A stretch of DNA of 64,000 nt, from assembly GCF_018350175.1 (NCBI RefSeq), contig NC_058382.1:15128001-15192000 (forward strand), given 5' to 3'. How positions within the stretch are numbered: position 1 is the first letter of the stretch; every line of letters starts with the position of its first letter. Origin of the DNA: Felis catus. Its lineage: Eukaryota. The notes under the pieces were generated by a model. That model worked only from the letters and a program-made list of their open reading frames with translations, was not told the DNA's origin and made no database searches. Below are positions 1 through 64,000 of the stretch, one piece after another. Both the position numbers and the translations under genes were made by a program.

Positions 1-127
1 TTCACGAGTGAGGAGGTGGAAGCCTCGCTCCAGAGCCAGGAGTTCTTGCTTCGAACTCGCTCCGAACGGGTGGCGCAGGGTCCCTGGAGGTCGGGCGATG
101 GCGCTGATCACGGGTGCCGTCCTCCAG

Positions 128-2363
128 GTGAAATTCATGAAAAGCAAGCCGGGGGCCGCCATGGTGGAAATGGCTGACGGCTATGCTGTGGACCGAGCCA
201 TCACTCACCTCAATAACAACTTCATGTTCGGGCAGAAGCTGAACGTCTGGTAGGTACTTCGTCTCTTCAGGCGTGGGAATGTCGGCGAGGAACTGTGAAA
301 GAAGGGACGTGGGAAGTGGCTGCTCTGGAAAGGGCCTGGCAGAGGAGCACGGCGAGGCTGGCTGCTTGTCCGGGCAGGAGTGGGGTGTGGTGGGAACACT
401 CCCCAGGGTTCAGCTGAAGCAGTGGGAAAAAGTGTGTGGGCCTCGCCTCTGCTGTGGGGCGATGCCCCCTGGGGCGCACGGCGTCTGCAGATTGGAACGA
501 GGCCCCGGTGGAGGGCCTGGGGTCTGACAAAGAGCTCCCCTTCCCCGGTACAGTGTCTCCAAGCAACCAGCCATCATGCCCGGGCAGTCATACGGGCTGG
601 AAGACGGGTCCTGCAGTTACAAAGACTTCAGCGAGTCCAGGAACAATCGGTTCTCTACTCCAGAGCAGGCAGCCAAGAACCGCATCCAGCACCCGAGCAA
701 CGTGCTACACTTCTTCAATGCCCCTCTGGAGGTGACCGAGGAGAATTTCTTCGAGGTGGGTGCTGTGGAGTTGGTCCTTCACCACAGCCATCTGAATAGG
801 CTGTTTGTTCTAGCCTTCCAGCAAATCTCTGTGGAGCCCCTGCTCTCTGCCAGGCCCTGGGTTGGGTCCCAGGGTTGCGGCAGGGACCAGGATAGACGGG
901 CTGAGACTGACACCAGACATAGTTTGCCTTTCTCACAAGCTAGGATGGGCGGCTTCTTTGCTGGAAAGGATTTCTCCTCCCCTGGTGATACAGAGCGGTG
1001 GTCAGAGTCCAGTCTCAAACATCCACGTTGTCAGGCCCTTCGGGGACTAGATAGATAACATCAGAGGGGAGGTGCCTGTGAAGGCCTAGTTTGAGGAAAC
1101 CGGGGCAGTGAGGGGCGGAGGGCTGAGTGGCACAGATGGACTTCAGACCTTGTCGTGGCCTCAGACGTAGCTGTTCAGTTCAGCAACACAAGTGGCTGGA
1201 GACGGAAATTTTAAAAAGCAGGTTCACCGTTGTTGGCAACGTAACAGTAATAGTTACTACTGTGATGATGATAGTTAACTTTAGTAAAAACATAGTAAGA
1301 GGAGTGTGTCTAAACATGTTTTGGGTCGTGGGGCCACCTTAGAGTATGTTGTGTGATCAAAGCTTAGAAATGCTCCAGGAAAATTGTAAGTGCTCCCCGT
1401 CCCGGGCTGCTTGAATCCTGCGACGCGGTACTCCTGTTTCTGAACGTGTTTTCGATCTCTTGCAGATCTGCGACGAGCTGGGAGTGAAACGGCCATCTTC
1501 TGTGAAAGTATTCTCAGGCAAAAGTGAGTAAACGGCCCTTGCCTTTGTTCCCCACTCCTTGGTTGCGCATGGGCGGCCCCCTGCCTCCTGCCTCCTGCTC
1601 AGGTCGGCCTGAAACCTCTGCATTGTGACCAGGTGAGCGCAGCTCCTCGGGGCTGCTGGAGTGGGAATCCAAGAGCGACGCCCTGGAGACTTTGGGCTTC
1701 CTGAATCATTACCAGATGAAAAACCCAAGTGAGTATCTGCGTGTCCTGCAGCCGTTCCCTTCGTGGCCCGATGGTAGGCTGGCTTCGGGCCAGAGCCGAC
1801 CTTCGTGCCACCAAGGTAGGGCCCCCAGAGATCTCTTCACCATTCGTGACACGGGCAGGGGGACCTGGTCGCCAGGAGATTAGACCGATGGTCCCCATGG
1901 GAGGACCAGGCCGGCTGTTGGCTGCCACCCACTCTGCCAGCCTGAGACTTACTCAGACTTGTGCTCTTGGGACTGGCGTTCTGTGCGTCAGAAGCTGCCA
2001 GTAAACACCCAGTAGTGTCTGTCACGGAGGCTGGCTCAGTACCCAGGAAAGGGGCTATTCTGGCCAGCAGGTAAAAGGAGTCCGCTAAGGGGCTGGGACT
2101 AGGATTCTCCATGGAATCGAAGGAAGGAGAGGAAAGCGCCTTCAGTATTGGGCATGTTTTTTAAGTCTGACATTGGGCAGTGACCAGGTAGATTCCCTGC
2201 GGTCAGTCTGCAGAAATGGAGAGATGGGCAGAAAGGGGGGGTTCTGGGTGGTTAGAGCCTCTGGAGAGGGGCCCAGACGAATCTTTCTTTTTTCTGTCTC
2301 GCAGATGGTCCATACCCTTACACCCTGAAGTTGTGTTTCTCCACCGCTCAGCACGCCTCCTAA
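128..2363 (+). CDS. HNRNPL: Heterogeneous nuclear ribonucleoprotein L, last 5 coding exons (RRM3 end and RRM4); 5' part lies outside the window
   Basis: Exons 128-249, 554-755, 1466-1523, 1633-1728, 2305-2363 (TAA), all GT-AG and phase-consistent. Translation VKFMKSKPGAAMVEMADGYAVDRAITHLNNNFMFGQKLNVC/VSKQPAIMPGQSYGLEDGS...TEENFFE/ICDELGVKRPSSVKVFSGK/SERSSSGLLEWESKSDALETLGFLNHYQMKNP/NGPYPYTLKLCFSTAQHAS* matches the hnRNP L C-terminus. Confidence 0.98.
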
Positions 2364-2451
2364 TAGGTGCCTAGGAAGAGCCCCATCTGAGCAGGAAAAC
2401 ATTTCTCTTTCCTTTATGCTGTTTGTTTTGGGTTTTTTTGTTGTTTTTTTG

Positions 2452-2486
<35 letters not shown>

Positions 2487-2561
2487 AAAAGTTCCTGTAT
2501 TCCTTTTTTTAAATGCTAGGTTAGTAGGCTTAACCATAATGGAAACGCTGGAAGTCTGGAG

Positions 2562-2722
2562 NNNNNNNNNNNNNNNNNNNNNNNNNNNNNNNNNNNNNNN
2601 NNNNNNNNNNNNNNNNNNNNNNNNNNNNNNNNNNNNNNNNNNNNNNNNNNNNNNNNNNNNNNNNNNNNNNNNNNNNNNNNNNNNNNNNNNNNNNNNNNNN
2701 NNNNNNNNNNNNNNNNNNNNNN
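2562..2722. other. Assembly gap (N run) in the HNRNPL 3'UTR; other gaps at 9032-9166, 49425-49556, 55720-55850
   Basis: N characters. Confidence 1.
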
Positions 2723-2929
2723 CTGGCATTCGAGGGTGTGTCCGCATTCCTCCCACCTGGTCCTCTGTTGCCCCAGAGAGAAGCTTGGGGGTCCAGGCCC
2801 ACAGCCCCAGGAGGCTGCTGGGAGGAGGCGGGTCTGTTGAGGAAACACTGGGAGGGCCGGAGGTGGTCTTAATGGGCCCTGCCCAGCCCGATCTAGTTGG
2901 GAGAGTCACTTTAAAAGTAAATGTTGCTG

Positions 2930-3146
2930 GGGGCGCCTGGGTGGGCAGTCGGTTAAGCGTCGGACTTCAGCCAGGTCATGATCTCGCGGTCCATGAGTTC
3001 GAGCCCCGCGTCAGGCTCTGGGCTGTTGGCTCAGAGCCTGGAGCCTGTTTCCAATTCTGTGTCTCCCTCTCTCTCTGCCCCTCCCCCGTTCATGCTCTGT
3101 CTCTCTCTGTCCCAAAAATAAAAAAATAAACATTGAAAAAAAAAAA
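2930..3146 (+). mobile_element. CanSINE (SINEC_Fc-type), full length with TSD; representative of dozens of copies in the window
   Basis: GGGGCGCCTGGGTGG head, tRNA-derived A/B boxes, (CT)n tract, A-tail; flanking AAAAGTAAAT(G/A)TTGCTG duplication. Confidence 0.93.
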
Positions 3147-3829
3147 GTAAATATTGCTGAAATTTAAAACGTTGAGAGAGCAAACTACAAGCCTTAATCC
3201 TGCCGAGTCACCACGTGTTTTTATAAGGTTGGAAATTAAGACCTCAGATGAAGGTGAAAGTCTCCCCAATCCCTTTAACAATTTTTGGTGGTTTATTTTT
3301 CCCCTTAAAAGTTCTATCTGGATGGGGGTTTTTGTTTGTTTTCAGAGCAGGAGTTGGGGAGGGGCAGAGATGGGGCAGAGGATCAGAAGCGGTCTCTGGT
3401 AACAGCACAGAGCCCAGTTCCGGGCTCCCAGCTCGAGCCCAAGTCAGACCCTTCATGGACTGAGCTGCCCAGGCGCCCTGAGGGTTTCTTTTAACAAAAT
3501 GCCCCATGCTGAACAGTGTTGTGTGTCATACCTCACAGCTTCCTCCTTTACCCCTTGCGCAGTATCTCCTGGGGACGGGCCCTAATTTACCTGATTCTGA
3601 AGGTAAAATCTAATCTTTAGCTTCCGTAAGCATTGCAATGTGATGGGTGCTCTCCCAATCCTTGTAGAGGAACCTGTGTGTGTGGTGGGGGGTGGGGCCT
3701 GGCAGGCGGTAGGGTGGGAGGAGCCTACTTGAAGGACCTTGACTCACGCTGGAGGGAAGTCTTCCTAGAAGAAGAAGTGAAAAGCAGTTAATTGTGCCTT
3801 GTCTGGCACGTGCGCTTGGAAAAGAACCC

Positions 3830-5067
3830 ACGGGCGGTGGGCTGGCTCAGTTGGAAGAGCACGCGACCCAGTCTTAGGTTTGTAAATTTGAGACCCACAT
3901 TTGGTGTAGAGATTATTTAAAAATAAAATCTTAGCGGGGTGCCTGGGTGGCTCAGTTAAGCGTCTGGCTTCAGCTCAGGTCATGATCTAGCGGTGCGTGA
4001 GTTGGAGCCCCGCATCAGGCTCTGTGCTGACAGCTTTTAGAGCCTGGAGGCTGCTTCGGATTCTGCGTCTCCCTCTCTGTCCCTCCCCCGTTCACATTCT
4101 GTCTCTCTGTCTCTCATAAATGAATAAACATTAAACAAAATAATAAAGTCTTAGCTGGGGCACTTGGGTGGTTCATTTGGTTAAGTGTCCAACTCTTGAT
4201 TTCAGTTCAGGTCATGATCTCCCAGTTTGTGGGATCGAGTCCCATTTTGGGCTCTGCCCTGACAGCACCAGGCCTGCTTGGGATTCTCTCTTCCTCTTTA
4301 CCCCTGCCTTGCACGTGCGCGCGCACACGCACGTGCTCTCTCTTTCTCAGAGTGAAAAATATCTTAGGAAAAACCAGTTAGGGAGTTTTCTGTGATTTTG
4401 TTTTTTAAGTTTCTTTTGAGACCACAAGAGCTGGGGTGGGGGGAGGGACAAGGGATGAGGGAGAGAGAATCCCAAGCAGGCTCCATGCTATCAGCATCGG
4501 GCTCGATCCCTTGGATCCTGTGCCAAGATCCAAAGTCTGAGGGGCACCAGGGTGGCTCAGTAGGTTGAGCAGCTGGCTTCGGCTCAGGTCATGGTTTGTG
4601 AATTCAAGCCCCACGTTGGGCTCCAAGTTGGATGCTTTACTGACTTGAACCACCCAGGCGCCCCAGGGATTTACTGTGAAGTTTTTGTTTTGTTTTTGAG
4701 AGAGAAAGAGGGCACAAGTGAGTGAGGGGCAGAGAAAGAGAAAAAGAAGCAGAGCTCACTCAAAGCAGAGCTTGTGTTTACTTGAAGCAGGGCTCATGCT
4801 CACCTGATGCAGGGCTTGAAGACTTGAACTCACGAACCATGAGATCATGATCTGAGCTGAAGTCAGATACTTAACTGACTGAGCTGCCGAGGCACCTGCC
4901 CCCCCACCCCACCCCGTGAGGTTTTAAAACAGATTAACATCTGAAGTCACATGGCATTTATGGGATAAATTGCTTCACCAGGGTGTTGCAGACAGCATCT
5001 GGAAAGGAGAAACTACAGTCTCCTTGCAGCCATAAACTTTTTTTATTTCTTTTTAATGTTTATTTTT

Positions 5068-5098
<31 letters not shown>

Positions 5099-5265
5099 TA
5101 TGAGCGGGGAAGGGGCAGAGAGAAAGGGAGACACAATCCGAAGCAGGGTCCAGGCTCCCAAGCTGCCAGCACAGAGCACAACGCTGGGCTCAAACTCACA
5201 AACCAGGAGATCATGACCTGAACCAAATTCGGCTGCTCAACCAGTTGAGCTACCTAGACGCCCCG
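3830..5265. mobile_element. Cluster of about 7 CanSINE copies and fragments between HNRNPL and ECH1
   Basis: Repeated GGGTGGCTCAG / TCATGATCT / GAGCCCC motifs in both orientations with A/T tails. Confidence 0.85.
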
Positions 5266-5693
5266 GTTTTATTTTTAAAGAAATTATTTTAAGAACATGA
5301 ACTTCAAAGCCACATTAATCCCCTCTTTACTCCTAAAGCCCAGATAACCTTGAACTAGCGACTTTCCTGACTTTCCTTCCCCAAGCTCCGGTTTCCTTTG
5401 CATACAGTGAAAAATGGTGCGACCTGTTGTTGGTGTGAGAGCTCAAACAGATTACACAGACAGCCCATTGTTGGCTCGTCTGTTGTCTATCTTTTCATTC
5501 CCTTATGTGGGTTATACTCAGTACTAGATAATTTTTTTCTTTTCAGTTAACATGGTACAAGGGCATGATTACAAAGTTGCAGCGCTGCAGTTATTCTGCC
5601 ATTACGTCCTTGAACATTTCAGCTGCTTCCAATTTTTCCATCATTATAAGACAGTCCCCTGATGAATTATCCGGCAGCAACAGGCCACGTTCC

Positions 5694-5890
5694 TACTGGG
5701 GCAAAGGTCTCATTTCTAAGTTGTAATCGGCGAGCTCAGAAAACTATTTCCGGTTGCCCTTAGTAAAGATGGCGGAAATACTGGCGTCACCGCCAGTCAG
5801 GCTGCGGCATCAATGCCCTCGCCAAACATGGTGGCCTTGCGCCCGCCCCCTTGACTTCCTTCTGTCTGGTCACTCCCGACTACAACTCAG
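5694..5890 (+). promoter_or_regulatory. ECH1 proximal promoter: DR1/PPRE-like element, YY1 motif, ACTACA (ZNF143/THAP11-type) motif
   Basis: TACT-GGGGCA-A-AGGTCT at 5694-5710; AAGATGGCGG at 5766-5775; ACTACAACTC at 5879-5888; CpG-rich stretch immediately upstream of the ATG at 5908. Confidence 0.6.
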
Positions 5891-5907
5891 TGGCGGAGGT
5901 GGCAGAG

Positions 5908-8900
5908 ATGGCGGTTTCTCTCAGGTTCCGAGATCTGCTGATACGGCGTGAGTCACCTCGGCCTCTGGGAGTCCCTAGCTCTGTCGTGCTGTCGTAGCCA
6001 CCGTAGGGTGGGGAAGCCTGTCCCGGGTCACGGTCTGAGCGCTTTCAACACAGGGGTGCACGTGCTTCCAGCCAAAGAGCTCCCTAAGTCTGCAGGCCTG
6101 TGTCTTACAATAGGGTGACTGACAGCTTGGTATTCCCAGTCTGGGGTCCCTCTTTCCCATGCTAAAGGGTCCGAAGTAGTGCAGGCACTGGGGCCACTGA
6201 CAAGTGCACTCCTAATCTTCAAGTTGTTTTTGTTTTTTAAGTTTATTTATTTTGAGAGAAACAGAGAGCGAGTGGGGGTGAGGTGGCACAGCGCGGGGGG
6301 GGGGGGGGGATGGGGGGGAGGGCAAGGAGAGAAAGAATCCTAAGCAGGCTCTGCGCTGTGAGCGCAGAGCCCAGTTTGGGGCTCGAACTCACGAATAGTG
6401 AGATCATGACCTGAGCCAAAACCAAGAGCCCAAGGCTTAGCCGACTGAGCCACCCAGGCGCCCCTGCCTTGAGGTTTCTTAGGGGCCTGTGTTCCCCAAT
6501 CTGACATCACTGAGAAGTAATGTGTGCCGTCTGCCCTTGATGGCTCTGTGACCCCAATCTGGGGTCATCAAAGTCTCTTCTTTCCTTTGTCTCCCCAGGC
6601 CTGATGGCTCCCACTCCTCAGGGTCTCAGCCTTAGCCTTCGCCCCATGAGCTCCAACGCACAAGAAGAGGCCCCCAAAGAAGCGCCAGACCACAGCTATG
6701 AGTCCCTTCGAGTGACCGCTGCTCAGAAACACATTCTCCACGTGCAGCTCAACCGGCCTGAGAAGAGAAATGCCATCAACAGGGCCTGCTGGAGGTAGGG
6801 CCTGCAGATCACCGAGGGAGGCCTGCCTGCAGGAGGAGGCAGGGGCTGAGGGAGTGGGCAGGGGTGGGGCGTGGGGGTCGGGTGACCTGAGGGCAGGGGA
6901 TACGCAGCCCTTCCCTCCTTGCCCCTCCACAGAGAGATGGTGGAGTGCTTCAGCAAGATAGCGCAAGACCCTGACTGCCGGGCTGTGGTGATCTCTGGTG
7001 CAGGAAAACTGTTCACTTCAGGTACCGGGTGCTCTCCACCCCCACCCCTGCCACTGCTCCTGGCAATGGAACAATGTTTTGTTTTGTTTTGTTTTTTTTA
7101 ATGTTTATTTATTTTTGAGAGAGACACGCACAGAACGCAACTGGGGGAAGGGCAGAGAGAGAGGGAGACACAATCCAAAACAGGCTCCCAGCTGTCGGCA
7201 CAGAGCTCAACACAGGGTTTGAACCCATGACCCGTGAGATCGTGACCTGAGCCGAAGTCGGATGCTTAACTGACTTAGCCACTCGGGTGCCCCAAACAAT
7301 GCTTCTTAATTAAGGTTTTAACCAGCTTCTAACTTCCACTTTTATCTTTTTTTCTCTCTTTAATTTAAAGCATTCAAATCTCAAAGTTAGTCCAACAGAA
7401 TATGGACAGGATGATGGGCTTTGAAGTCTGATCTTGACCAAGGCCCTTAACCTCTCGGTTGTTGTTTTTTTTTCATGTCACTGAAGTGTATTATAATAAG
7501 ATGCTTTCATATAATTATTTCACACACACGAACTGATTTCCAATTACATGTCTGTTCGAAGTTTTATTGTGCCACAGGACTGTTCTTCAGACGGGATCAT
7601 TTCCACTGACCACATTCACTGACTGCTTTGTCATCTCTGTTCTGCTTGTGAAGCCCATCCGGTGATCTTTTTTTTTTTTTTAATTTCAGATACTGTAGTT
7701 TTCGGTTCTCAAATTTCCATTTGGTTCTTTTTTATATTTCGCCATTTCTCTGCTGAAGTTGCGTATCTCGTTATTTGTCGCAAGCATGTTTTTCTTTGCA
7801 CTGTTGATCATAGTTATAACCACTGTTTTAAAACTCTTTAAAGCTTACCCATTTATTTTGAGAAAGCAGGAGCAAAAGAGAACGAACAGGGGAGGGGCAG
7901 AGAGAGAGGAGAGAGAGGGGGAGAGAGAGAATCCCAAGTAGGCCCCGCGTTGTCAGCACAGAGCCCGATGCGGGTTCTCGATCTCATAGACCGTGAGATC
8001 ATGAGCTGAGCCAAAATCAAGAGTTGGCACTTGGCTGAGCCACCCAGGTGCCTGTTTCCCGATTCCAACATCTGGGTGACTTTGGGGTCAGTCCCTGTTC
8101 ATCGTCTTTTCTCTTGAACAACTGGGTCTCATCCTACTTTTTGTTTGCATTTGGAATAAGTTTGGATTGTACCCTGGATATTGGACTATGGAAGGACGTG
8201 GGAAGTTGGATGCTATCCTGGACCCGGCAGAGAGGGTGGAGGTTCCTGTGTTAGCGGCCGAGTCGGAATCAGTTTTTAAATCTCTTGCTGGGCTGCATGC
8301 ATGCATGGTTCATGGGTCAGGAAGAGATTGGGGCAGAGTTTATCCACAGAATTTGGGGCTCCCCTCTCTGGCTCTCTCTTCTTTTCTGGAATTTCCCCCC
8401 ACAGTTTCCAGCAGCTACGGTCACCCTGGACTCTGTTTTCTGGTTCTTCAAGCACCACTTGCAACCTCGCCTCAGTCTAGAAACTTTAACAACCCCCACC
8501 TCGCTTGGTGCCAGTCCCTTCTTTTAAGTGCTAACTTCCTAGGGCGCCTGGGTGGCTCCGTCGGCTGAGCGTCCTGACTCTTGGTCTTGAACTCAGGGTC
8601 ATGAGTTCAAGCCCTGCGTTGGGCTCTGCGCTGGGTGTGAAGCCTGCTTTAAAAAAAAAAAAAAAAAAAAGAGGGGTGCCTGGGTGGCTCAGTCAGTTGG
8701 GCGTCTGACTTCAGCTCAGGTCATGATCTCGCGGTCCATGAGTTCGAGCCCCGCATCGGGCTCTGGGCTGACAGCTCAGAGCCTGGAGCCTGTTTCAGAT
8801 TCTGTGTCTCCCTCTCTCTATGACCCTCATCCTGTGCATCCTCTGTCTCTCTCTGTCTCAAAAATAAATAAATGCTGGGGCGCCTGGGTGGCTCGGTCAG

Positions 8901-10515
8901 TTAAGCATCCGACTTCAGCTCAGGTCGATCTTGCGGTCTGTGAGTTCGAGCCCCGCATCGGGCTCTGGGCTGATGGCTCAGAGCCTGGAACCTGCTTCCG
9001 ATTCCGTGTCTCCCTCTCTCTCTGCCCCTCCNNNNNNNNNNNNNNNNNNNNNNNNNNNNNNNNNNNNNNNNNNNNNNNNNNNNNNNNNNNNNNNNNNNNN
9101 NNNNNNNNNNNNNNNNNNNNNNNNNNNNNNNNNNNNNNNNNNNNNNNNNNNNNNNNNNNNNNNNNNTCCTCCAGAATCTGCCCCATGCTGTCAGGCAGTG
9201 GTTTATATCTTGTCCACCCACACCACGCGTGCAGTTGTCATAGGTGGGCAGGTCCGTACCATATTACGCATATGTAATATATGTATATACACATATGTAA
9301 TATATGTATATACGCATATGTAATATATGTATATACGCATATACAGGTCCGTACATATATTATATGTATTATGTATATAATTATGTATATTTTTAAGAGC
9401 TCGAGGGAGCGAGGGGCAGAGAGAAAGGGAGAGAGAGAGAGCGCGCGGAGCTGACGAAGGGGCCCGATTTCACGAAACTCAAGATCGTGACCTGAGCCAA
9501 AGTCGGACGCTTCACCGACGGAGCCACCCAGGCACTCCGAGTAGTTCGTACCTTAGAGGGGGACACCTGATCCCATGGTCTGGGGTCCTTTACTGCGAGG
9601 GGTTGGAAAAGCCAGGGCGTGCGCGTCCCGGTGGTGCAGGGAAGCCAGAAAAGCCACTGAAAGGAGGTGTCCCAAGTGCCAAGCTGGGCTTGCTCTGGGA
9701 GTCAGCATGGGTTCTGCGGAGTCGCCCAGGCTTCACAGACGTGGGCGCAGAAGCCAGCAGGTGCCGAGATGGTAACTGTGATGCCATTAGTGGGGTGTGA
9801 AGGGCCTCTGGGGCTGTCTCTCGCCTTTAATTGTTGCCATCTCTCCATCAGCTCTCAGGAGGGTGTTACCCCCATTTTGTGCAGGAGAAACCCAAGGCCC
9901 AGAGGAGGAAGTGGCCTGGCCAAGGCTGGGGGCGGGGGCGTGATCCTGTCTTCCGTGTATTTAACATGCACCAAGTTAGCCCTACCCCTCAGCCCCAAAT
10001 TCTCAGGTCTCACTTATTTCAACCAGCTGTGGAGGCAGTGAAGCCCCAGAGGATTGGGGGTGTAGCCAGATGTGGGAATGGTTCTCCTGGTTTGTCAGAT
10101 AGCATCGTTCAGAGGCAAAGGAACGAGAAGGATGAACCCCAGGAGGAAAAAAGTGAAGGATGATTCTGCTCAGAATCATCTCCTGGCAAGGCCTCCCTCA
10201 GAGAAAAAGCCAGAGTTTGCCCCCTGGCCGGTGAGGCCCCATACCCTCTGCCCCATAAAGCTCTCCAACCTTGGCTCTTCCCACCTTCCCCTTCACTCAC
10301 TACACTGCAGCGATGCTGACCGCCCCGTGCTCCTCACGCAGCCCAGGGGCATTCCTACCACAGGACCTTTGCGCTGGCCCTTCCTGACATTTGGAACTCT
10401 CTGATCCCAGCTAGCCCCATAGCTCCCTCCCTTTCCTTCCTCAGATCTTCACTCAAAAGTCACTTTGTCAATGAGAGGGTCCATGACCACCCCATTTAAT
10501 ACGGCAACAGCCCTC

Positions 10516-10562
<47 letters not shown>

Positions 10563-13500
10563 TCCATTCCACTTCCCTGCTGTGATTTTCTTTTAGCACT
10601 GTCACCACCCGACAAAATGTATTTTCTTATTCGTTTGTCTTCCCCCCACTGAGGGGCAGCTCAGTGAGGGCAGGGGGACTGTTGTCTGTACTGTTGGCTT
10701 ACTGAACACCTCCTGTGCCCTGGGCTCAGTTTAGGCACTGGGGATGCGGGAGTGGGCAAAAAGACAAAACTCCTCCGCTCATAGAGCTCACATCCTGGAA
10801 AAGGAGATGGGCCCTCGAAATAAGCACGTAATTCTGTGGTAACAAGAGGGCAGTGTAGGAGATGAGACAGAGAAAATGAGATAGAGGATGACGGGGCTGC
10901 TGTTTAGCCCGCGTGGCTGAGGTGGGCTTCTCTGAGGAGATGACTTTCGGGCTGTGGCCTGGACAGAATGATGGGGTCAGTCGTCTTCTTCTTCTTCTTC
11001 TTTTTTTTTTTTAAGTGTATCTGTTTATTTAGAGAGATAGAGAGCAGAGGAGGGACAGAGAGAGAGAGGGAGAGAGAGAATCCCAAGCAGGCTCTGCACA
11101 GTCAGTGTGGAGCCTGACACGGGGCTCGAACTCAACGAGCCACACGAGATCGTGCCCTGAGCTGAAACCAAGAGTCACATGCTTCACCGACGGAGCCACC
11201 CAGGCGGCCCTGGAACGGTTGGAGGCCTCTGTGCCCAAAGGAATGGGCTAGGGACAGTGTTCAGGAGGGCTGGTAAGGTCCCGGCACATACCTTGTATTT
11301 TCTTCTAAGTAAGTGGGGTGGGAGGGAAGAAAAGGCCCCCCTGACATGCTCACAAGTTCTCTTGGCTGTGTGTGGGAAATGGTCGGGGCAGGGAACAGGG
11401 AGCCCAGGAGGAAGTATTTTAGCCAGAGTAGAGGTCATGGAGAAGGATTAGTGGAGCAAAGGTTAGACTTGGGATCGTCTTGCAGTTGGAGCCACGAAAA
11501 CTTGCTCTCTCTCGAGTCTTCTCTCTGAGGGACCATTCCCACCACTGACTCCTGCCAAAAGCCTGTCTCCTGTGCCATCTGGCATAATGGTGACAAGCAT
11601 GACCTCTGGAGCCAGTGCCTGGTCCCGGGCTTACAATTCCAGTGCCATTACTCACAAGCCAGTGTGACCTTGGGCAAGTACTTTAATGTCCGGTGCCTCA
11701 GTCTACTCCCAGTAAAACTGGCGATGGTAATAGCCACCTCATAGGGTCGTTGTGAGGATAAAGTGAGTAACGGCCCTATCAATGTCAGCATTTATGTATT
11801 TCACGCCCCATATGCGATCCCTGGCAAAGCCCTGTGTGAGCGGCTTTCTCGAAACACTGGCGGTGGTTTGGGGGTTCAAATCTGCCAAGTCTGAGTCCTG
11901 ACCGCTAGTTGGGGCAGTGGATGGGGAGGGAGGGTGCCTGGGGCGGGGGGGGGGGGGGTGTTCTACGTGAGCCTCCTCGTGCCTCCCCACCAGGCATCGA
12001 CCTCATGGACATGGCTTCGGATATCCTCCAGCCCCAAGGAGATGATGTGGCCCGCATCAGCTGGCAGCTCCATAACCTCATCAGCAGATACCAAGAGAGC
12101 TTCAATGTCATCGAGAAGGTGCAGGGGCAGGCAGGGCACCACCCCCAGCCCCGTCCACCTCTTCCAGACCAGCCCTGACCACCACCCCCTTCCGTTCCCT
12201 TGCAGTGCCCTAAACCGGTGATCGCCGCCATCCACGGGGGCTGTATTGGTGCGGGTGAGTACGCAGACACCCGCCACGCATCCGGGCACCCACGCTGGCC
12301 GGGCGCCTATTGGCTGCCGCCCTTCCGCCTCGGCCACTGACCGCCAGCCTCAGACCAGTTGCTAGCTCAACTCGGTCCAGGGGTGCGACCCCACCACCTG
12401 GGAGGAGGGGTTGGTTCCTGTGGTTGCTTAATGCCCCTGGCCTCCACCTCGCAGGCGTGGACCTCGTCACTGCTTGTGACATCCGGTACTGTGCCCAGGA
12501 TGCTTTCTTCCAGGTGAAGGTGAGCCATCCTCCCCGAGCTTCTGTGTCCTCGGATCCTGCATAGAGCTGGGCAGTGAGTGGCTGGGTGGGGACAGAGCAG
12601 TGACAGGGGAGCAGGGGAGGCTAAGGGAGCGGGGGGGGGGGGGGGGAGGGGGAGAAGGGAGGGCTTGGAGTGAGCCCGGAGGGCTTCACGGAAGAGTCAA
12701 GCAGAACTGCACCTTAAAAAGTAACACTTTGGCCATGAGGGAAGTCAAGGGGAGGCCATGCAGTCTACGTGGGGTTAGGAGTGAGCAAAGGTACGGGGGT
12801 GGAGATGCGGCTGGGGTTGCTGCTGGGATCAGTCCTGGAGAGGACGCAGACAGGATGGAACCCGTAGAGGCAGGAAGGGGGTCAGATGGGCAGAGTTTGA
12901 GGGCTTCCCTCTGGAGATAGACGTGGCCGACCCTAAGAAGTTGGGAGGGCAGAGGAATTGGGAAGTGGGCTGTATTCTCGGCTGAAAAAAGTTACCTGGG
13001 TGAAAGCATGTGGATGGCAATGAAATGGGGTTGGGGGGGGGGGCAGTCTCTGAGGTGGGTGTGGAATGTGCCTCTACAGTAAATACGGAATTTCACTGGC
13101 ACTGAGGTTACACGGTGGGGGGCAGTATCGGGCACAAACCAAGCTCTGATACGATGGCCCGCCCCAGGAGGTGGACATAGGTTTGGCAGCTGATGTGGGA
13201 ACGCTGCAGCGGCTGCCCAAAGTCATCGGAAACCAGAGGTGAGCGGAGCAGCCGAGGGAGGGGACCCCGGGCATCTCCCGGGCCCAGGATGAGGGCCGTC
13301 CCCTGATAGGCTTTCCCCGCTTTCTTGCAGCCTGGTCAACGAGCTGGCCTTCACTTCCCGCAAGATGATGGCTGATGAGGCCCTGGGCAGTGGTCTGGTC
13401 AGGTAGGGGCCGAGGCCTGGGCTGGTTGAAGGCTCGGGCGCAACCTGGGCAGGGCTCTTTGGGTCCCCGCGTATCTTCACAGACTCCACTCTCTGGGTGG

Positions 13501-14086
13501 TCAGTTCTTTATTCTGGGGTCCAGTGCCCTGCTCTGATTGGTCTCTCTCACTGGGCGGTTTTCCGCTTTCCGCTGTGGTTGGCCGATTCTTCCTCCGTGG
13601 GAACCTTCCCAGAACCCCCACACCCCATTACGGATTCCCTTCATCCGCAGCCGGGTGTTCCCAAACAAGGAGGACATGCTTGAGGCAGCCTTCACCCTGG
13701 CGGAAGAGATTTCCACCAAGAGCCCTGTGGCAGTGCAGAGCACCAAAGTCAACCTGATCTACTCCCGCAACCATTCCGTGGCCGAGAGTCTCAACTACAT
13801 GGTAAGGCTCTCCGTCCAGCCAATCACAGCCCCTCTCCAGTCCCAGAGCGACCAATCAGGGCCCCTGCAAGCAGACCTCTGCAGGCCTTGCCCTCCGATT
13901 GGTGCGCTGTCTCTTCCCTGTTTTTCATTGGCCCAACTCCATTCCCTGCCCTTGCCATTATGCTCCACCCTCTTCATCCAGGCCACCTGGAACATGAGCA
14001 TGCTGCAAACCCAGGACATCGTTAAGTCTGTCCAGGCTGCATTGGAGAAGAAGGACCTGAAGAGCGTGAACTTCTCCAAGCTCTGA
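5908..14086 (+). CDS. ECH1: Delta(3,5)-Delta(2,4)-dienoyl-CoA isomerase (enoyl-CoA hydratase 1), 10 exons, 320 aa, C-terminal PTS1 SKL
   Basis: Exons 5908-5947, 6599-6794, 6933-7021, 11994-12118, 12206-12254, 12455-12519, 13168-13238, 13331-13402, 13651-13801, 13982-14086 (963 nt), all GT-AG and in frame. Crotonase motifs LNRPEKRNA, GIDLMD, PKPVIAAIHGGCIGAG, EVDIGLAADVGTLQRLP; ends FSKL*. Confidence 0.97.
9266..9341. repeat. Short AT-rich minisatellite, ~23-nt unit ACGCATATGTAATATATGTATAT x ~3.3
   Basis: Direct reading of the tandem units in ECH1 intron 3. Confidence 0.8.
10300..10970. mobile_element. Degenerate L2 LINE 3' fragments with an internal (CA)n microsatellite (10520-10561)
   Basis: L2-like motifs (CAGGACCTTTGC.CTGGC, TGAGGGCAGGG..CTGT, CTCATAGAGCTCACAT); about 21 CA units. 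Confidence 0.6.
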
Positions 14087-14255
14087 GAGCCCCCAAGGGC
14101 CAGGCCTTGCCCCTTGTCCCACCTCATGCCGTTTCCTCATCCACAGAGAAGGAGGATTAGTGAGGATCGTCGCCTCCGTGCCTTCATGCCTGATCTCCCA
14201 GTTTATAGCTGGGACACTGATTTCCTCATGCCCAGGGCCTTATCTTCACCCAAAC

Positions 14256-14261
14256 AATAAA
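14256..14261 (+). terminator. ECH1 polyadenylation signal
   Basis: AATAAA 170 nt after the stop, followed by GT/T-rich sequence (gtgtctttatt). Confidence 0.8.
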
Positions 14262-15379
14262 GCTACTTAAGGAACCCGGTGTCTTTATTGCAAAGGGAGG
14301 AGAGGCAGCAAGGAGCCAAGATGCGCCTGCGCCCACGGCCCTCAGCGGTGCTGAATGTTGAGGACAGAGATTTGGCCAATGGGAACGGGAGCCGCGCAGG
14401 CGACGCCCATTCAGAGCTGGCAGTGGGCAGCCCAGGGCCAATAGAAAGTCTGGCAGGGGCGGGGCAAGCAAAAGTCAGTGCCTTCTGCAGGCCTAGGGGC
14501 TGCGGCTGGTCTCCCTGCCTGCTCCAGGCTCCAGAGCTGCGTTCACCCTGCCTGGCACCCACTCACTGCATAGCCTAATGGGATGCGACGCTAGAGTCTG
14601 GCTAGAGTTCTGCTGACACCCAGTCTCGAGCCAACTGCCTCATTTCTTTAAGCTTCAAGTTTTCATGTCCGTAGATAAGCCCAACCTCCTGGGTTTATGT
14701 TTAGAAGGAGTGCAAGAGGCCAAGGATTCATTTAATGCCTTCTGTATGCCAAGTCCTGTTCTGAGCATTTATTCCCTGAGTGACTCCTTTCAAGGCTTCT
14801 ATGAGGTCGATACTACTAATATCCCCATTTTACAGTTGGGCAAATCGGGAAATTGAGGTTCAGGCCAAACTCATGCAAGACCAAACAGCCAGGAAGTGGC
14901 CAAGGCAAGATCTGAACCCAGCACCCCTGGCTCCAGAAGTCGTGATCTCTGCAGTCCAGGGCCCCCCCGGGTGGCTCATTCGGTTGGGCAGCCGACTTCA
15001 GCTCTCGTGGTTTGTGAGTTCGAGCCCCGCGTCCGGCTCTGTGCTGACAGCCCGGAGCCTGCTTGGGATCTGGGTCTCCCTTTCTCTGTGCCCCTCCCCC
15101 TGCTCGTGCTCTGTCAAAAATGAGTAAATGCTAAGAAATTTTTTAATTAATTATTTAATTAATTAAAAACTATACAGTGCAGTGTGCACGGGTCCGGCAC
15201 CCAGTGGGCATGCAGATGCCTTCCGCAGTTCCTAAGAGTGTCCAGGGCATCCAGCTCCTCCCTGTTTTCACCCACTCCCATTGCCCATCTGTCACAGGTC
15301 GCGCCTGCAGCCTTGCCCTGCCCAACCCTCCTGGACTCCCCCTCCCTCTGCTAACAAAGGTCTGGGCAGGCTTTTATGG

Positions 15380-15640
15380 GCTCTGATAAGGCCCTGGCAG
15401 GGCTGAAGTTCACTACACTTCCTCTTTGCGGAAGGGCCTGAAGGAGGGGGCTCTGACCTGAGTCCTCCTGACCTGACCCAGATAGATGAACTGGGTTCTG
15501 ACTGGTTACCAGTGAGGCTAGTAAGAAAAGGGACACAAGGGGGTGCCCTAGAAAAAGATGGGAGCCAGGAATGCCCGGAAGAGGGGCCCTGTGGACCCTG
15601 CCCTGCCAGCCACTCCCTTATCCTCGGGTATAAGAGCCAC
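15380..15640 (+). promoter_or_regulatory. LGALS4 promoter with TATA box and GATA motifs
   Basis: TATAAGA at 15629-15635, about 90 nt upstream of the ATG; TGATAAG near 15384 and CTTATC near 15617. Confidence 0.6.
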
Positions 15641-15721
15641 CCCCCTCCTGCCATCTGCCACCATTCCCCACTCCTGCACCTCTTTTCGCCGGACGACGAG
15701 CCACCAGCCCAGCCTCTCAAG

Positions 15722-18700
15722 ATGGCCTATGTCCCTGCACCCGGCTACCAGCCCACCTACAACCCGGTGAGACAGCGGCCCAGGCCCCAACCGCAGGCCC
15801 CGGCTTAGTTTCACCCGGAACCCCACACACCAATTTCCTCTCATCCTGATTCCTCAGAGGTGCCCCCGCCCCCAACCTTGACTCTGATTTACCCGATACT
15901 GACCCTGGGGCTTGATTTACTCCCATCCTGACGCCCTGGCTCTTCATAGCCACACCTGACGCTCTGCTCTCTTCACCTTCCCGCGGACCCTTCACCCCTA
16001 GTGTCCCAATGAGAGTGCGGGGGGCTTCTCGATGAGGGGTAAAGTCTCACCAGGCCCCTTCCACAGACTCTGCCCTACAACAAGCCCATCCCGGGTGGTC
16101 TCTGCATCGGAATGTCTGTTTACATCCAAGGAGTGGCTAGTGAGCACATGAAGAGGTAAGGCACTCCCCTCCGCCGGGCTAGGCTAGGAGGGGCTACAGA
16201 CAGGGGCTTCCGCCCTAATGCAGAAGACCTTCTTCCTTCCTGCTTGGGAAGGGGAGCTCTGTGCCCCTGCACCCGATGGCCAAAGATCAGCCCTAGCCCC
16301 TGGGACGTCCAGGACTGGGTGACCAGGAGCAGGGAGCCTGGGGGCTGGGAGGCGTCAGGGAGGCTCTCGGAGAGAGGCAGCCCGGCCCGGGAGCTGGGAT
16401 GTTGGACTGGAATTGATGGGTGTGATAGCACGAATTCAGATCACAGGCTCTGAGCTCGGCCTGGCCAGCTCTGTCACTGGCCAACTGTGTGACCGGGGAA
16501 AGGCACCACGCCTCTCTGTGCTTTAGATTCTGTAGAATGGGGGATTGTCCTGAGGGTTCAATGCGTAAAACTGGAAAGTAAGCACTAAAATAAGTCTTAA
16601 CATTTTTTTAGGGCCTTAAAATGCTGATAAAGACGGAAGCGAGCTGAAGGCATTGTTGTTTCTCGCTCGTTGGTTTTTTGGTCATTTTGTGCCCACTGTG
16701 TGCCTGGGCACTGGGGACAGAGCAGTCGACAGGGCCAAGATCTCTGCCCACATGGAGCTGACATCCTAGTAGAGAGGAGAGGTGAAAGACAAAAATCAAA
16801 TCTGTAATCAAAATCAAAAATCAAAGTGGTGATAAGTGCTAAGCAGACAAACTGGGAAAGGAGTTGGGGAATGGATGTGGGGGGAGGGACCCTGTGGCAC
16901 TGTCCCTTTAAATAGCAGAGCGGGGTGGGAACACTTCAAAGACCCACAGGAGAGGAGGGAGGGAGCCTGGGAGTATAGGCGGATAGAAAGAACAGCCCTT
17001 GCAAAGGCCCTGAGGTGGGGGTGTGTGTGTCCAGTTGGAATAACTTCAGGGATGCTGGCCTGAGGGAAGGGGTGGGTCGTGTGGGTTCCTAGGTCCCCCC
17101 TGGCTGCCGGTGGGGAAAGGCCTCCAGGTCAGGGAGGGAGCAGAGAGGTTCCTAGGACAGTGCCCGGCCCTTGGAAATGCAGGAGTCCCAGTTGTGGTCT
17201 TATTTAAAGTTGGGAGGGGCTGGGGGGGGGGGGGCTGTGGTCAGGTCAAGGGAAGGGAATGAGCATGGCAGTCCTCCTGGACTCCAGGGCACTACCCCCG
17301 CCCCCCTCTCTCGGGTCAGCAGTGCCCAAGTGTGCTGTCCCGTTTTGTCGTTGTCCCCCAACCCCCCTCCCGCCCCATCCGGGAAGTGAGAACCGGGTAG
17401 GTCTGAGCGGGCTTCCAGGAGGAGGGCCCGGTGAGCAGGCAGGTGGGGCCGGGGGAACAGCCCTTCCTGTCCCACCAGGTTCTCCGTGAACTTCGTGGCG
17501 GGGCAGCACTCGGGGTCAGATATCGCCTTCCACTTCAATCCCCGCTTCGACGGCTGGGACAAGGTGGTCTTCAACTCCATGCAAGGTGGCAAATGGGGCA
17601 GCGAGGAGAAGAAAAGGAGCATGCCTTTCCGCAAGGGCACCGCCTTCGAGCTGGTGTTCATGGTCCAGGCCGAGCACTACAAGGTCTGAGCTTGGGGGCG
17701 GGGCCTCCCTCCTCCCTAACCCCCCTTCCTCCTCCCGGCTGCCTCCCTCTGCCTCCCTCTCCACCTTCCTTCCTCCCTCTCTTCCTCTCTTCCAGCTGTA
17801 CCTCCCCCTGCTCCCCCCTCCTCCCCTTCTCCTACTTCTCCCCCTTCTCCCCCTCCTTCTCCTCCCTCTCCCCTCCCCCTTCCCACCTCACTTTTTTCTT
17901 TTCCTTCTTACCTGCCTATTAAACACTTTTGCTCTTAAACAATTTTTTTTTCTCTCACGTTCCTCATTCCTATTCCTCTACCGTGGGCAGCCTTGTCATG
18001 TTTAACGTAGATCGCTTTGTTCATCTGCATTCTTGCAAAATGCGTATTCTTGCTCTTTCTTCTGGAGAACTCTGAACACACACAAGAGGAGGCGCGGGTG
18101 CAGTGACCCGCTGGTCCCCTTGGCCAGCTCCAGTGGTCGTGAGCTCCAGGCCCCTGTGTTTGCATCCTTCCCTGGCGCTTCCCTCTCGTCTGATTTAAGA
18201 GCAAATCCCAGATATAATTTCATTCGTAAATATTTCAGTGTTTAAGAACATAGTCACAAGGCCGTTACAATACCTCAAGCACTGACAATTCTTCCTGGGG
18301 CCCTCACATCCTGTCAGCCGTCCGGTGACCTCATAAATACCTTAAGGTGTGTTGTTGTCTTAAAGTTTGTTTTGAGAGAGAGAGGGAGCATGAGGGCAAA
18401 GGCTCAAGCAGACGAGGGGCAGAGAAAGAGGGAGCGAGAGAGAATCCTGAGCAGGCTCCGCACTGTCAGCACAGAGCCCAACACAGGCCTCGAACCCATG
18501 AACTGTGAGATCATGACCTGAGTCTTGTCTGCACTTTGTTTGACTCCGCCTCCGGATAAGGCCCACACGCTGTGACTGATTACTATGATGCAAGTATTTT
18601 TTTAAGTTTATTTTATTTTTGAGAGAGAGAAAGAGAGAGAGAGAGCACGTGCTCGCGTGCCGGTGGGGGAGGACCAGAGAGAGGGAGACAGAGAATCCGA

Positions 18701-21700
18701 AGCAGGCTCTGAGCTGTCAGCACAGAGCCAGAGATGGGGCTCGAACGCACGAACCGAACCATGAGATCATGACCCGAGCTGAAGCTGGACGCTTTCACTG
18801 ACTGAGCCACCCAGGTGCCCCTATGCAAGTATTTTTAATTTTCTTAATTTTTTAATTCTATTAAGCTTTATTTACAACAAATTTTTTATGCCTGTTTATT
18901 TTTGAGAGGGAGAGAGAAAGAGGGTGAGCGGGGGAGGGGCAGAGAGAGAGAGAGAGAGGGAGACACCGAATCCGAATCCGAAGCAGGCTCCAGGCTCCGA
19001 GCTGTCAGCACAGAGTCGGACGCGGGGCTCAAACCCACAAACCGTGAGATCGTGACCTGAGCCGAAGTCGGACGCTTAACCAACGGAGCCACCTGGGTGC
19101 ATCGCAAGTATTTTTTAAAATGTGTTACTGACGTGCACAAAAGAGTGCGAGCCATGTGTACAGAGCTCGCTGGTGTTTCACAAAGACAACACACCCGTGG
19201 CACCAGCACCTAAGTCCAGAAATAAGACTCCTCCGGAGCTGGCTGTCAGCCCCATGCCCCCTGCCTGGCGCCATAAATAGAACCGTGAGGACATCAAGGA
19301 CGCTGAGATATGATGACAAGGCTCCACACAGGATTTCCACAACGCCTTTGACATGCCTGGCTGGGTTTTAATGTTCCCATCAATCCCAGGGTGAGCCTCC
19401 AAAGGCTCAGAGAGGTGGAATGACTTCCCCGAGGTCACACAGCCAACGCGTCAGAGCTAGACTCGGGCCCATCTCCTTTGGCGCCGAAACCAAAACTCTG
19501 ACTTGATTATCTCGCGATCCATCGCTCTCCTGACTACATTCTCCATTGTCTCCCAACCACGGGTCTCTGAGCTGCCCCTTGACCCCGGCTTGACCTCCGA
19601 CCTGCAGACTCCGAGATTCCTGACACGGTGGCTATCCCAGCTCGTCCCCAAGACGCGTCTCCGAGTTAAAAAGATCTCTGTTGCCTGCTTCCTGTTTCTG
19701 CTTTCCCAAGGTCATGGGGGCTGACTCTGACCTCACCCCCTGCCCTCCAGGTGGTGGTAAATGGAAATCCCTTCTATGAGTTTGGGCACCGGCTGCCCCT
19801 GCAGATGGTCACCCACCTGCAAGTGGATGGGGACCTGGAGCTTCAATCAATCAATTTCATTGGCGGCAACCCCCCGCCAAGCCAGGTGGGTGGCGTCTCC
19901 TCACTTATGTGCCTGCTTCCTTCCTTAACTCATTCCCTCACTCCTTTATTTCCCCGAGCACCTGCTCCGTGCCAGGCCCTTCGCTGGCTGAGCCACAGAC
20001 TCAGAGGCAACTAAGACAATCCACTGGGAAGACAAGACATTTCCCCAGGCAGTGTTGGCTCTAAGCGGTCAAGGCCGGGGTGGGAGACAGGAGGTTTGGG
20101 GAGTCCGAGGGGAAGGCTTCCGGGAGGAGGAGGAAGTCCGTCAGCTGAGTCAAGGAGCAGAGATAAGGAGGAACAAAAGCCACGGGGAATAGTAGGCGAG
20201 TCCATGAGAAGTTGCCCAACATTGCTAGTCACCGGAGAGAAACTCACTTCAAGTCACAAGGAGCTGCCTCCCCCCGCCCAACGAGAAGAGCTATCCAGGG
20301 AAAGGCACACAATACCGATTGTGGGCGAGGCTGGGGAACTGGCCCGACACTCCCCTGGAAATGACTGGGCAGCGTCTGCGAAAGCTGAGCGGAGACACAC
20401 GCGATGACCTAGAAACCCCATTCCCACGTCCACAGTGAACAGACAGGCACCAAAACACCCATAGCAGCACTCGGACTCTAGACGCCAGCCATGTCCTTCA
20501 GCTGAGGGCTCTCTACTCCCCAGCCTGTACGCCCCCGGCCCCCACCTCCTCGGGGAAAGTGCTCTGATGATCATCGGACCCATTTTACAGATGGGGGAAC
20601 CGAGGCACAGAGACAGGAGGAAGCAGGACCAGGGAGGGCGCAAGAGTAGAATGCACCAGGCTCACCCTAAAGGGGTGGAGGGTCACTGTGTCCCGAAGAT
20701 CCCTAAACGTGGCAGTTTCCTCTCCATTAATGAGCCACCTGGGTGCCACTCTTTGACCCCAGAGTTCTCTTGGACCGCGGTCGTGGGGCTGCCCTGGGCA
20801 GGCATCCCTGACACCCCCAACCCCCAGGCCCTAGTTTGGGGTCTCCCTCATTGCCTGCCTTCCTACACACATTGCCTTCGTGCCCACAGACACCCATGGG
20901 CACGCCGGCAAACCCAGTAAGTACCTGTCGATGGGTGATGGAATTCTTGTGGTGGGGGCTTGGTGGCCTGAGGAGGTCTTGGGGCAGCTGAAGGACCCCC
21001 AGTCCCCCTCACCATTTCCGCCTTCCATTCATCTGTATAGGGTCCTGGACACACCCAGCAACTGCCAAGTAACCTGCCTGTAAGTGGGAGAATTGGGTGG
21101 CCACTTGGGGTGGGGGGGGAGAGGTGGTGAGAAGTGCGAGGGGGGTCAAGGAGGTGGGCCCCCCCCAGTTGTACTAGTCCAGCACCCAGAGATACACCTG
21201 CACATAGTTGGTGTGCCATAAATATTTGTCAAATATTCTAGAATAACACCTCTCCTTCCTCACCTCACAGACCATGGAGGGACCCCCAATCTTCAACCCG
21301 GTAACGTGTCCCGTGGGCGTTTAGGGCTCTGTGGTGGGCAGTTTGTGGGGAAGCCGGAGCCGACGGTGGGCAGGGGGGCTCTGAGAGGGTGGGAAATAGA
21401 GTGGGCAGAGGGTGTTGGGGCGGGAGGCGGGGAGAGGGTGGGGTTGGTGGCCAGAGTGGGGAGGGGACGGAAGTTGGGGACATTTCCTAGGAGTGGGCAC
21501 CCATCTCTGAAAATTTGTCCCTGCCTCTGGCTTCTGGTGACCTGAGAGGTGACAGGACCCCATGTTCTCCTCCCACAGCCCGTGCCATTCAGGAGGATCT
21601 TGCAAGGGGGGCTTACAGCCCGAAGAACCATCATAGTCAAGGGTTTTATACCCCCTACAGGCAAGAGGTACCCAGTCTGCACTGAAGCGGGGATCCTCAG

Positions 21701-22203
21701 CCCGCTTCCTCCTTCAGACCCAGGAGTCTGGGCCCCGGCCCCCTCCTCCCTCGGAGAACCAGGCACTGGCCCCCGTGTGACTCCCCCCTCCTTCCCTCTC
21801 TGCCTTCAGCTTTGCGATCAACTTCATCGTGGGGTCCACGGGGGACATGGCTCTGCACATTAACTCCCGTCTGACTGAGGATACCGTGGTCCGGAACAGC
21901 TACCTGAATGGTTCGTGGGGATCCGAGGAGAAGAAGATCTCCTACAACCCATTTGGTCCTGGGAAATTCTTTGATGTGAGTCGGGGGTCTCTTTCGCCCC
22001 CTTCCCTCCAGAGCCTGTGTCCTGGCCCTAGCCTCAAGCCTGCCCTCTCCCTGCAGCTGTCCATTCGCTGTGGCATAGATCGCTTCAAGGTTTACGCCAA
22101 CGGCCAGCACCTCTTCGACTATTCCCATCGCTTCTCGGCCTTCCAGAACGTGGACGTCCTAGAGATCCAGGGTGATATCAACTTGTCCTATATCCAGATC
22201 TGA
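15722..22203 (+). CDS. LGALS4: Galectin-4 (tandem-repeat galectin, two CRDs), 10 exons, 323 aa
   Basis: Exons 15722-15766, 16067-16155, 17479-17683, 19751-19885, 20890-20916, 21041-21079, 21271-21300, 21579-21667, 21810-21975, 22057-22203 (972 nt). Starts [15 protein letters not shown]; [23 protein letters not shown]; C-CRD HINSR..VVRNS...WGSEE; ends LSYIQI*. Confidence 0.98.
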
Positions 22204-22273
22204 TCTATTCCCAGAGCCATAACTCTTGGGGACACAGAGAGAAAGAGCCCACAGGACTCTCTTCTAAGCCCTT

Positions 22274-22279
22274 AATAAA
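22274..22279 (+). terminator. LGALS4 polyadenylation signal
   Basis: AATAAA 70 nt after the TGA. Confidence 0.85.
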
Positions 22280-22605
22280 ATGTCTGAGGGTGTCTCATGC
22301 GTGTCCGTAACGTCCGTATCGCTGTTCCTTCCTCCCTTGGTTCGATCATACACTGTGCATTCAGCCACCTCATCACCTGTCCATCGATCTTCCCATCACA
22401 ATAAATCTAGGAATATTCCAGACACAGATCTTGGGCTTGAAGCATATCAACTCATTTGCTCCTCACAAAAACACCAGGAGATAGGAACTATTATTATTGT
22501 ACCTCTGGAAAAGATGAGGAAACAGGCAAGTTAAAATAAAGCAGGGGCGTCTGCGTGGCTCCGTCAGCTGGGCTGAGAGCTCAGAGCCTGGAGCCTGCTT
22601 TGGAT

Positions 22606-22636
<31 letters not shown>

Positions 22637-23118
22637 GCCCCTCCCCTGCTCACGGTCTGTTTCTCTCTTTCTCTCAAAAAAAAAAAAAAAGTTAAATAAA
22701 CATTAAAAAAAAATTTTAAGTAAAGCAAATTGCCCAAGGTCACACGGCACATAAATGGCAGAATGAGGATTCAAATCAAGGTGGTCTGGCTACACTCTTG
22801 GTCACTATACAACCCATTTTTCCATCCGTCCATGTATCCACCTGTCCATTCATCCATCGCCACATCCATAAATCTCTCCAAACATCCATCCAAGCATATG
22901 TTCATCTATCCACCTAAATACACAGTCAAGGACGCCTGGCTGGCTCCGTCGGTGGGGCAGCAACTCTTGACCTCGAGATTGTGAGTTCGAGCCCCACATC
23001 GGATGTAGAGATTACTTTTTTTTAATTAAAAGAAATTCTTTTTAGAACTTTTATTTATTTACTTTGAGAGAGAGAGAGTGAGAGAGAGCAAGAGTTGTGG
23101 GGTGGTGGGGGGAGAGCA

Positions 23119-23154
<36 letters not shown>

Positions 23155-23329
23155 CCCAAGCAGATTCCATGCTCAGTGTGGAGCCTGACACAGGGCTCCA
23201 TCCCACAACCCTCACAACGTGACCCAAGAGGAAATCAAGAGTTGGATGCTCAACTGACTGAACCACCCAGGCGTCCCAGAGATTACTTAAAAATTTTTTT
23301 TGAAAATCTAAAACACAAAAAAACAAAAA

Positions 23330-23945
23330 CATCCAACCATTCGTCCACTCACCGTCACCTAACTCTCCACCTATCCAGCCCTTTGTACATCCATTCATCA
23401 CCCAACCCTTCACTCAGCCATCTGACCATCCATCCATTCAAACATCTAACCATTTATTTATTCACTCATCCGTCTGTCTGTCTATTCAGCCATCCTTACA
23501 TCCAACTTGCATTCACTCATTCATCTGTTCATCCCTCCATTTGTCCGTGCAATTCTCTGCCTTCCATCACATCCATCCATCCATCCATCCATCTCTCCAT
23601 GCGCCATTGATCCCTCTGACTAGGCATCGATTTCTTCATTCTCTACCTATCATGCCATCCATCCATATCTTTATGATATATTCTTCTATTCATTTCCAAC
23701 TATTTGTCCGTTCATTTACCATTTCCTCTCTCCATCTGTCCACTAACCATCTACCATCCAGCCAATCATCCTCTTACCACCGCACCCTTGCATGGATTTA
23801 AGCATTTGTTCATTTGTTTACACTTTCACTCACCCATTCATTCATTCCTTTGTCATTTCCTCACTTACTTGTTCACCTATCCATTTATTCAGGCATTTCT
23901 CCGTGTCTATTCATTTGTTCGTTCATTCATTCATTCTGTTTATTG
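23330..23945. repeat. Degenerate (TCCA)n/(TTCA)n low-complexity region
   Basis: Runs such as atccatccatccatccatcc and ttcattcattc. Confidence 0.85.
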
Positions 23946-25074
23946 TCTCATTTGTTCCCTTAATCTAGTTCTCAAATGTGGCTGTACATTGCAATCATCT
24001 GGGGAGATTTAATTAAAAAAAATTTTTTTAGAGGGGGGAAGGGGCAGAGCGGGGGGTGGGGGGGGAATAGAGGATCCAAAGCGGGCTCCTCGCTGACAGC
24101 AGGGAGCCCCATGTGGGGCTCTAACTAACTAACTAAGAGATTATGAAGTTGGATGCTTAGGGCGGCCACTACCCAGGTTGGCATGTCCCAGGGATGGCAG
24201 CGGAGGAACAAATCAGTAGCAGAGCCTGGAGGGGCTCAGCAAGAGGGATGGAAGAGCTGGAGAGGTCATGTTTGGTTTTCTATCGCTGCTGCAGCATGTT
24301 TGAAGAAATATGGCTACAGACTTGCCAAAGTTCACAAAAGCCATTAATCTATAGATGCAAGAAGTTTAATGACTTGCAAATAGGATAAATACAAAGAGAT
24401 CCACACCTAGACCCATTATTGTCAAACTGCTGTAAAAAACATAAAAGACAGAGAAAACCTTGAAAGCAGGAAGTGAAGAACAGCTCGTCTTGTACAGCGT
24501 TAACAGCAGTACAATTAATAGCTACCTTTTTATAGAACCAATGAAGGTCGGGGCCCCTGGGTGGCTCAATCGGTTATGCATCTGACCTTGGTTTTGGCCC
24601 ACGTCATGATCTCACAGTTCATGAGTTCGAGCCTTGCATCAGACTCTGTGCTGACAGCGCAGAGCCAGCTTCGGATCCTCCGCCTCCCTCTCTCCCTGCC
24701 CCTCCCCTGCTCTCCCTCTCTCTCTCTCAAAAATAAATAAGCATTAAGAAAAATAAATAAATAAATAAACCCAAGGTCTTTGGGATCAGAGAAGATCAAA
24801 AAGGAGCTGAGCAGTTTCATGACTCAGTCAAGGCGCTAAAAGAAAAAGAAAACTATCAACAAATACTTCTATCTTCAACAAAACTGTATTTCAAAACCGA
24901 AAGGAAAATAAGGAAAGTCCCAGATAAACGAAAGCTGACAATTCATTGTTAACAGAGCTGCCCTCTAGGGGATGCTAAAGGAAGTCCTTCACACTGAAAG
25001 AAACTGACATCAAACAGAAACTCAAATCCACGGGGAGAAATGGGCCCCAGAAATTACAAGTATGTAGATAGATT

Positions 25075-25322
25075 TTTTTTTTAATTTTTTTTTAATTTTT
25101 TTTTTAAATTTTTTTTTCAACGTTTTTATTTATTTTTGGGACAGAGAGAGACAGAGCATGAACGGGGGAGGGGCAGACAGAGAGGGAGACACAGAATCGG
25201 AAATAGGCTCCAGGCTCTGAGCCATCAGCCCAGAGCCCGACGCGGGGCTCGAACTCCCGGACCGCGAGATCGTGACCTGGCTGAAGTCGGACGCTTAACC
25301 GACTGCGCCACCCAGGCGCCCC
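25075..25322 (-). mobile_element. Young SINEC_Fc copy
   Basis: Near-consensus, CpG-intact sequence with long T tail and AGATAGATTTT duplication. Confidence 0.92.
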
Positions 25323-26029
25323 AGATAGATTTTTTTTAATGACATAAATATATGTTTTCTGTTTACTTCTTTTGATTTCTTTTAAAATACGATTGTATAA
25401 AGTGAAGGTGATAATACTAGGTTGTAGGGTACATAGCACATCTCTATGTTATATACATGACAATAATACCACACAAGGGGGGGGGGTGGTGGAATAGGGA
25501 TGTACGGAGCAATGCTGCTATATTTTACTGGAATTAAATCAGTTTTGGGGCGCCTGGGTGGCTCAGTGAATTAAATGTCCGACTCTTGATTTCAGCTCAG
25601 GTCATGATCTCACGGTTTGTGAGTCTGAGCCCCGCGTGGGGCTCCATGCTGTCAACATGGAGCCAGCTTGGGATTCTCTCTCTCTCTCCCTCTCTCTGCC
25701 TCTTCCCTGCTCACGCTCTCTCTCTTTCTCTCTCTCAAGATAAAATAAACTTAAAAAAAATCTTTAAAAGAAAAATGAAGTTGACCATCATAAGTAAAGA
25801 GGTACATTGTAATCACTAGAGTGACCACTCAAAAACCAGCTTTCAAAAAATACTGCTAAAAAAACCAATAGAGGAATTTAAACGGTCCACTAAGAATTGT
25901 TTAACACAAAAGAAGGTAGTGACAGATTAACAGAGAGTAAAAACAAAGAGCAAAAAAGGCAGCCATAAAGCCAGTTGTATCAATAATTACACCAAGTGTA
26001 AATGAAATAAATACTCCTATCAAAGGGCA

Positions 26030-26505
26030 GAGACTGCACTAACGAATCGAAAAAGCAGCCATTAGGCAATGCGGACATGCAGGAGCCTGGCTGTGTTCCC
26101 ATAAAACTTGAGTCATGGGGGCGTCTGGGTGGCTCAGTCAATTGAGACTCAGACTTCAGCTCAGGTCATGATCTCATGGTTCGTGAGTTCAAGTCCCTCA
26201 TCAGGCTCACTGCTGTCAGTGCAGAACCCGCTTCAGATCCTTTGTGTCCCTCTCTCTCTGTCCCTCCCCTGTTCATACTCTCTCTCTCAAAGATAAATAA
26301 AACATTACAAAAAAAAAACAACCCAAAACCTTGAGTTATGGGTACTGAGACTTGAATTCCATATAATTTTTAGTGTTTTAGTGTTTTGAAATATCCTTTC
26401 TTTTATGTTTTCACCTATTTAAAAATGTAAAACCTATTCTTAGCCTGTGAGCCATACTCAATCAGGCAATGGGTGAGTTTGGCCACAGCCATAGTTTGGA
26501 AACCT
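26030..26505 (+). mobile_element. MER58B-like hAT DNA transposon relic, split by a SINE (about 26117-26320)
   Basis: GGCTGTGTTCCCATAAAACTT...GAATTCCATATAATTTT...TTTAAAAATGTAAAACCTATTCTTAGC...CCATAGTTTG resembles the MER58B consensus as recalled. Confidence 0.6.
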
Positions 26506-26991
26506 TCTTTAAGATGACGGCAACTCCACATATGTTTGAATGTAACTCCATGGAAAATTAGAGCCACACCACCTAAGTAGGCCACTCCTGGATCCTAATT
26601 TCAGAAACCGTGCAAGATCATACAAATGTTATGGTGCTGACTTACGGAGTAACAGAAGTCTGCTTCTGTTTCTGTGTCTCCCTCTCTCTCTGCCCCTCAC
26701 CCATTAGCACTCTCTCTCTGCCTTTCAAAAAAAAAAATGAATAAATGTTAAAAAAAAATTTTTTTAATAATAAAAAAAAAGAAAGCAAGATCCAAGTATA
26801 TGCTGTCTATAAAAGACACACTTTTGGGGAGCCTGGGTGGCTCAGTCAGTTGGGCGGCTGACTTCAGCTCAGGTCGTGATCTCTCCGTTTGTGAGTTCAA
26901 GCCCCACATTGGGCTCTGTGCTGACAGTTCAGAGCCTGGAGCCTGCTTCGGATTCTGTGTCTCCCTCTCTCCCTGCTCCTCCCCAGTTGCA

Positions 26992-27033
<42 letters not shown>

Positions 27034-27289
27034 AATAAACAAACATTAAAAATGATTAAAAGAAAAGACACACTTTAGATCTAAGACACCCAGTAAGTTG
27101 AATGTAAATGGATGAGAAAAGATATATCATGCCAAGAGTAACCATGATAGAGTAAGGACAGAATTACTCTCAGACACAATAGATGTAAAAGAAATTGTAC
27201 TAGAGACAAAGAGGGACATTTTGTAGTGATAAAAGGGACAATCCATCAGATACACACACACACACACACACGTACATATATAGTAAATA

Positions 27290-27335
<46 letters not shown>

Positions 27336-30300
27336 CAAGTAAAAATGTATACTAACAAGAGATCCCAAAATGCATGACAAATAGACTATTGAACAGCTAT
27401 TAAGTTGTAGTACTCCTCTTTTAGCAATTGATAGAACAACCAGACAGAAATTAGTAAGGATTGAGAATACATAGACACTATCAATCACTTTACCTAACAG
27501 CTAACACTCCGCTTACCAAAAGCAGGACACACACACACTATTTTCAAGCACGCTTGGAAATTCTCCAGAGTAGACCATAAAATAAGGCCATAAAATAAGT
27601 CGTAATAAATGTATGCAAATTGAAATCATAGAAAGTATGTTCTCTGACCTTAATGGAATTGCGTTGGAAGCCAACCATAAAGAGAAATTTAGGAAATCTC
27701 CAAGTATGTAGAAATTAAACACCCTTCTAGGGGCGCCTGGGTGGCTCAGTTGGTTGAGCGTCCGACTTCAGCTCGAGTCGTGATCTCACAGTTCATGAGT
27801 TTGAGCCCCCACATCAGGCTCTCTGTTGTCAGCACAGAGCCCTATTTGGATCCTCTGTCCCCCTCTCTCTCTGCTCCTCCCTGCTCACTCTCTATCTCAC
27901 AAAAATAATAAACATTAAGTAAAAACACCCTTCCAGATGACCCATGTGTCAAAGAAGAAATCAAGAGCTGGGTCGCCTGGTGGGCTCATTCCATAGAGTG
28001 TGACTCTTGATCTCGAGGTCATGAGTTTGAACCCCATGTTGGGTGTAGACATGACTTAAAAATAAAATCTTAATGGGGCGCCTGGGTGGCTCAAGTCGGT
28101 TGAGTGACTTCGTTCATGGGTCGTTGAGTGATCTTACCGTTCATGGGTTCAAGTCCTGTGTTGGGGTCTGTGCTGACAGCGCGGGGCCTGAAGCCTGCTT
28201 CGGATTCTGTGTCTCCTCTCTCTCTCCCCCTCCCTCACTCTTGCTCTGTCTCTCAAAAATAAATAAATGTTGGGGCGCCTGGGTGGCGCAGTCGGTTAAG
28301 CGTCCAACTTCAGCCAGGTCACGATCTCGCGGTCCGTGGGTTCGAGCCCCGTGTCAGGCTCTGGGCTGATGGCTCAGAGCCTGGAGCCTGTTTCCGATTC
28401 TGTGTCTCCCTCTCTCTCTGCCCCTCCCCCGTTCATGCTGTCTCTCTCTGTCCCCAAAATAAATAAAAAAAGGTTGAAAAAAAAAGTTTAAAAAAAAATA
28501 AATGTTAAAAAATAAAAATAAAAATCTTTAAAAAAAGAAGAAATCAATAGTTAACATTTTTTTGAATCCTTACTATGTGTTAGTCACTGGGCTAACCATT
28601 CTTTCAATCCTTAAAACCACCCACTGAGGCAGAGATTCTTATTTATCTTTTTAAAAGTTTATTTATTTATTAAGATTATTTTATTATTTTTTTATGCCTG
28701 CTTATTTTTGAGAAACAGAGACATAGCATGAGCAGGGGAGGAGCAGAGAGAGGGAGACACAGAATCAGAAGCAGGCTCCAGGCTCTGAGCTGTCAGCACA
28801 GAGCCTGACGCTGGGTTTGAACTCAAGGACTCTGAGATCATGACCTGAGCCGAAGTTGAACACTCAACCAACCGAGCCACCCAGGTGCCCCAAGCCTCCA
28901 ACTCTTGATCTCAGTTCAGGTCAAGATCTCAGGGTTTGGGAGTTCCAGTCCCAGTCCGCCCCCCCACCCCCCCCCCCACCCCGGGGCTCCATGCTGACAG
29001 CCAGGATCCTGCTTGGGATTCTTCCCCTCTCTCTGCTCCTCCCCCACTCGTGCTCTCTCTGTTTCTGTCTCTCTCTGTCTCTCTCAAAATAAATAAATAA
29101 ACTTAAAAAAAATGGAGTAGACCCTTTTCTGTCTGGCATACAGAATTAAACTAATTTTTTTTCCTACCACCCATTCCAGAGTATGTTGACAACATGTTTC
29201 CTGATCACCTTCAAATACTCTATTGTGTATTTTCCACAAACAAGAACATTCTCCTGATTGTCCACTCTAAGGCAAAGGTGAAAATCAAGAAATTAACAGG
29301 GATAGATCACTACCATCTAATCCAGGGACCCCGACCACCTTTTTTTGTTTGTTTGTTTATTTATTTTTGAGAGATAGAGCACGAACCAGGGAGGGCCAGA
29401 CAGAGAGGGAGACACAGAATCGGAAGCAAGCGGGCTGCAAGCTCCAGGCTCTGAGCAGTCAGGACAGAGCTTGAGGGGGGTGGGGAAGAATTGAACTCCC
29501 TGAACTGCGAGATCATGACCTGAGCCCAAGTCAGACACTTAACTACCTGAGCCACTGAGGCACCCCTCGGACCACCTTTGACAGTTATGCCAAAAACTAC
29601 AATTTCTCTCCACTGCTATCTGTGGAAATTTACACCCTACCCATGTGTTAGCTCTAGAAACACTTTTGTTAATTACAACTACTTGACATTGGCAAATAAA
29701 AATGAATGCTAAGTCATTCAACAATGAGCCCTGGGGAACTAGGGGAATTCAGACTTTCTCGGGTCCACCACTGCAAGAGGGGACCCTTCCTTACACCGCC
29801 CACCCAGAGAGACAGTCTCAAGGGCTCGGTATGGGGAGGGTGGTTTCCCCGGAAGGATCTCAGGGGCAGAAATGAGTCCTGAAAAGGCTCAGACCCTACG
29901 CTCTGCTTCCTGTCAGGTCAGGAACGGTCCTCTGCTTGTGAGGACTGCAAAGCCCACAGCGGCCCAGGGAAAGGGAGGTCTGTCACCTCTGGGGCGGGCT
30001 CCAAGCGTGGGATAGCCCGCCTGGGGCGTGGGTGGGGATTGTCCCGGGCTCTGGATCCTAGCCTATCATGGGACGCTGGAGCGCTGCCACCCGGCGGGGC
30101 TCCTTCCCACGGCTGAGGGAGACGGGTCCTGCAGGGTGGCGACTCAGGCCAAGACCAGAAATGCACCGACTGCGGGCGACTCCCTGGTTGTCACTCGGGC
30201 AGGGCCAGGGGCACAGGTAGAAAGAAAGGTGGGAAGGGGGCTCGTGAGCGCGCAGAGACCCAGAGGACTGGTCGCGGTGTCCCCCTGCCTCCCCACCGCG

Positions 30301-31009
30301 CCACCCCCCCCCCCACTCGTCCCCACGCAACTCCTCCGGGAGGTGCCGGTTCAGTGCGCGTCTGCCCCGGGGACACGGGCGGGAGCCTGTCCCCACTCCG
30401 CCACAGCTGGGAGGCCGGCGACGCCCCATCCCCTGCCCCGCCCACCCCGCCCAGACCCGCTCCCCGCACCCCAGGCGGGAGAGCCGGGGCAGAGGTGAGA
30501 CGAGGCGGGTAGCGGCGCGGGAGCCCCCACAGGCCCAGGCACCGTCTCCACCATTTCGGGTCTCAGGGACCAGACGTGCGGGGACTCGTTCGCCCGTTTG
30601 CAGACGCAGCGGCTCGGAGCTCCGATGTTCCGCAGAGGGGGCACCGAGGGGAGCTTGAGCCCGCTCCAAATCCCCATCAGCTGTCCCCACCGCACGACCG
30701 CCGGGCCGGGCCGCCCGGAAAAGCGCCGCTGGACACCAGCCAACGCCCACCCCCACCCGATCGCGACCCTCCGGAGGCGTCCCGGCCACAGACTGCCCTC
30801 CGAGGCCGCGGGGCCCCACTCCCGCCCCCGCCGCGGCATCGCTGTGACCCTTCGTCAGCGTCTTCCCCGCTCTGAACCTGCTCTCCGCGTCCAGACGAAG
30901 GACACCCGGGCACAGACGGGGCGCACACACGCGGACTGAAACTTTATTTGCCCTGCCGCGCCCGGGACCCCGGACCCCCGACCCCCGACCCCGCCGCCCG
31001 CCCGGAGGC

Positions 31010-33156
31010 TCAGAAGATCTTCACCGACTGCAGCTGCAGGTCCCCGCCCACCTCCAGGAGGCGCACGCGCGCCGGCGGGATCCGGTAGCGGAAGTGGTGG
31101 TACTCCGAGTCGCCGACCACCGCCTGCGGGGCGGAGGGGGGCGGGGCGTCAGGGGCCGCGGGGCCCCGAGTCCCCGGGCGCGAGATGGGGCCCCGATGGC
31201 CGTACCTCTTGTCGTGGTCCTCACCTGGGCCACCTGTCTGGCGCGGACGCGCGCTTAAGGCGGTGGCTGTTACGGCCCCGCCGGCGGCGTCCACGGCCTC
31301 CCTCCGGCCGTTCGCACTGAACGTGGGGAAGGGCCTGGGTGCTGGACGCCGCGCAGCGACCACTCCCCGCGGACACGCGCGTCCCGGCCCAGTCGCCCGG
31401 CCATCCTGGCCCCTGCTCCGGGACACCTAGCGCTTCCCGCTAGGGGCCACCCACCCTCTGGGCGCTGGGTCCTTGCCGCCCGGTCCCTGCCCCGGCCACA
31501 CCCCTGCCTTCGGGCACACGTGGGGTTGCGCCAGGGGAAGAAGAAGAGGGACGGACCGAACGTGGGCCCCGCCTTGGCCGGGCCTTTGCTCCCCACCTCC
31601 ACCAAGAGCCTTCCTGGCTTGCCTGGACTGCAGGCGGGGCGGGGGTCTGGGCGCCCGCGCCTGTGGGTGGCAGGGACTCACCTTGAACCCTTCTTCGGTG
31701 GCGATGAGGAGCACGTCGAAGGGCTGCCCATGCTGGAAGGGAATGCCTGAGCCGCGCTCCTCCCGGCCCCAGGTGCCCTGCTCCAGGCTGTTGAAGACCA
31801 CCGTGGACTCGTCCAGCCGCGGGTTGAAATGGAGGGCAGCCTCCCCGCCAGGCCCCTCGCCGCACAGCAGGTTCACATAGAACCTGGTAGTGGGGGCAGG
31901 GAGGAGAGGATAAAGGGCACAGGCCAAGAAGCACCCTACCAAGATCAGGGACCAATGGTCAGGACTCCCCACCGCCAGGCCGTTCCAATTCATAGGCACC
32001 GGAGAACGTCCCACGCCACACGGGGAAGGGTTGTGGGCTGCTGGCCAGGGACCCGCCCTCCAGGGCGTCCAAAAGCTCCAGGGACCCTGGACCCGCATGC
32101 ACCTAGCGAGGGTCACTATGCTACGGCCCCGGGTGCCCCTCATTTCCAGAGCCTCTAACGTTTGCCGTGGAGTCACGATGCCGATGGCCAGGGTGCTCTC
32201 TGTTCCTAGGGCATCCCCCTTGCCAGAGGGCTGGGCACAGCACCACGGGCCCGCACGTGTGCAGGCACCGCAGATTCCCAGCAAGCCTGCCCTTCCCAGA
32301 CCCGGAAGTCCTACGACCGACCGCTTCGGCCTCCCAGGTGCCCAGGGCACCTCCAGGCCGCGGGACTTCTTTCCAGGGTTCCTGGCATTCAGACTGGGAG
32401 CCACAGGACTCTAGATGGGAGCCCTGGGATGGCTGTGGAAGCCCCAGATCCCTAGGGAGACGTAGGGACCCCAGCTACACAGTCACGGGACAAGTAAGTG
32501 AAGACTTCAGATTCCAGAAGGTCAGCGATGGCCCGGGGAGTCTAAGACCCTGTGGGCCAAGGTGGCTCTGGTGCCCTCGTGTCTGGGCTGCAAGAAGTCC
32601 GAGCCAGCTGAGCCTGGACACCTCCCAGCCTTACCTCTGGGGCCTGGGGTCTCACCTGCCGGCCTTTTCCGGGACGACGCCGCGAATCCTCATCACGGTG
32701 CCCACCCGGATGCCCTCGGGCAGCGACGTCTTGTGGGGCACGTTCTGCGGGTTCAGCGGCGGGGAGTCCCAGGGAACCGGGGGCGCGGACGAGAGACACA
32801 CGTGGGTCGGCCCCAGGCAGAAAGCATCCGGGACCCAGATCGGCAGAATCCGTGAGAAGAAAAGGCCCAGAGACCAAGGAGAGAGAGCCAGAGCCAGACC
32901 AAGAGTGGGAGAGCCAACCACGAGGGATCAACGGAGAAAGGGAGACTCCAGAGAGGCAGATGGGAGCGTGGGGATGGGTTGGGTCCACCCGGGAGCCACA
33001 GCCCAGACCCTTGGTAGCACACCCTGGCACCCACTTTGTCCTTCCCGGCGGGACACCTCAGCCAGGCCCAGCCCCTCCCTGAGTCCGGTGCCGCCTTGGG
33101 TCCAAGCCCCCCGGGCCCCGACGCCCCCCGAAGGCACTCACAGAGCTTCCCGCCAT
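31010..33156 (-). CDS. LGALS7B: Galectin-7, LGALS4-proximal copy (syntenic position of human LGALS7B), 4 exons, 139 aa
   Basis: Minus-strand exons 33156-33142 (MAGSS), 32744-32656 (NVPHKTSLPEGIRVGTVMRIRGVVPEKAGR), 31883-31682 (FYVNLLCGE..ALHFNPRLDESTVVFNS..WGREERG..), 31123-31010 (AVVGDSEYHHFRYRIPPARVRLLEVGGDLQLQSVKIF*). PolyA signal (TTTATT on +) at 30943-30948. The B suffix is assigned by synteny only. Confidence 0.95.
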
Positions 33157-35696
33157 GGCTGGGACGCTGGGGCGACAGGCGTGGCGGTGGGTATGGCTGC
33201 TGGGACCTTAAGTAGAAGCAGAAGCAGGGCGTGGCGGCCCCGCTGACTCACCCCCAGCCATTTCCACACCCGCCGCCCACACCTGGCACAGACCCTGGCC
33301 CTGGGGCCACCCAGCGGCCCAGCACCTTCTTGCTGGGCCCGGGACTTCCCTCCACTCACTGAGGGTTCCCAGTCCACCGCCCGCCCCCTCCGTTGAGCTA
33401 AGAATCCTGAAGACAGTTAAGGACGAACCGCCAAGGACAGAGGGCACCCAGGGGGCCACCATCCATCCCGGCCATGTCCCTGCCGCTTGGCACAGGGGAA
33501 AGGGTCTTTGCCCATCTTATCTTGGACATCTGGAGCCCCGAGAGGCCCACCCGGGGCTGGAAGCGGGGGCCCCTCTCTCCCAGGCTGGGACCTGCGCCTT
33601 GGGCTGAGGACGCGTCTACCGAAATTCCAGCTCACGCTCCCTCGCGTGACGGTGACCCCGGCAAGGACAACACTGTGCCCGCGGGGCTCCGGGGGGCAGG
33701 ACGTGTGCCTGATGAGCCGCGTCTCCCGGGGTCTAGAGCAGCGGCTGGTACACGGTCTGGGCTCCTCAAGTGCGCCTGAAAGACGAATAAGGAATGACAC
33801 CAGCGCCTGGTCTGAGGTCCTGGGCGCCTGGCACACACAGGACCTCCCTGAGCGCTCACCGCTAGCCGAGCGAGCGGGGAAGGGGATCACTCGCCCCCAC
33901 TTCACAGACCAGGAAACCGAGGCTCAGACACGGGAGGCCGTTTGCCCGAAGGCGCACGGCCGGGCAATCCCTGGGTGAGTGTCTCTCTGCCCTTCTTCAA
34001 CTCTGGCGGGTTCCGCCTTGTTTCTTCTGTCCCTGGGAATGCCCTGGTGTCTCTCCCTGGCCCTCTGGCTCCGACTCTCCCTCCCTCCCGGGTGGCCCTG
34101 TCTGCTTCTCTTCCTCAACGCCATGTCTCCTTCCTCCTCCCAGAATGGCTCCCGCTCTCCCAGCCAGGTTCGGGTCAGGGGAGGCAGAGGGGGGCCGTCC
34201 TGGGACCCAGCCGCGCCCTGACCCGGGAGCAGCGACGTGGGATCCTCCACTCAGGCCCACAGCCCAAGATGCCATAGTCCAAGATTCCAGAAGAAGAATC
34301 CAGGATGGGAAGGGTGGGGTCAGAGGGAGAATGCTGAAAGAAGGTTCTGGAAGGTAGGGAAGAGGCAGGGTGGGGCAGCCACCTGAGCAGAACCCCCTCC
34401 CAGCAGCCCAGCAGGCCTCCTGTCCACCCCCACCACCCCCTCCCAGCCTCCACTCCTGCCCCCCACCCCCCACCCTCCAGGGGGAAGAGGCCTGGGGCAG
34501 AGACCAGAATGGAAACTCTGGGTGGAGACAACCAGACTCAGAACCTGATCTGCCACCTGACTGCCCCCCAGGCCTCCCAGACTCTCTCCATCCCCACACC
34601 ACGTGAGGCACCCCGGGGGTGGCAGGGGGCGGCGCAGTTTGGGGGCCAGGACCTCAGACAGGGAGGCCGGACAGCTGCGAGGTGGGTGGGGGTGTCTGCA
34701 AGCACCCAGTGTTCAGAGGAGAAGAGGGAGGCAGAGAGTGGGGCACCCTCTCAGCCAAGGTCCCACAGCAGGGAAGCAGCCCGGGGATGGGCGGGGGGGG
34801 GGGAGCGGGGGGGCCGGGGGGGGGGCAGGGCTGGTCACCAGGACTTGCGGTAGAGAGGACATGGGGCCTGAGGCCGGGGCACCCACACCCGGGAGCCGGC
34901 GTCCCGAATCGAACCGTGGGCTCCACCTGTCTCGGATCTCAGGTTCGGGGTGTCCCCCTCGGCCGCCTCGCTCTCCACGTGCTCTTGGGGCCCAACGACT
35001 CGTCCTTCCCCAGATGTCTTCTTTGGGGCTGGATGTGTCTTCACACGCTGCCAACCTGCAAGTCCAAACTCGACCGTGACTTCACCGTGGGCCCAAGTGT
35101 CAGCGGTCGATCTGTTATCAGTTGATGGCGGGCTCGTTTCTCAGAAGCCAGGCACGCGCGCGCACGTGCCGGAGCCCCATTCTCTGGTGTGGATCGTCTC
35201 TGCGTCGGTTCTGGAAAAATGCTTTCAGGAGCACTGTTTCCATTCCCAGTGAGTCGTGACCGTGCCTGTGTCTCAGTCCTCGTGCCTTTTCCCGAGCGAT
35301 GCCTCGCCTTCCGAAGACGCGCAGGTTGTAACAGAATGAGGGTGGGATTCCAGAAACGTCCGGACCTGAGCAACCCCCACCCCCACCGAGTTTCCCCGAG
35401 CCCCAGAGACAGCCAGCCCCCCTCCGCCCGCCCTGCCCGGGACAGCGCTGCCAGTCTGGGCGTCCCGTGGCCACCGTGTCATGTGTCCCGGGAGTGGAGA
35501 GGGGTGGCCAGCAGGCTGAGTCTGCGGACCTTCGCCCTCCTGCAGGGAACAACTCTGGTGACTGAAAAGTCACCCCGTGTACCCACCGTGCTTGTGGGCG
35601 TTGAAACCCCCAGGCCCTCTGCCAGGGTCAGCGTGTTGGGGACTTTGGGCCGGTTTTGTACACGGTGAACATCAGTCCGGGGGCCGCTTTGGTTTT

Positions 35697-35812
35697 GTTT
35701 TGTTTTGTGGAAAGATTTTGGTTTTGAAGTGATCTCCGCGCCCGGCGTGGGGCTGGCACTCCCCACCCAGAGATCCGGGGTCCCAAGCTTCACGGAGCCA
35801 GCCAGGCGCCCC
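35697..35812 (-). mobile_element. Short older-type CanSINE in the left arm (identical inverted copy at 41150-41265)
   Basis: Reverse complement reads GGGGCGCCTGGCTGGCTC...AGCCCCACG...GAGATCACTT..AAAATCTTT with a CAAAGCGGCCCC target-site duplication. Confidence 0.8.
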
Positions 35813-37295
35813 GCGGGGCCGCTTTGCTTTTGTAAGTGAACCTTCCAAGGAGGAGAAAGACACTGCTCAAATCTCTTTCTTAAGCGGTGGATCCACTGGT
35901 AACTGACACTTCTATTTCTGGATAGAATACATTTCCCCAACCCCATCAGGCGGAGGGAAGCATTTTCTGTCCTGCTTGCTTCCATTGATAAACTGAGGTC
36001 GTTAACGTCTCTTACGTATTTTCAGCCGCATGTGGGATTTACCGTGTTTTTTGTTTTGAAGTTTATTTATTTATTTTGAGAGATGGAGAAAGAGAGAGGG
36101 AGGCATGGAGAGAAAGGGGAACACAGCGGATCCCAAGCACTGTCCGTGAGGAGCTGGGTGTGGGGCTGGAACCCATGAACCTTGAGATCGTGACCTGAGC
36201 CGAAATCCAGAGTTGGGTGCTTAACCGACTGAGCCAGCCAGGTGCCCCCCACCATGTATTAAATTTGAAGTGTTTCCCATCGTCCACTCAGTTCTTCCAA
36301 GTAATAAGGGATCGTGGTCCGTTTCCACGCCTGAGGTGGGAGTCCAGTGACCTGTTCTTTCACCTTTCCTTCTTTCCTCCCCTCCCTCCCTTCACCTCCC
36401 CTCCCCTCCCCTCCCTTCCCTTTGCTCTCCTTCCTTGGCTGAGGGATTGGGCCATCAGGTGGGGGGACAGGTGCTGCCTCTGGGTGGGGGGAGGGAAGGG
36501 GCAGGATAGCAGCTGGCCGAGGGGAGGGGACGCTGTTCTGCTGTCATGTCAGACGGAGTGAGTGAGGAGGGCGCTCAGAAGGGCGTGGTCCTCAGGACCT
36601 AGGGTGGGGGTGAGGGGAGAGGGGCAGCTGGACCTTGGGAACCCAGCCCCAGCAGAGGAGTCGGAGGTGTCTGTGCTGGGGAGGAAAGGGTCCCTGCGGG
36701 AGTGACTGCAGGGTGGGTTTCCACCACGGAAGGCGAGTCTCTTCTGTGACATTCAGAGGGAAGAGTTCTAGTGTGGAAAGGGGAAAATGACCATGAACCT
36801 GACTGGCGGTATTTCATGAGAGGTTTTGGAGGGTGGGGGTGTGGGGGGTTTGCGTCTCCTTAAAATCTTTTTTATTATGGTAAAATATAAAAATATGGGT
36901 GACTCAGTCGGTTGAGCGTCAGACACTTGGTTTCTGCTCAGGTCATATCTAGGGTCATGGGATCGAGCCTCGGTGCTGAGCACGGAGCCCGCTTGAGATG
37001 TTCTCTGTCTCTCCCTCTGCCCTCTCCCCTGCTTGTGCGCTCCCTCTAAAGTAAATAAAATAAAATATATACGTGTGGTGTCTAAATGGGTTGTCTCTCG
37101 ATCAGATGGGGGTCCCCAAACGTGGGTGAGGATCACGTGGAAGCCAGTGGCATGGAGGCGAAAGGATTCACCTGAGGCGGAACAAAGGCGACGGAAGTTT
37201 ATTGAACAGGCCCCAAGGGAGCAGGGGTCAGGACAGCAGAGGAGAGGCTGTCTGCAAGGAGGCAGTGGGCAGGGGGCGTATTTAAAGCGAGAAGG

Positions 37296-37514
37296 GGGGT
37301 GCCTGGGTGGCGCAGTCGGTTAAGCGTCCGACTTCAGCCAGGTCACGATCTCGTGGTCCGTGGGTTCGAGCCCCGCGTCAGGCTCTGGGCTGATGGCTCG
37401 GAGCCTGGAGCCTGCTTCCGATTCTGTGTCTCCCTCTCTCTCTGCCCCTCCCCCGTTCATGCTGTGTCTCTCTCTGTCCCAAAAATAAATAAAAACGTTG
37501 AAAAAAAAATAAAT
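37296..37514 (+). mobile_element. Young SINEC_Fc inserted into an LTR-like fragment (about 37090-37560) in the palindrome spacer
   Basis: Perfect TSD AAAGCGAGAAGG at 37284-37295 and 37515-37526. Host sequence has minus-strand AATAAA (TTTATT near 37198) and TATA-like motifs. Confidence 0.85.
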
Positions 37515-38116
37515 AAAGCGAGAAGGTGAGGAGGTGTGGGGACGTGTGAATTTTCCCTTTTTTTAATTAAAAAAATTGTTTTATGTTTATATTTTGAGAG
37601 AGAGAGAGAGAGAGAGAGAACACGCGGGTGCTTGCACATTAGCACGGAGGGGCAGAGAAAGAGGGAGACACAGAATCCCAAGCAGGCTCCAGGCTCTGAG
37701 CTGCCAGCACAGAGCCCTATGCAGGGCTCGAACCCACAAACGAACGGTGAGATCATGACCTGAGCCCAAACCAAGAGTCGGGCGCTGAACCCCCCTCCCG
37801 CCCATGCCGGGCGCCCCACCATGTTAACCATTTTTCCCGTGTCCAGTTCAGTGGCACAAAATACATTCACACTGTCGCGTAGCCGTCCCCACCATCCGTC
37901 TCCAGAACTCTCTTCATCTCGCAAACCTGTAACTGGACCCGCTAAACACTAACTGCCCGGCTCCCCGGCCCCCGCCCCCCACTCCACCCCCCCTCCTACT
38001 TTGTGTCTCTATGAATTTGACCAGGGGCCAGGTAGGAATGCAGCCTTTGCCCGTCTGCGGCTGGTGAGTATTCTACACCCAAAGCGAAAGAAATACGGGT
38101 GTAGAAACGTGTTTGT

Positions 38117-38590
38117 TGAAGGGTGCGAAACGTGCCACCCCCAAATATGCCCTTTTAGCATCAGGATTATTTTGAACTAATAGCCCTTGCGAAACAGCGG
38201 AAGAAGGGCTTTCTACCCTCCCATTTGCTGCCTGAAAACAGGAGATAAAAACTCTCACGTGACAGATACCTACCCTCTGCCAGTTCCTATTCTCCTGAGT
38301 GACATTCTCATCCTAAGTTGAGACCCAGAGAATTCGATGCAAACAGGCCCTGTGAAAGTGATTCCAAGCGTCCCGCGTAACCGCTGGGTTACTTCTCCAC
38401 AGTTGCCTCTGTCCTTCAACTTAATATAAAAGCACGTGCGCTCAGCCATCCCCTCGAGGCTTCATTTCCTGCTGAGGGCTCTAGGGTGACGTAAAACTTA
38501 GGTAACCTGTCCGCCTGATACGTCAGTTCAAGTCTCGGGCCCAGCCGGAACACCCCTTGGAGGGCAGAGGTCCCGTGTTGCCTCCCCTCC
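38117..38590 (+). mobile_element. MER34-like ERV1 solo LTR
   Basis: TGAAGG...TGCCACCCCCAAATATGCC...GGATTATTTTGAACT 5' end as recalled for MER34; TATAAAA; 3' end GCCTCCCCT. Confidence 0.65.
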
Positions 38591-38752
38591 GATGGATAGA
38601 TGCGTGTCTGCGTTCATACATCCCCTACCTTGTCCCCCTGACAAGGCCTGGGAGCGGAGCCCGTGCCCAGATCTTGGTTCCTAAGGACTGCACCTTTCTC
38701 TGCGAAAGAAATGTGTAGAAAAGGCTGTCTCCAAGGCTCAAATGGGAAGGCA

Positions 38753-39463
38753 TGAGGTGTGCCAGGGATGAAGTTTTGGGGTGACGGGGGGCTCGTGGGG
38801 TCCCGAGCCGACAGCCAAGAAAGAATTCTCGAAGAGGTCTTTGGTGCAAAAAGGTGATTTTATTAAAGCACGGGGACAGGACCCGTGGGCCGCTGCAGAT
38901 GGGGGGGGGGTGACTGTTTTACGGGGTGGGGGGCGGGTAGATAAAGTCAAGAGAGTTTCCAAAGAGGCTTTCACATGCTTACAGTCTTACTGGAGGCCTA
39001 CCTATTGTCAATCTAAGGCTATTTTTCCCTCTAGCAAAGCATTAACATTAAGACAGTAGGAAGTTCAGGGTCCCCTGGGTGGCTCAGTTGGTTAAGCAGC
39101 CAGGCTCAAGTCGTGATCTCCGTTCGTGAGTTCAAGCCCTGCACTGGGCTCTATGCTGACAGCTTAGAGCCTGGAGCCTGCTTTGGATTCTGTGTCTTCC
39201 TCCCCCATTCCCCCCCCCTCAAAAATAAACATTAAAAAAAAAAAACAAAAAAGGATTGTAAGGAATTCCTGGACTTTAGGCAGGATGGGATGGCCTGTTT
39301 CTTATAAACTGGTGGAGACTCTTCCCAGTTTAACCATTTGTTTTTTTTGTCCTTTCCTGTTTTTGGGTAGTGGAGAGTGTGCAAGGAATATCACGCATAT
39401 CCCCCCCCGGGGGGGGTGCTGTTAACCGGCACCTTGCCCTCAGCTTGCCCCACACCCCCTCAT
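38753..39463 (-). mobile_element. Carnivore ERV-type solo LTR with a nested SINE (about 39068-39250)
   Basis: TG...CA termini (TGAGG...CCTCA), TTTATT near 38858 (polyA signal on -). Family not determinable by eye. Confidence 0.5.
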
Positions 39464-39557
39464 CGCCTGGAACAGCTTCCTGGGTCGGGAAAGGAGGAAG
39501 CGTTCACGGCACCGGGGCTCCTTGGACAGCCCCATGAGTCCATGGGTCCATACTGAT

Positions 39558-39922
39558 GTGGTCTTACTCTGTCGGGGCTGCTATAACAAAAATCCCACCC
39601 ACCGGCGGCTTACAAACATCAAGAATTTATTTCTCGTGGTTCTGGAGGCTGGGAAGTCCACGATCACGGCGCCAGCATATCGGGTGTCTGGTGTGAACCT
39701 GATTCCTGGTTCATAGACGGATCCTTCTTGCTCTGTCCTCACATGGCTGCAGGGACAAAGGAGCTCTCTGGGGTCCCTTTAGAAGAACACCAACCCCTAC
39801 TCACCAGGGCTCGGCCTTCGTGACCTCATGTTCTCCCAAAGGCCCCATCTCCAAATACCATTCCCCTGGGGACGCGGTTTCACTAAGGGAATCTGGGGGC
39901 CACAAACATTCAGTCTATAGCA
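39558..39922 (-). mobile_element. MLT1A-type MaLR LTR
   Basis: GGGCTGCTATAACAAAA...AATTTATTTCTC..GTTCTGGAGGCTGGGAAGTCCA...CAAACATTCAGTCTATAGCA, typical reverse MLT1A/B. Confidence 0.8.
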
Positions 39923-41149
39923 GATGTGCAGGAGGAAACGATAAGAAATGATCAAAGTTTGCTGAAGAACGTGAGCTTTGCAAAATCTCCAGGCGCTTCC
40001 CACAAAATGCTTACTGATGACACAGGACAAATGGGTAACTTTACGGCGGGGAGGGGAAGCCGGGGAGGTTCCGCTAGTCACGTGATCCAAGACCACTCAC
40101 CAGCCACGGGACACGGGAGGGGCCAGGCAGCTGGAGGAGGCAGGCGCTGTCGCTTCTGTGGCTCTTCAGCCAACAGTGCCTAACCTGCAGCTGGCCATGA
40201 GGGGACATCCGCCTCCAAGCTTCTCAAGTGTCAAGGTCTTGAAACACAAAGGAAGACTGAGGAGCCATTTCAAACTGAAGGCCAAGGAACCCAAGAAAGC
40301 CTGCCGCCAAATCAAAGCCACGTTCTGATTTCTCCTCTTCCCCCCACCCCCCACCCTGGTCCTGAGGACCACCCTCTCCAAGCACCCTCCTCACCCATTC
40401 CCTCTGACACCATAGTGGAATCGCACCCCCTCATCCCCCTAGGGCCACCCAGATCCCCACCCACAAGAAGCAGTGTGGTCCCACCTGAAAGACTCTAACA
40501 GCCAATCCTTCAGGTAGGCAAAGGGAGAGGAAGGGAGGCAGGGAAGGGGAAGAGAGGAAGGGAGGGGAGGAGAGAAGAGAGGAGAGGAGTGGAGGGAAAG
40601 AGAGGGAAAGGGAGAGCAGGGGAAGGGAGGGGAATGGAAATGAGGAGAGTGGCCAGAGGGGATGGAGGGAAGGGAAGGAAAGGGGAGGGGAGGGGAGGGG
40701 AGAAGAAGGTAGGGGAGGGAGGGGGGAGGAGAAGGAAAGTGGGGGAAGAGAGGAGGGGAAGGTAGGGAGAGAAGGAAGGAGGGAGGGAGGGAGGAGGCAG
40801 AGGTGGAAGAGGAGGGAGCAAGTCCCTGCACTGCTAAATCCGGTGTGAAGTGAAAAATTACTTATGGCTTAGAAGAATTTATGGACAATGGAAACACTTA
40901 AAACGCAACACAAGCTAAAGTCCCACATGCGGCTGAAAATACGTAAGAGAGTTTAACGACCTCAGTTTATCAATGGAAGCAAGCAGGACAGAAAACGCTT
41001 CCCTCCGCCTGATGGGGTTGGGGAAATGTATTCTATCCAGAAATAGAAGTGTCAGTTACCAGTGGATCCACCGCTTAAGAAAGAGTCAGATTTGAGCAGT
41101 GTCTTTCTCCTCCTTGGAAGGTTCACTTACAAAAGCAAAGCGGCCCCGC

Positions 41150-41265
41150 GGGGCGCCTGGCTGGCTCCGTGAAGCTTGGGACCCCGGATCTCTGGGTGGG
41201 GAGTGCCAGCCCCACGCCGGGCGCGGAGATCACTTCAAAACCAAAATCTTTCCACAAAACAAAAC
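41150..41265 (+). mobile_element. Short older-type CanSINE in the right arm
   Basis: TSD AAAA(G/C)CAAAGCGGCCCC at 41131-41147 and 41266-41282. Confidence 0.8.
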
Positions 41266-43679
41266 AAAACCAAAGCGGCCCCCGGGCTGATGTTCACCGT
41301 GTACAAAACCGGCCCAAAGTCCCCAACACGCTGACCCTGGCAGAGGGCCTGGGGGTTTCAACGCCCACAAGCACGGTGGGTACACGGGGTGACTTTTCAG
41401 TCACCAGAGTTGTTCCCTGCAGGAGGGCGAAGGTCCGCAGACTCAGCCTGCTGGCCACCCCTCTCCACTCCCGGGACACATGACACGGTGGCCACGGGAC
41501 GCCCAGACTGGCAGCGCTGTCCCGGGCAGGGCGGGCGGAGGGGGGCTGGCTGTCTCTGGGGCTCGGGGAAACTCGGTGGGGGTGGGGGTTGCTCAGGTCC
41601 GGACGTTTCTGGAATCCCACCCTCATTCTGTTACAACCTGCGCGTCTTCGGAAGGCGAGGCATCGCTCGGGAAAAGGCACGAGGACTGAGACACAGGCAC
41701 GGTCACGACTCACTGGGAATGGAAACAGTGCTCCTGAAAGCATTTTTCCAGAACCGACGCAGAGACGATCCACACCAGAGAATGGGGCTCCGGCACGTGC
41801 GCGCGCGTGCCTGGCTTCTGAGAAACGAGCCCGCCATCAACTGACAACAGATCGACCGCTGACACTTGGGCCCACGGCGAAGTCACGGTCGAGTTTGGAC
41901 TTGCAGGTTGGCAGCGTGTGAAGACACATCCAGCCCCAAAGAAGACATCTGGGGAAGGACGAGTCGTTGGGCCCCAAGAGCACGTGGAGAGCGAGGCGGC
42001 CGAGGGGGACACCCCGAACCTGAGATCCGAGACAGGTGGAGCCCACGGTTCGATTCGGGACGCCGGCTCCCGGGTGTGGGTGCCCCGGCCTCAGGCCCCA
42101 TGTCCTCTCTACCGCAAGTCCTGGTGACCAGCCCTGCCCCCCCCCCGGCCCCCCCGCTCCCCCCCCCCCCGCCCATCCCCGGGCTGCTTCCCTGCTGTGG
42201 GACCTTGGCTGAGAGGGTGCCCCACTCTCTGCCTCCCTCTTCTCCTCTGAACACTGGGTGCTTGCAGACACCCCCACCCACCTCGCAGCTGTCCGGCCTC
42301 CCTGTCTGAGGTCCTGGCCCCCAAACTGCGCCGCCCCCTGCCACCCCCGGGGTGCCTCACGTGGTGTGGGGATGGAGAGAGTCTGGGAGGCCTGGGGGGC
42401 AGTCAGGTGGCAGATCAGGTTCTGAGTCTGGTTGTCTCCACCCAGAGTTTCCATTCTGGTCTCTGCCCCAGGCCTCTTCCCCCTGGAGGGTGGGGGGTGG
42501 GGGGCAGGAGTGGAGGCTGGGAGGGGGTGGTGGGGGTGGACAGGAGGCCTGCTGGGCTGCTGGGAGGGGGTTCTGCTCAGGTGGCTGCCCCACCCTGCCT
42601 CTTCCCTACCTTCCAGAACCTTCTTTCAGCATTCTCCCTCTGACCCCACCCTTCCCATCCTGGATTCTTCTTCTGGAATCTTGGACTATGGCATCTTGGG
42701 CTGTGGGCCTGAGTGGAGGATCCCACGTCGCTGCTCCCGGGTCAGGGCGCGGCTGGGTCCCAGGACGGCCCCCCTCTGCCTCCCCTGACCCGAACCTGGC
42801 TGGGAGAGCGGGAGCCATTCTGGGAGGAGGAAGGAGACATGGCGTTGAGGAAGAGAAGCAGACAGGGCCACCCGGGAGGGAGGGAGAGTCGGAGCCAGAG
42901 GGCCAGGGAGAGACACCAGGGCATTCCCAGGGACAGAAGAAACAAGGCGGAACCCGCCAGAGTTGAAGAAGGGCAGAGAGACACTCACCCAGGGATTGCC
43001 CGGCCGTGCGCCTTCGGGCAAACGGCCTCCCGTGTCTGAGCCTCGGTTTCCTGGTCTGTGAAGTGGGGGCGAGTGATCCCCTTCCCCGCTCGCTCGGCTA
43101 GCGGTGAGCGCTCAGGGAGGTCCTGTGTGTGCCAGGCGCCCAGGACCTCAGACCAGGCGCTGGTGTCATTCCTTATTCGTCTTTCAGGCGCACTTGAGGA
43201 GCCCAGACCGTGTACCAGCCGCTGCTCTAGGCCCCGGGAGACGCGGCTCATCAGGCACACGTCCTGCCCCCCGGAGCCCCGCGGGCACAGTGTTGTCCTT
43301 GCCGGGGTCACCGTCACGCGAGGGAGCGTGAGCTGGAATTTCGGTAGACGCGTCCTCAGCCCAAGGCGCAGGTCCCAGCCTGGGAGAGAGGGGCCCCCGC
43401 TTCCAGCCCCGGGTGGGCCTCTCGGGGCTCCAGATGTCCAAGATAAGATGGGCAAAGACCCTTTCCCCTGTGCCAAGCGGCAGGGACATGGCCGGGATGG
43501 ATGGTGGCCCCCTGGGTGCCCTCTGTCCTTGGCGGTTCGTCCTTAACTGTCTTCAGGATTCTTAGCTCAACGGAGGGGGCGGGCGGTGGACTGGGAACCC
43601 TCAGTGAGTGGAGGGAAGTCCCGGGCCCAGCAAGAAGGTGCTGGGCCGCTGGGTGGCCCCAGGGCCAGGGTCTGTGCCA

Positions 43680-43760
43680 GGTGTGGGCGGCGGGTGTGGA
43701 AATGGCTGGGGGTGAGTCAGCGGGGCCGCCACGCCCTGCTTCTGCTTCTACTTAAGGTCC
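43680..43760 (+). promoter_or_regulatory. Galectin-7 promoter (KLF CACCC boxes, AP-1, TATA-like); mirrored at about 33203-33283 on the - strand
   Basis: GGGTGTGG at 43692-43699, TGAGTCA at 43713-43719, TACTTAAGG at 43749-43757, 50-115 nt upstream of the ATG; identical inverted copy in the left arm. Confidence 0.6.
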
Positions 43761-43806
43761 CAGCAGCCATACCCACCGCCACGCCTGTCGCCCCAGCGTC
43801 CCAGCC

Positions 43807-45951
43807 ATGGCGGGAAGCTCTGTGAGTGCCTTCGGGGGGCGTCGGGGCCCGGGGGGCTTGGACCCAAGGCGGCACCAGACTCAGGGAGGGGCTGGGCCTG
43901 GCTGAGGTGTCCCGCCGGGAAGGACAAAGTGGGTGCCAGGGTGTGCTACCAAGGGTCTGGGCTGTGGCTCCCGGGTGGACCCAACCCATCCCCACGCTCC
44001 CATCTGCCTCTCTGGAGTCTCCCTTTCTCCGTTGATCCCTCGTGGTTGGCTCTCCCACTCTTGGTCTGGCTCTGGCTCTCTCTCCTTGGTCTCTGGGCCT
44101 TTTCTTCTCACGGATTCTGCCGATCTGGGTCCCGGATGCTTTCTGCCTGGGGCCGACCCACGTGTGTCTCTCGTCCGCGCCCCCGGTTCCCTGGGACTCC
44201 CCGCCGCTGAACCCGCAGAACGTGCCCCACAAGACGTCGCTGCCCGAGGGCATCCGGGTGGGCACCGTGATGAGGATTCGCGGCGTCGTCCCGGAAAAGG
44301 CCGGCAGGTGAGACCCCAGGCCCCAGAGGTAAGGCTGGGAGGTGTCCAGGCTCAGCTGGCTCGGACTTCTTGCAGCCCAGACACGAGGGCACCAGAGCCA
44401 CCTTGGCCCACAGGGTCTTAGACTCCCCGGGCCATCGCTGACCTTCTGGAATCTGAAGTCTTCACTTACTTGTCCCGTGACTGTGTAGCTGGGGTCCCTA
44501 CGTCTCCCTAGGGATCTGGGGCTTCCACAGCCATCCCAGGGCTCCCATCTAGAGTCCTGTGGCTCCCAGTCTGAATGCCAGGAACCCTGGAAAGAAGTCC
44601 CGCGGCCTGGAGGTGCCCTGGGCACCTGGGAGGCCGAAGCGGTCGGTCGTAGGACTTCCGGGTCTGGGAAGGGCAGGCTTGCTGGGAATCTGCGGTGCCT
44701 GCACACGTGCGGGCCCGTGGTGCTGTGCCCAGCCCTCTGGCAAGGGGGATGCCCTAGGAACAGAGAGCACCCTGGCCATCGGCATCGTGACTCCACGGCA
44801 AACGTTAGAGGCTCTGGAAATGAGGGGCACCCGGGGCCGTAGCATAGTGACCCTCGCTAGGTGCATGCGGGTCCAGGGTCCCTGGAGCTTTTGGACGCCC
44901 TGGAGGGCGGGTCCCTGGCCAGCAGCCCACAACCCTTCCCCGTGTGGCGTGGGACGTTCTCCGGTGCCTATGAATTGGAACGGCCTGGCGGTGGGGAGTC
45001 CTGACCATTGGTCCCTGATCTTGGTAGGGTGCTTCTTGGCCTGTGCCCTTTATCCTCTCCTCCCTGCCCCCACTACCAGGTTCTATGTGAACCTGCTGTG
45101 CGGCGAGGGGCCTGGCGGGGAGGCTGCCCTCCATTTCAACCCGCGGCTGGACGAGTCCACGGTGGTCTTCAACAGCCTGGAGCAGGGCACCTGGGGCCGG
45201 GAGGAGCGCGGCTCAGGCATTCCCTTCCAGCATGGGCAGCCCTTCGACGTGCTCCTCATCGCCACCGAAGAAGGGTTCAAGGTGAGTCCCTGCCACCCAC
45301 AGGCGCGGGCGCCCAGACCCCCGCCCCGCCTGCAGTCCAGGCAAGCCAGGAAGGCTCTTGGTGGAGGTGGGGAGCAAAGGCCCGGCCAAGGCGGGGCCCA
45401 CGTTCGGTCCGTCCCTCTTCTTCTTCCCCTGGCGCAACCCCACGTGTGCCCGAAGGCAGGGGTGTGGCCGGGGCAGGGACCGGGCGGCAAGGACCCAGCG
45501 CCCAGAGGGTGGGTGGCCCCTAGCGGGAAGCGCTAGGTGTCCCGGAGCAGGGGCCAGGATGGCCGGGCGACTGGGCCGGGACGCGCGTGTCCGCGGGGAG
45601 TGGTCGCTGCGCGGCGTCCAGCACCCAGGCCCTTCCCCACGTTCAGTGCGAGCGGCCGGAGGGAGGCCGTGGACGCCGCCGGCGGGGCCGTAACAGCCAC
45701 CGCCTTAAGCGCGCGTCCGCGCCAGACAGGTGGCCCAGGTGAGGACCACGACAAGAGGTACGGCCATCGGGGCCCCATCTCGCGCCCGGGGACTCGGGGC
45801 CCCGCGGCCCCTGACGCCCCGCCCCCTCGGCCCGCAGGCGGTGGTCGGCGACTCGGAGTACCACCACTTCCGCTACCGGATCCCGCCGGCGCGCGTGCGC
45901 CTCCTGGAGGTGGGCGGGGACCTGCAGCTGCAGTCGGTGAAGATCTTCTGA
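43807..45951 (+). CDS. LGALS7: Galectin-7, CAPN12-proximal copy (syntenic position of human LGALS7), 4 exons, 139 aa
   Basis: Exons 43807-43821, 44219-44307, 45080-45281, 45838-45951 (420 nt). Protein identical to the minus-strand copy; galectin signature H-x-N-P-R...N...W..E.R intact; AATAAA at 46013-46018. Confidence 0.96.
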
Positions 45952-48547
45952 GCCTCCGGGCGGGCGGCGGGGTCGGGGGTCGGGGGTCCGGGGTCCCGGG
46001 CGCGGCAGGGCAAATAAAGTTTCAGTCCGCGTGTGTGCGCCCCGTCTGTGCCCGGGTGTCCTTCGTCTGGACGCGGAGAGCAGGTTCAGAGCGGGGAAGA
46101 CGCTGACGAAGGGTCACAGCGATGCCGCGGCGGGGGCGGGAGTGGGGCCCCGCGGCCTCGGAGGGCAGTCTGTGGCCGGGACGCCTCCGGAGGGTCGCGA
46201 TCGGGTGGGGGTGGGCGTTGGCTGGTGTCCAGCGGCGCTTTTCCGGGCGGCCCGGCCCGGCGGTCGTGCGGTGGGGACAGCTGATGGGGATTTGGAGCGG
46301 GCTCAAGCTCCCCTCGGTGCCCCCTCTGCGGAACATCGGAGCTCCGAGCCGCTGCGTCTGCAAACGGGCGAACGAGTCCCCGCACGTCTGGTCCCTGAGA
46401 CCCGAAATGGTGGAGACGGTGCCTGGGCCTGTGCGGGCTCCCGCGCCGCTACCCCCCTCCGTCTCACCTCTACCCCGGCTCTCCCGCCTGGAGTGCGGGG
46501 AGCGGGCCTGGGCGGGGTGGGCGGGGCAGCGGATGGGGCGTCGCCGGCCTCCCAGCTGTGGCGGAGTGGGGACAGGCTCCCGCCCGTGTCCCCGGGGCAG
46601 ACGCGCACTGAACCGGCAACTCCTGGAGGAGCTGCGTGGGGACGAGTGGGGGGTGTGGCGCGGTGCGAAGGCAGGGGGACACCACAACCGGGCCTCACGG
46701 GCCCCACATCCACTCTTCTCCACCTGTGCTCACAGATGGCCCCGGGCCCTGGCCCTGCGGTGTGACAACTAGGGTGTCTGAGTAGTGGGCGCTCACGCAG
46801 ACGCCCAGTCAACCCCCACTGCCAGGCGATTTTCTAGTCGAAGGTGACTACTCATCACTTAATGGCTATGGGTGGAGGGAAGTCGTGACTCCTCGATGCG
46901 ACAGTCGCCAGGCTGGGTCCGTTATTATGAGATGGAGACCCGGCGCGCTGGCTGGTCCCCCACTGCGGCTGGGGCTCGGGTCCGGGTCTGGGCAAGTCTG
47001 GAGCCACGCCCCTGGAGGGTTTTGCCCGTAGTTTCCCGCCCGGCTTCCTTGCGAGGTACACGTCGCCTCCTTGCGGCCTCTGTCGAAGTTGCCACGCTGG
47101 CAGTGGGTACTGGAGGTAGGATTACCCTGGTTTCGTCTGAGGATGCAAAACTTTGTGGGGCTTCCAAATCTGGGCGAATTCGAGTCCTTTCAGCATCTGA
47201 ACTTTTTCTGTACTTGAGATCTTCCACCTGCAGCAGCCCCTCTTCCTCCTGGGTCCTTCTTTGTATATTTTGGGTGGTTCTTCCTCTCCCAGTGGGAGAC
47301 CTGAGAATATCTACAGCCATTGGTACACCAGGGCTGTCTGTTAAATGAACTAATTTTGATTTTATTTGTCTGTGTCGTGTAATTTTGGAACGTTTAAGAA
47401 TTTTTTGAGGGAGCCTGGGTGGCTCCATGGCTTAAACGAGGGACTTTGGGACTTCGGCTCAGTTCATGATCTCCTGGTTCCTGGGTTAAAGCCCCGCATC
47501 ACGCTCTATGCTGACAGCTCAGAGCCTGGAGCTGCTTCGGATTCTGTGTCTCCCTCTCTCTCTGCCCCTCTCCCGCTCCCGCTCTGTCTCTCTCTCAAAA
47601 ATAAACGAGGATTAAAATTAAAAAAAAAAAAAAAACAGAAAGAAAAAAAGGAAATTTGGGTACCAACCCGTATGGGACAAATTTCAAAAAGTATAGTGAA
47701 AAAGTAAGACATTGTTGGCACGACTGGTAAACTAGGTTGGATGATGGTGATTCATCCGTGTTAATTTCCTGATTTTCACTTTTTTTTTTAATGTTTATTT
47801 ATTTCTCAGAGAGAGAGAGAGACAGAAAATGAGCAGGGGAGGGGCAGAGAGAAAGAGAGAGACAGAGGGAGACAATCTGAAACAGGCTCCAGGCTCTGGG
47901 CTGCCAGCACAAATTCTGACACCGGGCTTGAACTTGGGAATGGCGAGATCATGACCTAGGCCGAAGTCGGGCGCTCAACCAACTGAGCCACCCAGGCCCC
48001 CCCCCCGCCCCCCCGCGGTTTTCATTTCCATCTTGCCTTGTGCATAGTGGAGAATGTTCGTGTCTATACAAAGTATCATTACATATTATAGTATTTGGAG
48101 GTGAAAACGCAGCATGTTGGCAATCTATTCTCAGGAAAAAATTGAGGTTTGTGCTGTACTTAGAAACTTTTGCCATTTCAGGGGCACCTGGGTGGCTCAG
48201 TCAGTTAAGCGTCCGACTTCGGCCAGGTCATGATCTCACGGTTCGTGAGTTCAAGCCCCGCGTCAGGCTCTGTGCTGGCAGCTCAGAGCCTGGAGCCTGT
48301 TTTGGATTCTGTGTCTCCCTCTCTCTCTCTGCCCCTCCCCAGCTTGTACTCTTTCTCTCTCTCTCAAAAATAAAAAGAAAAGAAAATAATTTTTTTTAAA
48401 GTTTGCCAGTTCAAATATGTGTATATATTTAATATATAGACCATTTGATTTAATTTGTGTGTATGTTGTGAAGTAGGGGCCCAACTTCATTCTTCTGCAC
48501 ATGGATTCCCAGTTGAAAAGACTATTCTTTCATCATTGTATTGTCTT

Positions 48548-48959
48548 TTTTTTTTTTTCCAACGTTTATTCATTTTTGGGACAGAGAGAGACAGAGCATG
48601 AACAGGCGAGGGGCAGAGAGAGAGGGAGACACAGAATCGGAAACAGGCTCCAGGCTCCGAGCCATCAGCCCAGAGCCCCACACGGGGCTCGAACTCACGG
48701 ACCGCGAGATCGTGACCTGGCTGAAGTCGGACGCTTAACCGACTGCGCCACCCAGGCGCCCCATATTTATTTTTGAGACAGAGAGAGACAGAGCATGAAC
48801 AGGGGAGGGCCAGAGAGAGAGGGAGACACAGAATCGGAAACAGGCTCCAGGCTCCGAGCCATCAGCCCAGAGCCCGACGCGGAGCTCGAACTCACGGACC
48901 GCGAGATCATGACCTGGCCGAAGTCGGACGCTTAACCCACTGCACCACCCAGGCGCCCC
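48548..48959 (-). mobile_element. Two tandem SINEC_Fc copies enclosed by one TSD pair
   Basis: TCATCATTGTATTGTCTT at 48530-48547 and 48960-48977. Confidence 0.85.
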
Positions 48960-50273
48960 TCATCATTGTATTGTCTTGACGCACTTCTCAATATTTGATC
49001 ATAGATGTATGTGTTTTTTTTTTTCTGGAACTTCAAATCTATTCCATTTATCTACACGTCTGTCCTTATCCTAATAATACCATCTTGATTAGTGTGATTT
49101 GAGTCCTTTAACTTTGTTCTTTTTCAGACTTGTGTTAATATCGAGTCCCTTGCTTTTCCGTACAAACTTTATCTTTTTAACGTTTATTTATTTGTAAGAG
49201 AGCACAAGCGAGAAAAGGGCAGAGAGAGGGGGAGAGAGGATCTGAAGAGGGATCCACCGCTGACAGCAGCCTGATGTGGGGCTTGAACTCATGAACCGCG
49301 AGATCACGACCTGAGCCGATCGATGTCAGACGCTCGACCAGTTGAGCCAGCAGGTGCCCCTTTCCGGATAAACTTCAGAATTTCCTTGTCAGTTTCTGAA
49401 AAACAAAATCAGCTGTGATTTTGANNNNNNNNNNNNNNNNNNNNNNNNNNNNNNNNNNNNNNNNNNNNNNNNNNNNNNNNNNNNNNNNNNNNNNNNNNNN
49501 NNNNNNNNNNNNNNNNNNNNNNNNNNNNNNNNNNNNNNNNNNNNNNNNNNNNNNNNGGATACAACAGTGCCTGAATCCATTTTATTGTTTCTCTGATTCT
49601 CTAATTCACTTACATTTACTTTTGTGTTTATTATTTCTTCCACTCACTTTGTTGTATTAAAAACTTCTATAGGGGCGCCTGGGTGGCGCAGTCGGTTAAG
49701 CGTCCGACTTCAGCCAGGTCACGATCTCGCGGTCCGTGAGTTCGAGCCCCGCGTCGGCTCTGGGCTGATGGCTCGGAGCCTGGAGCCTGTTTCCGATTCT
49801 GTGTCTCCCTCTCTCTCTGCCCCTCCCCCATTCATGCTCTGTCTCTCTCTGTCCCAAAAATAAATAAACGTTGAAAAAAAAAATTAAAAAAAAAACACTT
49901 CTATATACTTAGTTTACTGTGTCATTCTTTCTTATTTAATAACAACATAATTTAATTCTATTAACATAGCTCTGATAATATATTCTATGCATTATAATTA
50001 TACACATTTTTATTTTTTTTATTTATTAAAAAAAATTTTTAACGTTTTATTCATTTTTGAGACAGAGAGAGACAGAGCATGAACGGGGGAGGGTCAGAGA
50101 GAGGGAGACACAGAATCTGAAACAGGCTCCAGGCTCTGAGCTGTCAGCACAGAGCCCGACGCAGGGCTCGAACTCACGGACCGCGAGATCATGACCTGAG
50201 CCGAAGTCGGACGCTTAACCGACTGAGCCACCCAGGCGCCCCTATATGCATTTTTAAAAATATTTTTCATTTA

Positions 50274-50309
<36 letters not shown>

Positions 50310-50444
50310 AAGTGGGGGAGGGGCAGAGAGGGAGGAGACACAGAATTCGAAGCAGGCTCCAGGCTCTGACCTGTCAGCACAGAGCCTGATGCGAGGATCC
50401 CACTCACGAACTGTGAGATCATGACCTGAGCTAGGTCATGGACA

Positions 50445-50821
50445 GAGCTAGGAGGCTGGGGCTTCAGGCTGCTACATCTCTCCGCTGTGTCCCTCACTGG
50501 ATGTGCCCTCAGTCACAGAGAACGGCCTCACCCAAGGTCATGCCCCTCCCAGCGGCTGATCCCTGCCAGTGACTGGATGGTCCTGGGAGATAAAACGGGT
50601 CCTGATCCCATTGCTTCAACGGGGGACAAGCAGTAGAGTGGCCACCCCGGCTCCAAGTCTCCTCCTAGCATTGTCTGAGGCTTATCTCAACCAAGTCGTC
50701 CCTCAGCCCAATCCTGCCCTCCTCACTTCCTGTTGGGGGTATTGCCTCAGGGTCCACAAGAGCCCTTTTACAGGCAGTTCTTTGTCTCTGGGTCCGCTTC
50801 TAAGGAACTCAACCTAAGACA
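50445..50821. mobile_element. LTR16-like ERVL LTR relic
   Basis: Ends GGAACTCAACCTAAGACA; internal CCCAATCCTGCC.TCCTCACTTCC typical of the LTR16 family as recalled. Confidence 0.55.
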
Positions 50822-51416
50822 CAGGACAATACAAATACATGTGTCATTAAGGTATGCTCTAGGGACCCTCAGGTGACCTAAGCCGAAATCCGCACTTCCA
50901 AAACAGCCAGCATGCGGTGAAAAGTCCGATAGTTACTACAAGAGCTTCAACTATTTACCTTTAAGAAACACAAGAGACTCCATTAATTAGCATGACGAAT
51001 GTTAGAAGTGGGTTTTCATCTGTGTATCCAGTGGCTTATTAATGATTAACTTAGTGGGGGTGCCCTGGCTGGCTCGGTCGGTAGAGCAAAGGACCCTTGA
51101 TCTCAGGGTCATGCGTTCAAGCCCCACGCTGGGCATAGAGTTTACTTAAAAAAAGAAAAGTTAATGTAATGTGTGTAAAAATGGGCTGTTATTGGTGAAA
51201 CTGGTAACATGCAATGTTGGCTCAAATATTTCAGATACTCCCCATTCTTGTTTGGACAGCATGTAAGAATCCAGTGAACCTTCAGGGCGCCTGGGTGGCT
51301 CAGTTGGGTAAGCATCCAACTTCAGCTCAGGTCATGATCTCATGGTTCGTGAGTTCAAGCCCCGCATCCTCAGTGAGGAGCCTGCTTGGGATTCTTTCTG
51401 CCCTTCCCCTGCTTAT

Positions 51417-51470
<54 letters not shown>

Positions 51471-52622
51471 TCAAAATAGAATAAAACTAAAACATTTAAA
51501 ATAATCAAACAAAAAACAATAACAGAATCTACTGAACCTTCATCATTCACCTTCAGGAATGGTGCCCAAGGCATGAATTCTAAATCATCCTGTGATCGCT
51601 CGATGGTTCCAGAAGGACCCTAGTTGCCTGGTTAGCTCTATGGCTAACTGAATGGTCCTCCAGGATGTGGTCAGGTGCCCCTGAAATGAACCTTTCATGA
51701 AAGGTGAGTTCAGAGCACCTAGAAGGATAGCCTGCGGGGACTTCATCAAAATTACATCAGGGGCGCCTGAGTGGCTCAGTCAGTTAAGGGTCCAGCTCTG
51801 GATTTCAGCTCAGGGCATGACCTCATGGGTCGTGGGTTCGAGCCCCACATCAGGCTCTGCGCTGATGGTGCAGAGTCTGCTTGGGAATTCTCTCTCTCAC
51901 CTTCTCGTTGCCCTTCTTCTGCTCGAATTCCCTCTCCCTCTCTCTCTCAAAAATAAATATACATTAAAAAAAACCCACCTTATAGGACAGGTTGCAAAGC
52001 TATTTTTGTTCCTACCTATGAATCATCGGCAGCGACTGCTCTGTCTCTGGCTAGTCCAGACGGGGCAGGTCTCCGCTCTGCTCCCCCGTCGGGGTGGCTT
52101 TCGTTCTCCAGCACACTCGCCTCTAGCTGCTAATCGGTGTAAGCCCAGTATTGTGTTCAGATCTCAGTTCTCCCCGGGGAGGGATCAGTAGCTGCCAGGA
52201 ATTGGAGGTAGGACTTTCCCCTCACACAAGCTCACTACTGGGTAATTTGTTACAAGAAAACCTCTCAGAAGGAATTCTACACGTGGGAGAATATTAAACA
52301 AACAAAACCAAAAACCAAAAAACAAGCCATGCTCTGGGGCGCCTGGGCGGCTCCGTGGTTGAGCGTCTGACTTTGGTTCCTCGTCATCTCACGGTTCATG
52401 GGTGTGAGCCCCGCGTCGGGCTCTGTGCTGACAGCTCAGAGTCGGAGTCTGCTTCGGAATCTGTGTCTCCTTCTCTCTCTCTCCCCTGCTTGCTCTCTCT
52501 CTCAAGGAAACAAACATTTAAAAAATTAAAAAAAAAAAGTAAGCATTTGCCATTTGTTATGTGTGTAACAGATACCTCCTGCACCCGGGAGTGGGGCTTT
52601 TCCTTTTCATGATAGTGTGTTA

Positions 52623-52625
<3 letters not shown>

Positions 52626-52667
<42 letters not shown>
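52626..52667. repeat. (TA)n microsatellite (about 20 units); a similar (CA)/(TA) compound repeat lies at 27253-27335
   Basis: Direct reading. Confidence 0.95.
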
Positions 52668-52670
<3 letters not shown>

Positions 52671-52959
52671 TCTTAATGGCTCACGTGCAACCCTAACTTG
52701 GTGAAGCAAGAACACTTTGCGGGTTATGTAAGGGGTAGAAATGGAGGAAACTAGTACCTGATCTCTTACTCCATAGGGAATTAGTGTCCTGGGCATGGTT
52801 GCAGAAATCATGCCCGGAAAGTTGGAAAGGTTTCTTGCGACAAAGAAAAAGACCGTTGAATTGAAATTAAAACTGGGGAAAAGAGGGGGGCAGAATTTAT
52901 TGGCTCCTTGAATGTAAAATTCTGGCTTCAAGCACATCCGCATTGAGAGACTATGCTCG

Positions 52960-53181
52960 GGGGGCGCCTGGGTGGCTCAGTCGGTTAAGCCTCCGACTTC
53001 AGCTCAGGTCAGGATCTCACGGTCCGTGGGTTCGAGCCCCGCGTCGGGCTCTGGGCTGATGGCCCAGAGCCTGGAGCCTGCTTCCGATTCTGTGTCTCCC
53101 TCTCTCTCTGACCCTCCCCAGTTCATGCTCTGTCTCTCTCCGTCTCAAAAATAAATAAACGTTAAAAAAAAAAAAAAAAGA
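52960..53181 (+). mobile_element. SINEC_Fc with a 14-nt TSD
   Basis: GAGAGACTATGCTC at 52945-52958 and 53182-53195. Confidence 0.92.
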
Positions 53182-55394
53182 GAGAGACTATGCTCACGGA
53201 ATCTTTCTCTCCCTGTTGCCTGGAGGTGCTTTGCTCAGCGCTGTCCTCATTCTCAGGACGGGTCTCAGGACAAAGGTGGCCGAGGTGGAGTCTGGCTGCT
53301 CCGGGTTTCCCTCCCACCAGCTTCGCGGACCCAGAGAAAGAGAAGCCACGTGTCCAGAGTCTCCCAGGAACAGCAGGGGGTGTGGCCAGGGCTGCGCTGC
53401 TCCGATTGGCTGGTTTGGGTCAAACGCCCCTCCCCGGAGCTAGGGGGAGGGGCCAGCCGTCCTGGAGCCACGCGGCTTGAGACTAAAGGACCCTTGGATC
53501 CCCAAAACGTATTGGGGGTGCCGATTCCAGAAAAAAGCGGTGGAGGATACTCGGCTCCCAAAGCAACAGACGTCCAGGACTCTGGCATCAATGCGTTTTT
53601 CTTTCGTTGGCGGGGGAAGGCGTATCTGGGACCCTGGACGTAAGGAGGGAGATGGAGAATCAAGCGAACTCTTGTTCGTGGGATGTGATCAGAGCCTTGC
53701 ACCAGGGCAGGCAGCCGGCAGGGAGCTAGGAAGAGCTGTGGCCAGCGGGGACCTGCGGGGACCTGCGGACGGAGGCCAGGAGGGGCCGGGCAGGTGGCGA
53801 ACGGTCTGTGATCTGACAGGCAGTCTCCACAGGCAGTTTCCTGCTCACTGCCAGGTGTCAGGTTTTAGTCAATGCTTCCTCCTACTGTTAGTAGTAGTAC
53901 TTGGGGGGCAAACAGGGGAAAGGGCTGTGACCTCTCAGTGGGAATGGGGGCCTCAGATGCACTGGGAACAGCTGTTTCCTGAGCATCCACGTGTCAGGTG
54001 CTGCTCTGAACATGTCCCGCGGGTTCACTCATTTGCTTCTCACGACAACCCTCTGACGTTGGTCCTATTATTATCGTTCCTGTTGTAGACATGAGGAAAC
54101 TGAGGCACAGAGAGATTAAGTGACTTGCCCAAGACACACAGTGGCATGAACCCCAGCCCCTTGGCTCTTAACCCTGGCAGGTGTTCCAAACCACTGTCAC
54201 CTGCCTCACATGGCGGGGGGGGGGGGTGGGGTGGGGGGGGGAGGGGGTGGCCTTGGCAATTCTACAGGACGGTACCCTGTTTTATGATCTCTTTTTGGTG
54301 GCCACACAGCCAGGGGCTCAGACAGTGTCTTTCGGTCCATTCGGAAGGAAGAATGCCTGAGGACTCAGGGACATCTCTTGCCACAGGAGTGACAGTGCAG
54401 GGGACCCCCGCTGGGGGTAAAAGTCTGCTAGGACCTAGACTGGTGAGTTTGTGGCCTCTCAGAACCAATTTCTATCACTTCTTCCAAAGGCTCCAGCTTC
54501 CTTTTGGGGAAATATCGCTCCACTGGACCCTGAGCAGCGCGTGGGTAGGGTGGGGTGTCACTGGTCACGGTCACGGTGGGCCCACCTCCCGACCCGGGGC
54601 AGGTAGGTGCAGAGTGGGCCCTCCACAGTTAGCCCTGTGTGGGGCAAACAGGCCGAGGTCTGCCGTGTCGGGGAAGGGGGAGACAGGGTCCTGGTGGCCC
54701 AGGAGGAGCGAGCCAGAGGGGACCTGGGGTCCACCGTGGGTGACTGGAGAAGCTACAGGGGCAGAGAAAAGGGTGGTGAGGGACGGACTGGGAGGCATGC
54801 ACCAGACAGAAGGTACAGAGAGAACGAGACACCCCCAAAGAGATACGGAGAGAGGGATGGAGACAGAGGGAGATACAGACAGAGACACAGATATAGTGAC
54901 AAACACCAAAACAGAGCTAAAAACAACAACAGCGAAAATAAAAGCAGAGGAAGACAAAAGGAGACAACAGAGATGGACAGAGACAGAGACAGTGAGGCCG
55001 AGACAGAGAAGAGAGACACCACGGCAGAGAGAGAAGCCGTCTGATGGAGAGACGAGGAGAGAGATGGAGACACGCAGGATAAACACGCCGCCCTCCTCAC
55101 CCCTGCGGCCCCAGCTCCACAGAGGGAGAGGCAGGGACGAGATGGCAGAAACACACCCCCACACTGACCTCCTTCCAGGACTCTCTGTCCCTCTCAGCTC
55201 TGCCCGCCTTCCCTCCTGCTGTTGGCCAAGCCCATTAAGTTTCTGGCCCAGCCACAACTGAAGGCCCCACGCCCTGGGGAGGAAACCACAGAAGAGGCGT
55301 CCCCGCTGCCTAGCACCCCAAACCATCAATTAGTATTAACAAGGGAAGACTCCTCGCTGCCTAAAGACCCCCATCGGAGCTCTGATGGAGGGGA

Positions 55395-55430
55395 GGCCCC
55401 ACCCCCATGACTCAGGAGGTTAAAGGGCCC
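55395..55430 (+). promoter_or_regulatory. CAPN12 proximal promoter (CACCC box, AP-1, TATA-like TTAAAG)
   Basis: CCCCACCCC at about 55397-55405, TGACTCA at 55408-55414, TTAAAG at about 55420, roughly 40 nt before the ATG at 55462. Confidence 0.5.
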
Positions 55431-55461
55431 GGGGGCCAGCCTGGGAGCCCAGAGTGTCCCG

Positions 55462-58400
55462 ATGGCGTGTGGCAGCAGGAGGGTCACTATCCAGCTGGTG
55501 GACGAGGAGGCAGGGCCTGGAACCAGGGGCCCGAAGCCCTTTCGGGGCCAGAGATACGAGGCAATCCGAGCAGCCTGCCTGGATGAGGGAATCCTGTTCT
55601 GCGATCCTTACTTCCCTGCTGGCCCCGATGCCCTTGGCTACGATGAGCTGGGGCCGGACTCGGAGAAGGCCAAAGGGGTGGAATGGCTGAGGCCCCATGT
55701 AATGTGTGGCTGGGGGCTGNNNNNNNNNNNNNNNNNNNNNNNNNNNNNNNNNNNNNNNNNNNNNNNNNNNNNNNNNNNNNNNNNNNNNNNNNNNNNNNNN
55801 NNNNNNNNNNNNNNNNNNNNNNNNNNNNNNNNNNNNNNNNNNNNNNNNNNCTGGGTCTGAGGGAGGGGGAGACTGGGAGCCCTGGATACGAGGAGGAGGG
55901 CTGGCTGTTGTGACTCCTGGGTCTGGCGAGGCCCAGGGAAGCCGAATCCCTGTCCACGGGCTTTACAAGCCTCTCCCGGGGTTGGAGGCGCTCACTGCCC
56001 TGGAGCAGTGAGGGCAGGAGGGGACCCAGGCATCGGACCTCTCAGTTGCTCCTTCCCTCCCTTTCCTGGCTGAGGCCTGGAATCCCCCAACCACCCCCCC
56101 CCCAGGAGTTTTGCGCCGAGCCCCAGTTCATCTGTGAGGATATGAGCCGAACAGACGTGTGTCAGGGGCGTCTAGGTAAGACCACCGAACGCTCCGGGGC
56201 CCCCAGAGCTGGCAAGTTGCAGCTGGGACCCTGCCGGCTCGGCCCCTAGGTCTCCCCCTCAGTCTCCCTCTTTCCAGGCGCCCCCAGTCCTCATCTCTCC
56301 CCCCAGGTAACTGCTGGTTTCTTGCGGCCGCTGCCTCCCTCACTCTGTATCCCCGACTCCTGTGCCGGGTGGTGCCCCCTGGACAGGGGTTCCAAGGGGG
56401 CTACGCGGGTGTCTTCCACTTCCAGGTAGAGCTCAGGACCTCTGTTCATGCCTCAGTCTCCCCCACGGTGACATGGATGTCACCGTTGACACTGTCCCCT
56501 TGGGGCTGTAATTCATGGGCCGGTGCGGCAGGGCTTGGGGTCGGAGGATGGGGTCCTTGGAAGCCTGGACCCTGCCCTTCTCGCACCAGCTCTGGCAGTT
56601 TGGCCGCTGGGTGGACGTCGTGGTGGACGACAGGCTGCCGGTGCGTGACGGGAAGCTGATGTTCGTGCGCTCGGATCAGCGGAACGAGTTCTGGGCCCCG
56701 CTCCTGGAAAAGGCCTATGCCAAGTAAGGACCCAGCACACGTCCCGGCCGGCAGGCCCCACCCCACAAGGGGTCCCCGGAGGCGGACGGCTGGGACCCTC
56801 TACTCAGCCCGCCAAGGGTCCCCAACCACGTCACGGCTCCCAGGCCCCTGAGGTCACACCATCCCCTGAGGGCCTCCAAATTATCAATACCTCCCTCTAT
56901 CCACATTTCACACAAAACGTTCCTAGAGACCCACCAACACTCGCAATTCCTCAGGAGCCTGAAATCTCCTCTCTCGGGCCCTGGAGCCACCAGAGCTAAG
57001 ATCTCCCCCCTTGGGGGACCTGAGAATCCAGAAAAAAATCTCTCCTCCCATACTGGGAAGCCCAAAGCACCTCCCAAATATTGAGTGGAGTCCATGGAAC
57101 CCTCGATCTTTGCTTTTCTCCACCCTGTGGCTCTGAAATCCCCCACAAGCCCCATAGAGATCACCCCCAACGCAGACATCTCCCGGAGACTCAGAGTTTC
57201 AGACACGGCTCCCGGGATGCCCAGAATTCTGGCAGAGCTCTCCTGTGATCTCCCACATCACACAGTCCTGTGGCCCAGGGACCACAGGTCCAATCTCCAA
57301 GGGCTTCCAGACTGTGCCACAGTCCCCTACCCACCTTGGGAGTCTGCAGATGTCAGGGTTGGCCCCCTGGACCCGCACACCCCAGGGGACCCCAGGTCCC
57401 GGGGCGGGGACGGTGCGTGAGATGCTCATACACGTCCGAGACGTTCCCACCCCGGACCTGCCCCCACAGGCTCCACGGCTCCTATGAGGTGATGCGAGGC
57501 GGCCACATGAATGAGGCCTTCGTGGACTTCACAGGCGGCGTGGGCGAGGTACTCTACCTGAGGCGAGACACCCCAGGCCTCTTCTCCGCCCTGCGCCATG
57601 CCTTGGCCAAGGAGTCCCTCGTGGGCGCCACTGCCCTGGTGAGAGAGTCAGACCCCCATGGGGACCCCCATCAGGACCAGGGCACAGTCAGGGCTTGAGA
57701 GGGGTGGGGGGGTGTGGACTCCTGTGCCTTCTTCTCTGTTCTGTTCACTGTTGGCTGGTCTTTCTCACCCATCCAACTCCGGCAAGTCAAAAGGAAATGT
57801 ATTTGCTCTCATAGCCAAACGGGCTTCAGGCACAGCTGAATCCAGGTGCTCATCCAGTGGATGTTGAGAATGTGTTTTTCTATTCCTGGTTCCGGATTAG
57901 TTTCATTCCTGGGCGGGCATTCCTCTCATGGGCTCCAAAGGGCTCCCACAACTGCGGGTCCCTCCTGCCACCCCAGCGGTTTTTATTATTATTTAAATGG
58001 TTTAAAAAAAATTTTTTTAAATGTTTATTTATTTTTGAGACAGAGAGAGGCAGAGTATGAACAGGGGAGGGTCAGAGAGAGAGGGAGACACAGAATCTGA
58101 AACAGGCTCCAGGCTCTGAGCTGACAGCACAGAGCCCGACGTGGGGCCCGAACTCATGGACCGCGAGATCATGACCTGAGCTGAAGTCGGAGGCCTAACC
58201 GACTGAGCCACCCAGGCGCCCGCCCCCGCCCCCACTTTTTTTAAGGCAAAGCCTCTTTCTGAGAATTTCAGCGAAAGTCTTAGGATTGACTTTCATGGGC
58301 TCAGCTTGAGTCATACGTTCATCTGTGACCCCATCACATCGTCATTCGCTGAATTGGTCTAATTCCTTCACTCATTCATTTGCTTAATCCTGTGCTGAGT

Positions 58401-61400
58401 TACTGATTCCCGGTCCTTTGGGTTTCTCTGCCTCTTTCAGTCTCTGGCCTGCATCTTTCTCTCTGTCTACGTCTCTGTCCTCTCCAAGTATTTTTGTCTC
58501 ATCTTCCTCTTCCTCTCTCTTCTTCCCCTCTCGCCTTCACTCCCCCATCCGACGCCCTCTCGGAGCTCTGGTTGACTCCTGCTGTGGGGGCAGGAGAAGG
58601 GGGCAGGGGGGGGCAGAGAGGAGCAGCCACTCTCTTGTCCCCCCACCGTGGCCTCAGCATCCCCTGTCCTCCGCCCAGAGCGATCGGGGCGAGTACCGCA
58701 CCGAAGACGGGCTGGTGAAGGGACACGCGTATTCAGTCACGGGCACATACAAGGTGAGTATCCCCCGCGAACGGGCTACGGGGGTGCCTCGGCGCCACCG
58801 CCCACGGATGATGCCGTCCTCAGGTGTCCCTGGGCTTCACCAAGGTGCGGCTGCTGCGGCTGCGGAACCCATGGGGCCGCGTGGAGTGGACCGGGGCCTG
58901 GAGCGACAGGTGGGATGGATCCGGGGTGGGGGGGGGGGCTCGGACCCGCCCGCCCTCCCCTCACACCCCAGTCTCCCTAGCTGCCCACGCTGGGACGCGC
59001 TCCCCGCCGAGTGCCGAGACGCCCTGCTGGTCAAAAAGGAGGATGGCGAGTTCTGGTGAGGAGCCCAGCCCAGCCCGGCCTCTGGACCAGCGCCAGGCCG
59101 ACGGGGCTCAGGGAGGGGGCGAAGCCTGCTGGAAGGGACATGGGACTCGTTCACAGGGACGAGTCTTAACAGCTAGAAACTGTCCATATGGTGGTAACTT
59201 CGGGGTTGGGTTCTATCTGGGGGAGTCGAGGAAGAATTCGCAGTAATATTAGGGGAACTGGGAAGAGCAGTGATCTTTGGAGGGCTGAAGGGGGCTGGCT
59301 AACATTTAGGGCCATTGTAGGAGGCTTGCTGGTGTCGGGGGCATTTTAAGGGGCTTAAGGATACCAGCTGCTGAGAGCCCGAGGGTCTTGATGTTTGGGG
59401 GCTGAAGGCAGTTTGGCAATCTCGGGGAGGAGTGTATGGAGCTCGGTTGTCTGTGGGGCATGGCTGGGGACTTGGAGAGATCCGGGGGAGCTGGGGGGCT
59501 CAGCGATCTGGGGTCCCTTCCGGAGACGCGGTACCATCTGGTGGACTGATGGGTACTTGGCGATGTTTGAGGAATCGGGGAGGGTTGTGGTTGGGGGGGG
59601 GGTCATCCTGGGGTCTTTGGCAGACGGGGGCCCCGGGGAGGTGGCGGCTGGGGAGGACCTGAGCGCTGGCCACCCGGCAGGATGGGGCTGGAGGACTTCG
59701 TCCGATGCTTCAACACCGTCCAGGTCTGCTCGCTGAGCCCTGAGGTGCTGGGCCCCAGCCCAGCGGGGGGTGGCTGGCACATCCACACTTTCCAAGGCCG
59801 CTGGGTGCGGGGCTTCAACTCTGGCGGGAGCCAGCCTGGCAACGGTGAGGCCTGGAGGGCGCCCCAAGAAGCGAGCAAGGCGGGGGGGGGGTGAGGGCTG
59901 TGGCAGGCTGGGTGACCCCCTCTCTCTCCCGTCCGCTAGAGACCTTCTGGACCAACCCCCAGTTCCGACTGACGCTGCTGGAGCCCGATGAGGAAGAGGA
60001 CGATGATGAGGAGGGGCCCTGGGGGGGCTGGGGGGCGGCAGGAGCGTGGGGCCCCGCGAGGGGTGGCCGCATCCCCAAGTGCACCGTCCTTCTGTCACTC
60101 ATCCAGCGCAACCGCAGGCGCCTGAGGGCCCAGGGCCTCACTTACCTCACCGTGGGTTTCCACGTGTTCCAGGTGGGACCCCAAGGCTTAGCGGAAGCAG
60201 CAGGGGACAGGCGTGGAGGGGCTGGGAAGGCCGAAGGGGTGGAGGTCAGAGACAGGACAGAGCCGAGGGCATGGGGGTGGGGGGTGGGGAATGAGGGGCA
60301 GGGAAGGTCGCCGAGGGCGCAGACAGGAGCTGGGTCCAGCGGGGGTCGCAGATGGGCTGGTCGGGGCAGGGACTGAGGGGCAGGGGCGTGATGATGGGGG
60401 AATGGGAAGAAGAGGGAGGTGTGGGGGGCTCTGACTCGCCCCGTTCTTCCTCCTTACAGATCCCCGAGGAGGTGGGTCGCGGCGGGGACCCCCAGATCCC
60501 GGCCCCGGGGGCTCGGGCACCCGGCGCCAGGGCGGCGGGCGGACAGCGTGACCGCGGGCGGCCCGGGTCACGGTCACGATCGCGCCGCCTTGGCCCCGCA
60601 GCTGCTGGGCCTGTGGGACTCCCCGCGCAGCCGCGCGCTCCTGCCCGGCCTGCTGCGCGCCGACCGCTCGCCCTTCTGCGCCCGCCGCGACGTGAGCCGC
60701 CGCTGCCGCCTGCGCCCCGGCCACTACCTGGTGGTGCCCAGCGCCGCCCGCGCCGGCGACGAGGCCGACTTCACGCTGCGCGTCTTCTCCGAGCGCCGCC
60801 ACACCGCCGTGTGAGCCGGGGCACCCGGACCCGCCCTCGGGAGCCCCAGGGCCCCGCTTCCCGGGACCCCCGCGGGGATCTGCTCGGGGCCCCAGACGCT
60901 GGGGGGAGCGCGTCCCCTCCCCCACTTCCCTTGTGTCATTTGCAGGGAGATCGATGACGTCATCAGCGCCGACCTGCACGCCCTCCTGGTGAGGGGCTGC
61001 AGGGGATGGGCACTGCGGGGCAGGACCGGGTGGGGGTCCTCTGGGCCGGCACTAAACTCCAGCCACCCCCGCCCTGCCCCACAGGTCCCCTACGTTCCCC
61101 TGGAGCTGGGGCTGGAGCAGCTATTTCAGGAGCTGGCCGGAGAGGTGAGGATGGGGGGACCGGGCAGAGGGAGTCCACCCCTCCCCTTGGACACCGACCC
61201 CCCCCACCCCCCACCATCCTGGGTGTCTCATTTTGCTTTAGTTTCTCCGTCCCTCTGCGCTTAAATCTCCCGACTTTCTGCTCTCAAAATGCTCACAGCT
61301 CTTCCCTGCCTCAGGGCCTTTGCTCAGTCTGTGTACCTTTGCCTGGATGGCCCTCTCTCCCTTCACACCCCCTGCCTCGGCTAAAGCCTCATCTTTCTAA

Positions 61401-63009
61401 CATGCCCTTCTCTGGAAGCTCTCCCACACTCTCCCCCCGGGGCTGGTCAACTGCGGGCCTGCTGTGGACTCCAGGGGCCCAGTGCTTCTCCACTGCAGCC
61501 CTGTCTGCTCTGGGGACAGGTCTCTAGCTCTCCCTGGACCATGAGCTCTCTGTCACTGCGGTGTCCCCAGGATCACCCAGCATGCTAATTTGGCCAGCCC
61601 CCAGCTGTGCTGTGTTGTCGAATGGCCTCACACCTTCTCTCTCCTTGAGCAGGAGGAAGCACTCAGCGCCCCTCAGCTCCAGACCTTATTAAGCATCGCC
61701 CTGGAGCCTGGTGAGTTGGGGACCGGGGTGGACCCCACGGACCCCCCATGTGTGTTAATTCATGATGCTGCTGGGAGTCAGGTCACGGGAGCCCTGGACT
61801 CAGCCTGACAGCGTCTTCCCACGTGTGGGGCCTGTGGCAGGACTGAGGCCACCCCGCTCAAAAGGACCCCCTTTCTCGAAGGGAGGCAGGGGGCGTTGCT
61901 GCCACGAGGGGACTTGGAATCCCCTTGCCTGGGTTCACATGTCGGCTCTGCCAGTTCCCGGCGGTCACTTGGCTCTCTGAGCCTCAGTTGCTGGCGTGAG
62001 GACAGCGGTAGGGGATAGCGGCAGTCCCCAGCACTCGTGATGACGGCCAGCTCACAGGAAGTACTCGGCTTCGTTTGTTTCCTGCAGCCAGGTCCCACGC
62101 CCGGACCCCTCGAGAGATTGGGCTCAGGACCTGTGAGCAGCTGCTGCGGTGTTTTGGGGTATATGAGGGGGGCAGTGCCTGGACAGGGAGGATGGGCATG
62201 CTGGGGCCCGTGTCCCCCTCCTGGGGACAATGACTTTAACCAGATGCCCCATCCCCAGAACGGGCAAAGCCTCACCCTGCACCACTTCCAGCAGCTCTGG
62301 GGCCATCTCCTGGAGTGGCAGGTAAGGGGGGGGGTGGGGGAGCCACCTCCTCCCGGAAGGTAAGGCACTTTCACTAACGAGGACATAGGTGCCCTGTGGG
62401 CTCGCGGGGCCCCAGGGGAGGAGAAAGTGGACCACGTCATACCAACGTGGAGGGACGACTTGGAGGGATCTGGGCTTGTCCCACCTGCCCTTCTGTGGTC
62501 CCTCCAGGGGCACTAAGTGGCTCAGGGGTGGAAAACACAGGCTCTGGTCCTGGTTTGAAATCCCGGCTCCCAGGTCGGCCCCCCTCTGGCCTTGCGACCT
62601 TAGGCAAGTCACCTCCCCTTGAGGGGCCTTTGTCTACCAGCGGGAGGTGTTAATTCCCGCCTCTCCGGCCCGGAGGAGGGAGTGGTCCAGGGCCTCCCTG
62701 TGCCGAGCCCTCTCGAAGCCCCTGGTGGGTGGAATCCGTCCGGCTGTTACTAGTATTCCCATTTCACAGACTGGGAAACGGGCTCAAAGTGGTAGAGCTG
62801 CCTGCCCAGGGCCCGAAGCCAGGAAGAAAGGGAGCTGGGTGGGAACCCAGGCTGACTGGCCTCCAAGGTCCCCTTTTCAGGGGGCTTGGGGGGCTCGGGG
62901 GGTGGGACTGACCCGTGCCTCCCCGCCCAGGCCACATTTGACAAGTTCGACGAGGACGCCTCTGGAACCATGAACTCGTACGAGCTGAGGCTGGCGCTGA
63001 ATGCGGCAG
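55462..63009 (+). CDS. CAPN12: Calpain-12, first 18 coding exons (CysPc, CBSW/C2-like, start of PEF domain); 3' exons lie beyond the window
   Basis: Exons 55462-55698, 56106-56175, 56307-56425, 56590-56723, 57470-57638, 58679-58753, 58824-58909, 58981-59055, 59681-59844, 59940-60172, 60460-60471, 60602-60810, 60946-60988, 61085-61144, 61653-61710, 62088-62158, 62259-62321, 62931-63009, all GT-AG and in frame. Catalytic triad intact: QGRLGNCWF, GHAY, RNPWG; EF-hand [13 protein letters not shown]. Confidence 0.97.
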
Positions 63010-64000
63010 GTGTGTGCGGGGGTGACACGAGGACGGGTCTGCTCCCTTTCCTACCCGCTGTACTCTCGCAGGCCTGGCTGCCTGCTCACCTTAGTTTGCT
63101 GCCAGCTCTTGGCCGGGACTGGACGCCCCCGGGAGACGGGGCGCGAGGGGGGATGGGCCTGGGAGGGTGCTGGGGGCCTGGAGCAGGGCCTCCCAGAAGG
63201 GGAAGAGAGGGGAAGCCTGGGAGCCTGTGTCTGACGGGCACCGGTCCCCAGGGCACTGCGGTAAAATGGCCCATAGTCCCCTGAGTTTGGGCTGGAATCC
63301 TGCCTGTACTTACTCCCTGGGGGGCCCTGGGCACCTGAGTCCATCTCCTTGATGGAGTCTCCGTTTACACAGGGCAGCTGGGAGGAGCCCGCAGGGCTCA
63401 GCGCTGGGGGGAAGCTGCTTCTAGTTACTGCCCCGGCAAAGGTTTAGGAAAGGCTGGCTTCTTCCAGGAGAGGAACAGCCTCATTCCCTCTGTGTAGCAC
63501 GAAATCCGGCCCGAGGGGGCGGAGCCAGGGAGCAAGGCTTTCCCTGGGCTCTGAAGCAAGTTAGGGATGTGCCTGTGTGCGTGAAGGGGCTGGGACCAGA
63601 AGGGAACTCCCTGTCGCCCCCCCCTGCTGCACCCCCCCCCCCAGGGCTCATCTGCCGCAGCGAAGCCCAGGGTGAGACACGGAGGATGGGAGGCAAGCCT
63701 GACCGCCTGTGACCCAGTCTGAGAGGCAGGGGGGCCCTGGGGGAGAACCTTTGAAGTCCAGAGACATGCAAGAAAAGAGCCCAAGCGGAGGGGAGATGGA
63801 GTCAGAAGGCTGGGAGGTGTGGCACAGAGACAGAAATGGAGTCCCGGGCGGACAGAAGCAGAGGCGAGAGCGAGGGGTGATGGAGGGTTTGTGCTGTTCG
63901 TATTACTGGGCCTCTCATCCGTGCCTGGTGTTAATCTAGGCAGAAGACTGATAAAGCGCTCTTGCGGGTGGGGGTTGACGTTCTGGTGCCGCAGACAGGT

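Follow-up and report, generated by a model that had tools for sequence, protein, structure and literature searches.

Old tandem gene pairs such as HBA1/HBA2, HSPA1A/B, SIGLEC11/16 and IFNL2/3 are known to evolve under gene conversion with local escape. In exon 5 of the red and green opsins concerted evolution is long-lived, its borders lie at insertions and divergence peaks where selection resists conversion, and the termination of gene conversion by transposable elements and large indels is established theory (PMC3924837). The palindromes of primate X and Y chromosomes have mirror arms of more than 99% identity, a unique spacer, genes within the arms, and paralogs that resemble one another more than they do their orthologs (PMC8327919, PMC3723533); the arm cut-off for X palindromes is 8 kb, with one exception of 6.5 kb admitted, and deeply conserved palindromes have 'few parallels' (PMC8327919). 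On the eutherian X, the FLNA/EMD inverted repeats are present in many mammals, have a proposed age of more than 100 My and are homogenised within species, with the genes in the spacer; not every species has orthologous repeats, and inversions have happened repeatedly (PMC8327919, PMC3961182).

Galectin-7 is encoded by two opposite-direction copies in human and by two copies also in cow and dog, and the human pair, LGALS7/LGALS7B, lies head-to-head beside LGALS4 and yields identical proteins (PMC5751359). The human locus is located on chromosome 19 and galectin-7 is a stratified-epithelium gene (PMC5751359, PMC8715898). The inversion candidate HsInv1120 consists of two inverted SDs (5.9/6.5 kb, chr19:38.77-38.79 Mb). 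Long-read typing of 54 people showed no orientation polymorphism, all samples having one orientation and hg38 the other (PMC13629690). Our literature search, which did not reach the primary paper on the pair, found no conversion account for galectin-7.

We analysed a 64-kb stretch of the Felis catus genome (the window, whose positions are used below). It contains, in the order claimed by an earlier note on this DNA and confirmed here by exon and protein matches, LGALS4, an intact head-to-head galectin-7 pair and a calpain. LGALS4 extends over about 16-22 kb of the window (marker exon 17474..17686, forward strand, best PDB match galectin-4, E 7e-38), and the first coding exon of the calpain, which we take by synteny to be CAPN12, is at 55462..55698 (forward strand). 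Judged by this synteny, the locus is autosomal. The left galectin-7 copy (31010..33156, reverse strand; exons 33156-33142, 32744-32656, 31883-31682 and 31123-31010; polyA signal at 30943) encodes 139 aa, has GT-AG introns and adjoins LGALS4, and is thus presumably, by gene order, the positional counterpart of human LGALS7B. The right copy (43807..45951, forward strand; exons 43807-43821, 44219-44307, 45080-45281 and 45838-45951; polyA signal at 46013) has the same coding sequence (420/420 nt). The protein has a single galectin CRD (Pfam PF00337, E 2.5e-20), matches named felid galectin-7 at 100% over exon 3 and equals the C-terminal part of tiger P0013 (139/139 residues). All seven sugar-binding residues of human galectin-7 (H49, N51, R53, N62, W69, E72 and R74, PMC5751359) are kept in cat as H53, N55, R57, N66, W73, E76 and R78. 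With intact ORFs, splice sites and polyA signals, both copies are predicted to be functional.

Self-BLAST gave a single inverted match of 5,807 columns (30263-36062 versus 46696-40896, 99.2%), with 4.85 kb between the arms. Global alignment resolved within it a core (30528..36037 and its reverse complement 40921..46433) whose arms differ by 11 substitutions in 5,508 ungapped columns (99.8%) and 3 internal indels, in keeping with the dozen or so differences reported previously. Every listed difference was recovered: those at 31311, 33086, 33732, 35084, 35117 and 35676, the poly-G length (1 nt, 34792), the 4-nt indel (35872) and, at 31131-31136, the acceptor tract of intron 3. Further differences were found at 35962 and 36006-36007. 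The near-identity had been described as restricted to gene and promoter; instead, each core arm comprises 0.4 kb past the polyA signal, the whole gene and about 2.8 kb upstream, which is roughly half of the core. Introns and this upstream region are as identical between the copies as the exons are. The density of differences is higher at the inner edge (3/177 versus 8/5331, p=0.004). The sequence from 9167 to 49424 is free of N gaps. As four gaps of 131-161 nt occur elsewhere in the window and the longest identical runs between the arms reach 1,774 and 1,060 nt, arm phasing may be imperfect.

The HsInv1120 region, which by its coordinates we take to be the LGALS7 pair, has inverted repeats of 5.9/6.5 kb and a spacer of 11.6 kb, as compared with 5.5-5.8 kb and 4.9 kb in cat. 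The human literature consulted describes copy-number variation and promoter differences, and does not deal with age or conversion. In cat the 2.8 kb upstream are 99.8% identical. The proposed likeness to sex-chromosome palindromes holds for the inverted arms of more than 99% identity around a spacer (99.8% over 5,508 columns). It does not hold for arm length, which at 5.5-5.8 kb stays below 8 kb, nor for an X or Y location and a testis-biased gene family, as synteny and the facts of the human locus point to an autosomal, epithelial gene. Unlike the primate palindromes, the cat locus still shows the outer parts of its duplication in a decayed state. In contrast to FLNA/EMD, the galectin-7 genes are situated in the arms, where they anchor orthology, and the genome carries its own dating flanks.

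These flanks were delimited by change-point analysis (BIC), which placed three points separating 67.3%, 95.2%, 99.8% and 70.0% identity, from outer to inner. Of the stepwise identity proposed earlier, one intermediate tier is firm, on the outer side (30276..30527, mirrored by 46434..46683; 237/249, 95.2%, K2P 0.05), whereas the inner side shows an abrupt step at a SINE. The tier had been put at about 90%, and its identity is in fact 94-95% (249/265 or 237/249). The adjoining stretch described as about 75% identical (30178..30275 and 46684..46778) aligns at 62/78, or 79.5% ungapped, and contains two 17-nt indels, a left-only one near 30246-30262, where identity collapses, and a right-only one near 46730-46746; it differs from the outer flank (Fisher p=0.016) but has no change-point, and was rejected as a separate stratum, being only weakly separable. 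Next comes the deep outer tier (29157..30177 and 46779..48141; 65-70%), with 67.3% identity over 795 columns (K2P 0.44, interval 63.9-70.6). Its mirror relics (29157-29325 and 47732-48141) do align, at 78-81% locally and 70% globally, and by resemblance they may be L1, as named earlier. It also carries copy-specific SINEs at 29340-29567, 47409-47643 and 47761-48004; those at 29340 and 47409 look mirrored, and a common insertion was rejected since their sites differ. The deep inner tier (36255..36640 and 40316..40912) resumes past the border SINE with 70.0% over 303 columns (K2P 0.40), and on its right side a purine-rich tract mirroring 36366-36432 has expanded (40519-40806). The segment 36545-36620, cited earlier at about 75%, is indeed homologous, with 58/71 (82%) locally inside this 70% tier. 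The outer and inner deep tiers show no difference (Fisher p=0.43), as expected of a single duplication event.

Each flank block was scored by HOXD70 local alignment against 300 dinucleotide shuffles and same-size windows elsewhere in the 64 kb. The claimed flank homology withstood these controls: 11/12 blocks outscored all 300 shuffles and every other window, including the non-SINE blocks 29677-30144 and 36268-36623, and the 30-mer at 29751-29780 matches the reverse complement of 47283-47312 at exactly 23/30. The twelfth block (36640-36860 versus 39990-40320) was not significant (63/300 shuffles) and marks the inner end of homology. Colinear mirror matches run from 29178/48131 to 36638/40318 and end on both sides; farther out, no match reached a score of 2500 in SINE-cut 150-nt windows over 22400-29140 and 36645-38500. 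The original inverted duplication was at least 7.5 kb long. Between its arms lies a unique spacer of 3.7 kb (36641..40315) with SINEs and presumably, by resemblance, LTR-like pieces; no galectin match was found in it, and no Rfam family over 28-50 kb.

Both sharp borders of the core coincide with heterologies, namely the 17-nt indels on the outer side and, on the inner side, an old 205-nt SINE present in the left arm only (36047..36251, reverse strand), the right arm being the empty site. This SINE matches other copies in the window at 79% at best (median 74%), as compared with 93-97% for young copies. Since the divergence of the inner deep tier (70%) is no smaller, the SINE may postdate the decoupling rather than have caused it. 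The borders may have retreated over time, or barriers of this kind could bound an expanding or equilibrium conversion zone. Neither core arm contains a SINE block, whereas 52 occur elsewhere in the window; exclusion of SINEs from the arms is suggestive, with P about 0.003 at the window rate and 0.32 at that of neighbouring gene bodies. The GC content is 66% in the core (GC3 0.90), 52-58% in the deep tiers and 40-51% in intergenic DNA. There is no sharp GC step at the core border, the rise being gradual ahead of the outer border, and the calpain is also GC-rich (64%), hence the signal of GC-biased conversion is not clean.

The claim of a very old duplication was borne out: the deep flanks have accumulated about 0.4-0.5 substitutions per site (K2P 0.40-0.44, versus 0.002 in the core), far more than the core divergence implies. 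In simulations with the same aligner, aligned identities of 70% and 66% corresponded to true d=0.4 and 0.5, while d=0.3 gave 76% (73.6-78.5), outside the outer-tier interval. These simulations omitted CpG decay and may thereby overstate the age, and d=0.9 was unstable and left out. At assumed substitution rates the flank divergence would amount to roughly 80-115 My. The palindrome would then be about 100 My old, as compared with at least 25 My for 12 conserved X palindromes (PMC8327919). This dating is based on the felid flanks; the protein tree cannot tell one ancient duplication from independent duplications in each order.

That tree (83 rows; unnamed database matches were excluded from the alignments) places six pairs, each taken as same-assembly, within their own family or order. 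The pairs of Canis, Loxodonta and Symphalangus, each of which may be one locus annotated twice, were not counted as same-assembly, nor was that of Lipotes, on different contigs. Clade support was 100/99 for equids, 100/99 for cetaceans, 98/97 for ruminants and 98/88 for rhinolophoids, and two pan-mammalian paralog clades were never seen. Cross-order paralog clades were rejected in 4/4 cases tried (p-AU 0.0003-0.0005, with groups picked after seeing the data). The expected clustering by species thus holds at the level of family and order, where the proteins of paralogs are closer than those of orthologs; inside the equids, the baleen whales and the musk deer, by contrast, proteins group with their paralog class. 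The musk deer pair is nearly identical (133/134). The horse pair is a mosaic, with 22/65 differences in residues 6-70 and 2/69 in 71-139 (a post hoc cut-point), and may resemble the opsin type of selection-resisted conversion. In felids, unlike in opsin-type pairs, no part of the gene escapes, and escape at galectin-7 is lineage-specific. A clade of Rhinolophus copy 2 with Hipposideros copy 2 was not rejected (p-AU 0.57), hence decoupling of the bat pair may predate the split of the two families. Judging from these protein sequences, horses, baleen whales and some bats seem to have partly escaped homogenisation.

We consider it probable, at roughly 85%, that the locus is an ancient inverted duplication under concerted evolution by arm-to-arm gene conversion. 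This keeps the old duplication and the near-identical core of the earlier interpretation, qualifies its steady retreat and drops its gene/promoter limits. The duplication, at least 7.5 kb long and including galectin-7, would have arisen around the boreoeutherian or placental ancestor. The arms, less than 5 kb apart, would still pair ectopically, and double-strand-break repair would copy tracts from arm to arm, mostly without crossover (non-allelic gene conversion). New differences would be wiped out across the 5.5 kb core and two identical functional genes preserved, with double dosage as the likely benefit of the kept pair. The large heterologies (the 205-nt SINE inside, the 17-nt indels outside) would block pairing or branch migration; DNA beyond them would have diverged freely since and is now about 30-35% different, and the 250-nt outer margin (5% different) may be rarely converted or cut off more recently. 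In equids, baleen whales and rhinolophoid bats part of the gene may now be converted less or no longer. Conversion as the process, and its continuation today, we infer from a single assembly and haplotype.

It is improbable that an old duplication had its core overwritten just once, recently, by template switch or re-duplication, with conversion not ongoing. The low and fairly even core divergence (0.2%) fits such an event, and multi-kilobase single tracts are described for a Y palindrome (PMC3723533), but the 95% tier would require an earlier event of its own, differences increase gradually at the inner edge, and the musk deer pair and the identical human proteins (PMC5751359) would need parallel recent events. 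Slighter still is the chance that the assembly filled two diverged copies with one consensus. The gaps and long identical runs mentioned above would allow it, as would the human reference orientation, found in none of the typed samples, which suggests that the structure trips assemblies; on the other hand, the 14 differences are scattered across the core, the 95% tier is easily resolved with short reads, the arms and surroundings are gap-free, and 7/7 named felid proteins agree at 100% in exon 3, with no divergent felid paralog among 98 matches. A recent felid duplication of 5.8 kb, with flank matches due to chance or to independent insertions of related repeats, is largely refuted. An alignment near 70% would also be obtained from two unrelated members of an old repeat family, which deprives the L1-like block, taken by itself, of any force as proof, and the mirrored look of two SINEs would suit it, yet the non-SINE flank blocks beat shuffles and keep colinear order to either side of the arms, and the same pair is present in other orders. 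Purifying selection alone, although galectin-7 is conserved among placentals (felid protein 92% identical to dog, 75% to human, 72-92% across the placental pairs compared), is refuted by synonymous sites, introns and 2.8 kb upstream that are 99.8% alike, when orthologous proteins differ by 8-28%. An old duplication of at least 7.5 kb of which only 5.5 kb is near-identical cannot be explained by selection or by recent duplication, and ancient duplication with gene conversion remains our preferred account.

Loop L4 of galectin-7 exists in two forms, with Glu in the end position (DTSEV, human Glu58) or placed two residues before it (DESAV/DESTV); PMC4422656 records the split but does not explain it. 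The human Glu58 position is Thr in cat, with Glu two residues earlier, which assigns the cat protein to the 'hGal7-like' group of that paper. None of 79 proteins has both forms or neither (79 rows; 26 redundant or partial named rows dropped), and the form changes 5 times on a tree from which the loop was excluded. The first form occurs in echidna and four marsupials; the second in laurasiatherians and, in part of their groups, in sloth (anteater lacks it), strepsirrhines (tarsier and anthropoids lack it) and hystricognaths (other rodents lack it). In horse and donkey each paralog has its own form. One might imagine that conversion has acted since the placental root, that one paralog gained the second loop once, and that, with selection opposing conversion, lineages fixed either form, making the forms sorted ancient paralog alleles and a sugar-specificity switch. 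We regard this as doubtful: the two positions change readily, convergence by compensation is plausible, no co-variation is visible in flanking residues, and nearly all laurasiatherians would need to have lost the same form.

Conversion between duplicates is a known process, rarely seen to last so long. The best example of an old palindrome is open to an independent-origin reading, and the galectin-7 locus offers an autosomal case in which orthology is anchored by the arm gene and the flanks themselves give the age. As conversion would be complete in cats, near-complete in humans and musk deer, and only partial in some bats, in horses and in baleen whales, the locus may serve as a natural experiment on whether concerted evolution is ended by border insertions or by selection on a copy that diverges. 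At this locus, short-read variant calls, identity-based dating and the orthology of LGALS7/LGALS7B would be unreliable, and single-copy knock-outs of galectin-7 may be buffered.

The inverted duplicates carry one galectin-7 gene each, placed by tblastn on the minus strand in the left copy (31010-33156) and on the plus strand in the right copy (43807-45951), with LGALS4 exons on the plus strand at about 16-22 kb. A calpain, presumably CAPN12 given the synteny, starts at 55462 on the plus strand. Each galectin-7 copy is made up of four exons separated by GT-AG introns and is free of internal stops, and the 420-nt coding sequences of the two are identical. Exon 3 encodes a galectin domain, according to translation and domain search, and its product is 100% identical to all seven named felid galectin-7 proteins among 98 matches. 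The leopard and Iriomote cat models (P0005 and P0008) share T11M, a position occupied by Thr in both window copies; the change is either a recurrent CpG event or an old arm variant. The Sorex araneus model (P0004) combines galectin-4-like and galectin-7 segments, probably because adjacent genes were fused during annotation. The assembly is scaffolded and has four N gaps, 131-161 nt long (2562-2722, 9032-9166, 49425-49556 and 55720-55850), one within the first calpain intron.

Self-comparison returned a single inverted match, 5,807 columns long and 99.2% identical (30263-36062 versus 46696-40896), and arm-to-arm alignment recovered all of the differences that the earlier note had named. The isolated substitutions (31311, 33086, 33732, 35084, 35117, 35676 and 35962) are transitions in 7/7 cases; three lie at CpG sites, and in six the G/C base is on the right arm. 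The mirror homology proposed beyond the core proved real: in local alignment, 11 of 12 flank blocks outscored all 300 dinucleotide shuffles and every same-size window elsewhere in the 64 kb, while the innermost block did not exceed all of them. With SINEs cut out, colinear mirror matches span 29178/48131 to 36638/40318 and the scan found none further out, so the original duplicated unit was at least 7.5 kb long.

One continuous alignment of 6,855 columns, from which SINEs and a low-complexity tract had been cut, contained three BIC change-points (left positions 30276, 30528 and 36038). They delimit tiers of 67.3%, 95.2%, 99.8% and 70.0% identity from outer to inner (K2P 0.44, 0.05, 0.002 and 0.40), the outer and inner deep tiers being alike (p=0.43). 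A 75% tier had also been described; it differs from the outer flank (62/78, p=0.016) but is not marked by a change-point. The final 177 core columns are more diverged than the remaining core (p=0.004). As shuffled sequence reaches 56% when the aligner is run globally, compared with 65% for the real block, which scores far higher, raw identity understates distance; in simulation, d of 0.3, 0.4 and 0.5 gave 76%, 70% and 66% identity. A mammalian rate of 2.2-2.5e-9 substitutions per site per year would place the last common sequence of the deep tiers 80-115 My ago, an age that CpG decay, which is unmodelled, would lower. A felid or carnivoran origin would predict d of about 0.25 or less.

Fewer than or exactly ten bases separate the inner border of the core from a SINE (36047-36251) that the left arm alone carries, the right arm having the empty site; past it, homology picks up at 66-72%. 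This SINE is old, because its best match to other window copies is 79%, versus 93-97% for young copies. On the outer side, a 17-nt indel marks the collapse of identity, and another of 17 nt follows slightly further out. Conversion is recognised as ending at insertions and large indels (PMC3924837), and the border heterologies may be either the cause of a retreat or mere bounds of the present zone. The SINE may have landed after the arms decoupled, since divergence in the inner tier is no lower than the age of the SINE would give. The core reaches 0.4 kb beyond the polyA signal (30943) and, on the other side of the gene, 2.8 kb upstream from its start codon; therefore these heterologies, and not the gene and proximal promoter, would set its limits, whereas the earlier note had confined near-identity to the gene and promoter.

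None of 52 SINE-like blocks falls in the arms, which (30263-36045 and 40896-46696) sit in the window's two longest SINE-free stretches and have 66% GC with raised CpG. These features fit conversion, yet are no different from those of neighbouring gene bodies. The distal upstream core (35151-36036), presumably an old L1 relic from its resemblance, has a CpG o/e of 0.73, whereas the inner tiers past the border have 0.26 and 0.08. A pyrimidine/purine-rich tract occupies mirror positions in both inner flanks (36366-36432 and 40519-40806, the right about four times longer), the spacer holds what we take to be LTR-like pieces (38100-39930), and two 197-nt SINE copies, 94% alike, stand head-to-tail at 48567-48959.

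A protein tree joined both window copies to 81 named proteins over 134 columns, a small number given its rows. Six pairs, each probably from one assembly, group inside their respective lineages, with identities of 133/134 in musk deer, 120/133 in Rhinolophus, 98/117 in Hipposideros, 110/134 in horse, 95/126 in donkey and 106/134 in right whale. At the level of family or order these proteins agree with the predicted clustering of the core by species, but inside Equus, baleen whales and Moschus they cluster by paralog, and paralog clustering across both bat families is possible for the Rhinolophus and Hipposideros copies (p-AU 0.57). All four cross-order paralog clades tried on the 79-row set, with groups picked after viewing the tree, were rejected (p-AU 0.0003-0.0005). 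Paralog-specific residues kept across related species vary in extent, with a single site in musk deer (E98D) and about 20% in right whale, and occur in baleen whales (P0099/P0148, P0098, P0146), bats (P0081/P0108, P0077/P0150) and musk deer (P0034/P0040, P0036/P0039). With a cut chosen post hoc, the horse copies differ at 22/65 positions in residues 6-70 and 2/69 afterwards, and copy 2 differs between horse and donkey at 1/65 and 11/69, which suggests that the horse 3' half may have been recently overwritten or may be an assembly chimera. A model from Przewalski's horse combines the two horse paralogs as a chimera (Equus set P0102, P0127, P0132, P0144 and P0135). By itself the tree is compatible with independent duplications in each order, a young duplication in cats being ruled out by the felid flanks.

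Mammalian galectin-7 forms two groups by the position of the loop-L4 glutamate, tied to preference for type 1 versus type 2 LacNAc (PMC4422656). The states are strictly either/or among 79 proteins (32 and 47) and patchy across placentals, with five changes needed; echidna and marsupials show the human-type state to be ancestral. At residues 59-63, encoded in exon 3 (about 31802-31816 and the mirror position), the felid copies are of the non-human form, and horse and donkey carry alternative states, one on each paralog. An ancient paralog difference sorted by conversion would account for the pattern with a single origin, but this is unlikely, and convergence is likelier.

The repeats flanking HsInv1120, a human inversion candidate, presumably correspond to the LGALS7 locus, judging by their coordinates. 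They are SD-type inverted repeats at chr19:38,769,331-38,775,278 and 38,786,884-38,793,390, in a table that gives no gene name; O2 is listed for every typed sample and CHM13, O1 for hg38, and the inversion is not polymorphic (PMC13629690). The hg38 orientation is that of no typed sample, and the two repeats bear a 480-bp insertion and a 650-bp deletion that are reciprocal (PMC13629690, Tables S1, S3 and S4); either the reference is in error or it carries an inverted allele that is rare. Two galectin-7 copies are stated for human, cow and dog, the human ones in opposite direction and encoding an identical protein (PMC5751359, citing Kaltner 2013; likewise PMC8715898). A search of mainly open-access literature matched neither a polymorphic inversion of LGALS7 nor HsInv1120 by name, nor a gene-conversion account of LGALS7/LGALS7B, although supplements of genome-wide conversion surveys may list the locus; in broader searches, the best 30 of 644 and 40 of 567 hits included no paper that names LGALS7. 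The duplication and the mechanism are already known; the literature searched had nothing on its apparent age, its visible margins of decay or the escapes specific to some lineages.

The observation in the earlier note was real and well described, and its interpretation mostly right. We consider it about 85% probable that arm-to-arm conversion, mostly without crossover and bounded by indels, keeps two identical functional galectin-7 genes. The near-identity of the core could otherwise reflect one recent overwrite, which is unlikely, or consensus collapse in the assembly, which is less likely still; a recent duplication with chance flank matches is more improbable again. That selection alone keeps the copies alike is hardly credible.

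X palindromes have class criteria, and 12 are at least 25 My old, with FLNA/EMD as an older but ambiguous case (PMC8327919). The galectin-7 pair would be conversion-maintained like sex-chromosome palindromes, but it is below their size criterion and, by synteny, lies off the sex chromosomes. With mu near 1e-8 per generation, an equilibrium d of about 2 mu/c would put the conversion rate c, per site and generation, near 1e-5, allelic diversity setting a floor to d. This rough value is lower than the 2.2e-4 quoted for Y palindromes (PMC3723533). In the proposed conversion, arms less than 5 kb apart would pair ectopically, and break repair would copy tracts from arm to arm. Resolution would be mostly without crossover, which fits the single orientation among typed humans; indels would bound the converted zone, and two identical functional genes would be retained.
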